Shown here one piece after another: positions 1-64,000 of a stretch of DNA of 64,000 nucleotides. Each line of letters starts with the position of its first letter. Positions within the stretch are counted from its first letter, which is position 1. The translations under genes and the position numbers were made by a program. A model generated the notes under the pieces. The model made no database searches. It saw only the letters and a program-made list of their open reading frames with translations, and was not told the DNA's origin. This DNA is from an uncultured Campylobacter sp. (GTDB lineage Bacteria > Campylobacterota > Campylobacteria > Campylobacterales > Campylobacteraceae), in contig NZ_CAJPQR010000003.1 of the NCBI RefSeq assembly GCF_905372745.1, positions 16,748-80,747 of the forward strand, in the 5' to 3' direction.

Positions 1-624
1 CTGCTTCGCTGCATAAATTTACTCGAAATCCCCGAGGAAGGCGAACTGGAGCTAGACGGCGAGAAGATAAAATTCGGCGGCAAAATTTCGCCAAAAGAGC
101 TACTGCCTTTTCGCAGGCGAACGGGGATGGTGTTTCAGGGATTTCATCTGTTTCCGCATCTAACGGTTTTACAAAACGTGATCGAAGGACCGACGCAGGT
201 ACTTGGCACCGACAAGCAAACGGCGATAAATAAAGCCCTCGAGCTGCTAGGCAAGGTTGGCATGGCGGATAAGCAAAACGCCTATCCGAACAGACTCTCG
301 GGCGGTCAGAGCCAGCGCGTGGCGATAGCTAGGGCGCTAGCGATGGATCCGTCGTTTTTGCTGCTAGACGAGCCAACTAGCGCGCTAGATCCGGAGCTGG
401 AAGCCGAGGTGCTAAAAGTCGTCATAGCCCTAGCCAGAGAGAAAAAATCCCTCGTCATCGTCACGCATAATATGAATTTTGCTCGCAAAGTCGCGGACAG
501 GATTTTATTTTTGGATAAAGGCAAGATCGCGTTTGACGGCGATGCGGAGAGATTTTTCGCTAGCCGAAACGAGCGTATAATGAGCTTTATCTCGGCGATG
601 GATATAAGATTTTTGAAATTTTAG
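1..624 (+). CDS. Polar amino-acid ABC transporter ATP-binding protein (5' end lies outside window)
   Basis: Frame 1 is open from nt 1 (LLRCINLLEIPEEGELELDG...) and runs into the listed 127..624 ORF. ABC signature LSGGQSQRVAIARAL, Walker B LLLDEPTSALD, H-loop VTHNM. Confidence 0.9.
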   Translation: MLRCINLLEIPEEGELELDGEKIKFGGKISPKELLPFRRRTGMVFQGFHLFPHLTVLQNVIEGPTQVLGTDKQTAINKALELLGKVGMADKQNAYPNRLSGGQSQRVAIARALAMDPSFLLLDEPTSALDPELEAEVLKVVIALAREKKSLVIVTHNMNFARKVADRILFLDKGKIAFDGDAERFFASRNERIMSFISAMDIRFLKF

Positions 625-645
625 CGATAAATTTAAGGAGAGAAA

Positions 646-1788
646 ATGAAACTAGACACGCTAATCGTAAAAGGCATCGAGGCCAAGCATAACCCTTTTG
701 GAGCCGTCGTGCCGCCCGTTTATCTGGCGACGACGTTCGTGCAAGAGGGGCTAGACGGCTTTGGCGAGTTTGCCTACTCGCGCGGCGCAAATCCGACTAA
801 ACAGGCGTTTGACGAGCTTTTTGCTAAGGTAGAGGGCAGCAAATACGCATTTAGCTTTGGCTCGGGAATGGCGGCGACGGCAGCGGCTTTTAGTCTGCTA
901 AAAACGGGCGATAAGGTGCTGCTAAACAATAACGTCTACGGCGGCACTTTCCGCTACGTTAGCAATGTCTTTGCGTCGCAGGGCATAAGCTACGAGGCGG
1001 TGGATGATTTAAATTTATTAGAGGAAAAAGATATCGCAAAGGACGTGAGAGCGATATTTATCGAAACGCCCTCAAATCCGCTGCTGCGCGTGACCGACAT
1101 CCGCCGTATCGCAGACATCGCGCACAAAAGAGGCATCCTAGTGATTGCCGATAATACCTTTTTAACGCCTTATTATCAAAAGCTTTTTGATTTTGGCGTA
1201 GATATCGTAGTTTATAGCGCGACGAAATACATCGGCGGACACGCAGACGTGATCGCGGGTATCGTTACGATAAACGACGACGCGCTAGCCGAAAAGATAA
1301 AATTTGCCAGAAATACGTTTGGCGGCATAATCAGCCCGATGGACGCTTATTATCTGATGAGAGGCCTTAAAACCCTTAGCGTGCGCTTTGATCGCCAGAC
1401 GCAAAATACGCATAAAATCATCGAATTTTTAAAATCGCACGAAGCGGTAGATGCGGTGCACTACGCGGGATCGCACTCGCAGCTAGAAAAGCAGATCCAG
1501 GCCCGCCAAGCAAGCGATATCGGCGCGGTTATATCGCTGGAGCTAAACGAAAAATACGACTATAAAATTTTTGCCAAATCTCTGGAGCTTTTTGATCTAG
1601 CCGTGAGTCTTGGCGGCGTTGAGAGCCTCATCTGCCAGCCCGCGTCCATGACGCACGAATCATACCCTAAAGAGCTGCAAGATAAAATCGGCATAAAGCC
1701 TAATCTGCTGCGCCTTGCTATCGGCGTAGAAAACGCAGACGACCTAATCGCCGATCTGGCTCAGGCGATAAAAAAGGCTAAAATTTAA
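646..1788 (+). CDS. Cys/Met-metabolism PLP-dependent enzyme (cystathionine beta-lyase / gamma-synthase family)
   Basis: 380-aa ORF with AGGAG-type RBS (aaggagagaaaATG). PLP-lysine motif YSATKYIGGHADV. Family-typical ETPSNPLL and LGGVESL segments. Confidence 0.85.
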   Translation: MKLDTLIVKGIEAKHNPFGAVVPPVYLATTFVQEGLDGFGEFAYSRGANPTKQAFDELFAKVEGSKYAFSFGSGMAATAAAFSLLKTGDKVLLNNNVYGGTFRYVSNVFASQGISYEAVDDLNLLEEKDIAKDVRAIFIETPSNPLLRVTDIRRIADIAHKRGILVIADNTFLTPYYQKLFDFGVDIVVYSATKYIGGHADVIAGIVTINDDALAEKIKFARNTFGGIISPMDAYYLMRGLKTLSVRFDRQTQNTHKIIEFLKSHEAVDAVHYAGSHSQLEKQIQARQASDIGAVISLELNEKYDYKIFAKSLELFDLAVSLGGVESLICQPASMTHESYPKELQDKIGIKPNLLRLAIGVENADDLIADLAQAIKKAKI

Positions 1789-1797
1789 CTTTGCTTG

Positions 1798-1905
1798 CCG
1801 CCTTGGCGCTTTTGTCGCTCGGGCTAAATTTATCAAATTTAGCCTTGACTAGGCGCGCAAATGGGTGCGCCTAGTTTGATAAAGCGGCACCCGGCGCCAA
1901 GGCGG
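1798..1905 (+). terminator. Compound inverted repeat downstream of the PLP-enzyme gene: an outer 12-bp stem enclosing two hairpins, followed by a T-run
   Basis: The outer stem pairs ccgccttggcgc (1798-1809) with gcgccaaggcgg (1894-1905). Inner hairpin 1 is ggctaaattt-atc-aaatttagcc (1822-1844). Inner hairpin 2 is ctaggcgc-N10-gcgcctag (1849-1874). The sequence ctttatttttt follows. Confidence 0.45.
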
Positions 1906-2627
1906 GCGTAAATTTCTTTATTTTTTAAATCCGCGCTTTTTGGCGAGCAAGGCGCTATAAATTTTACGGCGCGTCTTTTACCGCTGAGGTAGGCTACGTT
2001 TTAGATGCGGAGAAATTTGAGTTTAGAGTCTTTGATTATCTTTGCGCGCCGACCTTTATGACCGGATTTACGCAAACGGCGATAAATTTACTTTTTGCGC
2101 GCTTAGAAAGAAGCGAGGAGCGATCCGGCATTTACGAGATCGTAGATACCGCCCTGTAACCCGAGCGGCAAAATCCTAAACACGGTAAAAGAGGGCGGGC
2201 CGATATCGGCGCGAGCTTGTTCTTGAGGCGGGTGCTCGTTAGGGCGGCGACAAATTTATCTTTTTTTGAGATTTGTTACGCCGAGGATTTTGGCGGTGGC
2301 TTTGGCTAGAGATAAAGGCTAGAAAGCGTGCCGCATTTGACTAAATTTAGACGTATTTTGCTTGCGGGTTAGTTTGAGATGCCTTTTTAGCTGTAAATTC
2401 GTTAAATTTCACTTTCTTTTGTCAAATTTAACCTAAATTTTTAAAAAATCGCGACTAAATTTAGCTCGGTTTTAGGATAAAAACCGTATCATTGTCTAAA
2501 ATTTAACACAAAGGAAACAAATGCGAAAGATAAGTAAACATTTTCCTTCTACTCTCTCTCTGATTTTGCCGCGTCTCGTTTAAATTTAATCCGCCAAGTC
2601 CCAAAAACCCTAAAAAGAGCTTTTACT

Positions 2628-3467
2628 ATGGTCGAACTTATCATCGTTATCTTGGTCGTGGGCATACTGGCTCTGATTGCGCTACCTAAGGTAAAGGAAG
2701 ACCGCCTATATGAGGCGGTCGATCAAATCGTCGCGCTGATCCGCTATACGCAGCAATTAGCAATACAAGACAATCTTTATAATCCAAACGATCCTAATTG
2801 GTTTAAAAAAAGATGGGGTATACAGCTTGCAAATTGTCAAGAAGCACAAAATCAATTTGGACTCGTAGAACTACCTTTTGGACTTACTGTTTTTAAGGAG
2901 ACTAATCCCGGCGGAACGCCTAGGCCTATATTTGCTAAAGACCCTTCTAATCCTAACGTCTTTTTATACAGCGGCTATGCTTTTGAACATTCATCGTCCC
3001 GCCAATTACCCTGCGATTTAAGCAAATTTAACAATAAGCTTAATTTTGTTAGAAAAGGAGTTATTCATGTATACATCGGCGGATTTGCCGCTAATCCCGT
3101 AGATAGCATATCCATAACAGGCATGTTAAACGGTACTTCCCTAGGAAACGTATCTCCGTCTAGATTAAACTGCATAAATAACCCGTACACAAGTAGAACA
3201 CTAAGCTTTGACGAATTTGGTAGACCTCATATATCGCACGTTCTTCAACGTTCGTACGGCGGGAGAGTCGTACATTGCGGACAAACGAACGCTCAAGCAG
3301 AAGGTGCGGGATATATGTATAAACGTTTTAAATTTACGATATCCGGACGAAAGCAAGAGGCTAATATTTATATAGAGGGCGATACTGGCTTTGTTCATGT
3401 AAGGTATAAGGACAAGGATTATACGTATAGATTTATTCCGTATGAATGGGATGCTGAGGGATATTGA
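2628..3467 (+). CDS. Orphan type IV pilin / T2SS pseudopilin-like protein (prepilin-type N-terminal hydrophobic helix; GspH/FimT-like)
   Basis: The N-terminus MVELIIVILVVGILALIALPK is the conserved pilin helix with Glu. The upstream in-frame codons read L-K-R-A-F-T, a class III leader/cleavage context. There is no in-frame ATG/GTG/TTG between the stop at 2535 and 2628. The gene is visibly AT-richer than its neighbours. Confidence 0.6.
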   Translation: MVELIIVILVVGILALIALPKVKEDRLYEAVDQIVALIRYTQQLAIQDNLYNPNDPNWFKKRWGIQLANCQEAQNQFGLVELPFGLTVFKETNPGGTPRPIFAKDPSNPNVFLYSGYAFEHSSSRQLPCDLSKFNNKLNFVRKGVIHVYIGGFAANPVDSISITGMLNGTSLGNVSPSRLNCINNPYTSRTLSFDEFGRPHISHVLQRSYGGRVVHCGQTNAQAEGAGYMYKRFKFTISGRKQEANIYIEGDTGFVHVRYKDKDYTYRFIPYEWDAEGY

Positions 3468-4080
3468 CCCAAGCATAAAGCCTATAAGACAAATATCTAA
3501 GGTAAATTTACGTTAAAGTCCGCATAAATTTATACGGATTTCTCGCAAATCAAATTTAGCCGCCTTTGTCGCGGACTAGATGATTTCTCGCATTTTTGGT
3601 TTAAATTTACCCCAAACGTTTGCGCTATCCATCCGTGCGGCGCAAAAACGGGCGGGTGTTTGAAAACCGCAGGGTTGATGATCAGGCATGCCCCGCTAGC
3701 TCAAGAGGCGGCGGGTAGGTTTTGCCATCCGGACTAGTCGGCGGATTTGACGGTTTTGACGGATTTATCTTAGTTTGCCGCGATCAAACCGCTCATCCCG
3801 ACGGCAAACATCGGCGGCATAAATTTGCGCCCGAGCTAGCCGCCAGCTACGCTTTTGGCTAGAGGCTAAATTTATAAGCCGCACAAGAAATTACGTCGCA
3901 GCATCTTGCGCATTTTTGCCTGCCTTGTTTGAGCGACGTAAATTTACGATCTACCGCTTAGAAACTGGCGCGATTTAGCGCAAAACGCTCCGTGCGGGGC
4001 GGCTTTGTTTGCTCGCATTCTTGCCGTAGATACAAAATCATCCTGAAACTCTTCGTCTCGAGGCAAGTATTTAGCGCGGT

Positions 4081-4515
4081 TTAAAACGGCTTATACACCA
4101 TCATCCAGATGATAATAACCATCGCGATGGTCGGCACTTCGTTGTAAGCGCGAAAGAACATGCCGCTTTTCTTACAGCGTTTCTCGCGCAGCTGCACCAT
4201 ATAGCGGCCAAGATCCAGATGAAACGCCGCAAGGATAACGACGACGGTGAGCTTGACGTGCATGTAGCCGCTGCGCAAAAGCTCAGGCATCGCGACGATG
4301 ATCAAAATGCCCGTCAAAAACGTGCCGATCAGCGCGACCCAGCCGATGTAGTGGTACATCTTGTACTCCTGCACCTCGACGACGCGTACGAAATCAGGCT
4401 TGTCCATATTCTCCGCGTGATAGACGTAGAGGCGCGGCTGATAGAACAAAAACGCCATCCACGAGATGAAACACAAGTAGTGGAAGTACTTGATGAGATT
4501 GTAATACTCTGCCAT
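4081..4515 (-). CDS. hemJ: HemJ-family protoporphyrinogen IX oxidase (UPF0093 membrane protein)
   Basis: 144 aa with 4 predicted TM segments. Family motif FYQPRLYVYHAEN. RBS aaaaggagaaaaaATG on the minus strand. Confidence 0.75.
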   Translation of the reverse strand: MAEYYNLIKYFHYLCFISWMAFLFYQPRLYVYHAENMDKPDFVRVVEVQEYKMYHYIGWVALIGTFLTGILIIVAMPELLRSGYMHVKLTVVVILAAFHLDLGRYMVQLREKRCKKSGMFFRAYNEVPTIAMVIIIWMMVYKPF

Positions 4516-4561
4516 TTTTTCTCCTTTTAATTTTTATTTTAGAGGCTTGTCTTTTTGCCCT

Positions 4562-4920
4562 ATACTTCGCTTTGCTTCCCTTGCGGTCGCAACTGCAAGC
4601 AGAAGGAAATTTTGCCGAAGCTCGGTTACGTATTATTTATACGCGCCCTCGATCGGCTCATTTCCGCCTCGTCTCCTCGTAGCGAAGTTTAGCTTCACTG
4701 CGTTTGCTACTGCAAGCAGAACGTTACGAGCGCTTGCGCGAAGTAAAAAGAAAAAATACTTCGCCTTATCGTTTTGCGCTCAAATTTGAAGTTAAATTTG
4801 CAAATTTGAGCCACCGAGACCCGCACCTTGAAAATGCTAAAATTTAGATTCAAAATTTTTAAAACGCAACAATCAAAAAGCTTTTTGCTTCGCTACGCTT
4901 GCAACTGTTAGCAGATCGCC
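4562..4920. repeat. Three irregularly spaced copies of a ~35-40-nt word (cttcgct..gctt..gcaactgcaagcaga) inside an ORF-free spacer
   Basis: The cores are gcaactgcaagcaga at 4589-4603, gctactgcaagcaga at 4706-4720 and gcaactgttagcaga at 4901-4915. Each is preceded by a ttcgct/ttcact..gc(t)tt segment. A related cttcgcttcgctcgttacg..ggcaacaagttgcc word occurs at 45690-45730. Confidence 0.6.
4756..4846 (+). repeat. Dispersed ~90-nt intergenic repeat, copy A
   Basis: Copy A reads atacttcgccttatcgttttgcgctcaaatttgaagttaaatttgcaaatttgagccaccgagacccgcaccttgaaaatgctaaaattt. It aligns at about 85% by eye with 45543-45636. Its 3' part recurs inverted at 45875-45905. Confidence 0.75.
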
Positions 4921-5067
4921 TCTAAACGATAGCGAAGCCGAAATTCGGTAGGTAACTACTTTGAGCGTTTGGATTTTAAAAATTTGGGCTCAGGGTTCTA
5001 TTTTAGGCAGTAGATTAAAAGCTAAATTTGAAGCAATTTTAAAAATTTCAACAAATTTAACCGACCC

Positions 5068-5430
5068 TCACCCTAGCAAAATTTCCTTCCTTGCCTCAAA
5101 TTCCTCTTTGCTTATCGCGCCGCTCTCATAAAGCTCGTAGAGGCGTCTAAGCCGCTCCTCGAGGTCTTGCGCGCGCAGTTTGTCTTTTAGCGCTTCTTTT
5201 TTCTGATTTTTCTCGACCGCCGCGCCGGTTAGGCGTAGATCAAAGAGCCACCACGCGCCCCAAAGCGCCCAAAATACGTAGCCGACAAGCGCCCAAGCTA
5301 GGCTATATCCGATGAAAAACAGCGCCATCATCGCAAAGCCGCTCACGAATTTGCCTAGATAAAATCTATGCCCGCCAAACCAGCCCGTAAGCAACCAAAG
5401 CGCGTAGGCTATATAAACGTTATCGCCCAT
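5068..5430 (-). CDS. TM2-domain membrane protein with C-terminal SHOCT-like helix
   Basis: TM2 motif LLTGWFGGHRFYLGK. C-terminal LYESGAISKEEFEARKEILL. The start overlaps the lspA stop. Confidence 0.7.
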   Translation of the reverse strand: MGDNVYIAYALWLLTGWFGGHRFYLGKFVSGFAMMALFFIGYSLAWALVGYVFWALWGAWWLFDLRLTGAAVEKNQKKEALKDKLRAQDLEERLRRLYELYESGAISKEEFEARKEILLG

Positions 5431-5950
5431 TTTTAGCCCCTTTTCGTCCCACGGCGAAGCTCTGCCAGAGTGTGAGTACGACCCCGACGTCGATCATAAC
5501 GTCTGCGAGGTTAAAGATCGCAAACTCAAACCACTTGTGCCAGTAGACGTAGTCCACGACGCCGCCGTGAACGAAACGGTCGAGCAAATTTGAGCTACCC
5601 GCGCCCAGTATTATACCCGCTCCTAGCGCGTGCTCTTCTAAAATTTCCTTTTTTTCGCTATCTTGGGTCAAATTTGACTCCGTTTTCGCTGCGTCCCGCG
5701 CGTCAAATTTGCGCTTTAGTCGCCAGAGTAGATAAGCGCAAACGCCCGCGATCAGCACTAGCTGGATAAATTTGAGCCATTCCCCCAGAAACGCAAACAT
5801 CGAAAACGCCACGCCGCGGTTGTATGCAAGCACTAGCGAAAAGTACTCGCCCTGCCACGAAAAACCGCCCAAAAATATCTGCTTGACCGCCTGATCGAGT
5901 GCTAAAACGACGAAAAACGCCGCGAAAAAAACGCCTAAAATTTTAGCCAT
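5420..5950 (-). CDS. lspA: Lipoprotein signal peptidase II
   Basis: Motifs YNRGVAFSM and [12 protein letters not shown]. It carries a charged insert ([31 protein letters not shown]) encoded by AAATTT-word DNA. Confidence 0.85.
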
Positions 5951-7286
5951 TTAGCGCTTTTACGAAAAATTTCTCGACCTCGTCCATGCGGGTTTTTAGC
6001 GCGTCGGCACACTTGCCCTCGATCAAAAGTCTGATGAGGTTTTCGGTGCCCGAGTATCGAAATAGCGAGCGGATGCCCTCTTTTGCGAGGCTTGCTTCAA
6101 GCTCTTTTAGCCCGGCGATGCTTTCAAGCGGCTTTTTCTCTGTTATCTTTAAATTTAGCAAAATTTGCGGATACGGCTTTATCTCGCTTAAAATTTCGCT
6201 CGCTTTTTTACCCTTTTTTAGCACCAGTGCCGCAAACTGCAGCGCCGCCACGAGTCCGTCGCCCGTCTTTGCGTAGTCGCTAAAGATGATGTGACCGCTT
6301 TGTTCGCCGCCGAAATTCGTGCCGTTTTCTTTCATCTTTTCAAGCACGTATTTGTCGCCGACGTTTGCGCGTAGGAGCTTGATTTTGTGGGATTTTAGGT
6401 AGTCTTCGAGTGCTGCGTTGCTCATCACGGTAGCCACGACCGCGCCGCCTTTTAGGGCTTTGTTTTCTTGTAAAAATGCCGCCATGACGCCTAGCAAACT
6501 ATCGCCGTTTGCCACCTCGCCGCACTCGTCTACGACCACGAGTCTATCGGCGTCGCCGTCAAACGCAAAGCCCAGATCGGCCCGCAATCGCACGACCTCG
6601 GAGGCTAAATTTTGCGGATAGAGCGCGCCGCAGTTTAGGTTTATGTTGCTGCCGTTTGGTTCGTCGTTTATGACGATGGTTTCAGCTCCCAGCTCGCTAA
6701 ATATAGTCGGAGCGACCTTGTACGCAGCGCCGTTTGCGACGTCTAAAACCACGCGCAGTCCGTGCAGGCTTAGGTTTTTAGGAAATGAGTTTTTGATCTG
6801 CACGATATAGCGGCCGATGACGTCGTCGATGCGCTTTGCGGCGCCGATTTCAAGCATCTGTTTTTGCGATCTTTCTATGAGCGCGTCGTCATAATAAATC
6901 TTTTCTATCTGCTCTTCGGCCTCTTCGCCCAGTTTATTGCCGTCGCTGCCAAAAAATTTGATGCCGTTATCGTAATACGGGTTGTGCGAGGCGCTGATCA
7001 TGATGCCCGCGTCGCAGCGCATATCCTCGGTGAGAAACGCTATCGCAGGAGTAGGCATCGGGCCGATCTGACGGACGTTGTAGCCCACGGCCGTGAGCCC
7101 CGCGACGATGGCGGTCTCGATCATGTAGCCGCTTTTGCGCGTGTCTTTGCCTAGTAAAATAGTGTTCGTATGCGACGCAAACTGTCTAAAATATATCCCC
7201 GCAGCCATAGCAAGGCGCATGGACGTTGCGGCGGATAGTTTTTCGCCGGCTTTGCCGCGGACGCCGTCGGTACCGAATAGTTTCAT
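5943..7286 (-). CDS. glmM: Phosphoglucosamine mutase
   Basis: 447 aa. Active-site [15 protein letters not shown]. Mg-binding FDGDADR. N-terminal [11 protein letters not shown]. Confidence 0.95.
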
Positions 7287-7313
7287 TATCTTTCCTTTTT
7301 TTAAAATTTCTAC

Positions 7314-7431
7314 GGCCTTATCTCTTGAGTATATTTAAAAGGGCTAGCAAAAATAAATGCTCACGGACGACCAGTCCGCTCCGCTTTATTTTTGCGTCGC
7401 AACTTTTAAATCTATCTCAAGATATAAAGCC
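7314..7431. other. 118-nt three-tier imperfect hairpin in the glmM/rpsT divergent region
   Basis: The outer arms are ggccttatctcttgagtatatttaaaag (7314-7341) and cttttaaatctatctcaagatataaagcc (7403-7431), about 24/28 paired. The middle stem is a perfect 11 bp: gcaaaaataaa (7347-7357) with tttatttttgc (7385-7395). The apical stem is cggac-gacca-gtccg (7364-7378). Confidence 0.6.
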
Positions 7432-7651
7432 TTATCAACTTTTTGGGTGGCAAACACTGCGTCTTTAAATTTATGGTAAGATAAAATTTGCCCGCCAAAT
7501 TCCATAAATTCATTAAATTTTCGACCTATTCTATCAAAAAATATCCAAATTTAAGTTGTAAATTTACTCGCTTTAAATTTTACTTAAATTAAGCGGATTT
7601 TAAAACTGGTTTTTATATAATCACGGACTAAAATTATGAAAAAGGGACATT

Positions 7652-7918
7652 ATGGCAAACCATAAATCTTCTGAAAAAAGAGCCAGACAGACTATCAAAA
7701 GGACTGAAAGAAACAGATTTTACCGCACTAGGCTTAAAAATATCACTAAAGCCGTGCGCGTAGCCGTTGAGGCAGGCGATAAAGAAGCCGCGCTAAACGC
7801 GTTTAAAGTGGCAAACAAAGATTTCCACAGCTTCGTTAGCAAGGGCTTTTTGAAAAAACAAACAGCTTCTCGCCGCGTAGGACGTCTCGCAAAACTCGTA
7901 AATAAACTATCTGCTTAA
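7652..7918 (+). CDS. rpsT: 30S ribosomal protein S20
   Basis: 88 aa, basic. [13 protein letters not shown]... is the typical S20 N-terminus. Confidence 0.95.
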
Positions 7919-7930
7919 TCTAAATTTTTA

Positions 7931-8998
7931 ATGTTAGCCGACAAACTGCAGCCTTTTTTGGATCGCTACGACGAGCTCTCTCGTCTACTTAGCGATCCGT
8001 CTATCACAAACGATATCGCAAATATGACCAAGCTCTCCAAAGAGCAATCAAATTTAGAAGATATCGCCTCGGCTGCAAAGTCCTATCTACAAACTCTCGC
8101 GGACATCGAGGAGAACAAGGCTTTGCTCGATGACGCCGAGCTTGGCGAGCTAGCCAAAGACGAACTAAAAAATCTCGAATCCAAAAAAGAAAATCTCGAA
8201 GAAGAGATTAAAATTTTACTCCTTCCAAAAGATCCGAATGACGATAAAAACGTATTTTTAGAGATCCGCGCGGGAACGGGCGGAGATGAAGCGGCGCTTT
8301 TTGCGGGCGATTTGTTTAACGCCTATGCCAGATACGCCGAGCTTCGCGGGTATAAATTCGAGATCGTGAGTCAAAGCGAAGGTAATACGGGCGGTTTTAA
8401 AGAGATTATTTTGCTGATAAAGGGCAAGGGGGCGTACTCGAGGCTCAAATTTGAGGGCGGCACCCACCGCGTACAGCGCGTACCCGAGACCGAAAGCCAG
8501 GGTCGTGTGCACACCTCTGCAGTCACCGTCGCTATCATGCCAGAAGTCGAAGACAGCGAGATCGAGATAAATCCAAACGACCTTCGTATCGACGTTATGC
8601 GCAGCTCCGGTCACGGCGGACAGTCGGTAAATACGACCGACTCGGCGGTGCGAATCACCCACATCCCCACAGGCATCGTCGTCACGAACCAAGACGGCAA
8701 AAGCCAGCACAAAAACAAAGAAGCCGCGATGAAGGTGCTAAAAGCGCGCCTTTACGAGATACAAGAAGAAGAGCGCCTAGCCAAAGAAACCAGCGAGCGC
8801 AAAAGCCAAGTCGGCACGGGCGACCGCTCGGGACGTATCCGCACCTACAACTTCCCGCAAAACCGCATCAGCGACCATCGCATAAATTTGACGCTTTATC
8901 GCCTCGACGCGATAATGGCGGCAGGGCTTTTCGACGAGATCATCGAGCCGCTGATTGCGCATTATCAAGCCGAAGCAATCTCGGACGCTGAAATTTAA
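7931..8998 (+). CDS. prfA: Peptide chain release factor 1
   Basis: 355 aa. GGQ motif [25 protein letters not shown]-1 type tripeptide region [10 protein letters not shown]. Confidence 0.96.
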
Positions 8999-10088
8999 GC
9001 TGCTATAAATTTTGCGTAATTTTAATTTTTACTCTACGAGCGGTTGTATTCTAGGGTATTTTTATTAAATTCGTATTTTGATTTTTACTTTGCGCCACTG
9101 CCGTTAAATTTTATAAAATCGTAAACCGATTTTGACAAATAAATTGCGATATTTTAGACGGTCGTGGCGTTTGTTTTGCGGATTGATTTAGTATAAAGAG
9201 GTCGCACCGGTTTTTGTTTGCTAAATCCGAAAATATTTTCTTACTCTTTTAGACAAATTTAAACCCAGCGTAAATTTACATTGTTGCATTAAGATTTTTA
9301 GGCCTGGCAGCCCAAATCAAAACGTCTTAAAAAGCGCCGAGATAAAAGCAAATTTATAAAGTTATTTAGCTACGAAGCCATACTTTTGGCGTAACTTTGT
9401 TTAAAACTCTGCGCTCACGCATAATAGCCGCAGACTTTGCTCTTATGCGTCGTTAATTTCTAACAGACTTTGCAAGCTTGTAGCTTACGTCGGCGCCGAG
9501 TTTAAATTTAACATCGCCTGTCGCATTTATCGCTTGCGATTAGTTAGATTAGCTTCCGATTTACGCGTAGCTTCTTGCGCCAGGACCGTCTCGTCCGACC
9601 TTATCGCCCAGGCGCTAAATTTTGCCGACAGACACGGGGCGCAGATGTTTGAAAACTTCCATCTCTACGCTTATGCGAAAAGTTACGTCGCTTTACTGGC
9701 GACGGTCGCAGAGCAAATTCGGCACTTGCACGGATATGTTTTTGCAAAGATTTAGGTTGAGGCATTTTATCTTTTAAGTCGTTTTAGAACTGTTTAAATT
9801 TAATGTGATTTTGCTTCCTTGCGCCTACGTTAATTTAGCTTTGCGGACAAACGAGCGCTTTGTATTTGCCTGTTTAAGTGGCATTTGCTGAACTGCTTAC
9901 AAAATCGGCCCGAGGCCTTGCAGGCTTTGGTGCATAAAGCGCGCATTTGTAGCTCGGTAGTAACTTCTGAAGCACTTACGCTAGCTCAAAGCTTTGCGAC
10001 GTGGCGCTGGCTTGCAGGGGTAAAGCGCCGACCTTTTTAGCCTTGCAAAATTGGCAACGCAGTCGCCTTTGCTACGGCAAAACGCGGG

Positions 10089-10670
10089 CTAAATTTTACC
10101 GGTTAAAATTTGCACGATAGTTTCGGGCAAAATTTCATGCTCTATCTCGTGGATTTTGGCCTCGTAAGCTTCAAAGCTCATTCCCGCGCTCTTTTCAAAC
10201 GCACGCTGAGCGATGATCTTGCCGCCGTCTAGCTCCTCGCTGACCCAGTGCACGCTCACGCCGCCCACCTTCATATCGCTATCAAAGCTCTCTTTTATGG
10301 CACGCGCGCCCTTAAAAAGTGGCAGCAGCGATGGGTGCAAATTTATCGCGCGAATCTGCCTCGTAAAAACGGGCGTAAGGATGCGCATAAAGCCCGCAAG
10401 AACCGTTAGATCGACGTTGGCACGCTTTATCTGTGCTACGACCGCGGCGTCAAACTCTTCTCTAGAGGCAAAATTAACGTGCTCGGTAACGACGCTTTGC
10501 AAGCCGTATTTTGCGGCTTTTGCTATGCCGCCTGCGTTAGCTTTATTTGTTAACGTTAGCGCGACCTCGATCTTGGTTTCGCCAAAAACTTTGCCGTGCA
10601 GATTCTGCAAAATCGCATCCAAATTTGAGCCGCCGCCACTAAATAAAACCGCTATTTTTTTCGTAAGCAT
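10089..10670 (-). CDS. purN: Phosphoribosylglycinamide formyltransferase
   Basis: 193 aa. Motifs VLFSGGGSNL, NLHPSLLP and SVHWVSEELDGG. Confidence 0.9.
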   Translation of the reverse strand: MLTKKIAVLFSGGGSNLDAILQNLHGKVFGETKIEVALTLTNKANAGGIAKAAKYGLQSVVTEHVNFASREEFDAAVVAQIKRANVDLTVLAGFMRILTPVFTRQIRAINLHPSLLPLFKGARAIKESFDSDMKVGGVSVHWVSEELDGGKIIAQRAFEKSAGMSFEAYEAKIHEIEHEILPETIVQILTGKI

Positions 10671-12073
10671 TTGAGTCCTTTGATGACGTCCGCGGCCGTG
10701 AGCGCGTAGTCGTTGATTTTGATTTCGCGGGCGGCTAGAGCGTGAGCTAACGCGCCCGAGATCGCGGCATTTAGCGGATCGTAACCTTGCGCCAGTAGTC
10801 CCGCGACGATACCGCTTAGCGCGTCTCCGCTACCGCCTTTTGCGAGTGCGGCGCTACCTTGCGTCATGACGTAGACCTCGCCGCCTTGCGCGATTAGCGT
10901 ATTTGCGCCCTTTAACACAAGCACGCATTTAAAATTTCGGCTAAAAATTTGAGCGAGATTGAAGCGATTTTTTTGCACTTCGCGGACGTCAAATTTGCCA
11001 AGATTCGCAAGCTCCAGCAAGCTCGCAAACTCCTTTGGATGCGGCGTTATTACGACGTTTTTATTATTTAAAAGCTCAAGCGTGCGCGGCTCATAGCAAA
11101 GATCGGCGTCGATAACGAGCGCGTCTTTTTTTTTTAGTTCGCTAAAAAGCTCGTCTTTTTGCACCTCGTCAAGCTCGCCAAGTCCCATACCGACGGCTCC
11201 GACTCGCATTTTGGGCGTTATGCGCGCGCTTTGCATTAAAACGGGCTCAATGTTTAAATTTTTGCCCACGACGCTAACGAGTCCCGCACCGATAGTTAGC
11301 GCGGCAAGTCCCGCTATACGCGCCGCTCCGCCCTTTTCGCCGCTAACAACAAACACGTGCCCAAAGTCGCCCTTGTTAACGTTTTGCTTAGCGCGAAACG
11401 GCAAATTTAAATCGCTTTTTCCAAGTTTATAAAAGCTCGTCCCCGTCTCGTACAGCTCGCGAGAAAGGCCCAAATTTGCGACCTTTACGCGCCCCACGAA
11501 ATCTTTTGCAAAGTCGTTATAAAGCGCTAGCTTTAACGCACCCATCGTCACAGTCGTATCGGCCTTAAAGACCGTGCCTTGCGGCACGCCGTTTTTATCA
11601 AGACCGCTCGGGATATCGCAGGCGAGTTTGTAGGCGGGTTTTGCATTTAGTAGATTTATCAAATTTATCATCCGCTCGTCTAGCTCACGGCTAAGTCCGG
11701 TTCCGAAAATCCCATCGATGATGCAGTCAAATTCGTCGCTTTGCGTCAAATTTGAGATCAAATTTACGCCGCATTTTAGCGCTCTGGTTAGCTCGGTTTT
11801 TGAGATTTCATTTTGTTTGTCGCTCGCTAAAAACGCAAAACAATCAAATTTATCGCCCAAAAGCCGAAGTGCGGCAAGTACGTCTGCGCCGTTATTTCCG
11901 CTGCCGACTACGCCTAAAATTTTACGGCGTTTGGTCGATGATTTTTTGAGCCTAGTCCGTACTGCGCGAGCTAACGCATTCGCGGCGTTTTGCATCAAAA
12001 CTTCGGTGCTAAGCCCAAACTCGCTCACGGCTCTAGCGTCAAGCTCCGCCGTATCCCAAAATAGCTTTTTCAT
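10652..12073 (-). CDS. nnr: Bifunctional NAD(P)H-hydrate repair enzyme (YjeF_N epimerase + ADP-dependent dehydratase)
   Basis: 473 aa with a two-domain architecture. The N-terminal domain has GSGNNGADVL. The C-terminal carbohydrate-kinase-like domain has KGGSGDALSGIVAGLLAQG. Confidence 0.85.
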   Translation of the reverse strand: MKKLFWDTAELDARAVSEFGLSTEVLMQNAANALARAVRTRLKKSSTKRRKILGVVGSGNNGADVLAALRLLGDKFDCFAFLASDKQNEISKTELTRALKCGVNLISNLTQSDEFDCIIDGIFGTGLSRELDERMINLINLLNAKPAYKLACDIPSGLDKNGVPQGTVFKADTTVTMGALKLALYNDFAKDFVGRVKVANLGLSRELYETGTSFYKLGKSDLNLPFRAKQNVNKGDFGHVFVVSGEKGGAARIAGLAALTIGAGLVSVVGKNLNIEPVLMQSARITPKMRVGAVGMGLGELDEVQKDELFSELKKKDALVIDADLCYEPRTLELLNNKNVVITPHPKEFASLLELANLGKFDVREVQKNRFNLAQIFSRNFKCVLVLKGANTLIAQGGEVYVMTQGSAALAKGGSGDALSGIVAGLLAQGYDPLNAAISGALAHALAAREIKINDYALTAADVIKGLKCLRKK

Positions 12074-13590
12074 GCGCCCTCCTGCTTCACTCGGTAGCTC
12101 AAAGCCTCTAAAATGTGCGGCTTTTTGATGATACGCGAGCCCTCGATGTCGGCGACCGTGCGGGCGACTTTTAGGGTTTTATTTATAGCGCGGCGACTGA
12201 GCGAAAATCTCTGCGTCGCGTGATCTAGCGCCCTGCTCGCCTCGTCGTCGCAAATGCAAATTTTAGCAATCTCTTCGTCGCTAAGCTTGCCGTTTAGCTC
12301 GCTTTGAGCGCGCGAGATTTGCGTCTCAAACACGCGTAGCACGGTATCTTGCATCGATTCGCTCGTAACGTCGCTTTTATCATCGGCGCTCACCTCGTCC
12401 ATCTGTACGTGAAGGTCGATGCGGTCTAGCACGGGTGCCGAGATGCGCGATTTATAGCGCTTGATCTCAAGCTCCGAGCATTTGCACTCTAGATTTTTAG
12501 AGAGTAGGTTGCCGCAAGGACACGGGTTCATCGCGGCTACGAACATAAATTTAGTCTCATACGTGATTTTTGAATTTACGCGCGAGATGTTGATTTTGTA
12601 GTCTTCCAGCGGCTCGCGCAGGCTCTCTAAAATTTGCGGCGCAAAGTGCGGAAGCTCGTCAAAAAATAAAATCCCACCGTTAGCTAGCCCGACCTCGCCG
12701 ATCCTAGCCGAGCTCGATCCACCGCCGAAAATAGAGCTGCGCGTGCTCGTGTGATGAGGCGAGCGAAAGGCTCGCAGGGCGGAAAATTCGCTCTCCTGCT
12801 GATTTAGCGAGCTATAAGCGCAGCTAAGCAAGATCTCATCCAAGCTTTGCGGCGGTAAAATGTAGCGCAGGCGCTTGGCGCTCATGCTCTTGCCGCATCC
12901 GGGGCTACCCTCAAAGATAATGTTATGCATACCGCAAGCGGCCACCAGGCAGGCTCTTTTTGCTCTACTTTGGCCTTTGACGTCGCTAAAATTTAGCTCG
13001 AAATTTTGATTTTTTACGAAGCTTTTTTCGCCGATTTTGATTAAATTCGAAAAAAGCGGATGAACGCTGCCGACTTTGCGCAAAGCGGTAAACTCTGGCT
13101 CTAGGAAAAATTTGATCGCTTCGGCTAAATTTGAAACGGCGTAAATTTCTAAATTCGGTATCGCGCCCGCTTTTTGCGCTATCTCTTGCGGGATCAGCAC
13201 GCGAGAGCCCGGCGCTTTCGCGCTCAAAAAAAGTAGGATAGAAAAAAGGCTCGCCGTACTTTTGACGCCGCCGTCGAGCCCCAACTCGCCAAATACGAAA
13301 ATAGGCTCGAAGTCGCGCTCTTTTTGCAAGGCGATTAAAAGCGCGATAGGCAGGTCAAAGTGACTGCCTGATTTTGGCATATCGGACGGGGATAAATTTA
13401 TGATGATTTTTTGCGCTGGAAAAGAAAAATTTAACGATAAAAGCGCTGATTTTACGCGCTCGGCGCTCTCTTTGATCGAAGCACCAGCAAGCCCTACGAT
13501 ATTAAGCGCCGGCAAACCGCGGTTAAAACTGGACTCGACGTCTACAAGCCGCAATTCGTCGTTATAAGTGGCGCATTTTAGGGCTTTCAT
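12070..13590 (-). CDS. comM: ComM/YifB-family Mg-chelatase-like AAA+ protein (competence-associated)
   Basis: 506 aa. Lon-protease-like N-terminal domain. Walker A GSPGCGKSM. Walker B ILFFDELPHF. C-terminal ChlI-like segment. Confidence 0.85.
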   Translation of the reverse strand: MKALKCATYNDELRLVDVESSFNRGLPALNIVGLAGASIKESAERVKSALLSLNFSFPAQKIIINLSPSDMPKSGSHFDLPIALLIALQKERDFEPIFVFGELGLDGGVKSTASLFSILLFLSAKAPGSRVLIPQEIAQKAGAIPNLEIYAVSNLAEAIKFFLEPEFTALRKVGSVHPLFSNLIKIGEKSFVKNQNFELNFSDVKGQSRAKRACLVAACGMHNIIFEGSPGCGKSMSAKRLRYILPPQSLDEILLSCAYSSLNQQESEFSALRAFRSPHHTSTRSSIFGGGSSSARIGEVGLANGGILFFDELPHFAPQILESLREPLEDYKINISRVNSKITYETKFMFVAAMNPCPCGNLLSKNLECKCSELEIKRYKSRISAPVLDRIDLHVQMDEVSADDKSDVTSESMQDTVLRVFETQISRAQSELNGKLSDEEIAKICICDDEASRALDHATQRFSLSRRAINKTLKVARTVADIEGSRIIKKPHILEALSYRVKQEGA

Positions 13591-14099
13591 GCGTTTTTTT
13601 GCTTTTTATACTCTTTGTCGAATTTTTTGCGTTTGTTGTAGCCGATACGCTCGATAAAAAGGTGTCCGTCTAGATGATCCATCTCGTGCTGGATCGCAAC
13701 CGACAAAAGTCCGTCGGCCTCGAGCTCTTGGCGCTGTCCGAAGCGGTCTTGATACTCTAGCGTTATAAACTCGGCTCTTTTTACGTCCTCGTAGTATCCG
13801 GGCACGCTAAGGCAGCCTTCTTGATATATTATCTCGCCCTCTTTGCGTAAAATTTTGGGATTTATGATTTCTAGCAGATCCTCTTTGCGCTGTTCTTTGC
13901 TCTCTTCGTCAACTAAATTTACGATCAAAATTCGCTTAGCCTCGCCCGTCTGGATGGCGGCTAGTCCGATACCGTTTTTAGCGATCATGGTCTCATACAT
14001 GTCGTCTAGAAATTTATGCAACTCTTCGTCAAAAACTTTAACTTCAAGCGATTTGACGAAGAGTTTTTTGTTCGGATAGGTTAGGATTTCTAGTATCAT
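13587..14099 (-). CDS. def: Peptide deformylase
   Basis: Motifs GIGLAAIQ, EGCLSVPG and QHEMDHLDG. Confidence 0.95.
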   Translation of the reverse strand: MILEILTYPNKKLFVKSLEVKVFDEELHKFLDDMYETMIAKNGIGLAAIQTGEAKRILIVNLVDEESKEQRKEDLLEIINPKILRKEGEIIYQEGCLSVPGYYEDVKRAEFITLEYQDRFGQRQELEADGLLSVAIQHEMDHLDGHLFIERIGYNKRKKFDKEYKKQKNA

Positions 14100-15160
14100 T
14101 TGCCGCCCTCGCCGGGTAGGATAAGGTAGCGTTTACCGTCTCTACCGGTGTTCTTTAGCGCATCAAGCGCGCTAGAAAGCAGCTCCTCGACGGTCTTTTG
14201 TCCGCCCAGAGCGCAGGCTACTACCTCCATATCAAAATCGATCTTTTCGTCGTTTAGCATAAAAGAGGTGCCGTAAAACATCTCCGTTATACGTTCGCAC
14301 GCCTTTTGCGCGCCGACGATATCGGTATGGCGCATCAGCATCGCAAAGCACCCGTCGCCGTAATGCGCTAAAATATCGCTGCGCCTTGAGGTACGAAGTA
14401 ACATACGCGAGATATTTTTTAGCACCGCATGTTTGCCTTTTGAGCCGATGCCTTGCAGCGAGGTTTCTTTTGGTTTGATTAGCATCAGCGAGGATTTGTA
14501 GCCGTATTTTTGGATATTACCGGCCTCCATTTCCAGCGTCTTTAGGAAAAATTTTCGGTTATAGATATCAAATTTAGGATCATAGACGGACTGTTCTTCT
14601 ACTATCTTAAAAACTTTGCCGACCTCATCGTAGCTGGTTTTTATGACCTCGATATGCTTATCCATCAGCGTATTTAGCTTGGCTAGATCATCGCTAAATG
14701 CATTAAAAACGCTTTGATTAGCCAGCAAATTTCCGTTTGGATCGAGGCTGTCTAGGCGCTTTTTAACGACTGTTTTTAGTACGGATAGGTTTTTATAAAT
14801 GAGCGCGACGGCTTGCAACATACTTTTTATCTGTATAAAGCTATTTTTTACCTCGCGCTCGATGCTGATTTGCCTATCGTCTTCTAGCCTGCCGATTTCA
14901 TCTTCTATTTTGATGATTTCCCCGACTTTTTTTTTGAAGTCGTCCGGTTGCTTTTCGAGTATTTTTTCAAAAAATATTGAATAATTTTTGGGTATTGAGG
15001 GGATATTTTCCTCAGCTAGCTCTTTTATGATAGCCTCGGAAAATCCGTAAATACCCATATCGCCGCCGTTATCCTCGCCTTTTCCCGCGCCGACGCGTCC
15101 AGGATTTTGTGCGCTTTGCGGGAGCTGTTTTTCGCTTTTTTTGTCGTCTATCTTTAGCAA
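14096..15160 (-). CDS. GGDEF-like domain protein with degenerate active site
   Basis: The C-terminal domain has the GGDEF fold signature, but the motif reads YGDGCF (ILAHYGDGCFAMLM). The listed ORF has a TTG start. An alternative ATG lies at 15058 (MGIYGF...). The gene sits between def and clpP. Confidence 0.6.
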   Translation of the reverse strand: MLKIDDKKSEKQLPQSAQNPGRVGAGKGEDNGGDMGIYGFSEAIIKELAEENIPSIPKNYSIFFEKILEKQPDDFKKKVGEIIKIEDEIGRLEDDRQISIEREVKNSFIQIKSMLQAVALIYKNLSVLKTVVKKRLDSLDPNGNLLANQSVFNAFSDDLAKLNTLMDKHIEVIKTSYDEVGKVFKIVEEQSVYDPKFDIYNRKFFLKTLEMEAGNIQKYGYKSSLMLIKPKETSLQGIGSKGKHAVLKNISRMLLRTSRRSDILAHYGDGCFAMLMRHTDIVGAQKACERITEMFYGTSFMLNDEKIDFDMEVVACALGGQKTVEELLSSALDALKNTGRDGKRYLILPGEGGK

Positions 15161-15170
15161 AATTTACTCT

Positions 15171-15761
15171 TTATTTAAAGCTTTTTTCTAAAACCTTATC
15201 TATCAGTCCGTATTCTTTAGCCTCAGCAGAACTCATGAAAAAGTCCCTGTCGGTGTCTTTTTGGATTTTAGCTAGTTTTTGACCGGTATTTTTAGCTAGG
15301 ATCGCGTTTAAAATTTCTTTCATACGCAAGATTTCCTTCGCCTGGATCTCTATATCCGTCGCCTGTCCGCGTGCGCCGCCTAAAGGCTGGTGGATCATGA
15401 TGCGCGAATTTGGCAGCGCATAACGCTTTCCCTGCGCGCCGCAGCTAAGCAAAAACGCGCCCATAGACGCCGCCTGACCTATACAGATCGTGCAGACGTC
15501 TGGCTTGATGTAGTTCATCGTATCGTAAATGCTAAATCCGCTCGTTATCACGCCGCCGGGGCTATTTATATATAGATATATGTCTTTGTCCGGGTCTTCG
15601 GCCTCTAAAAACAGCATCTGAGCCACGATCGCAGACGCCATGCCGTCCTCGATCTCGCCGCTAAGCATTATTATGCGGTCTTTTAGCAGGCGCGAGTAGA
15701 TGTCGTAGCTTCTCTCGCCCTTGCTCGTGCGCTCGATGACGTAGGGGATGTAGTAGCTCAT
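15171..15761 (-). CDS. clpP: ATP-dependent Clp protease proteolytic subunit
   Basis: Catalytic Ser context [11 protein letters not shown] and His context IMIHQPLGG. Confidence 0.97.
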
Positions 15762-17086
15762 TACTCCGCCTTTTTCTCTTTTTTATCGTTTTTCTCGCTC
15801 TTTAGCGCGAACATCTCGTTAAATAGCTTCTCCTCGATCATCGACATTTTGATCGCAGGTAAAATTCCTTGATTTTTATAGTTTTCAAGGTGTTGTTTCG
15901 GATCTACGCCCGAGCGATACGCCTCAAAATACACCGCTTGGATCAGCTCTTGGTCGCTTACTTTTATGCCTCTGCGGCGCGCTAGCTCGTCTATTATAAA
16001 CGTTAGTTTCACGCTTTTTACCGCGTCGTCGCGGTAGGTCTCGCGCTGTTTGGTTAGAGCGTCTTTATCCTCTCTAAATTTAGCCATCTGCTCAGGTGTA
16101 AAGCTGCTCCAAGCACCGCGGAACTGCATATCCATCTCTTGCTCTACGATGTTTTTTGGCACGTTGAAGTTAAATTTAGCCACGATCGCGTCGGCAAATT
16201 TAGGCTTTAGCTCTTCGTTTACGTTTTTGGCGTGCTTGTCGGCTTTGATCTGCTCTTTTAGTCTCTCTTCAAATAGCTCGACGCTTACCTTTTCCTCGCC
16301 CGGCATGATGCGTTTTAGCGTCTCTTCGTCGATCTCTTCAGGCACTTTTTTGCCTTGGATTTCGTGTAGCTTTACTTTAAACGTCGCGTCTTTGCCCGCA
16401 AGGTGCGCAGCGCCGTACTCGGCCGGAAATTTAACCTTCACGTCGCGCTCCTGCCCTACTTTTAGCCCGATCATGCCGTCCTCAAAGCCCGGTATAAACT
16501 GACCCGAGCCGATTTCTAGCAGGTAGTTTTCAGCTTTGCCGCCCTCAAACGCAGCGCCGTCTACGAAGCCCTCGAAGTCAAATTTGGCAAAATCTCCCTT
16601 TTCAAGCGCGGCTTTTTCCACTTTTTCTAGCGGAGCGATCATTTTTAAAATTTCGTTTTTTCTCTCATCGATCTCTTTTTTCGTTACGCGCGGCGCGCTG
16701 ACGCTCTCTATCAGCTCCTCGTAGCCGTCGATGTTTATGACGGGTTTAAACGAGATTTCGATCTCTGCGTCGATCTCGCTCTCGCCCCTGTCGAATTTCG
16801 TCACGATCGGCTCGCCGATAACCTCTTCAAATTTTCTATTTAGCTCTTTTAGACCTGCGTCGATCGCGTCTTTTAGCGCGTCTTGCTCGGCATCGGCGGT
16901 TAGTTCTTTTTCGTAACGTTTTAGTACTACGTTCACAGGTACTTTGCCCGCTCTAAATCCATCTATTTTCATATTTTTCGCAGCTTTTTTAGCAGCGTTT
17001 TCGAGTTTGGATTTTACGTCCGCGCTCGGTATTTTCGCACTTAGCGAAGCATTTACGGCGTCGATCGCCTTGGTTTTGATTTGCAT
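15761..17086 (-). CDS. tig: Trigger factor
   Basis: 441 aa. Ribosome-binding GFRAGKVP motif and a central FKBP-type PPIase segment ([11 protein letters not shown]). Confidence 0.93.
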
Positions 17087-17225
17087 TAAATTCCTTTAAA
17101 AAATAAAAATTTCCTAGAGTGTAGCAAAATTTTCCTTATTCATAGTATAAATTTAAGCGCGCGAAAGGCGAATTTAAGTAAAATCGTTTATCAAATTTAA
17201 ATAGCGAAATTAGTCAGGAACGTAA

Positions 17226-17828
17226 ATGCAAGAAAATTTAAAAAATGAGAATTTAAAAAAAGAAAAGTTTGAAAGCTGCGTCGAGCAGATGCTAAATTTA
17301 GTCGGCGAAGACCCGCACAGAGAGGGGCTAGCTAAAACTCCCGAGCGCGTTTTTAAAGCTTACGAGTTTTTAACGAGCGGCTACTCGCAAGACCCAAAAG
17401 TCGTGCTAAACGACGCGCTGTTTGATAGCTCAAATAACGAAATGGTGCTCGTGCGAGATATCGAATTTTACAGCCTTTGCGAGCATCATTTGCTACCGTT
17501 TTTCGGGCGCGTGCACGTAGCCTACATACCAAACCACAAGGTCGTAGGCCTTAGCAAAATCCCGCGCATGGTAAATATCTTCGCCCGCCGCCTGCAGATC
17601 CAAGAGCAGCTTACAGAGCAGATCGCGCAGGCCGTGCAAGAGGTCATCAAGCCAAAAGGTGTGGGCGTCGTCATCGAGGCGCGTCACATGTGCGTGGAGA
17701 TGCGAGGCGTGGGCAAGATCAACTCGACCACTACAACATCGGCGCTGCGAGGATGTTTTTTAAATAGCAGCGAGACTAGGCGCGAGTTTTTCTCTCTTAT
17801 AAATTCGCACAAAGAAGTGAGATTTTAG
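17226..17828 (+). CDS. folE: GTP cyclohydrolase I
   Basis: Motifs CEHHLLPF and RLQIQEQLT. Confidence 0.93.
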
Positions 17829-19132
17829 TGGGTTTAGATAGCTTAAAATCAAAACTGGGCACAAATTTATCTCTCTCTAGCGTCTTTGGCGTGATCGAGC
17901 GAATTTCTGCTACGACGATAGAGATTTCGGGACTGCGCCCCAGCATAGGCGACATCGTGCAAATTTGCGCTAAAGATAGGAGCAAAAGCGGACTAGCGAT
18001 GGTGACTGAGGTGCGGCAAAATACCGCGCTCATCTCGCCCTTTGGCTTTGTAGAAGGCTACAAGATCGGCGACTTCGTCTATCAAAGCGACCAAGGCATG
18101 AAAATCCCCGTCGGAGACGCTCTTTTAGGGCGCGTAGTCGATCCTTTTATGAATCCAAAAGACGGCAAAGGCGCGATCGCTGCGACCGAGTACGCACCGA
18201 TAATGCGCGCTCCGATCGATGCGATGAAGCGCGGGCTGATAGATGAGATTTTTAGCGTCGGGGTTAAAAGCATAGACGGGCTGCTAACCTGCGGCAAAGG
18301 CCAAAAACTAGGCATTTTCGCAGGTTCTGGTGTGGGCAAAAGTACGCTAATGGGCATGATAGTAAAAAACTCGCAAGCTCCGATCAAGGTAGTCGCGCTT
18401 ATCGGCGAGCGCGGCCGCGAGGTGCCCGAGTTTATCGAGAAAAATTTACGCGGCGACCTAAGCGGCACCGTCGTCATCGTAGCCACCAGCGACGATAGCC
18501 CGCTGATGCGAAAATACGGCGCCTTTTGCGCGATGAGCGTGGCTGAATACTTCAAAAACCAAGGCAAAGACGTACTTTTTATCATGGATAGCGTGACGCG
18601 ATTTGCTATGGCGCAGCGAGAGATCGGGCTGGCACTAGGCGAGCCGCCGACGTCCAAGGGCTACCCGCCCTCCGTGCTTACTTTGCTACCTCAGTTGATG
18701 GAGCGTGCGGGCAAAGAGGATGGTAAGGGCAGCATAACGGCCTTTTTTACCGTGCTTGTAGACGGCGACGATATGAGCGATCCCATAGCCGACCAGAGCC
18801 GCTCGATCCTAGACGGTCACATCGTGCTTAGCCGCGAGATGACGGACTTTGGCATCTATCCGCCTATAAACATCCTAAACTCCGCCTCGCGCGTGATGAG
18901 CGACATCGCTACCAAAGAGCACAGAGCAAACGCCGCCAAGCTAAAGCGCCTCTACTCGCTTCTCAAAGAAAACGAGGTGTTACTACGCATCGGCGCATAT
19001 CAAAAAGGCAGCGACAAAGAGCTTGACCTTGCTATCTCGAAAAAAGAATTTATAGATAACTTCCTAAAACAAGACGCCGAAGAGGGCTTTAGCTTCGAGC
19101 AGACGCAAGAGCTGCTAGGCGGGATAAATTAG
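17828..19132 (+). CDS. fliI: Flagellar export ATPase FliI
   Basis: GTG start overlapping the folE stop. Walker A GSGVGKSTL. Walker B LFIMDSVTRFA. F1/T3SS-ATPase fold. Confidence 0.92.
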   Translation: MGLDSLKSKLGTNLSLSSVFGVIERISATTIEISGLRPSIGDIVQICAKDRSKSGLAMVTEVRQNTALISPFGFVEGYKIGDFVYQSDQGMKIPVGDALLGRVVDPFMNPKDGKGAIAATEYAPIMRAPIDAMKRGLIDEIFSVGVKSIDGLLTCGKGQKLGIFAGSGVGKSTLMGMIVKNSQAPIKVVALIGERGREVPEFIEKNLRGDLSGTVVIVATSDDSPLMRKYGAFCAMSVAEYFKNQGKDVLFIMDSVTRFAMAQREIGLALGEPPTSKGYPPSVLTLLPQLMERAGKEDGKGSITAFFTVLVDGDDMSDPIADQSRSILDGHIVLSREMTDFGIYPPINILNSASRVMSDIATKEHRANAAKLKRLYSLLKENEVLLRIGAYQKGSDKELDLAISKKEFIDNFLKQDAEEGFSFEQTQELLGGIN

Positions 19133-19157
19133 CCTCAAATTTGCAAAAAAGGCAAAA

Positions 19158-20258
19158 ATGAAAAAATTTTTAGCGATGCTGCTTCTAGGCTTGCTCGGCC
19201 TTGAAGCTAAGATAATCGGTCAGGGCGAGCTAGCGGACTACGGGTTGGTTTTTGCGGACGGCAATGCCGTGGATAAAGACGGCAACATAAAAGCCGTAGG
19301 TAAAAATTTTATGGTCACGGGAACCTTTTCCGACGGTCTTTGCGTGGTTTTTATAGGCGAACAGACCTTTTTTATGGATGAAAACGGCAGACTTGCCGTG
19401 CGTTTGGCGCCCGGCACGGGCTTTAAAACCAGCTTTACCGAGGGGCTAGCAGCCATCGTCAAAAACGGTAAATTCGGCTTCATAGACAAAACGGGCAGGG
19501 TCGTGGTAGAACCCAAATTTGACTATACGGGTATAGCTTTTAGAGACGGCGCGATGATTGTAGGCAGGATGAAATACGGCTACGTGGATAAAAACGGCAA
19601 AACTATCATTTCTCCGCGCTACGACGAGGCAAGGTCTTTTTCTGACGGGCTAGCCTCGGTGCGTATCGCTGATAAATGGAGCGTGATAGACAAAAGCGGC
19701 GCTACCGTTTCAAAGCTAAATTTGGGCCGCCCGATAACTTTTACGGAAGGCTTGGCGCCCGTAAAATTTAACGGACTCTACGGCTTTGTGAACAAGGGTG
19801 CAAACATCGTTATAGAGCCTAAATTTGAATTAGCGTCGCTCTTTAGCGAAGGGCTGGCGGCCGTAAAATCGGGCGGCAAATGGGGTTTCATAGACAAAAG
19901 CGGAAAGTTCGCGATAGAGCCGCGTTTTGACGAAGAAAATCACTTTAAAGAAGACCGCGCCGTAGCGAGGGTCGGCGGGCTGTGGGGCGTTATAGATAAA
20001 AGCGGTAAATTTATCCTTGAGCCGCAAAAATTCGACTATATATTTGACGAGTTTTATGGCGGAATGTTAAATTTCAGCGTAAATAGAAAAAGCGGTTGCC
20101 TAGACGTAGACGGCAAGGTCGTCATAGAACCGAAATTTGACGACATATACGTTTTTGAGGGCGACGCGACGGCCGCTAGCGTGGACTACAAACGCTTGTT
20201 TATCGACAAAAAGGGCCGAATTTTGCCCATTTCTTACTACTTTGAGATAGAAGATTGA
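19158..20258 (+). CDS. Secreted WG-repeat (KWG-type beta-propeller repeat) protein
   Basis: Signal peptide MKKFLAMLLLGLLGLEA. At least 8 repeats of the GL..V...GK(W/F)G(F/V)IDK.G..VIEPKFD type. Confidence 0.75.
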   Translation: MKKFLAMLLLGLLGLEAKIIGQGELADYGLVFADGNAVDKDGNIKAVGKNFMVTGTFSDGLCVVFIGEQTFFMDENGRLAVRLAPGTGFKTSFTEGLAAIVKNGKFGFIDKTGRVVVEPKFDYTGIAFRDGAMIVGRMKYGYVDKNGKTIISPRYDEARSFSDGLASVRIADKWSVIDKSGATVSKLNLGRPITFTEGLAPVKFNGLYGFVNKGANIVIEPKFELASLFSEGLAAVKSGGKWGFIDKSGKFAIEPRFDEENHFKEDRAVARVGGLWGVIDKSGKFILEPQKFDYIFDEFYGGMLNFSVNRKSGCLDVDGKVVIEPKFDDIYVFEGDATAASVDYKRLFIDKKGRILPISYYFEIED

Positions 20259-20437
20259 GTCAAATAGCGCAAAGTATGAAATTACCGCGCGGCGAGATTT
20301 TGCGGGACGGGTAAATTTAAATCGGCGCGGCGACTAAATGCCTAAACGATAGGCGAAACGGCTATTTTAAGTAAATTTAGGGCGGATTTGCACGAGAGTT
20401 TGCGAATTTAACAAAAAACAAATAAAACGGAAAAAGA

Positions 20438-20812
20438 ATGCGAAATTTAATGAAAACCGCGCTTGCAAGCGCGCTAATGCTTAGCGGCTGCGCGAGCGGT
20501 AAAAACTACGCAAATCCGCATCTAGCGCAGCTAAAAGGGCAACATATTCTAACCCTCGTAGACCGCGCGGATTTTGCCGACGTTTGCGTGCGAGAGGACG
20601 GATCTAAGGTTTATTATTTGCAAAATAGCGCAAAAAGCGGCGAGCCGGGGCGGGCTTGCGACGAGACGGCGCCTAGCAAACTAAACGCGGCGTTTTTCGT
20701 CACCGACGAGGACGGCGTCATAACCGGCTACGACGAGATAGGGGGCGCGCCCATAGCTAACTACGAGCCGATGTTTGCGGATCTGTTTAGCCCGCTAAAG
20801 GACGAGCGGTGA
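20438..20812 (+). CDS. Small lipoprotein, function unknown
   Basis: Lipobox LMLSG|CASG. The 3' end overlaps the next ORF start by 4 nt (GTGA). Confidence 0.6.
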   Translation: MRNLMKTALASALMLSGCASGKNYANPHLAQLKGQHILTLVDRADFADVCVREDGSKVYYLQNSAKSGEPGRACDETAPSKLNAAFFVTDEDGVITGYDEIGGAPIANYEPMFADLFSPLKDER

Positions 20813-21456
20813 GACTCGCGCTTTGGCTAACGATACTTGCGGTAAATCTCGCCTCAGGCGAGCTTTTTGACGCCGTTAAAGACGAGTATCTAAGGCTTTT
20901 TAACGAACAAAACTACGGCGCCGCGCTAGAAATTGCTCTGCAAGCCGCAGAGGGCGCGGACGCGCAGGCGCAGCTAGAGGCGGGCTACGTTTATGAGGCG
21001 ATTTACGGAGATTACGTTCGCGCGGTGCGCTATTACAAGCTCTCCGCAAGCGGCGGCGAACCCCAAGCGGCGCTAAATTTGGGCTATTTGTTTTTGCGGA
21101 TGAGCGATTATTCGCGCGCGCTAGACTATATCGGCCAGGCTTTGGAGCGGCAGGAGGCGCTTAGTAGCGAGCGTGCGGCGGACGGGTATTATCGCCGCGG
21201 CATGGTTAGGCTAGATCCGCGCAGAGGCAAGCTTCACGACCCAAAGGCTGCTGTTGCGGACTTTGCTAACGCCGTGCGTCTAGGCGGAGCGGACGGGACG
21301 TTTATGCTGGGCGTTTGCTACGGCCTTGGCGTAGGCGTGAGCGCGGATGAGCAAAAAAGCGACGAACTCGTAGAACGAGCCGCCGGCCTAGGCAGCGAGG
21401 ATGCGCGCAAGGTTTTAAGCGGTTTTGCCGGCATTGCGGATTTTATTTTTAAATAG
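20809..21456 (+). CDS. Sel1-like (SLR/TPR) repeat protein with N-terminal signal/anchor
   Basis: Repeats of the A....G..Y..G.....A..YY..AA..G type (EAGYVYEAIYGDYVRAVRYYKLSASGGEPQAALNLGYLF; MLGVCYGLGVGVSADEQKSDELVERAAGLG). Confidence 0.65.
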   Translation: MRLALWLTILAVNLASGELFDAVKDEYLRLFNEQNYGAALEIALQAAEGADAQAQLEAGYVYEAIYGDYVRAVRYYKLSASGGEPQAALNLGYLFLRMSDYSRALDYIGQALERQEALSSERAADGYYRRGMVRLDPRRGKLHDPKAAVADFANAVRLGGADGTFMLGVCYGLGVGVSADEQKSDELVERAAGLGSEDARKVLSGFAGIADFIFK

Positions 21457-21707
21457 TCCTTTGCGGCGTTTTGCCGCGGCGAGGGCGACTTTGATTTGAG
21501 GTTAAATTTAGCGGCAAAGCCTTACTAAAACTAGGCAAGCGCCCGCAAAAAATCGGCGCAAGAGTTTAGCTCGTTTGCAAAAAGCGGACGAAAAAATCGC
21601 AACCATTTTAAGATGCGCGTCCGGTTTTAAAGGCTAAATTTAGGGCGTGAGGCTTGCCGGTAAATTTAGCTATTTTTGCGCGAGCAAGCGCAATACAAGG
21701 AGAAAAT

Positions 21708-22175
21708 TTGAGCAGAAATTATGACGAAAATCCGCTGGTTTTACAGGATGATTTTTACCGCATCTCGGTTGGCTGCGCATTTTTATTTAGTGCTAACTTT
21801 TTTATGGCGTTTTTGATATTTTTTAGCGGCATAGTGGACTGGGAAAGCGGCTCATTTTGGGAAGTTTTCGCAGCGGAAGCGATGCGAGACGGCAGATTTG
21901 TTTCGATGTTTATAGGGGTTATTTTTGGAAATGTTTTAGCTGCCGCCGACCTAATGAAAAAACTCAAAAATCCCTCGCTTGTTTACCTTTACGAGGATAA
22001 AATTTACCAAACCAAAAAGGGAGTAACGATAAATTTGACAGATATCGTCCAAATGCGAAAATCGCCCTATCAAATTTTAGGAGCGATACCGAAAAATCCG
22101 CTTTCCGCGGTAGTGATCCCGTTTATGTTCGTCTTGGCCGCGTTTATTTTTTATGTACTGATTTTTTATCGCTAG
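21708..22175 (+). CDS. Membrane protein, function unknown
   Basis: The preferred start is TTG 21708, five nt after AAGGAG and in frame with the listed 21654 ORF. There are 3-4 hydrophobic segments. Confidence 0.5.
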   Translation: MSRNYDENPLVLQDDFYRISVGCAFLFSANFFMAFLIFFSGIVDWESGSFWEVFAAEAMRDGRFVSMFIGVIFGNVLAAADLMKKLKNPSLVYLYEDKIYQTKKGVTINLTDIVQMRKSPYQILGAIPKNPLSAVVIPFMFVLAAFIFYVLIFYR

Positions 22176-22179
22176 ATGC

Positions 22180-22389
22180 GTGCTCAGAGCCTTTGACAAA
22201 GACGTAAATTTAAGCTACTTTTGCAACCTTGCCATGTTTAGCGAGACCGGCGTTATAAATATTTATTTCATCTCAAAATCAGACTGCGCCGCGGTGCGGG
22301 AGTATTTTAGGGCGAAACTAGGCACCGATATCGCGAATGCGCCCTGGACGATCAAATTTTACGACGCCGAAAACCTTAAGCGGGTTTAA
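22180..22389 (+). CDS. Small ORF, possibly the displaced C-terminal part of the preceding gene
   Basis: GTG start with no RBS. Its frame opens at 22162 inside a T6 run, and loss of one T fuses it to 21708..22175. Confidence 0.35.
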   Translation: MLRAFDKDVNLSYFCNLAMFSETGVINIYFISKSDCAAVREYFRAKLGTDIANAPWTIKFYDAENLKRV

Positions 22390-22544
22390 ATTCGGCGGCG
22401 GCTTTCGTGTTTGCCTTGCATTAAATTTATCGAGCAAGGATACGATTTATCCCGGATCGCCGCTAAATTTACATATTAAAGGCATGGGTTTTGTGCGCCG
22501 AGATTTCACCGCCTTTGTTTCAAGTCTGCGGCGCGAGTTTTGAT

Positions 22545-23696
22545 TTACTGCGTGCGGTTGTCAAGTTTCTGGGTTTGGTTTCTGCAAATTTCATTGACCT
22601 GCTCACCCTCGCTATTTCGTAAGATAACCTCGTAGTCCGTAATTTCGCGACCTTTGTTATACCCTTCGATATATCTGAATCTAGATAAAACTATTTTAAA
22701 AGATTTTACGTCGTCTAAAGCGTATTTATCGCCGAGTTTGACATAATCAAAATTTTTGCTAGTAAGTGTATGAAAATTACTAAATTTTTGCTTTAAATTT
22801 AGCGTATAAATTTCCGTGGATGCAGCGCCGTTATCGCAGCGGTTAAATTCGTTTTCATTAAAGACAAGCGCGAGGCAAATTTCATCTCCGCAGATAACCT
22901 TGATATCCTTGGCGCTGCTGTTTATACGTATAGTTTGTCGCCATCCCTCGCCTTTGATCTCAAAGACATTGCGAGCGAGCTTTTTGGCTATCTCATCTCC
23001 GACATAGCCTTTGGCTTCTGGTTTATAAGCCCAACCGAGCCCAGAGTAGTTCGGTTCTTGCGGAAAATCCGCAAGCGGAATTTGAAGCCTTCTTATGGCT
23101 TTTAAATTTTCCTCGGTGCCTTGCGGAGCCGCAAAAGAGGTGCCGGGCTGAGAGTGCAAATCAAACGTACCTATAAATTTTCTTATAACTTTATGCGCGG
23201 TTTGAGAAAATATCTTGGCTTCATTCTCAAAAAGCGAAATATCATAGATGCCGTACCTATAATATCTAAGCTTTTTACCCACCCAATCCTGATTCGGCGA
23301 GTGGTTAATTTCGTAATATCCATAGTAGTGCTCCGGCATACCTTTTTGTAACAAAAAGTCGGTATATTCATGGTCTTTATATCTAAGCCAGACTCCAAAT
23401 TCATCTTTAATATATAAATAGCCAAATTCCGCACCTTTGGCAAAATAGCCTTCACCTAGAAAAAATACCGGCCTTTTTTCACTTACCGACAGTACGGGAG
23501 CCTGGGGTAATTTTTTCAATTCTCTCTCAAACCGCTTATTTATGTAATCGCATGCCGGATCTCCGCTTAATTCGGGATCACAACCCAAAGGCGGATCAAA
23601 TAACCACCACAATATAAACCACAATATAAACCACAATACTGCATACACGGCAATAACGCCGCCTAAAACGCAAAGAGCTTTTTTAAAAAATTTCAT
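22545..23696 (-). CDS. N-terminally anchored protein, function unknown (AT-rich)
   Basis: 383 aa. TM anchor ALCVLGGVIAVYAVLWFILWFILWWLF. I recognise no motif. Confidence 0.6.
   Translation of the reverse strand: MKFFKKALCVLGGVIAVYAVLWFILWFILWWLFDPPLGCDPELSGDPACDYINKRFERELKKLPQAPVLSVSEKRPVFFLGEGYFAKGAEFGYLYIKDEFGVWLRYKDHEYTDFLLQKGMPEHYYGYYEINHSPNQDWVGKKLRYYRYGIYDISLFENEAKIFSQTAHKVIRKFIGTFDLHSQPGTSFAAPQGTEENLKAIRRLQIPLADFPQEPNYSGLGWAYKPEAKGYVGDEIAKKLARNVFEIKGEGWRQTIRINSSAKDIKVICGDEICLALVFNENEFNRCDNGAASTEIYTLNLKQKFSNFHTLTSKNFDYVKLGDKYALDDVKSFKIVLSRFRYIEGYNKGREITDYEVILRNSEGEQVNEICRNQTQKLDNRTQ
23607..23638. repeat. 12-nt tandem repeat (ccacaatataaa x ~2.7) inside the TM anchor of the 22545..23696 gene
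   Basis: The units lie at 23607-23618 and 23619-23630, with a partial unit at 23631-23638. They encode the duplicated WFIL-WFIL. Confidence 0.85.
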
Positions 23697-24054
23697 GCTA
23701 GTATTCTACTCCATTTTACCTGAAAAACTCTAAACTGCCGGTCTCACCCTTTTTCACCGTACTAAATTCGGGCTTATTTTGATAAATTTAACCCAAAATG
23801 CAAAAATTTTAATTTTTAAATTTTCTAAAACCTTAAGAAATCAAACTAAGTTTAGGATATATTTTATCTTTTTATATCAAATTTGACTGAAAGGGCGACG
23901 TTTTGCTCATTTGATAAGGAATTTCAATATATAAACTCTATCAAAAACCGGCTAAATTTGAAAAAACTAAGCTAAAATTTTAATCAAAAATTTATAAAAT
24001 TTGTTATATTATCCTCGCGAAAATAAAAGGGATAAAATATATCCTAATTGATAA

Positions 24055-25242
<1,188 letters not shown>

Positions 25243-25337
25243 CGGCTTGTCTTTTGAGCGCTTTTTGCGGAGCTTGCTAAAATTTAGCTCGGCGGACTAC
25301 TTGTCCAGCCTACGCTAAATTTTACCTGCGCAACCCC

Positions 25338-25430
25338 AAAAATCATCTCAAAATACTTTGCCTTAACAATTTAAATTTCATAAATTTGGTTCAAATTTGG
25401 GTTTTTAAAAGCCCAAATTTGAGTTAAATT
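25338..25430 (+). repeat. Diverged copy (C) of the dispersed intergenic repeat, in the nifS-nifU spacer
   Basis: aaaaatcatctcaaaatactttgccttaacaa... aligns at about 80% over the first ~31 nt with 45528-45558 (aaaaatcatctcgcgatacttcgccttatcg). A run of AAATTT words follows. Confidence 0.5.
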
Positions 25431-25579
25431 TAAAAGGAAGCGGGCGGCAGTATCGCGAGATGGATTTGAATGTTGTGAAGCAAAAATGAGCAAGGCTAAC
25501 CAAATAGGTTGCCGCAGCGATATTTTTGCAAACTCATTCAAAGACGCTCGCGAGACAACGCCTCTAAAAAGGAAATAAA

Positions 25580-26572
25580 ATGGCAAAAAATAATCTAATC
25601 GGCGGCTCCATCTGGGACGAATACTCCCAAAACGTCCAAGACCGCATGAACAATCCCAAATTTATGGGCGAGATAACACAGGACGAGGCAAAAGCAAGGG
25701 GTGGCAAGCTCATCGTAGCGGATTTTGGCGCCGAAAGCTGTGGCGACGCGGTGAGGCTGTACTGGCTCGTGGATGAGAAAACCGACCGCATCATGGACGC
25801 TAAATTTAAAAGCTTTGGCTGCGGCACGGCGGTGGCTAGCTCAGATACAATGGCTGAGCTTTGCATCGGCAAGACCGTGGACGAAGCGGTCAAAATCACC
25901 AACATCGACGTGGAAAAAGCCATGCGCGACACGCCCGACGTCCCAGCCGTTCCGCCGCAAAAGATGCACTGTTCGGTCATGGCCTACGACGTTATCAAGG
26001 CCGCGGCGGCGCAGTACAAGGGCGTGGATCCGGAGCATTTCGAGGACGAGATCATCGTGTGCGAGTGCGCGCGCGTGAGCCTAGGCACGATCAAAGAGGT
26101 CATCCGTCTAAACGACCTACACACGGTCGAGGAGATCACGCAATACACCAAAGCAGGCGCCTTTTGCAAATCCTGCGTGCGCCCGGGCGGACACGAAAAG
26201 CGCGAGTATTATCTCGTGGACATCCTCGCAGACACCAGAGCCGAGATGGAGCGGGAGAAAAAGCAAGCCCTCATCGACGCGCAGGCTGTGGGCAAATTTG
26301 ACGACGTGAGCTTTGAAAATATGACCGTCGTGGGCCAGTTAAAGGCTATCGAGAGCGTCATAGATAGGGATATCCGCCCGATGCTGATGATGGACGGCGG
26401 CAACATGGAGATACTCGATCTACAAAAGGACGCCGAGGGTAAATTTGACGTCTATATCAGATATATGGGCGCTTGCAGCGGCTGCGCAAGCGGCGCGACG
26501 GGCACGCTATACGCGATCGAAAACGTATTGCAAGAAAACCTCAGCCCAAATATCCGCGTCCTACCTATCTGA
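25580..26572 (+). CDS. nifU: Full-length NifU Fe-S cluster scaffold
   Basis: 330 aa. The IscU-like N-terminal domain has its Cys residues (SCGDA, GCGTA, MHCS). The central domain has the 2Fe-2S Cys cluster (CECARV...CKSC). The C-terminal NifU domain has CSGC. Confidence 0.93.
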   Translation: MAKNNLIGGSIWDEYSQNVQDRMNNPKFMGEITQDEAKARGGKLIVADFGAESCGDAVRLYWLVDEKTDRIMDAKFKSFGCGTAVASSDTMAELCIGKTVDEAVKITNIDVEKAMRDTPDVPAVPPQKMHCSVMAYDVIKAAAAQYKGVDPEHFEDEIIVCECARVSLGTIKEVIRLNDLHTVEEITQYTKAGAFCKSCVRPGGHEKREYYLVDILADTRAEMEREKKQALIDAQAVGKFDDVSFENMTVVGQLKAIESVIDRDIRPMLMMDGGNMEILDLQKDAEGKFDVYIRYMGACSGCASGATGTLYAIENVLQENLSPNIRVLPI

Positions 26573-26725
26573 TTTGCTTTAGACGGCAAATTTGACGCGG
26601 CTTGGGCTCAAATTTGCGCTAAATTCGGGCGGTTAAATTTAGCCGTCCGAGAAGCTAGTCGCAAATTAAGCTAGCTATTATAAAAGATAGATTGTTTTTT
26701 GGGGTGAGAATCTAGCCGCAAGTAT

Positions 26726-26751
26726 TAATTTCGGGAATTATCCCGAAATTA
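26726..26751. terminator. Perfect 11-bp hairpin between the convergent nifU gene and the 72-aa ORF
   Basis: taatttcggga-atta-tcccgaaatta. It overlaps the stop codon of the minus-strand ORF. Confidence 0.5.
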
Positions 26752-26967
26752 AGCTCTTTTATTTTCTAGGCGGTTTAAAACGGGCTTTAAAAACTCGTCA
26801 AATTCGTCCTGCGTTAGCACTCTTTTGCCTAGTTTTTCCTTGCACTCTTTGCCAAGCTCGCACAAAACCTCTCGGTTTGCTATACTTTGAGCCTTGCCAT
26901 GTCTTGCTAGTACGGTGTTTAGCTCGTGTTCTTCGGAAAAGTTAACCAACTCTCGATCTGTTGCCAT
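26749..26967 (-). CDS. Small hypothetical protein (72 aa)
   Basis: Good RBS (caaaggagctaaaATG). Charged helical composition. I recognise no motif. Confidence 0.5.
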   Translation of the reverse strand: MATDRELVNFSEEHELNTVLARHGKAQSIANREVLCELGKECKEKLGKRVLTQDEFDEFLKPVLNRLENKRA

Positions 26968-27243
26968 TTTAGCTCCTTTGTTAAGAATTTTTGCAGATTA
27001 TACAATTTTTAGCTTTAAAATTTAGCTAAATTTAGCGCCGAATTTGGATACTGAATTTGCCTTGCGGTAGCGATTTTGCCGCAGATTTTAGTCTAAATTT
27101 ACTTGCAAATGCTCAAATTTCTTGCTAAGCAAACAACGGCCGTTACGGGTAGCGTTGGGATTAGCGGCAGATGCGAGTAAAAAGCATCGTAGCAATAAGC
27201 GCGCTTAAAAGCAATTGCCTAAAACTCGCAAATAAAAGTCTAA

Positions 27244-27417
27244 TCAAGCGACCAAGTCGGCTTTTTTTAAAATTTTAGAGATTTGCGCTAAGGCTTTGCT
27301 GTATTCCAGCGCTTCGGCCTCCTTGTCGCTTTAAGCTAGCTTATCTTGGCGGCTTGTATCGTCAATTTTAGGCTCAAATTTAGCTGCTTTGGCGATTTTA
27401 TCTTTTTGCGTTTGCAT
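27244..27417 (-). pseudogene. 57-codon reading frame with a strong SD, interrupted by one in-frame TAA
   Basis: GGAGGcaaaaATG sits at 27417. The frame reads MQTQKDKIAKAAKFEPKIDDTSRQDKLA*SDKEAEALEYSKALAQISKILKKADLVA*. The internal stop is at 27331-27333. Confidence 0.3.
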
Positions 27418-27659
27418 TTTTGCCTCCTTTTCAAATTTAACCCAAAAAACGTTTGTCCCGAATTTCAATTTGCGAAATTAAATTTTTCTACTTCATTTAT
27501 CAAAATACCTAAAATTCCGATAATCGTTTAATGTATGCGTTTTTAGTAATAAAGTTAGATTTTTACATATTCGGTTTTTAAGTTTTATAAAAGTATAAGT
27601 TGTTAATATTCGCTCAGATTTTAATACGAAATCAAATTTAATCACAAAGGAAAAACATA

Positions 27660-28079
27660 ATGTTTAGTGCAAGAAATCAACTAGCAGCTCAAATCACAGA
27701 GGTAAGAGAGGGAGCGGTAAACTCTCTAGTAGTAGCAAAGCTACAAGGCGGCGAGACCGTAAAAGCGACCGTAACCGTAGATAGCCAAAAGGCTCTAGAT
27801 CTAGTAGCGGGCAAAAAGGTGGTTTATCTATTTAAAGCTTCTTCTATCATAGTAGCCAAAGGCGAGAACGGTCTAAAGCTAAGCGCTACTAACCAACTAA
27901 AAGGCAAGGTAACAAAAGTAGTAGAGGGCGCGGTAAACGCTGAAGTAGATATCCAGATAGCCGGCGGCGATAAACTAAGCGCTATCATCACTAATGAGTC
28001 TGCTAAAAACCTAGCTCTAAAAGCTGGCGATGAAGTAACTGCTATAATCAAAGCTAGCCATATTATCATAGGCGCTTAA
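27660..28079 (+). CDS. Di-Mop (tandem TOBE) molybdate-binding molbindin
   Basis: There are two ~68-aa repeats, each starting S(A)RNQL..(K)(I/V)TEV..G.V. (SARNQLAAQITEVREGAVN and SATNQLKGKVTKVVEGAVN). Confidence 0.8.
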   Translation: MFSARNQLAAQITEVREGAVNSLVVAKLQGGETVKATVTVDSQKALDLVAGKKVVYLFKASSIIVAKGENGLKLSATNQLKGKVTKVVEGAVNAEVDIQIAGGDKLSAIITNESAKNLALKAGDEVTAIIKASHIIIGA

Positions 28080-28090
28080 TGCTTTTAATT

Positions 28091-28114
28091 AGCGAGCGGT
28101 TTATGGCGCTCGCT
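28091..28114 (+). terminator. Rho-independent terminator candidate after the mop gene
   Basis: agcgagcg-gtttatgg-cgctcgct, followed by a T-rich tract (gaattgatttgtttttg). Confidence 0.6.
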
Positions 28115-28258
28115 GAATTGATTTGTTTTTGTTTAGATTTGATCCAAATTTATATCACTTAACCCAAAATACTAAATTTATCCACCCAAATTTAACCCAT
28201 GTTTTGTCTGATTTAGTGCTTATTTGCTCTTTATTTTTTCTTAAATTTTTTTATATAT

Positions 28259-28277
28259 AATTTATCTAATCATTATC
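28259..28277. promoter_or_regulatory. Candidate Fur box overlapping the promoter of the TonB-dependent receptor
   Basis: aatttatctAATCATTATC compared with the classical GATAATGATAATCATTATC. The 3' 10 nt are identical and about 13-14/19 match overall. It lies just downstream of tatataat. Confidence 0.45.
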
Positions 28278-28295
28278 AATATTAAGGAGAAAATT

Positions 28296-30551
28296 TTGAA
28301 CGTACAATGCAAATTTATAGGCTTATCTATCTGCCTTGCTTGCTCACTCTACGCAGTCGATGCAAACCTCGGTGAGGTGACCGCCTACGGTAAAACAGAC
28401 ATCTCGGCCACCGAGGGTACGGGCTCATATACGACGCAAAACATGAACACTGCGACGGGTCTTGATTTAACTATCCGCGAAACGCCGCAAACCGTCACCA
28501 TTATCCCTGATCAGCTCGTTAAAGATCTAAATTTAAACGACGTAGATAAGGCGCTAAGCTATGCGCCGGGCATTACGACTACGAGCAGGTTTGGCATGAA
28601 TCTACCGATGTCTAGAGGCTTTAACATCGATAACATCCAAGAAGACGGCATGCAGTCCACCACCGCGCTTGCTGCGCAGGGGCTCTACGGCCAGTCCAAA
28701 GAGCATACCGATATGGCGTTTTATGACCGCGTGGAGGTACTTCGCGGCGTGGCGGGTTTGACGCAGAGTAACGGCGAGCCCGGCGGCACGATAAATTTAG
28801 CTAGAAAGCGTCCGCAAAAGACGTTCGGAGCAAATTTATCCCTAGGTGTAGGCAGCTGGGATACATACCGTAGCGTAGCAGACGTGACGGGCGGGCTAAA
28901 CTCCGACGGCTCAGTCCGAGGCAGAGTAATCGGCACTCTGGGCAAGGATGGGTCGTTTAGGGATATGAAAGGCAACAAAAGAGGCGCAGTCTCTGCGATG
29001 ATAGAAACCGATATAGGCGACTCCACGAACGCGCTTGCCGGGATAATCTACCAAAAAAGTAGAGGCGTCTACGATCCGTTTGGCGTACCCGTGGTCGGCA
29101 AGAACGGCGAGGAGTTAAATTTAAACCGCAAAACGACCTTTATATCAGACTGGAGTCGTGCGATCTACGAAAAATATAACCTATTTTTAGATCTTGAGCA
29201 CTATTTTAACGACAGCATCAAGGCCTATGCCAAATTTAACTATACCGATAGCAAGAGCACCCTCAAATTCGGCGGCTGGCACGGAGTAAATCGCGATCCG
29301 ATTACCAGATATATCGGCTACGATAGATACGACAACGCAAGTAAAGAATTTAGCTTTAAAACCGGTATCGACGCAAACTATGATTTATTTGGTCAAAATC
29401 ACGACTTTTTCACCAGCATTACGATGTCTCGCGAGACCTTCACGCAGCACGACAGAGACGTATTTACGGGCGCGGCAAATCTCACCTATAATACCTTCAA
29501 CAAAGGCCTCATAAACAATGAACCAAACTGGGGAGATATGACGGCTCTTTGCGCGCTGGGTACCAACTGCTACAACCTATACTACAACACTAAAATTTAC
29601 CAACAAATGTTTACGATCGGCACTAGGTATAACTTTAGCGACGACTGGCATTTACTCCTTGGCGCTAGATACTCGTGGTTAAAGAGAAATAGCACTACCG
29701 ACAACTACCGCCGAGGCACGCATACGGTCGCACAAGAGGTCAAAAAGCACAAGCTAACGCCATATATCGGTCTTACGTGGGATTTTGCCAGAGATCACTC
29801 GCTGTACGCCAGCTACACCGAGATATATAAGCCCCAAACTGCTACCGATAGAAATGACGAGATACTGAAGCCTATTGTGGGCTACAACGCCGAGATCGGT
29901 CTAAAGTCCGAGTTTTTTGACGGCGCGCTAAACACGACCGTAGCGCTGTTTCAGATCGAACAAGAAAATCGCGCGATACAAGACTACGAGTACTACGTCG
30001 CCACGAATAAAAACAGAAGCGTAGCCGAGGGTAAAGTACGAAGCCGCGGCCTTGATATCGAAGCAAACGGCGCGATCACCGATAGGTGGAAAATTTTCGG
30101 CGGATATACGTATAATAAAAGCGAATACATGAAAGACGAAACGCACAATCCTACAAGTGTCGACTACCGCAAAGGCGCAAATGCTAAGCCTTGGATACCA
30201 AAACATATTGTCAAGGTCTACACAAGCTACGAGCTGCCTCTAGTCGCGCAGCAAAAGCTAGTCTTTGGCACGGGCGTACGCTATCAGACCAAGACCAACA
30301 ACATGTACTCAAGATACAATATCACGACCGGCGCGTATTATCCGGCTAACGACATCCCGGACCAAAAGGCCTACGCGCTATGGGATTCGAATATCGCGTA
30401 TTATTACGACAAGCACTTTAACGTAAATTTATCCGTCAAAAACATAACCGACGAGAAGTATTTTATCAATCAAAATAACCGCGTGGCCGGACAAAATAAC
30501 TTCTACGGCGAGCCTAGGAACTTTATGGTGACGTTTAATTACGCATACTAA
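28296..30551 (+). CDS. TonB-dependent siderophore/metallophore receptor
   Basis: TTG start 6 nt after AAGGAG. Signal peptide. Plug domain (RETPQTVTIIPDQL, VEVLRGVAG). 22-strand barrel-like length. C-terminal FMVTFNYAY. Confidence 0.9.
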   Translation: MNVQCKFIGLSICLACSLYAVDANLGEVTAYGKTDISATEGTGSYTTQNMNTATGLDLTIRETPQTVTIIPDQLVKDLNLNDVDKALSYAPGITTTSRFGMNLPMSRGFNIDNIQEDGMQSTTALAAQGLYGQSKEHTDMAFYDRVEVLRGVAGLTQSNGEPGGTINLARKRPQKTFGANLSLGVGSWDTYRSVADVTGGLNSDGSVRGRVIGTLGKDGSFRDMKGNKRGAVSAMIETDIGDSTNALAGIIYQKSRGVYDPFGVPVVGKNGEELNLNRKTTFISDWSRAIYEKYNLFLDLEHYFNDSIKAYAKFNYTDSKSTLKFGGWHGVNRDPITRYIGYDRYDNASKEFSFKTGIDANYDLFGQNHDFFTSITMSRETFTQHDRDVFTGAANLTYNTFNKGLINNEPNWGDMTALCALGTNCYNLYYNTKIYQQMFTIGTRYNFSDDWHLLLGARYSWLKRNSTTDNYRRGTHTVAQEVKKHKLTPYIGLTWDFARDHSLYASYTEIYKPQTATDRNDEILKPIVGYNAEIGLKSEFFDGALNTTVALFQIEQENRAIQDYEYYVATNKNRSVAEGKVRSRGLDIEANGAITDRWKIFGGYTYNKSEYMKDETHNPTSVDYRKGANAKPWIPKHIVKVYTSYELPLVAQQKLVFGTGVRYQTKTNNMYSRYNITTGAYYPANDIPDQKAYALWDSNIAYYYDKHFNVNLSVKNITDEKYFINQNNRVAGQNNFYGEPRNFMVTFNYAY

Positions 30552-30586
30552 TCAGGCTATTGCGCACCTGCTTTTCGGGCTTAGCT

Positions 30587-30615
30587 AGGCTCGTAAAATT
30601 TATAAATACGAGCCT
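30587..30615 (+). terminator. 9-bp hairpin after the receptor gene
   Basis: aggctcgta-aaatttataaa-tacgagcct. There is no clear T-run. Confidence 0.35.
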
Positions 30616-30742
30616 CTAGCGTAAATTTGTCTTACTTATTTACGGAGCTAAATTTGCTCAATGCGGACTAAATTTAGAATAAAATTCGCGCCGTAAAAAA
30701 TCTCGCCGTAAATAGCAAAAAACCAAACAAAAAAGGCTAAAT

Positions 30743-32491
30743 TTGCAAATTTTAAAGAAGTTTTTCATCATCGCGGGCTGGTTTTGGACGGGCAAGCGCT
30801 CACTAGCGGCGTGGGCGATGCTGGCCGTGACGCTGGGGGCTAGCCTAGCCATCGTCAAGGTCGCGACGCTAATGAATGCCTGGGATAAAAAATTTTACGA
30901 CGCGATCGAAAAATTTGAAAAAGATCTCATGCTCCCGCTTGTGGGCGAATTTCTCGTCTATACCGCCGTTATCGTGCTTTTTATCGTGATAGGAAGCTGG
31001 TTTAAAAAGCTGCTCGTGATCTCGTGGCGCGAGAGCCTAAGCGAAGAGATGGAAAATCTATGGCTAAAAAACGCAAATTTCTACCGCTTATCCGGTGTCG
31101 CGGGCTTTGATAACCCGGACCAGCGTATCGCAGAGGACAGCCTCCTGCTCGCCGATAAAAGCGTAAATCTAATAAAATCCATGGTTTACAACCTCTCCAA
31201 GCTTTTTGCTTTCACGTTTATCCTCTGGGAGGCGTCAAAAGTACTGCGCTTTGGCGCTTTTGGACGCGAGTTCGCGTTAGAGGGCTTTTTGGTCTATGTC
31301 GCGCTCGTTTATACGCTTTTTAGCTCGCTTATCACGCACCTCATAGGCCGCAGCCTAAAGCGCCTAAACTACGAAAAACAGCAGGTTGAGGCCGACTACC
31401 GCGCAAATCTGCTAATCACCCGCGAAAATGCCGAAGCCGTCGCGCTAATGAATGGCGCCGGCGCTGAAAAATCGCGCTTTAGAGCGAGTTTTGGCGAGGT
31501 AGTGCGCAACTGGCGCGTCATCATGAACACCGAGTTTCGCCTCGAGTGCTTTTCGGCAAGCTATCTAAAGGTCACGAATCTCATCCCGATTTTCGCCTGC
31601 TTGCCGCTTTATTTCGCGCACGCGATGAGCTTTGGCGATATGATGCGGGCACGCTCGGCGTTTTACAGCGTGCAAGACGGCTTTGCGTGGTTTATGGATT
31701 ATTATAAACAGATCATGGAGTGGGCTGCGAGCGTGGAGCGCGTGTATAAATTCATCGATATCGCGCAGGCAGCGGACTCTAAGGTCAAATTTGACGCTAA
31801 AATTAGAGAGCAAAACAGCGATCTTGACGGAGCGAACGAACCCGCTCAGGTAACGGCGGCAAATTTGGCACAAGATAAATTTGACGAAAACGCCGAAGCA
31901 AACGAGCTAAGGTGTACAAATTTACAAATTTTTACCCCAAGCGGCGAAAGGTTGGTTTGCGGGCTAAATTTAAGCGTAAAAAGTGGCGAATGGGTACTGC
32001 TACGCGGCGCTAGCGGAACGGGCAAAAGCAGCGTATTTAGGTATATCGCGGGCATCTGGGATCACGGCTCGGGCGATGTTTGCGCTCCGCGCGGGACGAT
32101 GGTCGTGCCGCAAAAACCGTTTTTAGCGCGCATGAGCCTAAGGCGGCTTATCGCGTATCCTAGCGATTTGCAAGGCACCGATGCCGATTTTACCGATATT
32201 TTAAGGCGCGTACGGCTGGAGAAATTTATCTTTGAGCTAGACGAAATCAAAGACTGGGGCAAGATTTTAAGCGGCGGCGAGGCGCAAAGGCTTGCATTTG
32301 CAAGAGTTTATTTTGCGCAGCCTGCGTTTTTACTACTTGATGAGGCGACATCGGCGCTTGATAGCGCACTAGCAAACGAGCTTCTTGCTAATCTAAAGCA
32401 CGACTTTCCGCGCCTTGGCGTACTAGCTATCACGCATCAAGAGGAGCTTAAATTTATTTTTGACAAGGTTATAGGCATTGATAAAACTTAA
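30743..32491 (+). CDS. SbmA/BacA-type fused permease-ATPase ABC transporter (YddA-like)
   Basis: 582 aa. N-terminal 6-TM SbmA_BacA-like domain. Walker A GASGTGKSS. Signature LSGGEAQRLAFAR. Walker B LLLDEATSALD. A low-complexity linker separates the TMD and NBD. Confidence 0.8.
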   Translation: MQILKKFFIIAGWFWTGKRSLAAWAMLAVTLGASLAIVKVATLMNAWDKKFYDAIEKFEKDLMLPLVGEFLVYTAVIVLFIVIGSWFKKLLVISWRESLSEEMENLWLKNANFYRLSGVAGFDNPDQRIAEDSLLLADKSVNLIKSMVYNLSKLFAFTFILWEASKVLRFGAFGREFALEGFLVYVALVYTLFSSLITHLIGRSLKRLNYEKQQVEADYRANLLITRENAEAVALMNGAGAEKSRFRASFGEVVRNWRVIMNTEFRLECFSASYLKVTNLIPIFACLPLYFAHAMSFGDMMRARSAFYSVQDGFAWFMDYYKQIMEWAASVERVYKFIDIAQAADSKVKFDAKIREQNSDLDGANEPAQVTAANLAQDKFDENAEANELRCTNLQIFTPSGERLVCGLNLSVKSGEWVLLRGASGTGKSSVFRYIAGIWDHGSGDVCAPRGTMVVPQKPFLARMSLRRLIAYPSDLQGTDADFTDILRRVRLEKFIFELDEIKDWGKILSGGEAQRLAFARVYFAQPAFLLLDEATSALDSALANELLANLKHDFPRLGVLAITHQEELKFIFDKVIGIDKT

Positions 32492-32932
32492 AAATTATCG
32501 CTAAATTTTTAGTCCTATATTAAGCCCGTTTTGTTAAATCAATACACTTACGCGCCGGAGTGTTTTATATTTTATTTTTTATCAAAACGACCGCATTTTA
32601 TCTTTTTGTATCGGTTCAAAGAGCACGATTTAACGCAAGTTCCAAATTTACGGTTAAACGGTCTCCCAAAATCTCAGCTTCGTTTTGATCGCGTCCTGAT
32701 TTTTTTCGCGTAAAATTTGCAAAAACTCTTTAAAATTTGGCATAAAATCGAAACGGCGGGCACAAATTTATATTCGGCCGAGCCGTCTTGCTCAAACTCG
32801 TCCGCAAAACAAATCCGCGCAATCCCGCCAAAAAGCAAAACGTTAAAAGTTATGATTAAAATTTCGGTTATTTTTAAAATTTGAGTCCTTTCAAAAATGC
32901 AAATTTAACCCCTGCGTCGCTTGCGGCCGAGC

Positions 32933-33463
32933 TTAAGCCGCTTTTTTGACGCCGTTAAATTTAGCGCCCTTAAATTTGAGTTCGCCGCAAAATCTCTTGC
33001 CGAATTTCGCCTCGACGATAAGAACCAGCACGAAAAATATCTTTTCGTCGTTTAAAAAAGCGATTTGGCGTAGGGTTTGGTCGGCGCTGCTAAATTTGAC
33101 GCCGTTTTCGCGCAAAGTGCGGCAAAACTCAGCCTCGTCAAAGCCCAGTTTTTGCGAGATTTGGGCGATCGTGTAGGGCTCTAGCGAGGCGATGATGCGG
33201 TCCATGTTGCACATGCTGGGATTTTTGCGGCGAGTGACGACGTCTATGAATTCGTTTGAGAGCTTAATGAGCTTTTTCTTGCGATTTATCACGTGCAAAA
33301 GCGCTGCGAGCGCAACCAAAAAGCCTGCAAATTTATGCGCGCTCATCCAAAACTCGCCGTACTCTCCAAGCGCGAAATTTAGTCCCGAAAACGCGAGCAA
33401 ACTAAGCCCCAAAATAAGCGCGCAAACCAGGCAAAATTTATAAATAATCTCGACTTTAAGCAT
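32933..33463 (-). CDS. Membrane protein divergent from norB (DUF4405-like 2-TM N-terminus)
   Basis: The preferred ATG is 33463 (GGGAG 5 nt upstream) rather than the listed TTG 33475. HKFAGFLVALAALLHVINRKKK segment. Confidence 0.5.
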   Translation of the reverse strand: MLKVEIIYKFCLVCALILGLSLLAFSGLNFALGEYGEFWMSAHKFAGFLVALAALLHVINRKKKLIKLSNEFIDVVTRRKNPSMCNMDRIIASLEPYTIAQISQKLGFDEAEFCRTLRENGVKFSSADQTLRQIAFLNDEKIFFVLVLIVEAKFGKRFCGELKFKGAKFNGVKKAA

Positions 33464-33541
33464 AGAATCTCCCAAAATATATTTTCGTAATTATACATTT
33501 TTAAAATAAGCAATATTTTAAGGACAGATTTTATCCTTTTA

Positions 33542-33555
33542 TTGACGCAAATCAT
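33542..33555. promoter_or_regulatory. Candidate Crp/Fnr-family (NssR/NnrR-type) box upstream of norB
   Basis: TTGACgcaaATCAT compared with TTGAT-N4-ATCAA (8/10). The centre lies about 70 nt upstream of the norB ATG. Confidence 0.35.
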
Positions 33556-33618
33556 TCGATTAAATTCTCGTTTTGGATAAACTATCGCCCGAATTTTCAT
33601 ATCACAAAGGAGAAAAGT

Positions 33619-35865
33619 ATGCGTGAATACAAGAAGTATTGGTGGGCGCTGGTAGCAGTCGTTACTATCGCCTTCGGGATACTGGGCTATTACGGCGTAG
33701 AGGTTTACCGCGAAGCGCCGCCGGTGGTGAGTTTCGCCGATAAAAACGGCAAAATAATAGTCGAGCAAGAGCAAATTTATAAAGGCCAGGAGGCCTGGCA
33801 GAGCATCGGCGGTATGCAGGTGGGCTCTGTGTGGGGACACGGAGCGTATCAGGCGCCTGACTGGACGGCTGATTGGCTGCATAAAGAGCTAGTCGCGTTT
33901 ATGGATATAAAGGCAAATCAGCTTTACGGAGTTAAATTTAATGCTCTTAACGCCGAGCAACAAGCCAACATCAAGGCTCTAACCAAGAGCGAATACCGCA
34001 CGAATACGCTAAAAAACGGCGTTATAACCATCAGCGACGAGAGGATCGCCGCGGCAAAAGTAGTGCGTGACGAGTATAACGGGCTTTTCGGTAACGATCC
34101 GAAATACCAGAAGCTACGCGAAAACTACGCGATGAAAAACAACACGTTAGTCAAAGAGGAAAACCGCGAGCAGCTAAATGATTTCTTCTTCTGGGCGACC
34201 TGGGCTACGGCGACGAATCGCCCAAATAGCGAAGCTACGTACACGAACAACTGGCCACACGAGCCGCTAATCGACAACGTCCCGACGCAAGAAAACGTAT
34301 TTTGGACGATTATTAGCGTTACGATTTTGGTTGCGGGCGTGGGCTTACTAGTTTGGTTTTCAAATTTCTACGGCGAAAAAGATCACGAGAAACTCGCTCC
34401 TATCGATGCCGATCCGCTTTCAAAGCTAAATTTGACACCGTCTCAAAAGGCGCTTGGCAAATACCTTTTCGTAGCGCTCGCGCTATTTGTTTTCCAGATC
34501 ATGATAGGCGGCTTCGTGGCGCACTACACGGTCGAGGGACAGGAGTTTTACGGTATAAATTTATCCGAGCACATACCGTACTCTTTGGCGCGCACTTGGC
34601 ATATCCAGGCGAGCATTTTCTGGATCGCGACGGGCTTTTTGGCGGCCGGACTTTTCCTAGCGCCTATCATCAACGGCGGCAAGGATCCTAAATTTCAAAA
34701 GCTAGGCGTGGATTTGCTTTTCTACGCGCTGCTTTTCCTAGTCGTGGGTAGCTTTATCGGCGAGTACATGGCGATAGCGGGCAAGATGGAAACGTCTACT
34801 AGCTTTTGGCTTGGTCACCAAGGATACGAGTATATCGAGCTTGGCAGGGTTTGGCAGCTTATTTTGTTTGTGGGTCTTGTTATCTGGATGGCGCTCGTAC
34901 TTCGCGGATTCGTCGGCGGATTTAAGGCTGACGGCGATAAAAACCTGCTAGCTATCTTTACGGCTTCTGCTATCGCGGTGGGACTTTTCTACGGCGCGGG
35001 ACTATTTTACGGTCAAAGAAGTCCGCTACCGGTGATGGAATACTGGCGCTGGTGGGTCGTTCACCTTTGGGTCGAGGGCTTTTTCGAGGTGTTTGCGACC
35101 GCGTCGCTTGCGTTCGTGTTTGCCTCTTTGGGTCTAGTGGGTAAAAAATTCGCGACTTACTCAACCTTGGCAAGCGCTAGTTTATTCTTAATGGGCGGTA
35201 TCCCTGGCACCTTCCACCACCTTTATTTTGCGGGAACTACCACTCCGATCATGGCCGTGGGCGCTAGCTTTTCTGCGCTTGAGGTCGTGCCTTTGGTGCT
35301 TCTTGGAGCAGAGGCCTTCCATCAGTATTCGCTTCAGTTCGCGCAAAGCTGGGCGAAAAACCTCAAATGGCCGCTTTACTGCTTTATCGCGGTGGCGTTT
35401 TGGAATATGCTGGGCGCGGGCGTGTTTGGCTTCCTTATCAACCCGCCGCTATTTTTGTTCTACATCCAGGGTCTAAACACCACTTCGGTGCACGGACACG
35501 CGGCGCTGTTTGGCGTTTACGGATTTTTGGCTTTGGGCTTTGTTTGGCTCGTGGCGCTTTACCTTTTCAAAGGGCAAGAATTTAACGACAAGCTTATGAA
35601 AGTGGGCTTTTGGTCGCTAAATGCGGGTCTAATGCTAATGATTTTAGCGTCCCTGCTTCCGATCGGTCTTTATCAAGCCGTCGCCGCGATAGATGTGGGC
35701 ATGTGGTACGCTAGAAGCGCGGAGTTTTTACAGATGGATCACTTGCAAAATTTACGCTGGCTAAGGATGATCGGCGATACGATCTTCATCATCGGCGGCG
35801 TTTGCTTCTTTATCCAGATTCTTAAATTTATCGCGGGAAGCTGCGGCTGCAAGGCCAAAGCCTAA
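33619..35865 (+). CDS. norB: Quinol-type nitric-oxide reductase large subunit (qNOR)
   Basis: 748 aa. N-terminal extension plus a periplasmic domain, followed by a 12-TM haem-copper-oxidase-like core. His ligand contexts HHLYFAG and HGHAALFG. Confidence 0.9.
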   Translation: MREYKKYWWALVAVVTIAFGILGYYGVEVYREAPPVVSFADKNGKIIVEQEQIYKGQEAWQSIGGMQVGSVWGHGAYQAPDWTADWLHKELVAFMDIKANQLYGVKFNALNAEQQANIKALTKSEYRTNTLKNGVITISDERIAAAKVVRDEYNGLFGNDPKYQKLRENYAMKNNTLVKEENREQLNDFFFWATWATATNRPNSEATYTNNWPHEPLIDNVPTQENVFWTIISVTILVAGVGLLVWFSNFYGEKDHEKLAPIDADPLSKLNLTPSQKALGKYLFVALALFVFQIMIGGFVAHYTVEGQEFYGINLSEHIPYSLARTWHIQASIFWIATGFLAAGLFLAPIINGGKDPKFQKLGVDLLFYALLFLVVGSFIGEYMAIAGKMETSTSFWLGHQGYEYIELGRVWQLILFVGLVIWMALVLRGFVGGFKADGDKNLLAIFTASAIAVGLFYGAGLFYGQRSPLPVMEYWRWWVVHLWVEGFFEVFATASLAFVFASLGLVGKKFATYSTLASASLFLMGGIPGTFHHLYFAGTTTPIMAVGASFSALEVVPLVLLGAEAFHQYSLQFAQSWAKNLKWPLYCFIAVAFWNMLGAGVFGFLINPPLFLFYIQGLNTTSVHGHAALFGVYGFLALGFVWLVALYLFKGQEFNDKLMKVGFWSLNAGLMLMILASLLPIGLYQAVAAIDVGMWYARSAEFLQMDHLQNLRWLRMIGDTIFIIGGVCFFIQILKFIAGSCGCKAKA

Positions 35866-35869
35866 TCCC

Positions 35870-35894
35870 TCTAAGCCCCTGCTTTAGGGGCTTA
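35870..35894 (+). terminator. Perfect 10-bp hairpin after norB
   Basis: ctaagcccct-gcttt-aggggcttag, immediately after the stop codon. Confidence 0.6.
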
Positions 35895-35940
35895 GCTTAT
35901 TATAAACTTCTATCTTGTAAAATTCGTCCAAAGGACGAAA

Positions 35941-36486
35941 ATGCAAAAATTTAAAAAATATCTCCGAAATTTTATCTTTGGCTTCTTGATTGCCCTGCAC
36001 GTTACGGCGGTCGCGGCGATAAACTACGCTTTTCCGCACTACGACGAGGCGATCATTACGGGCGGCGAGGTCAAACGCATGGACAAAGACGGCTTCATCG
36101 ACGCGCAAAATCCCGCCGACGGTCCGACGCGCGACGTGTACTTTATCTACACGCGGGAGCTAAACGGCACTAAAGTGATGCCGTATCGAAACGAAGACAC
36201 GGGCTGGGGCTTACCGCTTTATTTTAAATTTAACTCCGCCGACGTCCAAGCCGCCGCCCAGAGTCTAGTGGGCGAAGGCAGGGCGCAGATCAAATACTAC
36301 GGCTGGCGCATCGCGATGCTTGATATGTTTAGAAACGCCGTTTCGGTTAAAAAGCTAAAAGAGGGCCAAACGCGGGCAAATCCTATTTTTAGCTATATAT
36401 TTTATGCTTTGACGGCGGTTTCGTTTGCGGTTTGCGCCGTTTTTGTTAGAAGAAAATTTAAAGACGAGCCAAGCTCAAATTTATAA
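35941..36486 (+). CDS. DUF1523-family membrane-anchored protein
   Basis: 181 aa. N- and C-terminal TM segments. VYFIYT...YRNEDTGWGLPLYFKFNS segment typical of the family, as I recall. Confidence 0.65.
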   Translation: MQKFKKYLRNFIFGFLIALHVTAVAAINYAFPHYDEAIITGGEVKRMDKDGFIDAQNPADGPTRDVYFIYTRELNGTKVMPYRNEDTGWGLPLYFKFNSADVQAAAQSLVGEGRAQIKYYGWRIAMLDMFRNAVSVKKLKEGQTRANPIFSYIFYALTAVSFAVCAVFVRRKFKDEPSSNL

Positions 36487-37016
36487 TCCAAGCTAAATTT
36501 AAGCAGCTTTTCGTCGCCTCGCTCAAATTTGACTCGGCGAGGGCGGCAAATTTGACGTAAAATCTGCAGTCAAAAGGATATGCGTGAGCGAACTATACAT
36601 CTTTATCTCCGGGCTTTGCTCTCTGATAAACGAAAATTTAAAAAAGAATTTTTATTTTCAGGCGGGATTGTTTTTCGCTATCGTTTTGCTCGGATTTTTG
36701 GCGGTTTGGATGCAGGATTAGTCAAATTTGAGCGGACCAATTTGACTAGGACGAGCTAAATTAACTAGCGGACGCAAACCGCGTTAAATTTAGCATTAAA
36801 AAGCAAATTTAAAAAATCCCTAAAAAATATCATTTGCAAAGTAGCCTATAATCCAAAAACATATCGTGATAGTCGCAAACCAGCCCATCCCTGCGCTTTT
36901 GGCATAAAACAAAAAGGCTAGTACGCAAACTAAGGCTAAATCCGTTCTAGTCAAACTTATTCTCCCATACGCGCGCCGCCGTCAAATTTAGCGCAGTATA
37001 GTTGCCGTACGCAAAT

Positions 37017-39449
37017 TTACTCTTTTATGTTATCCGGCAGCATCGGTTTGCCTAGCAAAAATCCCTGCGCGTATTTGATGCCGAATTTTTTTATCTCGGC
37101 TAGGATCTCTTCTGAGCTGACAAACTCCGCCACGACGTTGTAGCCCTGTCTTGCGGCAAAGTCAATGATGGTTTGCAGCAAGTAGCGGGCGTTTTGATCA
37201 AACGGTAATTTTTTGATAATCGAGCCGTCGATCTTGATCGTGTCGATATCAAGCTCCAAGATACGGTAGTAGTTGGAGTAGCCGCTACCGAAATCATCGA
37301 TCGAGATTTTGCAGTCGTAGGCGCGAACCTTGTTGATGAAATCATTTACGATATTATAATCGTCCACGCCTTCGCTCTCTAATATCTCAAAATACACGCG
37401 CTCAGGCTTTGAGCAGACGCGTAGCTTTTTCTCTATGAGCTCTCTTATGCTCTCGTTTGTGATATCGCTACTTGAAAGGTTCATCGAAAAGCCCACGTTT
37501 TCAAATCTCTCGACTAGCCTAAAGACGTGTTCGATGACCTTTTTGGTTATGTCGTTATAAAGCGAGATTTTCTTTGCGATATCAAGAAATTCGCCCGGAT
37601 AGCGTATCTTGCCGTTTTCGTCGATGAGGCGCACGAGCACTTCGTAGTATTTGATCCGCGCGCCTTGGCCGGATACGTCGTAGATGGGCTGGCACTCGAC
37701 GATAACGGTATCGTTATATAGGGCGCTTTCGATGGTGCGCGACATGATTTGGTTGTGATAATACTGCTGCTCGATGTAGCTATTTTCGGTATAAAACTGC
37801 GCCGCTTCGCCCCTTTGCACGGCCTCGTGGTGCGCTAGCATGGCTTGAGTTAGGCGGTTTGTCTGCACCGTGTCTTGAGGCATGCTGACGCCTAAAGTTA
37901 TTTTTATGTTAGGTATGGATTCGCGCTCGCCGTCTACGGTTACGTAGAGGTTTTGCGTTTTGAAATAATCTACGAATCGCTTAGCGTCCCTGTTTGCGTC
38001 TTCGCCGTTATACCAGATGCAAAACTCGTCAAACTGCACTCTGTAGATATCCGCGTCCATCGCGTAAGTATCTATACAAAGCTTTAGCGTAGAGGCAAAC
38101 GAGGCGATGATAAGGTCTACGGTTTTGGTCTTGTAAAAAAATCTAAAATCCATAAAATTGTTTATGTTTATGTAGATTATCATCCCGCTAGGATGGCGCT
38201 CCATGCGCTGCGTGAGCGCGAAATAGCTACCAAATCCCGTCAGCTTGTCTATGAGGGCTTCGTTTTGTAGCTGCTTGTTTTTATCTTCGAGCTCTTTTGT
38301 TATCGCTATCTCTTTGGTTCTATCAAATTTGATCGCCATATAGCCGTCTTTGTAGCCTTTTTCGTTAAAAAGCGGCGAGAAAACGACCTGTTCGCGTATT
38401 AATTTACCGCTTTTGGTTTTGCTGATTAGCTCATCAGCGCGCCAGATATTATCGTTTTCTATCGTGTCTATCATTCTTTGATAAAACTCTTGCGGATGTA
38501 AGCCCGATTTTAGTAAATTTATATTTTTGCCGCTTATTTCTTCAAATTTATAACCCGAGTTTTGCTCGAAAATTTTATTTACGTACCTGACTTGCTTATT
38601 TAGATCGGTAAAAGCGATGGAGTTAAAGCTGTTATCTACGGCTTGTTCGAAGCGATTTAGCAGTCTGATGTTGTTTCTAGCCCTAATGTACGATAGATAA
38701 ATAAACGCCGCCGTAATCCCGAAAAGTACGAACACAAAAATCGTCGTACCGCGTAAATTCGACGTTACGCGCTCTACGTAGGCATCGTTTTTGCTTCTTA
38801 GCTCGTATAGCTTTTTGCTTAGATTTAAATCTTGTATGCTAGCTAGCGTCCGGTCTGCTTCCTCGTAGCGACGCAGCAGCCTTTGCGCGCTTTGTAAAAA
38901 ATCTTTCTCGCGCTCGTTTAAATTTAGACTCTCATAGCTTTTTAGTAGCTCTTTAGCGCCGTTTATATCGGCGTTTATACCGTATCTAATCAGCAAAATT
39001 TTAGGCAGCAGTTCGCTAAAACGTGAGTTGTTTAAAGAGCTAAATTTCAGCATCGTTTCTTCAAAACTAAGCTTTGCTAGAGCGCTAAGGGAGTTAAATT
39101 TATCGATTAGCTCGCTTTTTTTATCAAACGCTTCTCGTATCTCGTTTATCGCTCCCTCGCCGATAGCTAGCCGCTCAAACGATGCCAGCTTGCCGGAGCT
39201 TAAATTTAACAAATCGTTTTTAAGACTGGCCGCATATCTCATCGTCGCATCGTAATCAGCCTGCAAAAACGTCCTTTTTAGCGCAAAGTCTATCTCGTCG
39301 TCGGAGTCCATCATGTCTTCTATCGCGCCTTTGTATTCGTAGGCTTTGATTACGTCTTTGGTGGCTTTTTGCGTCATCACCGTACCGAAAAACGCGATGC
39401 AAGCGATGATGAAAAGTAAAATTTTGTGAAAGATTATCTTGTGTTTCAT
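37017..39449 (-). CDS. Periplasmic-sensor PAS / degenerate-GGDEF / EAL protein (likely c-di-GMP phosphodiesterase)
   Basis: 810 aa. Two TM segments flank a ~200-aa periplasmic domain. The GGDEF position reads QFDEF (RVQFDEFCI). The EAL domain looks intact (YEVLVRL, DDFGSGYSN). Confidence 0.85.
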   Translation of the reverse strand: MKHKIIFHKILLFIIACIAFFGTVMTQKATKDVIKAYEYKGAIEDMMDSDDEIDFALKRTFLQADYDATMRYAASLKNDLLNLSSGKLASFERLAIGEGAINEIREAFDKKSELIDKFNSLSALAKLSFEETMLKFSSLNNSRFSELLPKILLIRYGINADINGAKELLKSYESLNLNEREKDFLQSAQRLLRRYEEADRTLASIQDLNLSKKLYELRSKNDAYVERVTSNLRGTTIFVFVLFGITAAFIYLSYIRARNNIRLLNRFEQAVDNSFNSIAFTDLNKQVRYVNKIFEQNSGYKFEEISGKNINLLKSGLHPQEFYQRMIDTIENDNIWRADELISKTKSGKLIREQVVFSPLFNEKGYKDGYMAIKFDRTKEIAITKELEDKNKQLQNEALIDKLTGFGSYFALTQRMERHPSGMIIYININNFMDFRFFYKTKTVDLIIASFASTLKLCIDTYAMDADIYRVQFDEFCIWYNGEDANRDAKRFVDYFKTQNLYVTVDGERESIPNIKITLGVSMPQDTVQTNRLTQAMLAHHEAVQRGEAAQFYTENSYIEQQYYHNQIMSRTIESALYNDTVIVECQPIYDVSGQGARIKYYEVLVRLIDENGKIRYPGEFLDIAKKISLYNDITKKVIEHVFRLVERFENVGFSMNLSSSDITNESIRELIEKKLRVCSKPERVYFEILESEGVDDYNIVNDFINKVRAYDCKISIDDFGSGYSNYYRILELDIDTIKIDGSIIKKLPFDQNARYLLQTIIDFAARQGYNVVAEFVSSEEILAEIKKFGIKYAQGFLLGKPMLPDNIKE

Positions 39450-40321
39450 TTTAAAATTTCCGGTCGTTCGCCGCTTAAAGCAAGCAAAAATTTATAAAGC
39501 AACTGCGTCTGCTCATCGCTTAACTCGTAGCCGATACGCTCTTTGGCGATAAATTTTATCGCGTCTTTTAGATCCGCTATCTCGCCGCTATAAAGATAGG
39601 GCGCGGTCTTTTCGATATTTCTTAGGCTAGGCACTTTGTAGCGAATCTGTTTGCCTTTATCGCCGGAGCTTAGCTCGTAGTAGATATTACCGCCTAGATT
39701 GACCCCGCTGTGGCAGTTTATACAGCCGATTTTTTTAAATAGCTCAAACCCGCGCTTTTCGTCGCCACTTAGCGCGTTCTCGTCGCCGCCGATAAATTTG
39801 TCGAATTTGGCGTTTGGCGTAACGAGGGCTTTTTCGAAATTTACCAGCGCGTCGGCGATGTTTTCAAAGCTTACGCCGCCCGGGTAAAGCCGCTCGAACT
39901 CTTTTTTATAAACCGCGTTTAGACCGACCTTTTCTTCTAGCTTTTTAGGCTCCTCGCCCAACTGCTCTTTGCCGGTTAGACTCTGTTTTACCTGCTCTTT
40001 GATATCTTTTACGCGGCCGTCTTTAAAAAATATAAAATTTAACGCCGAATTTAGCGCCGTAGGCGGGCTGGCTTCTTTGTCGGCGGAGATTTTTATGTTT
40101 TTTTTACTCGTGCCGCTTAGCTCCCAGTAAAGGTTGTGGCATTTCTCGCAAGATACCGTGCCGCCGGGGCTTAGAGACGCGTCAAAAAAGAGCTTTTTGC
40201 CTAGCCGCGCTTTTTCGTCGTCGTATTCAAGCGGCGCCGCCGGACTTAGCGAGGATGCGAAAATCTCGGCGCAAAAAAAGGGCAAAATGCAAAAAAATAT
40301 CAGCAAAAACGCTCGCGCCAA
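39446..40321 (-). CDS. Di-haem cytochrome c peroxidase family protein
   Basis: Signal peptide. Haem motifs CEKCH and CINCH. The stop overlaps the start of the sensor gene (ATGA). Confidence 0.85.
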   Translation of the reverse strand: MARAFLLIFFCILPFFCAEIFASSLSPAAPLEYDDEKARLGKKLFFDASLSPGGTVSCEKCHNLYWELSGTSKKNIKISADKEASPPTALNSALNFIFFKDGRVKDIKEQVKQSLTGKEQLGEEPKKLEEKVGLNAVYKKEFERLYPGGVSFENIADALVNFEKALVTPNAKFDKFIGGDENALSGDEKRGFELFKKIGCINCHSGVNLGGNIYYELSSGDKGKQIRYKVPSLRNIEKTAPYLYSGEIADLKDAIKFIAKERIGYELSDEQTQLLYKFLLALSGERPEILK

Positions 40322-40364
40322 TAAAAATCCTTTTTAAATTTTAAATAAATAAAGCGATTATATC

Positions 40365-41084
40365 TTAAAAAACCAAAAGCTTCATTGAAGAGACGATTTT
40401 TTCCGTCACGAGGCCGTCTTTCGCGATGCTTTCTAGCCGCGATCTGACCGCGTTTTCCTCGTGCGCGAAATTTGCTATCTGTAAATGCCAAAGCGCGTTT
40501 TGCGTCATCTCCTCAAGCGTGCGTTTTTGTTCGCGAGATTCTTCTAGCACGCAGGAGTTAAAGGCGATATTTTCGCGGCGCAGGTAGTCTTCAAAAAAAT
40601 TAGCCTTTTCTTTAAAGCACCCTCTCTGCGAGCCTTCGTAAAAAAGCTCCAAAACGCTTGAATAACGCGGTTTATTCCACCAAAGATAGACCCTTTTTTC
40701 GCCCAAATTTATAAATTTACTAAAATCCTCCTCATCCGCGATCGCGGGGCTCATCGTGCTAAAAGCAACGTCGTAAACGCGGTTTGGATTAAAGTTTTTA
40801 AAATCGCTTTGCACGGCGGTTAAATTTGAAATATTAAATTTAGCCGCGTCTTCGAGCATGACTTTTAGCATTTCGCCCGAGATATCCATGCCGGTTATCT
40901 CGTGGCAAATTTGCGCTAAAAGTAGCGTATGCACGCCCGTGCCGCAGCCGATATCCACGACGCTTTTGTTCTCAAATTTGACGCCGAACTCCTCAATCTT
41001 AGCGTATAGCTGCCTTTGAAAAACGCTTGGCTCGCCCGTAAATCTCGTATAGCTTGACGCCTTTTTGTCCCACATCTCTTTCAT
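40365..41084 (-). CDS. Class I SAM-dependent methyltransferase
   Basis: Motif I VVDIGCGTGVH. Confidence 0.8.
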   Translation of the reverse strand: MKEMWDKKASSYTRFTGEPSVFQRQLYAKIEEFGVKFENKSVVDIGCGTGVHTLLLAQICHEITGMDISGEMLKVMLEDAAKFNISNLTAVQSDFKNFNPNRVYDVAFSTMSPAIADEEDFSKFINLGEKRVYLWWNKPRYSSVLELFYEGSQRGCFKEKANFFEDYLRRENIAFNSCVLEESREQKRTLEEMTQNALWHLQIANFAHEENAVRSRLESIAKDGLVTEKIVSSMKLLVF

Positions 41085-41135
41085 TTTGTTTGCCTTTAAA
41101 TTTTTGCTACAATTTTAGCGTTTTTAGGAGCGAAA

Positions 41136-41531
41136 ATGAAAATTTTTTACTACGAATTTACCGTGGGCGAGGATGCTATCGACGTGAATCATCACGCAAA
41201 TAACGCTCACTACGTCATCTGGATGCAAGAAGCGGCAAACGCGCACTCAAACGCCGTGGGCGACCTCATAGAGACAAATCTCGCGCAAAACCGCACGTGG
41301 ATGGTGCGTAGGCACGAGATAGACTATCTGGGGCAGCTATTTTTGGGCGATAAGGTGCGCGTGAAAACATGGACGCAGCCCGAAAAACGAAGCTGCTCGA
41401 AGCGCTTTTACGAGTTTAGCAAGGATGGCGCGCTGGTCGCTAGCGCAGTGACGACTTACGTATTTTATGATCTCGCACGCGGTCGTCCGATCGCGATACC
41501 GCCGGAGATTGCAAAGCTTTACGAGGATTAG
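41136..41531 (+). CDS. Hotdog-fold acyl-CoA thioesterase (YbgC/4HBT-like)
   Basis: 131 aa. VNHHANNAHYVIWMQEA segment. Confidence 0.7.
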   Translation: MKIFYYEFTVGEDAIDVNHHANNAHYVIWMQEAANAHSNAVGDLIETNLAQNRTWMVRRHEIDYLGQLFLGDKVRVKTWTQPEKRSCSKRFYEFSKDGALVASAVTTYVFYDLARGRPIAIPPEIAKLYED

Positions 41532-41545
41532 TTTTAAATCACCCG

Positions 41546-41572
41546 CGTCAAATTTGATTTTTAAATTTGACG
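41546..41572. terminator. Bidirectional hairpin built from an inverted pair of AAATTT words
   Basis: cgtcaaattt-gattttt-aaatttgacg, between the convergent thioesterase and zur genes. Confidence 0.55.
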
Positions 41573-41707
41573 TAGCAACCGCTTTAAATTTAGCAGACCG
41601 CGTTTTTATAAATTTGAGGCGAAATTTGCTCGCTAAGTAGTTTTTTAAATTTAATGCCAGTAAGCAAATTTGAGTTCGGAATTTGTCGTCAAATTTAAGC
41701 GAAAATT

Positions 41708-42082
41708 TTAAAAGCAATCGTCGCAAACGCCCTTAACTACGACACTTTTGACGTGATTTTGTTTTAGGCGCGGCATGTCGATATTGGTCATCTTATGGCA
41801 GACGTCGCAGACGAAATACGCCTTTGCTCCGCTTTCAAGTTCGTAGAAATTTTTGCGGTTATTTTCGCTTTTTAGCACGATGCCCTTAGCTTCAAAAAGG
41901 TCCATACAGCGGTAAAACGTGGTTTTGTTTGCGCCTATTTGGGCTAAAATTTCATCATAACTAAGCGGCGCGGCGGCGGCGTGTAAAATGTGTAAAATCT
42001 CTAGTCTAAGCGGAGTGATTTTGATATCATTTTTCGTTAAAAGCTCCTCAAAACCCGCTTTTTCTTCCAAATTTTCGCTCAT
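41708..42082 (-). CDS. zur: Fur-family metalloregulator, probably Zur by context
   Basis: 124 aa. Winged-helix TTFYRCMDLFEAKGIV. Two CxxC pairs (CDVCH, CDDC). Divergent from znuA. Confidence 0.65.
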   Translation of the reverse strand: MSENLEEKAGFEELLTKNDIKITPLRLEILHILHAAAAPLSYDEILAQIGANKTTFYRCMDLFEAKGIVLKSENNRKNFYELESGAKAYFVCDVCHKMTNIDMPRLKQNHVKSVVVKGVCDDCF

Positions 42083-42137
42083 ATTTTTCCTCCGCGTTAA
42101 GAATTTTAGGGTATTATACCTTGAGAAAAATTAATTT

Positions 42138-42150
42138 GCAACTAAGTTGC
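42138..42150. promoter_or_regulatory. Perfect 6-1-6 palindrome abutting a TATAAT in the zur/znuA divergent region (candidate Zur operator)
   Basis: GCAACTaAGTTGC at 42138-42150. tataat at 42157-42162. Confidence 0.4.
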
Positions 42151-42194
42151 TTTTGATATAATTTCGCCCAAATTTTAACACGGAAAGGATAAAA

Positions 42195-43106
42195 ATGAGA
42201 AAAATTTTCGCGTTTTTATGTTTGGGTTTAGTAGCGCTATACGCCAAAGGGCAAGTTAGCGTCAGTATTTTGCCGCAGGAGTATTTCGTCAAGCAAATCG
42301 CGGGCGACGCGGTCGAGGTAAACGTGATGGTAGGCAAAGGAGCCGACCCGCACACGTACGAACCAAAACCGAAACAAATGACCGCGCTTGAAAAAAGCGA
42401 TCTATACTTTGCTATCGGGATCGAGTTTGAAGATGCTTGGTTGCCGAAATTTCAAAAATCTTATCCAAACCTTAAAATCGTAAAAACCGATGAGGGCGTG
42501 GAAAAGATCAAATTTGAAGGTCATCACGAGCACGCAGATCACGATCATCACCATGACGCCAAGCATGAGCATAAAAACGAACACGCAGATCACGATCACC
42601 ACGATCACGAGCATAACCACGGCGAATTTGACCCGCACATCTGGCTAGATCCCGTCTTGGTAAAGATCCAAGCTAAAAATATCGCCGCCGCGCTAAGCGA
42701 AAAATATCCCGAGAACAAGGCGCTTTTCGAGGCGAATTTGGCTAAATTTGAAGCACAGCTTGACGAGCTTGACGGCTTTATCAAAAGCACTCTAGCAAAC
42801 GTCAAAAACCGCGAATTTATCGTCTATCACCCGTCTTGGGGCTACTTCGCTAAACGCTACGATCTAGAGCAAATCGCAATCGAAGTAGATGGCAAAGAAC
42901 CAAAACCGGCCGAGCTAAAAGAGCTCATCGAGGAGGCTAAAGAGCACGGCGTGAAGGTCATTTTCGTCGCTCCGCAGTTTTCTAAAAAAGCCGCGCAAAC
43001 CGTCGCCAAAGAAAGCGGCGCAAGCGTCGTAGAGATCGATCAACTGCCGCTTGATTGGGACGCCGAGCTACGCAAAACGGCGCAAATTTTCGCAAAGAGC
43101 CTATAA
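42195..43106 (+). CDS. znuA: Zinc ABC transporter periplasmic binding protein with His-rich loop
   Basis: Signal peptide. DPHTYEP and DPHIWLDP motifs. Loop EGHHEHADHDHHHDAKHEHKNEHADHDHHDHEHNHGE. Confidence 0.9.
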   Translation: MRKIFAFLCLGLVALYAKGQVSVSILPQEYFVKQIAGDAVEVNVMVGKGADPHTYEPKPKQMTALEKSDLYFAIGIEFEDAWLPKFQKSYPNLKIVKTDEGVEKIKFEGHHEHADHDHHHDAKHEHKNEHADHDHHDHEHNHGEFDPHIWLDPVLVKIQAKNIAAALSEKYPENKALFEANLAKFEAQLDELDGFIKSTLANVKNREFIVYHPSWGYFAKRYDLEQIAIEVDGKEPKPAELKELIEEAKEHGVKVIFVAPQFSKKAAQTVAKESGASVVEIDQLPLDWDAELRKTAQIFAKSL

Positions 43107-44672
43107 ATGAAATTCGGACGCATACTCGCTATTTTCGCGCTTTTTGCGTCCTTTTTTAGCTTCGCGCACGCCTGCGCGCTATGCGCGCTTTACACTCCGA
43201 CCGCACACGCCGACATTAAATTTAACCTGCAAGGCGAGACGATAAAAACGGCCGCCGTAACCTGGACATTTTCTGAAAATTTCACCGAACTCACGCTACA
43301 AAGCTACGACGAAAACGCCGATAAGGCGCTTAGCAAAAACGAAGCATGGAAGGTGCAAAAATCCCTACTCGACTACATCGTGCCGCGCGGCTACCTAACT
43401 AGCGTGGGCTACTACGACGGCGCGGGCGAGACCGTAAATTTGCATACCAAAACGCTCTCGCAACGCGTCTATCTGGAGGGCGGCAGGCTAAATTTCGAGT
43501 ATATTTTAGAGCTAAATTTAGCGGTCAAAGACGGCCGCGTCGTCACGGTCGAGATTTTTGACCGCGAGGGATTTTTTAACTTTAAAATAAGCTCGCCAGA
43601 CCCCTACGCTCTCACCGATAAAATTTATCTCGTACCAAACGTAAATTTGAGCGCGGCATTTTTTGAAATGACTTCAAAAGCGCCCAAAATAGAGCCCGCA
43701 AAGCCCGAACTTAGCTCGCTAGTTAAAGCACAAAATAAGCAGAATTTAGAGCAAATCGACGCCGAGGATAGGGCTAAATTTGACTCGGTTTCCGGCATGA
43801 GCCTTCAGTTTTTAGAGCGCTTAAAAGAGCTCATCAAGATAAATAGCGCCGAACTAAACGCGCTAAATTTCGCCCTGCTGGCTGCGGTTAGCTTCTTTTA
43901 CGGCTTTTTGCATGCCGCCGGCCCCGGGCATGCTAAGATGCTGACGGCTAGCTACTTCGTCGCAAACGGCGGCAGCTACTCGCGCGCGCTGGCTTTTGCG
44001 ATGAAGGTCGGCTTCGCACACGTGGCGGGGGCGTTTTTGCTCGTGCTTTTTAGCTACGTTTTTTTAAACGCGTTTTTGACGGACAAGGTCAGCGACATAG
44101 CGGGCGCGATGACGAAAATATCGGCCGTAGCGATCGTTTGCGTGAGCCTTTATATGATCTACGCCAAGCTTAAAAAAACGGCGCTAAAGCCTAAATTTAG
44201 CTTTGCTATCGCGTCCGTTTCTGGCGAAAAAGGCGCAAATGGGGCGAGTAAAGTTTTTGGTTCAAATTTAGCCTCCGCGTCAAATTTGAGCGCAAATTCC
44301 GTCAAATTTGATCCCGCCGCTCACGAAAGCGAGTGCGGCTGCGCGGCTTGCATGGCCTCTAACGAAGTGCCGAAAACCGCTAGCGAGTGGCTCGTGGTGC
44401 TAGCAGGATCGCTCGTGCCGTGTCCTGGCACGCTGCTGGTTTTCGTGCTGGCATTTAGCCTAAACAGCTATGCGGCGGGGCTTGCTAGCGGCCTGTTTAT
44501 GGGGCTTGGCATGGGCGCGGTGATATTTCTAGCCGCCGTTTGCGGCTTTAAGCTAAAGGGCGCGGTAAGATTTCGCGCGCTGCGGACTTGCTGCGAGTTT
44601 GCCGCGCTTTTTGTGATGCTGGGGCTCGGCGTTTTTATGTTTTATATTTCGGGTAAGGTGAGCGTTTTATGA
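43107..44672 (+). CDS. Fusion of a periplasmic DUF1007 domain with a NicO/RcnA-like (COG2215) metal permease
   Basis: 521 aa. The N-terminal ~200 aa are DUF1007-like (TWTFSENFTELTLQSYDENADKALSKNEA). The C-terminal 6-TM domain has GFLHAAGPGHAKM. It carries the internal low-complexity loop SKVFGSNLASASNLSANSVKFDPAAHESECGCAAC. Confidence 0.75.
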   Translation: MKFGRILAIFALFASFFSFAHACALCALYTPTAHADIKFNLQGETIKTAAVTWTFSENFTELTLQSYDENADKALSKNEAWKVQKSLLDYIVPRGYLTSVGYYDGAGETVNLHTKTLSQRVYLEGGRLNFEYILELNLAVKDGRVVTVEIFDREGFFNFKISSPDPYALTDKIYLVPNVNLSAAFFEMTSKAPKIEPAKPELSSLVKAQNKQNLEQIDAEDRAKFDSVSGMSLQFLERLKELIKINSAELNALNFALLAAVSFFYGFLHAAGPGHAKMLTASYFVANGGSYSRALAFAMKVGFAHVAGAFLLVLFSYVFLNAFLTDKVSDIAGAMTKISAVAIVCVSLYMIYAKLKKTALKPKFSFAIASVSGEKGANGASKVFGSNLASASNLSANSVKFDPAAHESECGCAACMASNEVPKTASEWLVVLAGSLVPCPGTLLVFVLAFSLNSYAAGLASGLFMGLGMGAVIFLAAVCGFKLKGAVRFRALRTCCEFAALFVMLGLGVFMFYISGKVSVL

Positions 44673-45424
44673 GCGACGTTTCGGTGCGAAATTTGAGCTT
44701 TGGTTACGATGAAAACCTCGTGTTTGAGGGCATAAATTTAGAATACGATTGCAAGGATTTTCTAGCCGTCATAGGCCCCAACGGCGGCGGCAAAAGCACG
44801 CTTTTAAAGCTGATGCTGGGTCTAAACAAGCCAAGCGGCGGGACGATTGAGGTGTTTGGTCAGGAGCCCGCTAGCGTGAGCAAGGCCGTGGGCTACGTCC
44901 CGCAAAATATCCCGATAAATCAAAGCTTCCCGATGCGCGTGCTCGAGGTCGTTTTAATGGGGCGGATAGATAAAAAGCTGTTTGGATTTTACGGCAAGGA
45001 CGATAAGATAGAGGCCGAGGCGGCGCTCGAGCGCGTCGGGATGGGCGAATTTACGCGACGAAAGATCGGCGAGCTAAGCGGAGGACAGCGCCAACGCGTC
45101 TATATCGCGCGCGCGCTTTGCGCGAAGGCTAAAATTTTGATGTTAGACGAACCCACCGCCAGTATCGACACGAAGGGCCAAGCGGACGTTTATAAGCTGC
45201 TAAAACAGATCAATGCTGAAGGCACTGGCGTCGTGCTTATCAGCCACGACGTAAATTTGACGCTAAATTTCGCCACCAAGGTCGCCTACGTCAATCACGA
45301 TCTTTTCATGCACGAGATCTCGAACAGCTCAAAGCAGGATTTTATCGAGCATTTGGCGAGAGATCATAGGCATTTTTGCGATGTGGAGGTGGCGCTTAAG
45401 GAATGCGGCTGCGGACATCGTTAG
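44669..45424 (+). CDS. znuC: Zinc ABC transporter ATP-binding protein
   Basis: Walker A GPNGGGKST. Signature LSGGQRQRVYIARAL. Walker B LMLDEPTASID. C-terminal His/Cys tail. Confidence 0.9.
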   Translation: MSDVSVRNLSFGYDENLVFEGINLEYDCKDFLAVIGPNGGGKSTLLKLMLGLNKPSGGTIEVFGQEPASVSKAVGYVPQNIPINQSFPMRVLEVVLMGRIDKKLFGFYGKDDKIEAEAALERVGMGEFTRRKIGELSGGQRQRVYIARALCAKAKILMLDEPTASIDTKGQADVYKLLKQINAEGTGVVLISHDVNLTLNFATKVAYVNHDLFMHEISNSSKQDFIEHLARDHRHFCDVEVALKECGCGHR

Positions 45425-45526
45425 GGGGATTTGCGGCTCGTCTCGCGAGTGCTTTTCCGAGATTTCGCAAAATTTTCGCTCCGCAGGCTATATGCCTAGC
45501 GCACGCTCAATTTTGCTTCAAAGCTC

Positions 45527-45636
45527 GAAAAATCATCTCGCGATACTTCGCCTTATCGTTTTACGTTCAAATTTGAAGTCAAATTTTCAAATCTGAGTTG
45601 CCAAGACATGCACCTTGAAAATGTAAATTCAAATTT
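45527..45636 (+). repeat. Dispersed intergenic repeat, copy B (znuC-znuB spacer)
   Basis: gaaaaatcatctcgcgatacttcgccttatcgttttacgttcaaatttgaagtcaaattttcaaatctgagttgccaagacatgcaccttgaaaatgtaaattcaaattt matches copy A (4756-4846). Its 5' part matches copy C (25338-). Confidence 0.75.
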
Positions 45637-45734
45637 GCGACGCTTTGCGTCAGCAAAGCTATGTCGCCACCCTTAACTTCGCTTCGCTCGTTACGAGGCG
45701 GCAACAAGTTGCCTCTACGAAGAAAAGCGTCGTA

Positions 45735-45794
45735 GGGGGAGGGGGATTAAAGGGGGTGGGGAGCGACTTCGCCATTCAAGCCCCCACCCCCTTT
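45735..45794. other. G-quadruplex-type tract plus a perfect 13-bp G/C-run hairpin
   Basis: GGGGGaGGGGGattaaaGGGGGtGGGG lies at 45735-45761. aaagggggtgggg (45749-45761) pairs with ccccacccccttt (45782-45794). Confidence 0.7.
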
Positions 45795-45802
45795 ACAACA
45801 AA

Positions 45803-45834
45803 GTAAAAAACAACCTCAAACGGTTGTTTTTTAC
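45803..45834. terminator. Perfect 13-bp bidirectional terminator-like hairpin inside the znu cluster
   Basis: gtaaaaaacaacc-tcaaac-ggttgttttttac. The A-run and T-run make it terminator-like on both strands. Confidence 0.6.
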
Positions 45835-45874
45835 TCAGAGAAGTTTAGCTTGTAAAGCAAAATTTAACCAAACC

Positions 45875-45905
45875 AAATTTAGCATTTTCGCGGTGCGGGT
45901 CTCGG
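45875..45905 (-). repeat. Inverted partial copy of the repeat's 3' module
   Basis: The reverse complement ccgagacccgcaccgcgaaaatgctaaattt matches 4814-4846 (ccgagacccgcaccttgaaaatgctaaaattt). Confidence 0.7.
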
Positions 45906-45948
45906 CGAGTAACGCCAAAAATGCCGAAAAAAGTAAAAAAGGAAACAA

Positions 45949-46746
45949 ATGCTAGATGCTCTTAGCTTAAATTTTATGCAAAACGCCCTGCTGGCGGGCA
46001 TCCTCGTTAGCATCGCTTGCGGCGTGATCGGCACGCTCACGGTCATAAACCGCATGGTTTTTATCGCAGGCGGCATCGCTCACGGCGCATACGGCGGGCT
46101 TGGCATCGCGTTTTATTTTTCGCTCGAGCCACTGCTTGGAGCGAGTTTGTTTTCCGTATTTTTGGCGCTGCTCATCGCCACGATCACGCTCAAAGATAAA
46201 AGCAAAATGGACTCCGTTATCGGCGCGCTATGGGCGTTTGGCATGGCGTTTGGCATCATCCTCACCGACCTGGCGCCCGGCTACAACGTCGATCTCATGA
46301 GCTATCTTTTCGGCTCGATTTTAGCCGTGCCGCAGGGCGATCTTGTTTTCATGGCGATCGCAAACTGCGGCATACTCGCGTCCGTCGCGCTATTTTACCG
46401 CCAGTTTGAGGCGCTTAGCTTCGACGCGGAGTTTGCGAGGCTTCGCGGGGTGAAGACGACGCTGCTATACTACGCGCTAACGTGCATGATGGCGCTAAGC
46501 GTCGTGATGACGATACGCGCGGTCGGGCTAATACTCGTTATCGCGCTACTCACGATCCCGCCCTACATCGCGGGCGCGATATCAAGCCGCCTTGGCACGA
46601 TGATGCTAAACGCCGCGCTCATCTCGGCCGCGTTTTGCGTGAGCGGTCTGTGGCTGAGCTTTGAGGCGAATTTAACCAGCGGTGCGAGTATCATCCTCAT
46701 CGCTTCGGTTTGTTTTTTTATATTTACGGCGGTAAAAAGGCGGTAG
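45949..46746 (+). CDS. znuB: Zinc ABC transporter permease (ABC-3 family)
   Basis: 265 aa with 8-9 TM segments. Typical ABC-3 composition. Context with znuA and znuC. Confidence 0.88.
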   Translation: MLDALSLNFMQNALLAGILVSIACGVIGTLTVINRMVFIAGGIAHGAYGGLGIAFYFSLEPLLGASLFSVFLALLIATITLKDKSKMDSVIGALWAFGMAFGIILTDLAPGYNVDLMSYLFGSILAVPQGDLVFMAIANCGILASVALFYRQFEALSFDAEFARLRGVKTTLLYYALTCMMALSVVMTIRAVGLILVIALLTIPPYIAGAISSRLGTMMLNAALISAAFCVSGLWLSFEANLTSGASIILIASVCFFIFTAVKRR

Positions 46747-46841
46747 ATTCGGCGTTTCGGGTTAAATTTTAGGTCAAATTTGCGAGAACAATTTATAGTC
46801 GTTCACATATGACACAGGCAAAATGACCCCGCAAAGCCGAA

Positions 46842-47480
46842 TCAGATAAATTCCTTCTCCAAAGGCTGCATTGCGTTGCCGTCTGCGTCAAAAAGCACCC
46901 GCCCGCAAACCTCGCAGACTTCATCTCTTGGCGACGGCTCCTCTGCATCCAGCTGCCACGCGGACATCTCGCCGCACTCGCAGTTTATGACGTAAAGGAT
47001 CTGCCTTTTGCGGCGCTTGCCCCACGGCGCGATATCCCAAAATAGCTCCTCGCGCTTGCCTAGCTTTTTAAAATCTTTCTCGGCGTCCTTGTGCGCGACG
47101 AGCAGATAGTAGGCATCACTATGAAGATCCAAAGTAAAGAGCCTAAAATCGCTCTTTTTGAGCGCCTTTTGAAACTCGTTCATCAAAAACAGGCTCGCAT
47201 CGCCGCGCTCGAAACCCTCTTTTTTCGCTTCTTTTTTGAGCTTTGCATAAATTTTATCGTACTCTAGTGACACGCCGCTTTGCAGCGCATCAAGCCTAGA
47301 GCTGATAAATTTGCCTGTGTCTCCCGTCTCGTCCTCGCCGGCCCAGTCAAGCATCCAAACAAGCCCTTTTGCGATAAGCGCATCCAAAAACTCACCGTCA
47401 TTCATCTCGCCTATCTTCTCAAAACCGCCCGTATCGCCCGCCGTCAAATGCTTTAGGACGCAGCACTGATCTTTCGTCAT
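46842..47480 (-). CDS. Hypothetical protein with a C-terminal CxC...CxxC zinc-ribbon-like motif
   Basis: The preferred ATG is 47480 (AGGAG RBS: caaaggagcgaaaATG). C-terminal VINCECGEMSAW...EVCEVCGRVLF. Confidence 0.55.
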   Translation of the reverse strand: MTKDQCCVLKHLTAGDTGGFEKIGEMNDGEFLDALIAKGLVWMLDWAGEDETGDTGKFISSRLDALQSGVSLEYDKIYAKLKKEAKKEGFERGDASLFLMNEFQKALKKSDFRLFTLDLHSDAYYLLVAHKDAEKDFKKLGKREELFWDIAPWGKRRKRQILYVINCECGEMSAWQLDAEEPSPRDEVCEVCGRVLFDADGNAMQPLEKEFI

Positions 47481-47519
47481 TTTCGCTCCTTTGATTAGAT
47501 TCGTCAAATTTAGCCGCCC

Positions 47520-48413
47520 TTACGAGCCGGCTTCCCGCGATCTTTTATTTTTATAGTAGCTGCCCACCTCGCTAACGACGATGCCAAAGAGTATGAGCCC
47601 GGCTCCTGCTATCTGCACGCCGCTTAGTATCTCGCCGCCGACGAAATACCCCACTATCCCCGCACTCACGGGCTCAAAGGTAAATATGAGCGAGGTTTTA
47701 ACGGGCGTCGTGTAGCGCTGCGCTGCGGTTTGCACGAAAAATGCCAAAACCGTCGCAAACACCGACGTAACCGCGACTGCGACGAAAAACGCCTCGTCCA
47801 AAACGGGCACGACGCCGCGAGGCTCGAAAATCTGCGCCGCGACGAAACAAAGCGCCGCGACGACCGCAAACTGCGCGCTCACCATCCAGTACAGCTCGCA
47901 CTTGCGCACCAAAACGCCCGTGAAAATGATATGCAGCGCAAAGCCCAGCGCGCAAACGACGCTAAGCCCCTCGCCGACGCCGAAACCTAGCTCGCTGCCC
48001 GTTAGCAAATAAAGCCCCGCTGCAGATAAAAACGCGCCGACAAAGGCATAAACCACGACCTTTTGTCCGAAAAACGCGAGCGCGATAAACGGCGTAAAAA
48101 CCGCGTTTAGCCCCGTGATAAAGGCGACGGTAGAGCTTGGAGCGTATTTTAGAGCAAAAGTCTGAAGCGTAAAGGCCGCAAACAAAAGCGCGCCTAAAAA
48201 TGTGCCGAATCTTAGCGAATTAGGATCGATCTTGCGCGTAAATTTGAGGCTTATGAGCGCCATCAACGCAGCCGCGATCAAAAACCGCCAAAACAAAAGC
48301 GTAAAAACGCCGTTGGTCTTTAGCGTCTGCGCCATCGGCAAAAACGTCACGCCCCAGACCACCGCGATCACGAACAGCGCGAGGTCGGCCTTAAATTCGG
48401 TTGATTTTTTCAT
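47520..48413 (-). CDS. EamA/DMT-family transporter
   Basis: 297 aa, 10 TM segments, two EamA repeats. Confidence 0.85.
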   Translation of the reverse strand: MKKSTEFKADLALFVIAVVWGVTFLPMAQTLKTNGVFTLLFWRFLIAAALMALISLKFTRKIDPNSLRFGTFLGALLFAAFTLQTFALKYAPSSTVAFITGLNAVFTPFIALAFFGQKVVVYAFVGAFLSAAGLYLLTGSELGFGVGEGLSVVCALGFALHIIFTGVLVRKCELYWMVSAQFAVVAALCFVAAQIFEPRGVVPVLDEAFFVAVAVTSVFATVLAFFVQTAAQRYTTPVKTSLIFTFEPVSAGIVGYFVGGEILSGVQIAGAGLILFGIVVSEVGSYYKNKRSREAGS

Positions 48414-48635
48414 CTGATTTCTTTAGCTAAATTTAAGGGGCAAATTTAACGCAATTTGACTAAATTCGGGCTTTATCGCGTCAAATTTGAGAGTCGCCGC
48501 CGCCTTGCTAGCTGGCAAACGGAGATAAATTTAAATGAGATAAAATCGCCGCGAGAGTAAATTTGGCGGCGATTTGATAAATTTGATCTTACGGCGGATC
48601 GGCGCTTTGATCAAAACGCCAAAACCCGCCGAAAT

Positions 48636-49523
48636 TTAGGCTAAATTTTCCTTTTTAGCGCGCAGGTAGCTACCTATCTCGCTAATCAAAACTCCGACCA
48701 AGATAAGCGCCGCGCCGCAAAGCCTATACGCGCTAATGTCCTCCGCGCCGATGAAATACCCCATCGCTCCGGCGGTGACTGGCTCTAGCGTGAAAAATAT
48801 CGCCGTTTTAACCGGCGTGGTAAATTTTTGCATAAGCGCCTGCGCGAAAAACGCAAACGCCGTGCCCAGCACGCCCACGACTAGCATCGCTATGATAAAC
48901 GCCTTGTCCACGACGGGCGCGATTTTAGCGTCCTCAAAAACCAAAATAGCCGCAAAACAAAGCGCGATTAGGGTTAAAATTTCAAAATAAACCATATTTA
49001 CGAGGTTGCATTTTTGCACTAGGCGGTTGGTAAGCACGATGTGAAAGGAGTAGGCGCACGCACAAACCAGAGCCAAAATTTCGCCCAGGCCAAAGCCCAC
49101 CTTCGTATCGCCTATCATATAAAGCCCCGCCACCGCAAACGCCACGCCCACATACGCGTAAGAGTAAATTTTATGCCTAAAAAGCCCCGCCGCGATAAAA
49201 GGCACCAAAGCCACGTTTAGCCCGATGATAAAAGCCACAGACGAGGTGTCGGCGTATTTAAATGCAAAAGTCTGACTCACAAATCCCGCAAACAAAAACA
49301 AGCCCAAGATCACGCCGGGTTTTATATCAGGCGCGCTTACGTCCTTTAGCTTTTTATAAAATATCGCCCCGGCTATGATCGCCGCTAGCAAAAATCTCCA
49401 AAACAAAACGCCAAAAACGCCGTTAGTCGCAAGTGCTAGCGAGGTAGGCAGATAGCCTAGACCAAAGACTATCGCAACAAATATCATGCCTACGTCGGCG
49501 CGAAATTCCAAACTATTTTTCAC
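48636..49523 (-). CDS. EamA/DMT-family transporter (paralogue of the preceding gene)
   Basis: 295 aa. Collinear similarity to 47520..48413 (for example FRADVGM/FKADLAL, FTTPVKT in both). Confidence 0.85.
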   Translation of the reverse strand: MKNSLEFRADVGMIFVAIVFGLGYLPTSLALATNGVFGVLFWRFLLAAIIAGAIFYKKLKDVSAPDIKPGVILGLFLFAGFVSQTFAFKYADTSSVAFIIGLNVALVPFIAAGLFRHKIYSYAYVGVAFAVAGLYMIGDTKVGFGLGEILALVCACAYSFHIVLTNRLVQKCNLVNMVYFEILTLIALCFAAILVFEDAKIAPVVDKAFIIAMLVVGVLGTAFAFFAQALMQKFTTPVKTAIFFTLEPVTAGAMGYFIGAEDISAYRLCGAALILVGVLISEIGSYLRAKKENLA

Positions 49524-49537
49524 TATTCTCCCTTATT

Positions 49538-50302
49538 TTACTTAAAAATGCCCTGCAGGATCTTCGTGCCCTGCTCGACCGCGCCGCCTCGTAGCGAGCT
49601 TTCTTTCTCGCTCATCACGTTAAATAGCCCGTCTAGCGTCTTGCGCGTGATGTAGTCGTTTAGATCCTCGTTTTCTTGCGGAACGTATTCGCCCGCACCC
49701 ATGCTAGTAGCGATGCCTTTTAGCTGTTTTGCGGCGTCTGATTTTGCCAGCGCGCTACCCGCGACGAACGAATTTAGCCCGTTATAGGCGGTTGTGAAGG
49801 TATTATCGCTCATCATCTTGGTAATGATCGGCTTAAATACGGCTTGCAGCTTCTGGCTCGAGTTTTGTTGCAAAAACTTCGTAAAGCTATCCTTGCCGCC
49901 TTGTAGCACCTTTTTCACGTCCGCGTCGCTCATGTTTTTTATCACGCCCGAAAATACGTCCGCAGCCCCCGGCACGGCCGCGCTTGCAGCGTTATTTATC
50001 GAGGTTACCATCTCGTTCGCCCACTTTTCGCCGCCAACTTTTTTAGCCAAATTTGCTGCCGTTTCCAGGCTCTTTGGCAGCGGGATTTTAGCCGCGGCGT
50101 TATTTAAAAATCCCCCGTTTGACAGCTCCTTAACGGCGGCGTTTAGAGCCCTGCTAACCGCGCTTTTGTAGTCTCCCGAGTTTGCCGCGCCCAGTATCTG
50201 CGCGCCTTGATTTAGCGTCTCTTTATTTAGCGCGTCCTGCCAGCCTGCCGCCTGCGCCGAAGCGGCGAGTAAAACCGCGCATAAAATCAAACTTTTCTTC
50301 AT
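49538..50302 (-). CDS. Secreted DUF4197-family protein
   Basis: Signal peptide MKKSLILCAVLLAASAQA. Family-like GFLNNAAAKIPLP segment. Confidence 0.7.
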   Translation of the reverse strand: MKKSLILCAVLLAASAQAAGWQDALNKETLNQGAQILGAANSGDYKSAVSRALNAAVKELSNGGFLNNAAAKIPLPKSLETAANLAKKVGGEKWANEMVTSINNAASAAVPGAADVFSGVIKNMSDADVKKVLQGGKDSFTKFLQQNSSQKLQAVFKPIITKMMSDNTFTTAYNGLNSFVAGSALAKSDAAKQLKGIATSMGAGEYVPQENEDLNDYITRKTLDGLFNVMSEKESSLRGGAVEQGTKILQGIFK

Positions 50303-50602
50303 CGCTTTTTCCTTAAAGTAAAATTCGGCGGTTATGATATTAAATTTCAGCTTTTAAACGGGTAAATTTGGCCTTTTTAGAGCGAATTTACCCGCATTTT
50401 TACGGCACGGCGAGTTAAATTTGCAAAAATTTAAATCGCAAATTTGAGCCGTGATTTAAGGGCTAAATTTAAGCGCAAATTTATAAGCCCCGTTCGTCTT
50501 TGCGGCGGGCGATTTGGGGCGTCAAATTTAGCCGCAAATTTGAGCGAGATTAGCCGCAAGAAGTAAATTTTAAACTAAAATTAGCCTTTTTGAAAGGACG
50601 AA

Positions 50603-51163
50603 ATGGAGCTTTTACTTCTCTCTATCGCGCTTGCTATGGACGCGGCGGCGCTTAGCATCGCAAACGGCGCAAAATACCGCAACCTCGCACTATCAAAGAT
50701 TTTATTTATCGCATTTATTTTTGGATTTTTTCAGGCTGCGATGCCGCTTGCGGGCTATTTTTTGGGCGCAGCGTTTGCGAGATTTATCGCGCAGATCGAT
50801 CACTTTATCGCGTTTGCGATTTTGGGTTTTTTGGGTGTAAAGATGATCCGCGAAGCCTGTAGAAACGAACCTGCGCAGGCTGTGAGCCTTGATACGAAGA
50901 TGCTGCTCTCAGGCGGATTTGCCACCAGCATCGACGCGCTAGCCGTCGGCGTGACGCTGAGCTTTACGGCTGCTGATATCTACTTTAGCGCCGCCGTGAT
51001 CGGGATAGTTTGCTTCGCGCTTAGCGTCGCTGCGTTTTACGTCGGTAAATTCGCCGGAGAGTTTTTGGAGCAAAAGGCGCTGATTTTAGGCGGCGCGATC
51101 CTCATCGCTCTTGGTTTTAAAATCCTAATCACGCACCTTTTAGATCACGGGTTTTTGAGCTAA
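50603..51163 (+). CDS. mntP: Manganese efflux pump MntP
   Basis: 186 aa. Duplicated DUF204 motifs ([12 protein letters not shown] and SIDALAVGV). Confidence 0.85.
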
Positions 51164-51285
51164 AGGCTAAATTTAGGATTTAGCGGGCTAGTTTAGCTTT
51201 ACCGCAAGCGAAAATTCGCTAAAATCGCTAAGCCTGCGTAAATTTAAATGCGGCCGGCAAATGCAGAAACATTTTAAGGAAATTT

Positions 51286-52206
51286 ATGAGCGAAAAATTT
51301 AAAATCATAGACGCTTGCGTGCAAGGCGACGTGCGTTATCCTTACGCCCCAAAGCCGTCGCAGGGCAGAGATGCTACGGTAGTGATCTACCCGCCTAGCA
51401 GACTAGCCGAGGGCATAGCCTTTGCCAAAGAACACGACGTGCGAGTCGTTAGGATCGCAGGCAACCCTAGCGTTGTTTCCTCGCTTGATTTTAGCGCATT
51501 CGAAATCTTTCCCGAGATAGAGATTTTAGAGATTTGGAAGGATTTTAAAATCGGCGAAGTAAAGGGCGCGGAGGCGCTTTACGATACTGAGATGCGAGCT
51601 TTGCGATTTTTTGAAAACGCCGAATTCGGGCTTGATTTCTTGCGGTTTAAAAATTTAGAAGCGCTTGAGGCGACGCAAAACAAAAAGATGAAATTTAACC
51701 GCCTGCCGCCTACTTTGCGCTACGCTAAAATTTCAAAACTCTCGCACGAAAATTTGGCCATTTTCCGTGATACGCCAAGACTTGAGCAGCTAGAGCTGGC
51801 TTTTACGAGGATTGTGAACCTGGACGGCATAAAGCGTTGCAGCGAACTAAATTTTTTGTTTATATTTTCCGCGCCTAGGCTTACTAACGTAAGCGAGATA
51901 AATGCTCTAAAAAAGCTAAAGGGACTGTATATCGAACGCTGCAGGCTGCTTAATAGCGCAGCGATAGAAGGCGTGCGGCTAGAGTCGCTGGAGCGTTTCG
52001 ATGCGCGCTTTAACGCGGAAAATTTGAAATTTTTAGCCAATTTTCCGAATTTGCGAGAATTCTTTTTTAAATACGTAGCAGACGGAGATCTAACGCCTAT
52101 ATTAGAGAGCAAAATCAGCGGCTGCGGCTTTGAAAGCAGGGGGCATTATTCGCACACTTGGAGCAAGCTTCACGACCTGCTGAAGGCAAAATACGGCGAA
52201 AAATGA
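51286..52206 (+). CDS. Leucine-rich-repeat protein, no signal peptide
   Basis: Repeated L..L..L.....I..L units (LEALEATQN, LEQLELAFTRIVNLDGI, LKGLYIERCRLLN, LERFDARFN). Confidence 0.65.
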   Translation: MSEKFKIIDACVQGDVRYPYAPKPSQGRDATVVIYPPSRLAEGIAFAKEHDVRVVRIAGNPSVVSSLDFSAFEIFPEIEILEIWKDFKIGEVKGAEALYDTEMRALRFFENAEFGLDFLRFKNLEALEATQNKKMKFNRLPPTLRYAKISKLSHENLAIFRDTPRLEQLELAFTRIVNLDGIKRCSELNFLFIFSAPRLTNVSEINALKKLKGLYIERCRLLNSAAIEGVRLESLERFDARFNAENLKFLANFPNLREFFFKYVADGDLTPILESKISGCGFESRGHYSHTWSKLHDLLKAKYGEK

Positions 52207-52219
52207 AGCAAGATAACGC

Positions 52220-52730
52220 ATGCAGGCTAAAACCGGCGCAAACGAAATGAAAATTTTAGACGACGTCATCGCTCCAAACGTCGGAGTCGGGGGTATATAT
52301 TTGGGCGAAAACGTTAATGATATCTTTAGCAAGTTAGACAAACCAGGCTACGAAATAAACGATATACGCGACGACTGCATAAAAATAAAAGAATCGTTTT
52401 TGGATATTTATTTCGACCCTATAAATTTTGAAATTTCCCTTATCTCGTGCGGCGTAAATTTTAACGGATATTATAAAACGTCAAAAGGGCGCATCTGGGC
52501 GGGGATGAGCGTAGCGGATATCTTTGCAAAATACGACCGAACAGGTCGCTTGGGGCGGATTCGTCGCGGTCGATAGGATTTGGGGTATCGGGTTTCCTTT
52601 GCCGGAAGAATTCGATGATTTTTCCGAATTAACCGATTTTTTAGATTATGATTTCGTTTTTAAAGAATTATGTGTATATAAAGACGCAAACGCGAATAAT
52701 TTAAAGGCCAACAAGCGGCGCAAGCGATAG
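52220..52730 (+). pseudogene. Frameshifted small gene (two overlapping ORFs 52220..52576 and 52524..52730)
   Basis: The second frame opens only at 52515 and has no RBS. The two frames overlap across ..gcaaaatacgaccgaacagg... The joined product would read ..RIWAGMSVADIFAKYD / TEQVAWGGFVAVDRIWGIGFPLPEEFDDF... Confidence 0.5.
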
Positions 52731-52790
52731 AAATTAGAATTTAAAAAATCGCAAAAAATAATTGGCAAGCAAGAGGGTTTGATTGATAAA

Positions 52791-52955
52791 ATGAAAAATA
52801 TCCTTGTTTGGGGCTATCCCGTTAAAGATAACGAAAAAAGAGAAAAACTAAAAATACCGTTTTGCGACCAGATAGGCATTTTGGAGGAATTTAATATTAA
52901 AAAGACGCATCCGCCTTTTAGCTACGAATGGGTCGATACCGGTATAAACGGATAA
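52791..52955 (+). CDS. 54-aa ORF, possibly the N-terminal part of the next ORF
   Basis: The product is MKNILVWGYPVKDNEKREKLKIPFCDQIGILEEFNIKKTHPPFSYEWVDTGING*. The frame of the next ORF opens at 52948, seven nt before this stop. Confidence 0.3.
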   Translation: MKNILVWGYPVKDNEKREKLKIPFCDQIGILEEFNIKKTHPPFSYEWVDTGING

Positions 52956-52965
52956 TATCCATCCT

Positions 52966-53403
52966 ATGCCCGAAGACGTAACTATATGTATAAAATCGAT
53001 AAAAAATATTAGCTTTGATTTCTTGCCTTACGGCCTCGGTTTTTATATCGTTTCAGAAAGACTACTGTCTTTTTTAGAAAAGAACGGGTTTGATTATAAT
53101 TTTGACAAGAGTATCGCGTATCTGGTAAATACGAAAGGAAATTTGCTTACCGATGAGGCGTTTTATCTGGTAAGAATAATCGGATGGAAAATAAAAGAAG
53201 AGGTCGTTTATCCGGATTTAGCCAATCCGAAACAAGGCTTGTCGGCGGCGGCTTATACGGACTCGCATAGAGATATCCTTTTAACTAGAAATTATTGCTA
53301 TTTAAATACGTTAATAGTCAATAAAGATTTAAAAGATGAAATCTTAACTCTTTTTCGTAACCCTTTTTTGTACTCGCTAGGCGAATGGAAAAAGCTATCG
53401 TAA
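52966..53403 (+). CDS. Hypothetical AT-rich ORF (145 aa), with the look of an immunity-type protein
   Basis: There is no RBS before the ATG. The DFLPYGLGFYIVSERLLSFLEKNGF segment resembles polymorphic-toxin immunity families from memory only. This is not verified. Confidence 0.5.
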   Translation: MPEDVTICIKSIKNISFDFLPYGLGFYIVSERLLSFLEKNGFDYNFDKSIAYLVNTKGNLLTDEAFYLVRIIGWKIKEEVVYPDLANPKQGLSAAAYTDSHRDILLTRNYCYLNTLIVNKDLKDEILTLFRNPFLYSLGEWKKLS

Positions 53404-53551
53404 TTGGCGCGGCTTGGTCGGCGACTAAGTTTGGCGTCTTCAAAAAATCGTATATAGGCTTATCGATTATATTTTTGATGCCATTTAAGTAACTAAAATG
53501 CTCGTCGAAACAAATGGCGTTAAGCTCGTTTTGATAAATAAATAATCGCAT
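53318..53551 (-). CDS. Doubtful 77-aa ORF convergent with and overlapping the previous ORF
   Basis: ATG at 53551 with aaaggggtgga upstream. It overlaps 52966..53403 by 86 nt. Confidence 0.2.
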   Translation of the reverse strand: MRLFIYQNELNAICFDEHFSYLNGIKNIIDKPIYDFLKTPNLVADQAAPITIAFSIRLASTKKGYEKELRFHLLNLY

Positions 53552-53591
53552 ACGAATCCACCCCTTTATTACTTGGTTATTTATCTTAAAT

Positions 53592-53911
53592 TTACCCCCT
53601 GCCGCCGTAAAGCACCGCGCAAGCGCCAAGCAGGCAAATCGCGTCGCCGATTAAGTCCCATTTCGTAAAGGCTTGCTTTTCTACAAAATGCAGCCAAAGC
53701 AGCGACGAGACGATGTAGATACCGCCGTAGACGGCGTAAGCGCGTCCGGCGAAGTCTAAATTTACCCGCGTCAAAATATAAGCAAACGCCGAGAGCGACG
53801 CCCCGCCGAGAGCTAAAAACAGCGCGCTTTTGTAATACACGCCCAAAAGCTAAAGCAGCCCAAAATCTCAAAAAACGCCGCCGCGAAATAAAGCAAGATT
53901 TCTTTTAACAA
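53592..53911 (-). pseudogene. ynfA: YnfA/UPF0060 membrane protein gene with a 1-nt frameshift
   Basis: The N-terminal 23 codons (LLKEILLYFAAAFFEILGCFSFW, TTG at 53911 overlapping the xth stop) lie in one frame. The rest (GVYYKSALFLALGG...AYAVYGGIYIVSSLLW...) lies in another. The frames meet at the A4 run 53845-53848 (T4 on the coding strand). Confidence 0.7.
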
Positions 53912-54675
53912 AGTCCGTCCAGATCGATCTCTATGCCGACGGGGCAGTGATCCGAGCCCGCGATATCGCTTAAGATAAACGCATCTTTTAGGCGGTCTTT
54001 GAGGCTTGATGAAATGAAAAAATAATCAATCCTCCAGCCGACGTTTTTGGCGCGAGCGTTAAAACGGTAGCTCCACCACGAATACGCGTCCGCCTCGTCG
54101 CCGCGCACGTGCCGAAACGTATCGATAAAACCGCGCGAGACGACCTCGTCCAGCCACGCTCGCTCGATAGGCAAAAAGCCCGAGGTTTTGGCGTTTGCTT
54201 TTGGGTTTTTTAGGTCTATTTCGCGGTGAGCGGTGTTTACGTCGCCGCAAAATATCACGTCTTTGCCCTGCTTTACGAGCTCCTCTATATACGCCAAAAA
54301 TTTAGCGTAAAAATCCATCTTGTAGGCTAGGCGCGTCTCGTCTTTTTGGCCGTTTGGAAAGTAGATGTTAAAAAGTACGACGTTGCCGAATCTATGCTCC
54401 AAAACCCGCCCTTCGTCGTCGTCAAAAAACGCCGCTTTTTGCGTAACGGAGCTAAATTTAGCCAGACTCATCACGCCGGAATACCCCGCTCTGGCCGCTG
54501 AATTTACGCTGATTTCGTTAAATCCGAGCTTGTAAATCTCGGCAGGCACGTCGCTCTCGCGCACTTTAATCTCCTGAAGGCCCAAAAAATCGGGTCTATG
54601 CTGCTCTAGCCAAGCAAAGCCGTCTTTAGCAGCGACGGCACGCAGTCCGTTTACGTTCCAGCTGATTAGTTTCAA
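53905..54675 (-). CDS. xth: Exodeoxyribonuclease III
   Basis: MKLISWNVNG, GLQEIK, CGDVNTAH and GSDHCPV. Confidence 0.93.
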   Translation of the reverse strand: MKLISWNVNGLRAVAAKDGFAWLEQHRPDFLGLQEIKVRESDVPAEIYKLGFNEISVNSAARAGYSGVMSLAKFSSVTQKAAFFDDDEGRVLEHRFGNVVLFNIYFPNGQKDETRLAYKMDFYAKFLAYIEELVKQGKDVIFCGDVNTAHREIDLKNPKANAKTSGFLPIERAWLDEVVSRGFIDTFRHVRGDEADAYSWWSYRFNARAKNVGWRIDYFFISSSLKDRLKDAFILSDIAGSDHCPVGIEIDLDGLC

Positions 54676-54730
54676 ATTTTATCCTTTGTAAAAAACGGCT
54701 ATAATAGCGAAAAATTTAGAAATTCGGACT

Positions 54731-54985
54731 TTGATGAACGAGCTAGCAAGAGAGATTTTCGCTCAAATTTTGGGCGAGAAAAAGACGGAAATAATTTTAT
54801 TTTTAGCGCAAAATGCCGACGAAAACGGCTTTATTTGCATTAAAATTTCGCAAATCTGCGAGCAAACGAGCGCTAGCAAACCAACCGTCATAGAGACGAT
54901 AAAACTGCTAGAAAGCCGTAAAATTTTCGAGCGTATCAAAAACGGGATTTACCGCTTTAAAAATCTAAAAGAGCTACAAAAATAA
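54731..54985 (+). CDS. Small winged-helix DNA-binding-like protein
   Basis: 84 aa, with TTG 54731 or ATG 54734 as the start. The segment ISQICEQTSASKPTVIETIKLLESRKIFERI looks like an HTH. Confidence 0.45.
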   Translation: MMNELAREIFAQILGEKKTEIILFLAQNADENGFICIKISQICEQTSASKPTVIETIKLLESRKIFERIKNGIYRFKNLKELQK

Positions 54986-55129
54986 GCAAATTTAGCTTTT
55001 TTCGCGCGGCCGTATCTACTTCGGGCAAATTCGGCGCGCGCTAGCAAATCTGCCTAATTTAAATTTAATCGCGCAAAATTTATTCAACCTGATTCGCCGA
55101 AATTTGCGTCAAATTTAATCATGCGGATT

Positions 55130-55618
55130 TTACTGTTCAACCGCAAATTTAACCGACCTTGGCTGAGCGATGCGTTCGTAGTCCTTCGCGTTTAAAATGA
55201 TAGAGCGATCTAGCAAGCCTGCGTTAAAGGCAAGCTCGGCGTAGCGCGTAAATAAGCTAGGATCGGCGATCAGCTCTAGCTCCTCGCAAAAGCTAAACGG
55301 CGGAACGCTGCCGGGTACGCAGTCCGTTAGCCTCTCGACCTCGCCGGGACTCGCTAGGCTAGCTCTAGTGCCGCCAAGTGCGCGCGCGATGAGCTGCAAA
55401 TCAGCCTTGTAATCCGCCGGCAGCACGACCAAAACATATCGTTTGACGTCGCCGCCTTTTATGACGCAAACGAGCGCCTTAGCCCCCTGTCCTAGCTGCG
55501 TGCCGCGCGCTACGGCGACCTCGGCCGAGGTTTTGACGCTTTCGTGAGATACCGCGCGAAAGTTTGCGTTTTGCGCGCTTAGCAGCTCTTTTAGTTTCTC
55601 GAAAATTTGCTCGGACAT
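55130..55618 (-). CDS. YbaK/ProX-type aminoacyl-tRNA deacylase domain protein
   Basis: 162 aa. GAKALVC...VLVVLP...GSVPPF pattern typical of the YbaK fold. Confidence 0.75.
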   Translation of the reverse strand: MSEQIFEKLKELLSAQNANFRAVSHESVKTSAEVAVARGTQLGQGAKALVCVIKGGDVKRYVLVVLPADYKADLQLIARALGGTRASLASPGEVERLTDCVPGSVPPFSFCEELELIADPSLFTRYAELAFNAGLLDRSIILNAKDYERIAQPRSVKFAVEQ

Positions 55619-55803
55619 CGCTATTCCTTTGGTTTAAATTTTAGTTTAGATTATACAGCAAATTTTAAAATATCCGCCTTGCCGCCCCGATTATTTTAAA
55701 GATTTAGCAAGCCAAATGCGTCTAAATTTAAATATTTTTTGGCTATTATTTTGCAAATTTGCCTTAAAATGAACGCAAAAAAGCAAATTTACAAAGGAAA
55801 AAT

Positions 55804-56490
55804 ATGCAAATAGATAAAATCCAAATCGAAGCGGGCTGGAAAGAGGCGCTAAAAGAGGAGTTTTTGAGCGAAAATTTCGCCCGCGTGAAGGAAAATTTCC
55901 TGCGCGCAAAGGCCGCGGGCGAGGTCTATCCGCCAAATGCGCTGATATTTAACGCCTTTAATCTAACGCCCTTTAACGCCGTCAAAGTCGTAATCCTGGG
56001 CCAAGACCCATATCACGGCGCGGGACAGGCGATGGGGCTAAGCTTCTCCGTGCCACGCGGCGTCAAAATCCCGCCCAGCCTGCAAAATATCTACAAAGAA
56101 ATTTACGACGATTTGGGCGTTACGCAGCCAAACTCGGGCGATCTGAGCTACTGGGCGAAGCAGGGCGTGCTACTGCTAAACGCGACGCTAAGCGTTAGCG
56201 CGGGACAGGCAAATTCGCATGCAAATTTCGGCTGGCAGGAATTCACGGACGCTGCGATCGGGAGGCTTAGCGAACGCGCCAGAAACGTTGTTTTCATGCT
56301 CTGGGGCAACCCAGCCAAAGCAAAAGCCTCGCTCATCGACACATCGCGCCACCTCGTGCTAACGGCGGCTCATCCAAGCCCGTTAGCGCGCGGCGCGTTT
56401 TTTGGATGCAGGCACTTTTCAAAGGCGAATTTGTATCTAGCGCAGCACGGCAAAGCGCCGATAGATTGGGATCTAAACAACGCCGTTTAG
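55804..56490 (+). CDS. ung: Uracil-DNA glycosylase
   Basis: ILGQDPYHG and AAHPSPLA motifs. Confidence 0.95.
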   Translation: MQIDKIQIEAGWKEALKEEFLSENFARVKENFLRAKAAGEVYPPNALIFNAFNLTPFNAVKVVILGQDPYHGAGQAMGLSFSVPRGVKIPPSLQNIYKEIYDDLGVTQPNSGDLSYWAKQGVLLLNATLSVSAGQANSHANFGWQEFTDAAIGRLSERARNVVFMLWGNPAKAKASLIDTSRHLVLTAAHPSPLARGAFFGCRHFSKANLYLAQHGKAPIDWDLNNAV

Positions 56491-56582
56491 AGCCTAGCTA
56501 GCCGCACAAATTTTACTTTAAATCTACGCAAATAGATAAATTTAACAAAGGAGTAAAATGGCGATTTCAATCAAACTCAAAT

Positions 56583-57212
56583 TTGTCGTGCAGTTTTGCC
56601 GGTTGCAAATACAAATGGGGGGAGTTTATATGGGCTACGCTAAAAGACTGCCGCTTTACTCAAATCAAAAAGAATGTCCGCTTAAAATTCAATAGTTGTA
56701 AATTGTTAGAGGACTGCCTATTTAGCGGAGAAATCCACAAGGTGCTTTTTTGGCATTCCAGTCTAAAAAACTGCACCTTTGAGGGGACGCTATACGACTG
56801 CTCTTTTTACGGGGTCGAAAAGATAACAGACCTGCGTAAAGGCGAGATTATCCCGCCTGAAAAAGTGGATAATAGAATGGACGGCGTGGATTTTTCTAAG
56901 GCGGATATCATTATGTGTAACTTTTGGTCATTTTGTTATTTGGATAAAGTCAAACCCTCAAAAAACAATTGCGTATTTAAGATAACCGATGAATTTTATA
57001 GCTGTTTGCTTTCCGTTATCGAAAATAGCGATAGCCCTTTAAAAGAGGAGTTGATAAAAGAGGCAAAATCAGATTATGCTCCACATCCTACAACCCCCTA
57101 TGAAGTAATACACCCCAAAGATTTTTTATATCCGGAAAAAGCAGAACTTGCCCAAGCGCTCTACGATCTCGTCTGCGAGGCGGCGGAGGCTACGGGATGC
57201 AGGGTGAAGTAG
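56583..57212 (+). CDS. Cys-rich repeat protein (pentapeptide-repeat-like N-terminal half), start unresolved
   Basis: The listed TTG start has no RBS. A strong AAAGGAG plus ATG sits at 56558 in another frame, and the two frames meet at a G6 tract (56617-56622). Confidence 0.5.
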   Translation: MSCSFAGCKYKWGEFIWATLKDCRFTQIKKNVRLKFNSCKLLEDCLFSGEIHKVLFWHSSLKNCTFEGTLYDCSFYGVEKITDLRKGEIIPPEKVDNRMDGVDFSKADIIMCNFWSFCYLDKVKPSKNNCVFKITDEFYSCLLSVIENSDSPLKEELIKEAKSDYAPHPTTPYEVIHPKDFLYPEKAELAQALYDLVCEAAEATGCRVK

Positions 57213-57375
57213 CAGAGCCCCGAGACTAAGCGACTAGCAAATAAACGAATAAATCTTAAACCGCTAAAATAGCAAAAAGCAAACGGCGCGGGAGGGCTAA
57301 ATTTAGAACTAAAATAAACGTTATCTCCCGCGGCGATTTTAAATTTACCGCCGAATCTTGCCTTAAATATAATAG

Positions 57376-57397
57376 AAATGTAGGTTACATTACATTT
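57376..57397. promoter_or_regulatory. 7-bp dyad upstream of the HMA gene pair
   Basis: aaatgta-N8-tacattt in an AT-rich promoter region about 80 nt before the ATG. Confidence 0.2.
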
Positions 57398-57475
57398 AAA
57401 ATAAATCAAAATAATAAATATATAAGAAATATACTGATACAATTTAATATCAAATATTATTTTCAAGGAGCGACG

Positions 57476-57736
57476 ATGAGGAAAATTTTACTTTTAGCGG
57501 CGATTTGCGGCAGCGTTTTTGCAGAGCAAACCTACGAACTAAATGTACCTAACATGAACTGCGGCGGCTGCGCCAAGAAAATCGAAGATGCCGCAAAAAG
57601 CGTCAAAGGCGTAAAAAGAGTGAGTTTTGATCTAAAAAGCAAGGACGTAAATATCACCGCAGATAGCGGCGCAAACGTGATGGACGTCGTGCGCGCCATC
57701 CAAGCTAAAAAATACAAAGTCGGTATCAAAGAATGA
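57476..57736 (+). CDS. Secreted heavy-metal-associated (HMA) domain protein, MerP-like
   Basis: Signal peptide MRKILLLAAICGSVFA. Metal-binding motif MNCGGC. Confidence 0.8.
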   Translation: MRKILLLAAICGSVFAEQTYELNVPNMNCGGCAKKIEDAAKSVKGVKRVSFDLKSKDVNITADSGANVMDVVRAIQAKKYKVGIKE

Positions 57737-57999
57737 AAAAGCTAGCTCTGGTTTTCGCGCTTAGCGCGGCGGCGTTTGCGGACAAGACGCTAGTTTACGA
57801 GATCCCCAATATGGCCTGCGTGAGCTGCTACGAAGTCATCACGCAGACGCTAAATACGCTTAAGGGCGTAAAGAAATTTGATGTAAATTTGGAAGCTAAA
57901 ACGGCCGATATCGTCGTCCAGGACGACTTTGCCGAAAATACGGTCGTAGAGGCGCTCAAAAAACAGGGCTATCAAGCTGTTTTAAAATCTGAAAAATAA
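57733..57999 (+). CDS. Secreted HMA domain protein, MerP-like (second copy)
   Basis: Signal peptide MKKLALVFALSAAAFA. Metal-binding motif MACVSC. ATGA overlap with the previous gene. Confidence 0.8.
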   Translation: MKKLALVFALSAAAFADKTLVYEIPNMACVSCYEVITQTLNTLKGVKKFDVNLEAKTADIVVQDDFAENTVVEALKKQGYQAVLKSEK

Positions 58000-58002
58000 C
58001 GC

Positions 58003-58039
58003 CCGCGCTGGATAAATTTAGCTCTTAGCGCGGTTTTTA
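58003..58039 (+). terminator. Hairpin plus T-run after the HMA pair
   Basis: ccgcgct-N17-agcgcgg followed by tttttat. The loop contains gataaatttagc. Confidence 0.45.
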
Positions 58040-58347
58040 TATTTTTAGCAAAAGCGGCTTTAGAGCTTAGCAAACCTGCTTGGCGTAGTTTTCTTAAGTG
58101 GCGACTAAATTTAGGCGTTTTTTGTTTAAATTTGCGGTTTAAAGCGCGTTTAAAAAACAAAGCTTAATCGCTGCGAAGATGAACCGCAAATAGCCGCCTT
58201 TTTACAAATTTTGCGGCGTAAATTTAGCCGAATTTAGCGACTTTTTAAAGCTAAAACGTAAGGCGAGTAAAATTTATCGCCGCCTAAAATGCGCGGTTTT
58301 TGACGCAAACGTCCAAAACCGACGAATAAATTTAACTAAGGATAATT

Positions 58348-60873
58348 ATGAAAAAAACGGCTAGCTTTTTGGTAGCGGCCGCGGCGTTAAATTTGCCGCT
58401 TTCGCATTCGGCAGCGAGTCGCGACGCTAATCAAGACTCTTTAAATTTAACCGCATTAAAGGCGTTAAATTTAAGTACGCTAAACGCTGCGGAGGTCATG
58501 CTAGATAAAGTCGAGGTCAGCGCCGACGCCAACGCTACGAAAGAACCCGGAAAACTAACGCGCGCGGATATGGATCTGATAACGTCTAAAAATCACGGCA
58601 TAACCGATCTTTTAAAAGGCAATCCAAACGTCGCCTTTAGCGCGAAAAACGCCAAAAGCGTGCGCGCGGGCGAGCTGGCTCCGCAAGATATCAGCATAAA
58701 CGGCGCGAGCTACTATCAAAACAACTTTACCCTAGACGGCGCAAGCATAAATAACGACCTAGACCCTAAAAAACGCACGTGGAATAACCACAACAACATC
58801 TGGAGCGACAGTACGATAGGCTCGCAAGCCATGAGCGTAGATACGGATCTGCTAGGTAGCGTCGAGGTGCTAGATAGCGCGGTCTCGGCTAGGTACGGCG
58901 GCTTTCAAGGAGGCGCCGTAAACGCTAAAACCAGAGACCCCAAAAGCGGCTTTCACGGCGTACTTAGCTACTCTTATACGGGCGGGGATTGGAGCAAAAT
59001 TTATAAAGACGCCTCCGCCGCGCAAAGATACGACGACGGCGATCTAGCCGATATGAGCGACTTTAAAAAGCGCAGGTATAGAGTCGGCGCAGAGGGGTAT
59101 TTGACGCAGAATTTCGGCCTTTTGCTAGACTACTCGAGGCACCGATCCGTCATAGAAAACCACTACAACAAAAAACAGATAAATCAAAATTTATACTCGT
59201 TTCCAAACGACAGGCAGACTAATGATAATCTTTTCGTAAAAGGCGTTTGGGGCGTGAGCGATAAATTTACGCTAAAGCCGAGTTTTTTGTACTCCAGGCT
59301 AGATAACTACACCTCCGCCAAGCGGTACCTAGACTCCCAGCTCACGCTAAAATACGGCGGTTACGTCGCGACTCTCGAGGCGCAGGCCGATCTTGAGGGG
59401 GTATTTTTAGAGCAGACGCTTAGCTACTCCGCCTCGCAAAACAGCCGCGACTATGAGCATGATACCGAGTACTACGGCTACAAACCCTCAAACGTCAAAA
59501 ACTGGGGAACCAATCCTAGCCCGAATTTCGGCTCGGGCATAGGAGGATTAAACGATTTTGAGCAACGTCAAAACAAGCTAGCGTATAAATTCGACGCAAG
59601 CGTGAAGGAATTTGAAGCGCTGGGCGCATCGCATCTGGTAAAATCGGGCTTTGAGATAGCTAGACAAAGCGGCAGCTACGAGATACCGCGCACCCGCGTA
59701 TCCTACGGCACGCCAAAGCCTTTGATGAGCGGAACGTGCATCTCCGGCGATAAAACTTGCGTCATAGACGATAGCTTCGCATCTCAAGGCGCGGTCGGTC
59801 AATATCTATCGAAAAAAACCTACTACTACGCCGTAAAAACCAAGGCCACGCAAACCAATCTCGCCCTTTATCTCGAAGACGAGATGAGGTTTGGCGCGTT
59901 TAAATTTCGTCCCGGACTTCGCATCGAGCGAAACGGCGATAACAACGACGTAAATTTAGCCCCGAGGCTGCTAGCCGAGTATGAATTCGCGGATAAAAAC
60001 TTCATAGGCCTTGGGTTAAACCGCTACTACGGACGAAATTTTTTCGCGTACAAGATGTATAACGGCGTGTATAGGATGTATGAGACTTGCGAGAGAAGCT
60101 CGTACGGCGGGGCGTATACGTGCGGCGGACTGGCTAATAACCGCCGTCCTATCAGGGAGCTAAAGACGCCTTACGACGATGAATTTAGCGCGTATTATCG
60201 CGGCGACGTCGGCAACGCGAGGCTAAATCTCAAATACGTCAGACGCCAAGGCCGCGACGAAGTAGCGACGAAATACGTAAGAGAGCCGCTACCTGGCTAC
60301 GGAAACGGATATTCTATATTTACCAACGAAGGGCAAAGCAAGCGCGACATCGTAACCTTAAGCGCGGCAAACATCGCTCCGATCGAAATTTGGGGCGTAA
60401 AAAACGATTTTGAAGGCTCGCTAAGCTTTACTAAGCAAAGCAGGAGCTTTACGGATTACGAAGACGACGAGATGAACGACGACGTCTCGTATAACGGAAA
60501 AATCATCAAAAAAAGCGAACTACCGGTTGTTGATTACCATGTGCCTTTTACAGCCAAATTTCGCCACTCGGCTAAATTTAGCGGCTTTAGCGTTTCAAAT
60601 TTCATAAACTATACGAGCAAAACGGACGTGCTGCTAGGCGGATGGAATAGGACGCGCGGGATGTACGTCTACGAGCGCCAAAAGCTGCCCGCATACGCAA
60701 CTTGGGATATGCGTATAGGTTACGAAAGGCGGCTGGCAGGCGATTTTCGAGCGTTTGTAAATCTTGATATAAATAATCTTTTAAACAAAAAATTTATCGC
60801 CTCAAACGAGGGCAACTACTACGAATACGGCCTTGGCCGCAACTTTTGGTTGGAAGCGGGTATGAAGTGGTGA
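58348..60873 (+). CDS. TonB-dependent receptor (841 aa), substrate unknown
   Basis: Signal peptide and plug region (VEVLDSAVSARYGGFQGGAVN). Long barrel. C-terminal WLEAGMKW. Confidence 0.85.
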   Translation: MKKTASFLVAAAALNLPLSHSAASRDANQDSLNLTALKALNLSTLNAAEVMLDKVEVSADANATKEPGKLTRADMDLITSKNHGITDLLKGNPNVAFSAKNAKSVRAGELAPQDISINGASYYQNNFTLDGASINNDLDPKKRTWNNHNNIWSDSTIGSQAMSVDTDLLGSVEVLDSAVSARYGGFQGGAVNAKTRDPKSGFHGVLSYSYTGGDWSKIYKDASAAQRYDDGDLADMSDFKKRRYRVGAEGYLTQNFGLLLDYSRHRSVIENHYNKKQINQNLYSFPNDRQTNDNLFVKGVWGVSDKFTLKPSFLYSRLDNYTSAKRYLDSQLTLKYGGYVATLEAQADLEGVFLEQTLSYSASQNSRDYEHDTEYYGYKPSNVKNWGTNPSPNFGSGIGGLNDFEQRQNKLAYKFDASVKEFEALGASHLVKSGFEIARQSGSYEIPRTRVSYGTPKPLMSGTCISGDKTCVIDDSFASQGAVGQYLSKKTYYYAVKTKATQTNLALYLEDEMRFGAFKFRPGLRIERNGDNNDVNLAPRLLAEYEFADKNFIGLGLNRYYGRNFFAYKMYNGVYRMYETCERSSYGGAYTCGGLANNRRPIRELKTPYDDEFSAYYRGDVGNARLNLKYVRRQGRDEVATKYVREPLPGYGNGYSIFTNEGQSKRDIVTLSAANIAPIEIWGVKNDFEGSLSFTKQSRSFTDYEDDEMNDDVSYNGKIIKKSELPVVDYHVPFTAKFRHSAKFSGFSVSNFINYTSKTDVLLGGWNRTRGMYVYERQKLPAYATWDMRIGYERRLAGDFRAFVNLDINNLLNKKFIASNEGNYYEYGLGRNFWLEAGMKW

Positions 60874-61811
60874 TTTGCTGGGATTTGTCCCGAAATTTAC
60901 CGCGCAAGATGCGGTAAAAGCGGGTCTGCGGCAAAATTTGCGAGCTTTAAAAGGCTAAAGCGCTTTGGTTTGGTTTTTATACGCGCCCTAAATTTGTGCC
61001 TTTTGGCTAGCTTTGGTTTTTGCCTTACGGCGCAAAATCGCAAATTTAGCGTTTGTGCGCGGCGCAAATCCGCGCTTTTGCCCTCTAGGTTTGCTAGTGG
61101 GCGTAAATTTGCCTATCTTTAGCGGGCAAATCGGCGAAACAGCTAAATTTCGCGTAGGGCGCGAGCGGTAATTTCCTTGCCTAAACGCAAAACGCGCGGG
61201 GTAGATTGGCGGCTCGGCGATTTTGCCGTTTAAAGCTATTTTTGCTCTTGCGGCTTAAAACTCTGAAACCGCGATAAAATTGCGGTTCGCGCTCTTTTTG
61301 GCGTGCTTAAAAACGCTATTTTTTATCGCTGCTTAAACGTCGCTAAATTTGCGATGATTTAGCCGTTGGGCCGCGTAAAATCAACTCAAAAGATACGAAT
61401 TTATAGCGCCAAAAGGCTATGTCGCTCGTGCAGGCGAAATTTATAAGCCAAATTTTACCCGCCTCGCTGCTACCTGGCAAGACCTCGCGCCGAGCCGTTT
61501 TGCCTGCGCGTACCTGCTTTGGTTTTTGTTTAAAATAAGGTCTAACAGCCCGTAACGCAAAGCTAAAAGCGTATTTTGCGTTTTTAAGCCTAAATTTAAG
61601 CGAAAAAATCGGCCGCAAGTCTTTATTTTACGGCAACTGGCCCTTGTATCCGAGATTTGCTCGCAAAGCGGCTTAAAGACAAGCGAAATTTAGCGTTTTG
61701 GTCGCAAAACTCCGAGCTACCTAGCATCTAATGCGGCAAAAACGCGTATAAATTTCCGGTTTCAGCGGTTTTTTGATATAATCAAAACAAAAGTTAAATC
61801 AAAGGAGTAAA

Positions 61812-62366
61812 ATGTATATCGTTCTAGGCGTCCTCGCCGTTCTCGCGCTCATCGTTATTTCGACTTATAACTCGCTCATCGGCAAGCGAAACCAAGTCCT
61901 AAATATCAAATCAGGCGTCGATACGCAGCTAAAAAAACGTTTTGACCTCATCCCGAATTTAGTCGCCACCGTCAAGCAGTATCTCACGCACGAGCGCGAG
62001 CTGCTAGAAAACATCTCAGCGCTTAGAAGCGGCATCCAAAAGGCTGCGGGCGACGAGCAGAGATTTGCGCTAAACGGCGAGCTATCAAATCTAATCTCAA
62101 AGTTAAACGTCGTCGTGGAGAATTATCCTGAACTAAAAGCAAATGAAAACGTAATGCACCTACAAAAAACGATAAATGATATCGAGGAGCAGATCTCCGC
62201 CGCGCGCCGCGCCTACAACGCCGCCGTGACCGATTACAACAACGCCGTGGAGATGTTTCCCTCAAACATCGTCGCTAGCTGGGCGAGGTTTAGCAAGGCA
62301 GCATTTTTCGAGGTGCCTAAGGGGCAAGACGATCCGCACGACGTGCACGAGCTTTTTAACCGCTAA
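61812..62366 (+). CDS. lemA: LemA-family membrane protein
   Basis: N-terminal TM, then YNSLIGKRNQV... and RRAYNAAVTDYNNAVEMFPSNIVA, both typical LemA segments. Confidence 0.85.
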   Translation: MYIVLGVLAVLALIVISTYNSLIGKRNQVLNIKSGVDTQLKKRFDLIPNLVATVKQYLTHERELLENISALRSGIQKAAGDEQRFALNGELSNLISKLNVVVENYPELKANENVMHLQKTINDIEEQISAARRAYNAAVTDYNNAVEMFPSNIVASWARFSKAAFFEVPKGQDDPHDVHELFNR

Positions 62367-62621
62367 ATTTGCGCTCAATTCGCCAAATTTGAACTAAATT
62401 TAGGCGCTTTAGCTGCGCTCTTAAATGCAAGCGGACTGGCTAAATTTGAACGAAAAAAGCGGCGCGAACGGTAAATTTAAGCGGCAAATTCGGTTTTAAT
62501 CAAAACGCCACAGCTCATAAACGGCGAGCTAAAATTTAAGCGGTTTAAACGCAAATTTAAAAACGAAAGCTCGCAAAATAGCCAAATTTGCAAAAGGGCA
62601 TTAAATAAAACAGGAGCAAAA

Positions 62622-63488
62622 ATGGACGATCTGGTCATGCTAGAGCTTGAGCGACAAAAGGTTTTACGCTCGCTTTTTAGGCTAAAGCTTGCCTGCGTTT
62701 TTATCGCTGCGGCCGCATCTTGGCTGCTTTATCTAGCCTCGCATAAAGCCGCGCTTAGCATCGGCGCTTTCGTAGTTTGCGCGGTCGCGATTTATTATTT
62801 TTTCGAGAGTATTTTCACGGATAGCTTTACCTTTAAATTTAAACGAAAAGTTATACGCAGCATCGTTGAAAGCTGCGGCCTAACCTACCATCCGGGCGGC
62901 TTCGTAGAAAATGATTATTTATATATGATTTATGATTTTGACATCGATAAATACTCGGGCAACGACCTGATTTTCGGGCAGATAGAGGGCGTGCGGGTCA
63001 AATTTAGCGACGTAGAGGCGATAAGCATCAAAGAGGACTGGCAGGGGAACAAGACTCATAGAGTGCTTTTTGCGGGGCTTTTGTTTGTCGCCGATTTTCC
63101 TAAACGACTAAAGGCCGTCACTCAAATTTGCAGCGGGACGGATGATTTTAAGGACTACGGCGGCAAGCGCGCGAGGATGGACGACGCGGAGTTTGAGCGG
63201 TATTTTAGGGTTTACGCAACCGATCAGATCGAGGCTAGATACGCGCTCACGCCAAGCTTGATGGAGAGCTTAAAACTGCTAAAAATAAGATTTCACCGCC
63301 CCATAAACATCGTGCTAACCGGGGATAAAATCTGCATGGCGATCCGCACGGGACGCGATAACTTCGAGCCCGATCTGCGCCGTCCGCTCGTGGGCAAGGG
63401 CGCGAATAGATTTTACAAAGACGAGATCGGCGGCTTTTTGCGTATCGTCGAGGAGCTGCGGCTAAACCGTAAAATTTGGGCAGATTAG
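62622..63488 (+). CDS. DUF3137-family membrane protein
   Basis: Two N-terminal TM segments. FERYFRVYATDQIEARYALTPSLMESL, a family-typical segment as I recall. Confidence 0.65.
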   Translation: MDDLVMLELERQKVLRSLFRLKLACVFIAAAASWLLYLASHKAALSIGAFVVCAVAIYYFFESIFTDSFTFKFKRKVIRSIVESCGLTYHPGGFVENDYLYMIYDFDIDKYSGNDLIFGQIEGVRVKFSDVEAISIKEDWQGNKTHRVLFAGLLFVADFPKRLKAVTQICSGTDDFKDYGGKRARMDDAEFERYFRVYATDQIEARYALTPSLMESLKLLKIRFHRPINIVLTGDKICMAIRTGRDNFEPDLRRPLVGKGANRFYKDEIGGFLRIVEELRLNRKIWAD

Positions 63489-63598
63489 GTGGTGCGGCGT
63501 CAAATTTGACGGGCGGCATAACCCGCACCCCAAAAATCTAAACGAGCGTGCGAGACGAAAGTCACCGAGCGCGGCGGTAAAACGAAAAAGGAGAGCGG

Positions 63599-64000
63599 AT
63601 GAAGGGCGTAGCGATAAGCGAAACGACGATAGTCGGCGATGATGGGAAATACTATAAATTTAGCTTTGAAGAGGTGCGCGCGGGGCGGCCGGACGGAGGA
63701 GAGCGCGTGGCGTTTCGAGCCGACGGGGAGTTTGCCCGCGACGTATTCGTGGTGACGGACGAGGGCGAGAGGCGCACCACGAAAGACGCCAGAAGCGAGG
63801 AGACGAAGGCGGCACTAAAAGAAAGCGCGGCATTTTGGCGGGCTAGGACGGCAGGCATAGCTTCCGGCGTCGCGCCTGCCGTTATCAAACTTTACGCGTT
63901 TTTTATCGCGGACTACGCGGGGCTAAAGCTACAAATCGCCGTTGCTCTAGCAGTCCTCGTAGGCGCGCTGCTAACCTATGCGGCGCTAGGCGGTATCGCG
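63599..64000 (+). CDS. Hypothetical protein, 3' end outside the window (not in the supplied ORF track)
   Basis: ATG at 63599 after aaaaaggagag. It is open for 134 codons to the window end (MKGVAISETTIVGDDGKYYKFSFEEVRAGRPDGGERVAF...). Hydrophobic segments appear near the end. Confidence 0.5.
   Translation, partial: MKGVAISETTIVGDDGKYYKFSFEEVRAGRPDGGERVAFRADGEFARDVFVVTDEGERRTTKDARSEETKAALKESAAFWRARTAGIASGVAPAVIKLYAFFIADYAGLKLQIAVALAVLVGALLTYAALGGIA

Follow-up and report, generated by a model that had tools for sequence, protein, structure and literature searches.

Abundance of AAATTT in the window

The 64,000-nucleotide stretch analysed here (the window), from an oral Campylobacter of the C. 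showae group with 47% GC, is crowded with the hexamer AAATTT, and raises the question of what makes so short a word so frequent. By exact count, AAATTT is the top-ranking hexamer, with 452 cores (7.1/kb) between positions 1 and 64000, counted without regard to strand, and the degenerate form RAATTY has 566 sites (8.8/kb), the longest RAATTY-free stretch being 738 bp. Base composition (order 0) predicts 22 copies, and order-1 and order-2 Markov models predict 92 and 103, corresponding to an excess of approximately 20-fold over composition and 4.4-fold over order 2. Within coding sequence we found 258 copies, against 93.6 ± 6.3 after synonymous-codon shuffling (2.8-fold, z = 26) and 53 after shuffling of codon order. 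Reading frames 0, 1 and 2 contain 95, 63 and 100 copies where 68, 11 and 14 are expected, and the word is thus enriched in all three frames as well as in spacers. A first-pass annotation, made from the letters alone, had claimed over-representation throughout the window; given the excess over the order-0, order-1, order-2 and codon-preserving nulls, it is real and strong.

Codon choice follows the word. Asparagine is encoded by AAT in 100 of 103 contexts that permit AAATTT, versus 33–39% in contexts that forbid it, and isoleucine by ATT in 63 of 76 permitting contexts, versus 6–7% where the following codon begins with a base other than T. The glmM gene (5943..7286, minus strand) carries exactly six copies, the number annotated earlier, independent of reading frame, and its H. 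pylori orthologue has two.

The density is 15.7/kb in spacers (about one per 64 nt) and 4.9/kb in coding sequence, a roughly threefold difference, and, among the 40 spacers that are 30 nt or longer, 34 contain at least one AAATTT, in line with the earlier description of spacers as rich in cores. The sites are slightly clustered and not evenly spaced (CV of gaps 1.16–1.24), which argues against selection for coverage, since this would predict even spacing. Spacings of approximately 11–13 and 20–24 nt are weakly preferred, and Fourier analysis revealed no significant periodicity of AAATTT (z about 2).

Specificity of the enrichment and its match to CtsM

Against an order-2 background with RAATTY masked, AAATTT is enriched 11.5-fold, AAATTC 6.2-fold, GAATTT 5.7-fold and GAATTC 2.9-fold, while all 12 non-RAATTY hexamers of the form NAATTN lie at 0.3–1.5-fold. 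Among the 16 NAATTN hexamers, enrichment is accordingly limited to RAATTY forms, and GAATTC is not clearly enriched. AAATTT is preferred over GAATTT and AAATTC far beyond what RAATTY degeneracy would predict, and its positions 1 and 6 are constrained as much as the inner ones.

The specificity of the methyltransferase CtsM for RAATTY is established experimentally in C. jejuni, and the NAATTN profile fits it, as the first-pass annotation had suggested. In the same masked table, AAATTT, AAATTC and GAATTT are each enriched about 3-fold in C. jejuni, and values of 13-fold and 9-fold were obtained for C. concisus and 15-fold for C. showae ATCC 51146. We located CtsM homologues throughout Campylobacter. 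On a C. jejuni-type contig the gene (L081:16240-17331; 364 aa, PF02086, with FSGSG and DPPY motifs) lies downstream of thrS-infC, and the C. showae homologue WP_039895003.1 is 59% identical over its full length with intact catalytic motifs. In C. showae ATCC 51146, ctsM has housekeeping-gene neighbours, lying directly upstream of recA (recA-eno), and no Pfam-recognisable endonuclease gene was found within 10 kb of it; the protein is an orphan methyltransferase by this measure. Since ctsM lies outside the window, its carriage by this exact genome is predicted from close relatives.

Occurrence and conservation across Campylobacter

The first-pass annotation had proposed that AAATTT might be a word evolved in this lineage. 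We found instead that AAATTT occurs at 5–8/kb in every one of approximately 70 Campylobacter loci (29–49% GC) and that this density is common to all 11 Campylobacter groups or species sampled, which gives a lineage-specific word no support. The enrichment is absent (about 1-fold) from three Helicobacter species and E. coli. The RAATTY density of the window, 8.8/kb, compares with approximately 8.4 in C. jejuni, 8.3 in C. coli and 6.7 in C. fetus, as calculated from published methylome site counts and approximate genome sizes. Peptide contexts capable of encoding the word use AAATTT in 64–82% of cases in Campylobacter, versus 22–26% in Helicobacter and 13% in E. coli, and such contexts are themselves 1.5–3 times commoner per 1000 aa in Campylobacter.

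Individual AAATTT sites are under purifying conservation. In a comparison with 27 relatives at 87–95% DNA identity, synonymous third positions diverged by 0.7–4.8% within AAATTT, versus 7.5–23% for the same codons outside it, i.e. 1.5–30 times less, and spacers diverged by 3.6% within the word versus 8.3–10.3% outside. In the conserved purN-yjeF-comM-def-GGDEF-clpP-tig-folE-fliI block (10089..20258, no strand assigned), which served for the site-conservation tests, 41 of the 45 sites in nine genes keep their position in showae-group relatives, arguing against random placement between strains, and 8–17 of the 45 do so in C. concisus, C. jejuni and others.

A probable methylated self-DNA tag

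Given that the word is enriched with a RAATTY-shaped specificity, that this enrichment is restricted to Campylobacter, that single sites are conserved and that C. showae has an intact orphan CtsM homologue, we consider it probable that AAATTT, as the predominant RAATTY form, serves as a dense, CtsM-methylated tag for uptake of self-DNA, its genus-wide density being held by selection or uptake-biased recombination. RAATTY would be the target of CtsM-family orphan N6-adenine methyltransferases of the D12 class, conserved across Campylobacter, and each site in the chromosome would carry the mark on its third A, in both strands. If the competence machinery imports only DNA with the methylated word, AAATTT would act as a very short and very dense self-DNA tag. 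Selection or uptake-biased recombination, acting directly on DNA, may then keep approximately 7–9 sites/kb constant across the genus irrespective of G+C, with a force strong enough to overrule codon preference and skew dipeptide content, and longer palindromes and hairpins would result from an abundant self-complementary core with symmetric flank preferences.

Methylation of RAATTY and a role in DNA uptake in this lineage are suggested by the C. jejuni literature, in which methylated RAATTY is needed for DNA uptake (PMC10046745, PMC8468864, PMC8437040). RAATTY methylation is also reported for C. coli, C. fetus and C. hyointestinalis (PMC8627207, PMC13436318), and natural transformability for C. 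rectus (bioRxiv 10.1101/2024.07.26.605372). The C. jejuni system, a methylation-dependent discrimination of DNA through CtsM and RA(m6A)TTY (Beauchamp et al. 2017, cited in PMC10046745 and PMC8437040), shares with ours the word class, the density per kb, the enrichment profile over NAATTN contexts, a homologous orphan D12 methyltransferase and membership of a genus with T2SS/T4P-type competence. Competence-associated comM (YifB-family AAA ATPase; 12070..13590, minus strand) lies in the window, as annotated, and carries 10 AAATTT; the pilin-like gene annotated alongside it was not recovered, neither Pfam on all 63 called ORFs nor a scan for prepilin motifs revealing one. C. jejuni differs in its G+C content (30% versus 47%), so that the excess over composition is about 3-fold there and 20-fold here, in an approximately 2-fold weaker preference for AAATTT over AAATTC and GAATTT, and in the position of ctsM beside thrS-infC and not recA-eno. 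The saturation with AAATTT adds a striking new case to a system already known, and a new kind of signal is rejected.

Cyanobacterial HIP1 (GCGATCGC) is likewise a short palindrome, hugely over-represented in all frames and spacers and associated with a cognate methylase, but it is a GC-rich 8-mer from another phylum with an unrelated methylase family. A methylation-dependent increase in transformation has been reported for HIP1 (bioRxiv 10.1101/2024.09.10.611283).

Counted against the uptake-tag reading are the excess preference for AAATTT with its equally constrained positions 1 and 6, the lack of clear enrichment of GAATTC and the clustering of sites. In addition, Beauchamp et al. reportedly found in 2017 that, at a distance of about 1 kb, a single methylated site suffices for transformation of C. 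jejuni, so neither 7–9 sites/kb nor strong per-site conservation is obviously needed for an uptake tag alone. The orphan RAATTY methyltransferases conserved in Spirochaetaceae and Akkermansia (PMC4752239; bioRxiv 10.1101/2022.11.07.515285) are counted likewise. These enzymes resemble CtsM in methylated motif, orphan state and clade-wide conservation. They differ from it in that we know of no uptake role for them.

Alternative roles of the word

Methylated RAATTY might instead be primarily chromosomal, as a Dam- or CcrM-like mark of strand or timing in replication and repair, or in the nucleoid or global regulation, and only later have been co-opted for uptake. We regard this as unlikely, though it has several observations on its side. 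The per-site conservation observed goes much beyond the apparent need of a tag with one site per fragment. The threefold spacer density with its peak in divergent, promoter-bearing spacers, the weak spacing preferences, the Spirochaete and Akkermansia enzymes and the position of C. showae ctsM directly upstream of recA point the same way. However, the 2017 work of Beauchamp et al. is said to have found no growth defect in a C. jejuni ctsM mutant, the periodicity is not significant, and the sequence indicates no specific chromosomal process.

A role in DNA shape, with A3T3 acting through its narrow minor groove and intrinsic bend as a methylation-independent element for nucleoid-protein binding or bending, is improbable. 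AnTn and TnAn tracts are known to differ in bending, and the strong excess of AAATTT (452) over TTTAAA (139) is in the direction predicted; the enrichment in spacers and the weak spacing signal at about 11 nt are also compatible. The length dependence, however, is sharp, with 290 runs of exactly A3T3 versus 42–63 for the neighbours A2T3, A3T2, A4T3 and A3T4, 18 for A4T4 and 29 for A2T2. G/C is tolerated at the outer positions only and in the RAATTY pattern, AAATTA, AAATTG, TAATTT and CAATTT being unenriched, which together with the sharp A3T3 preference amounts to base readout and not shape readout. Moreover, the enrichment is absent from AT-richer Helicobacter relatives.

We find it very hard to support a longer unit like the DUS or USS, in which 10–14-mer palindromes (CTAAATTTAG, GTCAAATTTGAC) or inverted pairs at terminators would be read by sequence alone. 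The long words annotated earlier do exist: CTAAATTTAG was confirmed at nine of nine positions and found at six more (15), TCAAATTTGA or its 12- and 14-mer extensions at 13 of 13 and four more (17; 12-mers at 5667 and 31784), and GTAAATTTAC at 3502, 3938 (within a 12-mer from 3937), 7558 and 9270. The longest core-centred perfect palindrome is the 14-mer CGTCAAATTTGACG (63498..63511, unstranded), also as annotated. The claim that cores are usually extended in this way was overstated, as 38% reach a palindrome of at least 8 and 14% of at least 10. Relative to a half-site shuffle there is a modest excess of palindromes of at least 8 and at least 10 (173 versus 139 and 63 versus 41, P = 0.002), or 1.2–1.5 times independent half-site expectation, but none at 12 or more (13 versus 13), the commonest 10-mers reach only about twice half-site expectation, and flank information is weak beyond ±2 of the core.

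The two hairpins annotated at gene ends are real, each with a perfect 10-bp stem on the plus strand immediately 3' of a gene: GGCTAAATTT-ATC-AAATTTAGCC (1822..1844; two cores; −13.1 kcal/mol, z = −2.8) follows a Cys/Met PLP-enzyme gene (646-1788), and CGTCAAATTT-GATTTTT-AAATTTGACG (41546..41572; −14.4 kcal/mol, z = −4.7) a thioesterase gene (41136-41531). Neither has a T tail, however, and stems of at least 8 form in 17 of 120 close AAATTT pairs, about as flank frequencies predict. Nor do spacers of the window show a 3'-end or terminator preference, convergent ones (14.6/kb) having no advantage over tandem (14.8/kb) or divergent, promoter-bearing ones (20.1/kb, the highest). Longer palindromes and hairpins are therefore mostly by-products of core abundance and symmetric flank preferences, and the unit is the 6-mer. 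The Neisseria DUS and Pasteurellaceae USS do resemble it in being genome-wide over-represented words in coding and non-coding DNA, conserved between relatives, biasing peptide content and linked to natural transformation. They differ in being 9–12-nt, non-palindromic, present about once per kb and read unmodified, with DUS often paired at terminators, whereas AAATTT is a 6-bp palindrome at 7–9/kb that, by analogy with C. jejuni, would be recognised only when methylated.

Finally, we give almost no credence to a functionless compositional artefact (A/T-run richness, codon usage, codon-pair bias or context-specific mutational bias). In its favour, AAA and TTT outnumber every other trinucleotide, and of the 452 copies a Markov model predicts 354 at order 3 and 443 at order 4. 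This high-order agreement is circular and no refutation, since the sub-words lie inside the word, the order-4 pentamers AAATT and AATTT almost wholly. Moreover, TTTAAA, AAAAAA and TTTTTT lack comparable enrichment, the synonymous-shuffle z is 26, all three frames and non-coding DNA are affected, the sites are far better conserved than matched codons, and E. coli and Helicobacter show no enrichment.

Individual loci

A motif-poor stretch, an AAATTT gap of 683 bp (52457..53138, unstranded), takes in the whole of a spacer without AAATTT (52577-52965) and the first part of an Imm43 immunity gene (52966-53403; 35% GC), and the following spacer (53404-53580) also lacks the word; the stretch is probably recently acquired DNA. 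At the other extreme, the densest spacer (41532..41707, unstranded) has eight AAATTT in 176 nt (45/kb) spaced by 12–25 nt, and another (50303..50602, unstranded) has 10 (33/kb) and includes a mini-array of 4.6 copies of AAATTTAAGCGC with a 12-nt period at 50427-50483.

Abundance of AAATTT in the window

The most frequent hexamer of the window, which has a G+C content of 47.0%, is AAATTT, with 452 copies (7.06/kb); the next non-overlapping words reach about 145 copies. All RAATTY forms taken together number 566 (8.8/kb), a density comparable to the published site counts for C. jejuni, C. coli and C. fetus once these are converted to sites per kb. Against the 452 copies, base composition predicts 22, dinucleotide frequencies 92 and trinucleotide frequencies 103, and the excess amounts to 20-fold over the order-0 expectation and 2.8-fold over a synonymous shuffle. 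Higher-order Markov models give 354 copies (order 3) and 443 copies (order 4). We rejected both as circular, because their sub-words fall almost entirely inside the word itself: the AATT tetramers of the window are preceded by A in 82% of cases, followed by T in 82%, and contained in AAATTT in 69%. Codon-preserving shuffles and a RAATTY-masked background were adopted as null models instead. The first-pass annotation had likened the AAATTT-centred palindromes to an uptake signal or RAATTY methylation motif; all the positions that it listed were right to within one base, several further copies were found, and its count of six AAATTT in glmM was correct. No RAATTY-free stretch of the window exceeds 738 bp. 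The sites are mildly clustered (coefficient of variation of the gaps 1.16–1.24); with a value above 1, the even spacing that would suggest selection for coverage is not seen.

The word is denser in spacers (15.7/kb) than in coding sequence (4.9/kb), as judged from 63 heuristically called ORFs covering 82% of the window. Within coding sequence we nevertheless counted 258 copies versus 93.6 ± 6.3 (z = 26) when synonymous codons were shuffled within each gene. The copies in frames 0, 1 and 2 number 95, 63 and 100, with 68, 11 and 14 expected, so the enrichment persists under the codon-preserving shuffle that had been proposed as a check, and does so in all three frames; the spacers are enriched as well. 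Codon choice follows the word closely. Asparagine is encoded by AAT in 100 of 103 cases where the flanks complete the word and in 33–39% where it cannot form; isoleucine is encoded by ATT in 63 of 76 word-completing contexts and in 6–7% if the following codon begins with a base other than T; and Lys-Phe is written AAA-TTT in 95 of 119 cases. In the same coding-sequence tests on the window, none of TTTAAA, AAAAAA, TTTTTT, AATATT and ATATAT had a comparable excess. The enrichment of AAATTT is a DNA-level signal and not a coding artefact. Among peptide contexts that could synonymously encode AAATTT, 64% do so in the window, compared with 22–26% in Helicobacter and 13% in E. coli, and the occupancy is 64–82% across Campylobacter. 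Such contexts are themselves 1.5–3 times more common per 1000 residues in Campylobacter than in the controls, and the signal therefore extends into protein sequence. As with the cyanobacterial highly iterated palindrome HIP1, a short palindrome is over-represented beyond codon usage in every frame and in spacers, but the likeness is limited to behaviour, as HIP1 is a different word with a methylase of another family.

The unit of the signal

Exact runs of the form A3T3 occur 290 times in the window, as compared with 42–63 times for each of A2T3, A3T2, A4T3 and A3T4, 18 times for A4T4 and 29 times for A2T2. With RAATTY masked, we derived an order-2 background for the 16 NAATTN hexamers, and found enrichments of 11.5-fold for AAATTT, 6.2-fold for AAATTC, 5.7-fold for GAATTT and 2.9-fold for GAATTC, the last of these weak (6 copies versus 2.1 expected); the twelve hexamers outside RAATTY ranged from 0.3- to 1.5-fold. 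C. jejuni, C. concisus and C. showae share an enrichment of this shape. With the same masked background it was absent from E. coli, H. pylori, H. mustelae and H. hepaticus, where all forms stood at about 1-fold, and the procedure therefore does not create the signal. The enrichment tracks the degenerate RAATTY specificity, and not AATT or AnTn in general.

The GAATTC form, which is also the EcoRI site, is depleted relative to composition (6 in the window versus 17 expected). Coding GAATTC numbers 15 versus 34 under the synonymous shuffle in showae-group loci; in the C. concisus loci (L037–L058) it numbers 0 versus 14 in the six loci of about 42% G+C and 5 versus 13.5 in those of about 38% G+C. 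This depletion suggests that, on top of the RAATTY enrichment, the sites of an EcoRI-type restriction enzyme are avoided.

Around the core we found only weak preferences, with T or C favoured at −1 and G avoided. The flank logos are empty beyond ±3, and the information is confined to the 6-mer and weak flanks of ±1–2. A G immediately before the core (or a C immediately after it) accompanies 7% of the 452 cores, and 3% of those in spacers; GAAATTTC occurs only twice in the window, versus 97 occurrences of TAAATTTA and 46 of CAAATTTG. The avoidance of a 5' G could reflect which flanks the methylase, or a reader protein, prefers.

Longer palindromes are mostly by-products, given the core. Palindromes of at least 8 nt arise around 38% of the cores and of at least 10 nt around 14%. 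When right and left half-sites were shuffled, 139 and 41 such palindromes were expected, compared with 173 and 63 observed, and at 12 nt or more there was no excess (13 versus 13). The two top 10-mers, CTAAATTTAG (n = 15) and TCAAATTTGA (n = 17), occur about twice as often as their half-site expectations of 8.0 and 7.8. The first-pass annotation had set such 10-mers against 0.06 expected copies in equiprobable sequence, which is an unsuitable null, since the half-site shuffle reproduces most of the long palindromes. An extended word of 9–12 nt, of the kind seen in the DUS of Neisseria and the USS of Pasteurellaceae, is not supported, given the limited information outside the 6-mer and the chance-level palindromes of 12 nt or more.

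A likeness to these uptake sequences had also been drawn from inverted pairs at gene ends. The hairpins at 1822–1844 and 41546–41572 are genuine (−13.1 and −14.4 kcal/mol) but have no T tails. The densities of the spacer classes of the window gave no indication of placement at 3' terminators as inverted pairs, convergent spacers (14.6/kb) being no denser than tandem (14.8/kb) or divergent ones (20.1/kb), and the proposed terminator pairing was accordingly dropped. Two neighbouring copies will always yield a 6-bp stem, since the core is self-complementary; stems of at least 8 bp are formed by 17 of 120 close pairs, about as the flank frequencies predict. Periodicity or helical phasing was rejected, as the pair-distance peaks at 11–13 and 20–24 nt are small and the Fourier amplitudes (about 2 sd) non-significant. 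An origin in repeat elements was dismissed as well, given that a tandem-repeat search returned tiny arrays only and the logos carry nothing further out. In the spacers 50427–50483 and 41532–41707, AAATTT recurs at steps of 12 and 24 nt, and Tandem Repeats Finder reports, for 50427–50483, a period of 12 with 4.6 copies of the consensus AAATTTAAGCGC.

Distribution across Campylobacter

The trigger factor of the window is 96–99% identical to that of C. showae CC57C and of many uncultured oral Campylobacter MAGs, and the closest DNA match is 94.6% identical; on these sequence identities the window is assigned to a C. showae-group species. Other genomes were compared through samples of about 20 kb, among them some 70 tig-centred loci from the C. 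showae group, C. sp. MOP7, C. concisus, C. gastrosuis, C. portucalensis, C. majalis and C. jejuni. In these loci, with G+C contents of 29–49%, AAATTT reaches 4.7–8.5/kb and ranks first or second. Its excess over composition climbs from 3.3-fold in C. jejuni to about 20-fold in the showae group, and the ratio to the synonymous shuffle is 1.7–3.3 in every Campylobacter group compared. An independent locus of C. showae ATCC 51146 has 7.96/kb. The controls gave 0.38/kb (rank 668) for E. coli K-12, at 51% G+C, and 0.87–1.74/kb for three Helicobacter species. The lspA-glmM and rpsT-prfA genes are syntenic between the window (5420–8998) and the H. pylori locus L086 (6305–9642), where they lie beside the urease operon, and thus provide a like-for-like control: the orthologous cluster lspA-glmM-rpsT-prfA holds 17 AAATTT in the window versus 5 in H. 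pylori. With E. coli and the three Helicobacter species as controls, the enrichment is genus-wide and genus-specific.

Conservation of individual sites

We compared divergence inside and outside the word in 27 relatives of 87–95% DNA identity, with cells pooled and the relatives not phylogenetically independent. The third base of Ile ATT diverges by 0.7% inside the word versus 20.8% in the same codon outside it, that of Asn AAT by 2.1% versus 23.3%, that of Lys AAA by 1.25% versus 8.05%, and that of Phe TTT by 4.8% versus 7.5%; in spacers the values are 3.6% versus 8.3–10.3%. Synonymous divergence is thus up to 30-fold lower inside the word. The six positions of the word are similarly constrained, and no relaxation was seen at the degenerate outer positions, with a divergence of 2.5% at positions 1 and 6 versus 1.6–3.3% at the inner ones. 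Variants that remain RAATTY sites (GAATTT, AAATTC) rank among the most frequent ones but are not strongly favoured.

In nine orthologous genes, 41 of 45 AAATTT sites are conserved in position within the showae group, so that the words are not placed at random between relatives, a point on which the first-pass annotation had asked for a check. With C. concisus, C. jejuni and others, 8–17 of the 45 sites are shared in position, where chance would give about 0.25. For this gene set, the six comparisons that aligned in full (about 8.8 kb) have totals of 43–53, and the three shorter ones, with C. jejuni, C. portucalensis and C. majalis, have 43, 51 and 31. As the totals are steady but the positions differ, sites turn over while density is largely maintained.

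CtsM and the probable role of the sites

Uptake in C. jejuni is limited to DNA with RA(m6A)TTY, a mark set by the orphan methylase CtsM (PMC10046745, PMC8468864, PMC8437040), and the motif is spaced about every 60 bp (bioRxiv 10.1101/2024.09.10.611283). Full RAATTY methylation is reported for C. jejuni, C. coli and C. fetus, with 24,750–28,482 strand-sites per genome (PMC4294202, PMC8627207, PMC13436318). Methyl-dependent transformation was demonstrated in C. jejuni only, and conservation of CtsM was reported for four species (PMC8437040).

A motif scan and Pfam search of the 64-kb window gave no ORF with [DNS]PP[YFW] and no PF02086 match for ctsM, and a motif IV scan of the tig-centred loci gave none either; the synteny with C. 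jejuni stops after fliI. We recovered CtsM from a C. jejuni-type metagenome contig adjoining the end of the C. jejuni locus. The protein has 364 aa, a PF02086 domain and the FSGSG and DPPY motifs, and its gene lies downstream of thrS-infC. Homologues are spread across the genus, among them those of C. curvus, C. concisus, C. ureolyticus, C. fetus, C. gastrosuis, C. portucalensis, C. sp. MOP7 and C. showae. The family also forms part of a cluster of 990 members, taken for the most part from ENA/Logan metagenome assemblies. The C. showae homologues (WP_039895003.1, WP_122863129.1) are full length, with intact motifs and 58–59% identity to C. jejuni CtsM, and about 120 alignment columns are invariant over 13 species. 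The ATCC 51146 gene of C. showae has mqnA-fliQ-murB on one side and recA-eno on the other, and no Pfam-recognisable endonuclease gene was found within 10 kb. A reading as a Type II restriction-modification target (ApoI-like RAATTY) is not supported, because the target is enriched rather than avoided and C. showae ctsM has no endonuclease neighbour. The placement of ctsM differs between species, beside recA in C. showae and after thrS-infC in C. jejuni. In the C. showae locus L084 (10001–12308, CP012544.1) the homologue directly precedes recA and eno and is encoded on their strand, at a distance of 112 bp from recA, with which it may or may not be co-transcribed.

The best-supported reading of the AAATTT population is that it represents the RAATTY/CtsM self-DNA tag of Campylobacter, which stands out much more in this clade of higher G+C. 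The RAATTY sites of the chromosome would be methylated by CtsM and would serve as a self-DNA tag for uptake. This reading draws directly on the enrichment, its specificity footprint, its taxonomic restriction, the conservation of sites and the presence of the methylase in the species group; for the C. showae clade, we infer the methylation of the AAATTT sites and their use in uptake. Methylated-RAATTY self-recognition would thereby reach beyond the thermotolerant clade of C. jejuni and include the oral C. showae/C. concisus clade, which comprises emerging pathogens with poor genetic tools. If the mechanism is the same, these species should become transformable with PCR or plasmid DNA that has been RAATTY-methylated in vitro.

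The finding also sharpens the question of why so many copies are retained. Beauchamp et al. (2017) reportedly found a single methylated site per fragment to be sufficient in C. jejuni, and if so, the constraint on each site seems to exceed the need of a self tag. Set against thousands of individually conserved sites and a preference for AAATTT among the forms of RAATTY, such sufficiency leaves room for a second function or for density-dependent uptake. The density is held at 7–9/kb across 29–49% G+C, and its constancy while genomic G+C drifts from 30% to 47% constitutes a natural experiment that gauges how strongly a 6-bp signal overrides codon usage and even protein sequence. The excess constraint seen in divergence, occupancy, context frequency and constant density may point to a second, chromosome-wide role of a dense RA(m6A)TTY lattice, or else the uptake machinery might read site density quantitatively; we consider this rather unlikely. 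Candidate second roles may include nucleoid organisation and the marking of strand or age for recombination or repair. Campylobacter is not known to have MutHL-type mismatch repair. A link to recombination would agree with the location of ctsM just ahead of recA in C. showae.

Other features of the window

An Imm43-family immunity gene (52966–53403, 35% G+C) is flanked on both sides by spacers without AAATTT (52577–53580), and is probably a recently acquired polymorphic-toxin immunity islet in which the word has yet to accumulate. Nearby, a short ORF with a RepL domain (Firmicute plasmid replication; 54731–54985) adjoins a gene of the Exo_endo_phos nuclease family (53905–54675), and the two may be the remnant of an integrated element. 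Three long stretches of 0.84–1.09 kb (8999–10088, 26573–27659 and 1789–2627), with 8–14 AAATTT each, contain no ORF of at least 80 aa; RNA genes in these large spacers were sought and gave no tRNA or Rfam match, and small genes or unannotated RNAs are possible. The def-clpP-tig block, otherwise conserved, is interrupted between def and clpP by a GGDEF protein (14096–15160), which forms, with an 810-aa PAS-GGDEF-EAL protein at 37017–39449, a set of two cyclic-di-GMP-type proteins. Lastly, two tandem proteins with heavy-metal-associated (HMA) domains, of 86 and 88 aa and with overlapping stop and start codons (57476–57999), lie upstream of an 841-aa TonB-dependent receptor-like protein that has the Plug domain only.

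Follow-up and report, generated by a model that had tools for sequence, protein, structure and literature searches.

In the window analysed here, a 64-kb stretch of an oral-type Campylobacter genome, four long spacers between housekeeping genes, namely hemJ-TM2, znuC-znuB, nifS-nifU and glmM-rpsT, are filled with previously undescribed, non-coding, hairpin-forming repeat modules. The core module, hereafter H1, is a near-perfect hairpin of ~120 nt with a defined polarity and ends that read GGCTTGTCTCGCGAG...CTCGCGATACTTCGCC. The H1 family occupies four of the 21 long spacers of the window (4 full copies and 2 stubs), and the four full copies, which score 92–158 bits with a covariance model, share one fold (z −3.7 to −8.3). 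H1 is accompanied by partner modules, namely a linker with AAATTT words, an inverted-repeat "arm" of ~45 nt that is placed around further hairpins, and "S-words" of 31–34 nt.

Since AAATTT is 5-fold over-represented across the whole window, where it dominates the generic repeat families, and since ORFs of 71–80 aa overlap the repeats, the question arises whether the modules are merely a chance product of AAATTT-rich spacers or the remnants of decayed genes. This explanation is refuted and retains practically no probability: a 36-nt degenerate core pattern has 4 matches in the window against 0.00 expected, the covariance model scores are high, and in the consensus alignment the conserved blocks of H1 fall outside the AAATTT words, so that the similarity is not confined to them. 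The ORFs 4547–4789 and 45381–45596, which had already been regarded as non-coding in a preliminary description of this DNA, read a shared module in differing frames, and the other copies have stops in every frame. With neither a conserved frame nor a Pfam match, the coding reading was rejected.

In the hemJ-TM2 spacer (4516–5067; all features on the + strand), H1 is left as two stubs. The 5' stub AGGCTTGTCTT (4546–4556) lies directly outside the hemJ ribosome-binding site, at the position where, in the alignment of orthologous spacers, intact H1 begins in loci L120 and L045, and the covariance model gives a weak match there (4535–4592). In this genome, the interior of H1 is replaced by module X (4557–4755), ~200 nt of nested hairpins that are also found in L121, L128 and L130; intact H1 occupies the site in L120, L132 and L045. 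Within this stretch lie S-word copy 1 (4572–4604; nhmmer E 1.3e-6), which is missing from the otherwise collinear L121, L128 and L130; the K hairpin (4605–4674; DNA fold −11.3 kcal/mol, z −2.0), a dispersed module of ~70 nt that recurs at the non-orthologous loci L032, L033, L043 and L075 (87–93% identity); and S-word copy 2 (4688–4721; nhmmer E 1.1e-7), which sits in the loop of a small hairpin and is missing from L128. The 3' stub ATACTTCGCCTTATC (4756–4770; nhmmer match 4755–4801, E 5e-4) aligns with the H1 3' end in all copies. It is followed by a linker with phased AAATTT words (4771–4812), itself a small palindrome (DNA fold z −3.7) common to 45558–45597, and by a solo arm CCGAGACCCGCACCTTGAAAATGCTAAA (4803–4850; arm HMM 45 bits), which equals the left inverted repeat of the module 2 described below. 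As judged from the comparison of orthologues, the remainder is module Y (4851–5030), a locus-specific filler that holds S-word copy 3 (4883–4915; E 2.1e-7) and is present only at the orthologous L121 and L131 and missing from L120, L123, L127, L132, L133 and L136. The three words ending gcaactgcaagcaga that had been noticed earlier in this spacer are hence genuine repeats (nhmmer E 1e-6 to 1e-7); S-words have the ends TTYTGCTT...AAGCAGAA and form weak folds in isolation (z about −1.2). The TM2-hemJ junction measures ~9–18 nt in species whose HemJ is 73–77% identical, compared to 262–552 nt in conspecific contigs, and contigs with 98–100% identical HemJ vary in the presence of S-words and of modules X and Y.

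The module that the preliminary description had recognised in both the hemJ-TM2 and the znuC-znuB spacer was recovered with 83% identity over 95 nt (4756–4850 vs 45543–45635; blastn E 3e-20), or 86% over 81 nt without gaps, and its 3' third indeed recurs inverted (4814–4844 vs 45875–45905; 31 nt, 90% complementarity, extendable to 48 nt at 81%). The znuC-znuB spacer holds a composite element of ~485 nt, whose features lie on the + strand unless stated otherwise. It starts with H1 copy B (45435–45552), located 11 nt past the znuC stop (covariance-model match 45426–45572; 157.7 bits, E 1e-36), and continues with a linker with AAATTT words (45558–45597), which aligns with 4771–4812 as well as with the linkers in 9 further composite copies. 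The left arm of module 2 (45590–45640; arm HMM 47.8 bits) pairs in the fold of the entire spacer (z −9.3) with the right arm (45862–45912; 59.4 bits), which forms the right end of the composite, as similarity among the 10 composite copies stops at ...GGTCTCGGCGAGTAA(AATTT). Enclosed by the arms are a small conserved hairpin (45638–45666; DNA fold z −3.9), which recurs at non-orthologous loci including L027, L093, L096 and L030 (91–97% identity), and a locus-specific 48-nt hairpin insert (45676–45723), which is missing from 8 of the 10 composite copies and found only in the orthologues L062, L148 and L149. The proposed relative of the S-words at 45690–45730 is not detected by the S-word model at E ≤ 0.05, the 48-nt insert being a separate module. 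Further downstream follow a G-run/C-run hairpin GGGGGTGGGG...CCCCCACCCCC (45748–45795; DNA fold −16.8 kcal/mol), which appears as the compensatory variant GGGAAGGG/CCCTTCCC in other copies and the region of which is 100% identical over 73 nt to the non-orthologous L093, and a perfect 14-bp hairpin flanked by A/T (45802–45835, no strand assigned; DNA fold z −6.4). From its form, the latter resembles an intrinsic terminator for both directions; since its T run is part of the stem, it escaped the consensus terminator scan.

Between nifS and nifU, a diverged copy had been correctly recognised; its borders had not, as the homology covers a longer module located 5' of the one noted (25242–25398 vs 45433–45586; 69% over 158 nt, E 3e-17). 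Another copy of this module follows in inverted orientation at 25415–25567 (E 2e-16), and the entire spacer therefore represents a palindrome of ~320 nt that matches its own inverse with 65% identity over 330 nt (E 4e-25). It consists of H1 copy C-left (25244–25362, + strand; 150.9 bits over 25235–25382, fold z −4.5), which begins 1–2 nt past the nifS stop codon, an AAATTT-rich core without assigned strand that was read from the sequence (25373–25440; AAATTT at 25373, 25382, 25393, 25415 and 25426), and the inverted H1 copy C-right (25443–25562, − strand; 131.5 bits over 25422–25570, fold z −4.4), the 5' end of which adjoins the nifU ribosome-binding site. While the inverted H1 pair is present in the window and in L181, the junction measures 16–24 nt in L183 and C. 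pinnipediorum (L184), and no H1 lies close to it there. A fourth locus in the glmM-rpsT spacer (7306–7453) had been overlooked. There, the covariance model match spans 7306–7453 (91.8 bits, E 2.5e-20), and H1 copy D itself (7314–7431, + strand; RNA fold −47.1 kcal/mol, z −8.3) lies 29 nt upstream of the start of glmM, which is encoded on the other strand.

Beyond the window, a genome-wide pattern scan, in which the source genome is represented by the window only and all counts of copies are lower bounds, gave at least 85 nhmmer matches in ~64 Campylobacter loci among the matches listed, ~70 of them in gene contexts that are non-orthologous to those of the window. None of ~50 non-Campylobacter chance matches to the core pattern yielded an nhmmer H1 match, again among the matches listed. 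H1 occurs alone, joined to the AAATTT linker and the ~45-nt arm, as part of the ~485-nt composite, with two inverted arms around further hairpins, or as a tail-to-tail inverted pair; such pairs comprise 22 of 98 H1 matches, most matches being solo or joined to an arm. S-words reside in the H1 internal loop, on either side, or in the apical loop. The family has thereby spread to many unrelated short spacers, past stop codons or before ribosome-binding sites, including junctions within operons. In all 70 scorable copies the 5' end of H1 adjoins a gene boundary, either 0–21 nt past a stop codon (44 copies) or 14–29 nt before a start codon (26 copies), a placement that may reflect function or targeting beyond a mere lack of space. 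The copies are flanked by core housekeeping genes whose order is conserved (nifS/nifU, znuC/znuB, glmM, hemJ), and both orientations of H1 relative to them occur.

Hairpin complementarity outlasts sequence divergence. Across 67 Campylobacter H1 copies with sequence identities down to 50–70%, stem pairing is kept, with 97.1% of the stem cells paired, as compared to 78% in shuffles and 32–53% in slid controls. The covariation score of 0.537 (vs 0.194) was matched by 0 of 500 shuffles, and the covariance test that the preliminary description had suggested revealed compensatory double changes in 21 of 29 stem pairs. Out of 1943 stem cells, 1861 are Watson-Crick, 18 G-U and 29 A-C; a G-U excess is seen on neither strand, and there is no strand bias. 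In the arms of module 2, covariation was not found, and both arms of one copy are often mismatched (CCTTG facing CCGCG); they therefore act as sequence-conserved inverted repeats and not as a covarying stem.

The strict conservation of pairing could just as well be due to a host function. As such, one could imagine that the modules are primarily cis-acting RNA devices of the host, such as terminators, insulators, RNase III sites or mRNA stabilisers, and that their repetition is secondary. The position of the H1 5' end near a stop or start codon in every scorable copy, the pairing kept in divergent copies and the U-rich tail TTATCGTTTT that follows the forward hairpin in the consensus would fit such a role. 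The same holds true for sites that are common to several species (C. concisus loci L017, L051 and L100; MAG loci L023 and L089), and copies inside operons must be transcribed. However, among co-directional gene pairs H1 is forward in 27 and reverse in 21 cases, and there is therefore no selection for a strand-specific role as terminator; G-U pairs are enriched on neither strand; the same junctions are free of inserts in related species; and strains of one species tolerate an H1 whose interior has been lost to module X, an example being the hemJ spacer of the window itself. In addition, very short ancestral spacers would suffice to put any tolerated insert at a gene boundary. We hence regard this explanation as unlikely. 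The structured RNAs that had been proposed as an alternative are thus disfavoured as the primary nature of the modules, a secondary effect in cis being possible.

Even less can be said for independent small-RNA genes, i.e., a multi-copy sRNA family. The stable fold with its covariation support and the terminator-like hairpin within the composite element would be in line with such genes, but both orientations occur next to coding sequences, pairing is Watson-Crick only, and the content of a single locus varies greatly between strains. Moreover, Rfam 15 gave 0 matches in the window at gathering thresholds, and the best hit of a permissive Rfam search in the znuC-znuB spacer scored 25 bits, the threshold being 80. 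Scans called neither promoters nor terminators in that spacer, no promoter-like site being found in the composite element, and returned two weak 9-of-12 promoter matches in the hemJ-TM2 spacer; overall these scans were uninformative. No tRNA or tmRNA genes were found. Taken together, an sRNA family appears very improbable.

From our point of view, with a probability of roughly two thirds, the modules, which nest and recombine, constitute a family of palindromic DNA repeats that is lineage-specific, non-coding and non-autonomous. The earlier proposal of a MITE/REP-like non-autonomous element family is borne out by the homologous copies elsewhere in Campylobacter genomes, which had been sought as its check, most of them in contexts unrelated to the window; by empty sites in relatives and the presence or absence of modules among conspecific contigs; and by the lack of any coding capacity together with near-identical paralogues in one genome bin (96.7–99.2% identity, with differing flanks). 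Conspecific strains differ by discrete gains and losses of modules and by replacement of the H1 subfamily at one site. At the znuC-znuB site, H1 of the window and of its orthologue L073 are just 72.5% identical, compared to 93% in the flank, and between the L073 copy and copy C-left of the window identity reaches 90.6%; this replacement could be due to gene conversion and not transposition.

Strict hallmarks of MITEs, i.e., a target-site duplication and a related transposase, were not found, and "MITE-like" therefore denotes resemblance and not membership. Three comparisons of filled and empty S-word junctions reveal no target-site duplication, and 11 inverted H1 pairs show no consistent direct repeats. 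In ~1 Mb of sampled DNA, neither a transposase nor an autonomous copy was found, paired arms always being at most about 450 nt apart, and the sampled loci contain no long, ORF-containing versions between paired arms. A RAYT gene was likewise not seen in these loci, which lack systematic annotation. Searches with blastn against PLSDB and INPHARED gave no plasmid or phage copies, and none of 30 pattern matches in IMG/VR passed the covariance model. Full-text literature searches found no description of MITE, REP or palindromic repeats of this kind in Campylobacter.

For such a repeat family we can envisage that H1 was the founding module and that S-words and other small hairpins would insert into the loops of larger modules. 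Propagation, or tolerance by the host, would depend on the folded hairpin, which points to an enzyme supplied in trans that would act on single-stranded or cruciform DNA and to homologous recombination between copies. The elements are presumably transcribed along with their operons, and the ~55-bp duplex would thus also affect the mRNA, either as a target of RNase III, as a stabiliser of 3' ends or, if forward, as a partial terminator; effects of the modules on mRNA are hence probable. One could further speculate, rather tentatively, that H1 and its satellites are substrates of an unrecognised folded-DNA enzyme in oral Campylobacter, with HUH/RAYT-like enzymes or recombinases as candidates. 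Such an enzyme would read hairpin shape over sequence and would place modules in operon junctions as well as in the loops of hairpins, which would account for covariation that is restricted to Watson-Crick pairs, for the restriction of S-words to loops, for H1 subfamily swaps at one site and for the strict position of the H1 5' end next to gene boundaries. Later, the hairpins may have been co-opted by the host to uncouple cistrons.

A related idea is that the modules are folded single-strand sites for a site-specific recombinase, similar to integron attC, which would explain conservation of structure without sequence and subfamily replacement at one site. attC sites (57–141 nt) and H1 are both hairpins that are conserved in structure, not sequence, and lie directly past ORF stops; the conserved internal loops and C/T mismatch of H1 and the different subfamilies at one site in close relatives also fit. 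Unlike attC, however, H1 has no R and L boxes, as RYYYAAC/GTTRRRY motifs are not visible at the hairpin ends, and no cassette organisation, its neighbours being core housekeeping genes. An integrase gene was not seen in the spacers of the window or in the sampled loci, and inverted pairs and nested modules are foreign to attC, which makes this reading improbable.

Among known repeats, ERIC/IRU of Enterobacteriaceae and Vibrio are imperfect palindromes of ~127 bp in transcribed intergenic regions. They form a single long imperfect hairpin, are located in or beside transcription units in either orientation, and can carry extra segments at internal sites. H1 can be likened to them, by form alone, in size (~120 nt) and in the single long imperfect hairpin, as well as in intergenic placement in or beside transcription units, variable orientation and internal insertion of segments. 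It differs in its host lineage, which is Campylobacter only among the matches listed, in its many subfamilies with compensatory changes, in contrast to the highly sequence-conserved ERIC, and in its joining with arms, S-words and other modules.

With REP and BIME, the family shares short palindromic extragenic units near stop codons and mosaic clusters of several motif types, and the tail-to-tail pairs resemble REPINs, which are inverted doublets forming a larger hairpin. Target duplications are lacking and near-identical recent copies occur in both. In REPIN-RAYT systems, a single-copy RAYT gene, encoding a Y1 HUH transposase, is flanked by the repeats. H1 is, however, 3–5 times longer than REP (a 20–40-nt palindrome) and has no conserved 5' tetranucleotide of the GTAG type; S-words are REP-sized, but fold weakly alone and likewise lack GTAG. 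Correia elements (CREE/NEMIS) of Neisseria, RUP, BOX and Nezha are, like the present modules, non-coding, multi-copy and 100–500 nt long with inverted-repeat ends. Both groups lie next to or within operons, where co-transcription and RNase III-sensitive hairpins would be expected. With 120–485 nt and at least 85 copies, the modules fall within the size range of MITEs (<~600 bp, non-coding, multi-copy); module 2 has MITE-like imperfect terminal inverted repeats of ~45 nt, and H1 pairs form inverted ends of ~150 nt. In contrast to MITEs, neither TA nor another target-site duplication was detected and no parent insertion sequence is known, and H1 is a palindrome over its full length, whereas in Correia elements and MITEs a core is flanked by two short terminal repeats.

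Campylobacter genomes are considered compact and repeat-poor; extrapolation from our data gives a density of roughly one copy of this family per 15–20 kb. Elements inside the znuCB, nifSU and TM2-hemJ operons may impose RNA processing or partial termination and could thereby affect zinc uptake, Fe-S cluster and haem synthesis genes. Clean covariation over subfamilies, restricted to Watson-Crick pairs, makes the family a good system for the evolution of hairpin-dependent mobile DNA. On the practical side, the repeats can break metagenome assemblies and can seed spurious ORF calls, as happened at 4547–4789 and 45381–45596. With lengths of 262–552 nt in a single species, the hemJ spacer is usable as a strain-typing marker.

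The repeats in the long spacers of the window form a dispersed, non-coding and structure-conserving family; it has invaded operon junctions, and within species it continues to change. Its core module, H1, is a hairpin of ~120 nt that adopts the same fold in all four copies of the window (z -3.7 to -8.3). With a covariance model, exactly four full copies are detected in the window (92-158 bits), and since the opposite strands score only 21-25 bits, H1 has polarity. The preliminary description had postulated a module common to the hemJ-TM2 and znuC-znuB spacers, and indeed 4756-4850 and 45543-45635 are 83% identical over 95 nt (E 3e-20; 86% over 81 nt without gaps). Its 3' third recurs inverted at 45875-45905 (90% complementarity over 31 nt), the three words ending gcaactgcaagcaga are present in the hemJ-TM2 spacer (4572-4604, 4688-4721 and 4883-4915), and the ORFs overlying the repeats are not coding, all as had been proposed. 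For the nifS-nifU spacer the postulated homology stands and the delimitation does not, as the module is longer and extends 5' of the one described (25242-25398 aligns with 45433-45586); together with another, inverted copy at 25415-25567 it makes the whole spacer a palindrome of ~320 nt. A fourth locus, the glmM-rpsT spacer (7306-7453), had been overlooked, and the relative of the word suggested at 45690-45730 could not be detected, this stretch being part of a 48-nt locus-specific insert.

Generic similarity of AAATTT words had been named as a possible source of the matches. This palindromic hexamer is 5-fold over-represented across 1-64000 (452 vs. 91 +/- 10 expected from dinucleotide shuffles), in genes as well as in spacers, where it is often phased at ~10-12 nt (e.g., 4782/4794/4802 and 7547/7560/7575), and it matches the RAATTY methylation motif linked to DNA uptake in C. 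jejuni. The blocks conserved in the family, however, fall outside these words, and a 36-nt core pattern has four matches in the window vs. none expected.

The znuC-znuB spacer carries a composite element, with H1 first and then an AAATTT linker, a left arm, a small hairpin, a G-run/C-run hairpin, a perfect terminator-like hairpin and a right arm. The entire spacer of 524 nt folds with a z of -9.3, and ten copies of the composite element from different loci align over ~45428 to ~45912, variable in their middle part. In the hemJ-TM2 spacer, H1 is reduced to two stubs, namely ~11 nt at its 5' end and ~15 nt at its 3' end. Between them lies module X, ~200 nt of other nested hairpins that include two S-words (words of 31-34 nt) and a 70-nt K hairpin; a linker, a solo arm and filler with the third S-word follow 3' of the second stub. 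The neighboring genes are ordinary housekeeping genes (HemJ-family, TM2/SHOCT, LspA, GlmM, S20, RF1, NifS, NifU, ZnuC-like ATPase and ZnuB-like permease). A 12-nt arm core (CGAGACCCGCAC, one mismatch) also occurs at 11278-11289 within the gene 10652-12073, probably by chance (~0.3 expected in the window by a rough estimate).

The hairpin is conserved while its sequence diverges. Among 67 aligned H1 copies, with a median pairwise identity of 69% (minimum 48%), 97.1% of the stem cells are paired, compared to 78% when shuffled and 32-53% when the partners are slid, and the covariation score of 0.537 (vs. 0.194) was matched by none of 500 shuffles. Compensatory changes, for which a covariance model had been proposed as the check, are frequent, with double changes in 21 of 29 pairs; one pair, for instance, reads AU (27 copies), CG (24) or GC (13). 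A wobble signature was sought on both strands and none was found, as 1861 of the 1943 stem cells are Watson-Crick, 18 G-U and 29 A-C. A palindrome at the DNA level or a requirement on both strands fits this better than a strand-specific RNA.

Related genomes provide the corresponding empty sites. The TM2-hemJ junction measures ~9-18 nt in species with 73-77% identical HemJ (TAA-GGAGAGGAA-ATG in one contig), and the H1 model found no H1 in the 6.6-9.4 kb around hemJ in the short-junction contigs. The nifS-nifU junction measures 16 nt in one relative (L183) and 24 nt in C. pinnipediorum, both without H1, and a species with 85% identical NifU (L181) carries the inverted H1 pair as in the window. 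In this last species (L181 and L182), nifS is directly preceded by an ABC-3 (ZnuB-like) permease gene, unlike in the window, where the znuB-type and nifS loci are 20 kb apart, so that gene order at repeat-bearing junctions differs between relatives.

The hemJ spacer varies through discrete differences, between 262 and 552 nt, in contigs whose HemJ is 98-100% identical. Within this one species, S-words are present or absent, some spacers hold an S-word within H1, others hold module X in place of H1, and some contigs carry another H1 subfamily at the same site (59% identity in H1 vs. 95.6% in hemJ). Similarly, H1 at the znuC site is only 72.5% identical between the window and a related locus with a 93% identical flank, and the H1 of the latter is 90.6% identical to the nifS copy of the window. 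Paralogues from separate loci within a single genome bin share 96.7-99.2% identity, and the G-run hairpin of the window shows 100% identity to one at an unrelated locus. Such subfamily swaps could have arisen by recombination between copies, and propagation would require the folded hairpin and a putative trans-acting enzyme. No target duplication was found in 11 inverted H1 pairs and three filled/empty S-word comparisons, and no autonomous copy between paired arms in the sampled loci. The conspecific contig OEJV01001110.1 (HemJ 98.6% identical) has kept an arm and an S-word at hemJ; tblastn detected no TM2 gene upstream, pointing to a larger rearrangement of this hypervariable spacer.

The 5' end of H1 adjoins a gene boundary in all 70 scorable copies, either 0-21 nt past the stop of a co-directional gene (44 copies) or 14-29 nt before an opposite-strand start codon, just outside the ribosome-binding site (26 copies). 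The distance from the 3' end to the next gene is usually 110-830 nt, and the copies in co-directional contexts divide into 27 forward and 21 reverse. Most simply, whole units were dropped into very short spacers, and the outer ends of the units then necessarily touch genes; targeting or function may also account for this placement. S-words are found within the internal loop (either side) or the apical loop of H1, or else next to the G-run hairpin, meaning that they either insert into unpaired DNA or survive only there. Where the repeats are co-transcribed, the ~55-bp duplex is predicted to affect the mRNA via RNase III cleavage or 3'-end protection, and partial termination would be expected where a U-rich tail comes after the hairpin.

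Scanning 185,579 species genomes with a degenerate pattern gave at least 119 stretches, with true copies in at least ~64 Campylobacter loci. Carriers among the matches listed include C. showae CC57C, C. concisus, Campylobacter sp. MOP7 and many oral-type MAGs; the non-Campylobacter matches listed were rejected by the profile as chance. Gene context is unrelated to the window in ~70 of the at least 85 profile matches, and plasmid, phage and viral-contig collections yielded no copies. The densities of four copies per 64 kb in the window and ~one secondary copy per 20 kb in the sampled loci suggest, by extrapolation, on the order of 100 copies per genome.

The family resembles ERIC in length and single hairpin, REP/BIME and REPINs in mosaics, inverted doublets and the place beside stop codons, and Correia-type MITEs in inverted ends and co-transcription. 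This likeness is one of form and does not extend to the defining features of these families as far as they could be compared. Rfam and a literature search gave no counterpart. We file it under bacterial intergenic palindromic or MITE-like repeats and, among the matches listed, as restricted to the C. showae/C. concisus group.

Within the window, the family occupies only four of 21 long spacers. The stretches 1789-2627, 3477-4080, 8999-10088 and 26573-27659 hold no ORF of at least 80 aa, no Rfam match and no member of the family. Lastly, the ORF 19158-20258 contains a 58-nt coding repeat in four diverged copies (19466-20141); their translation (approximately GKFGFIDKTG..VVEPKFD) looks like a WG/KWG-type protein repeat.
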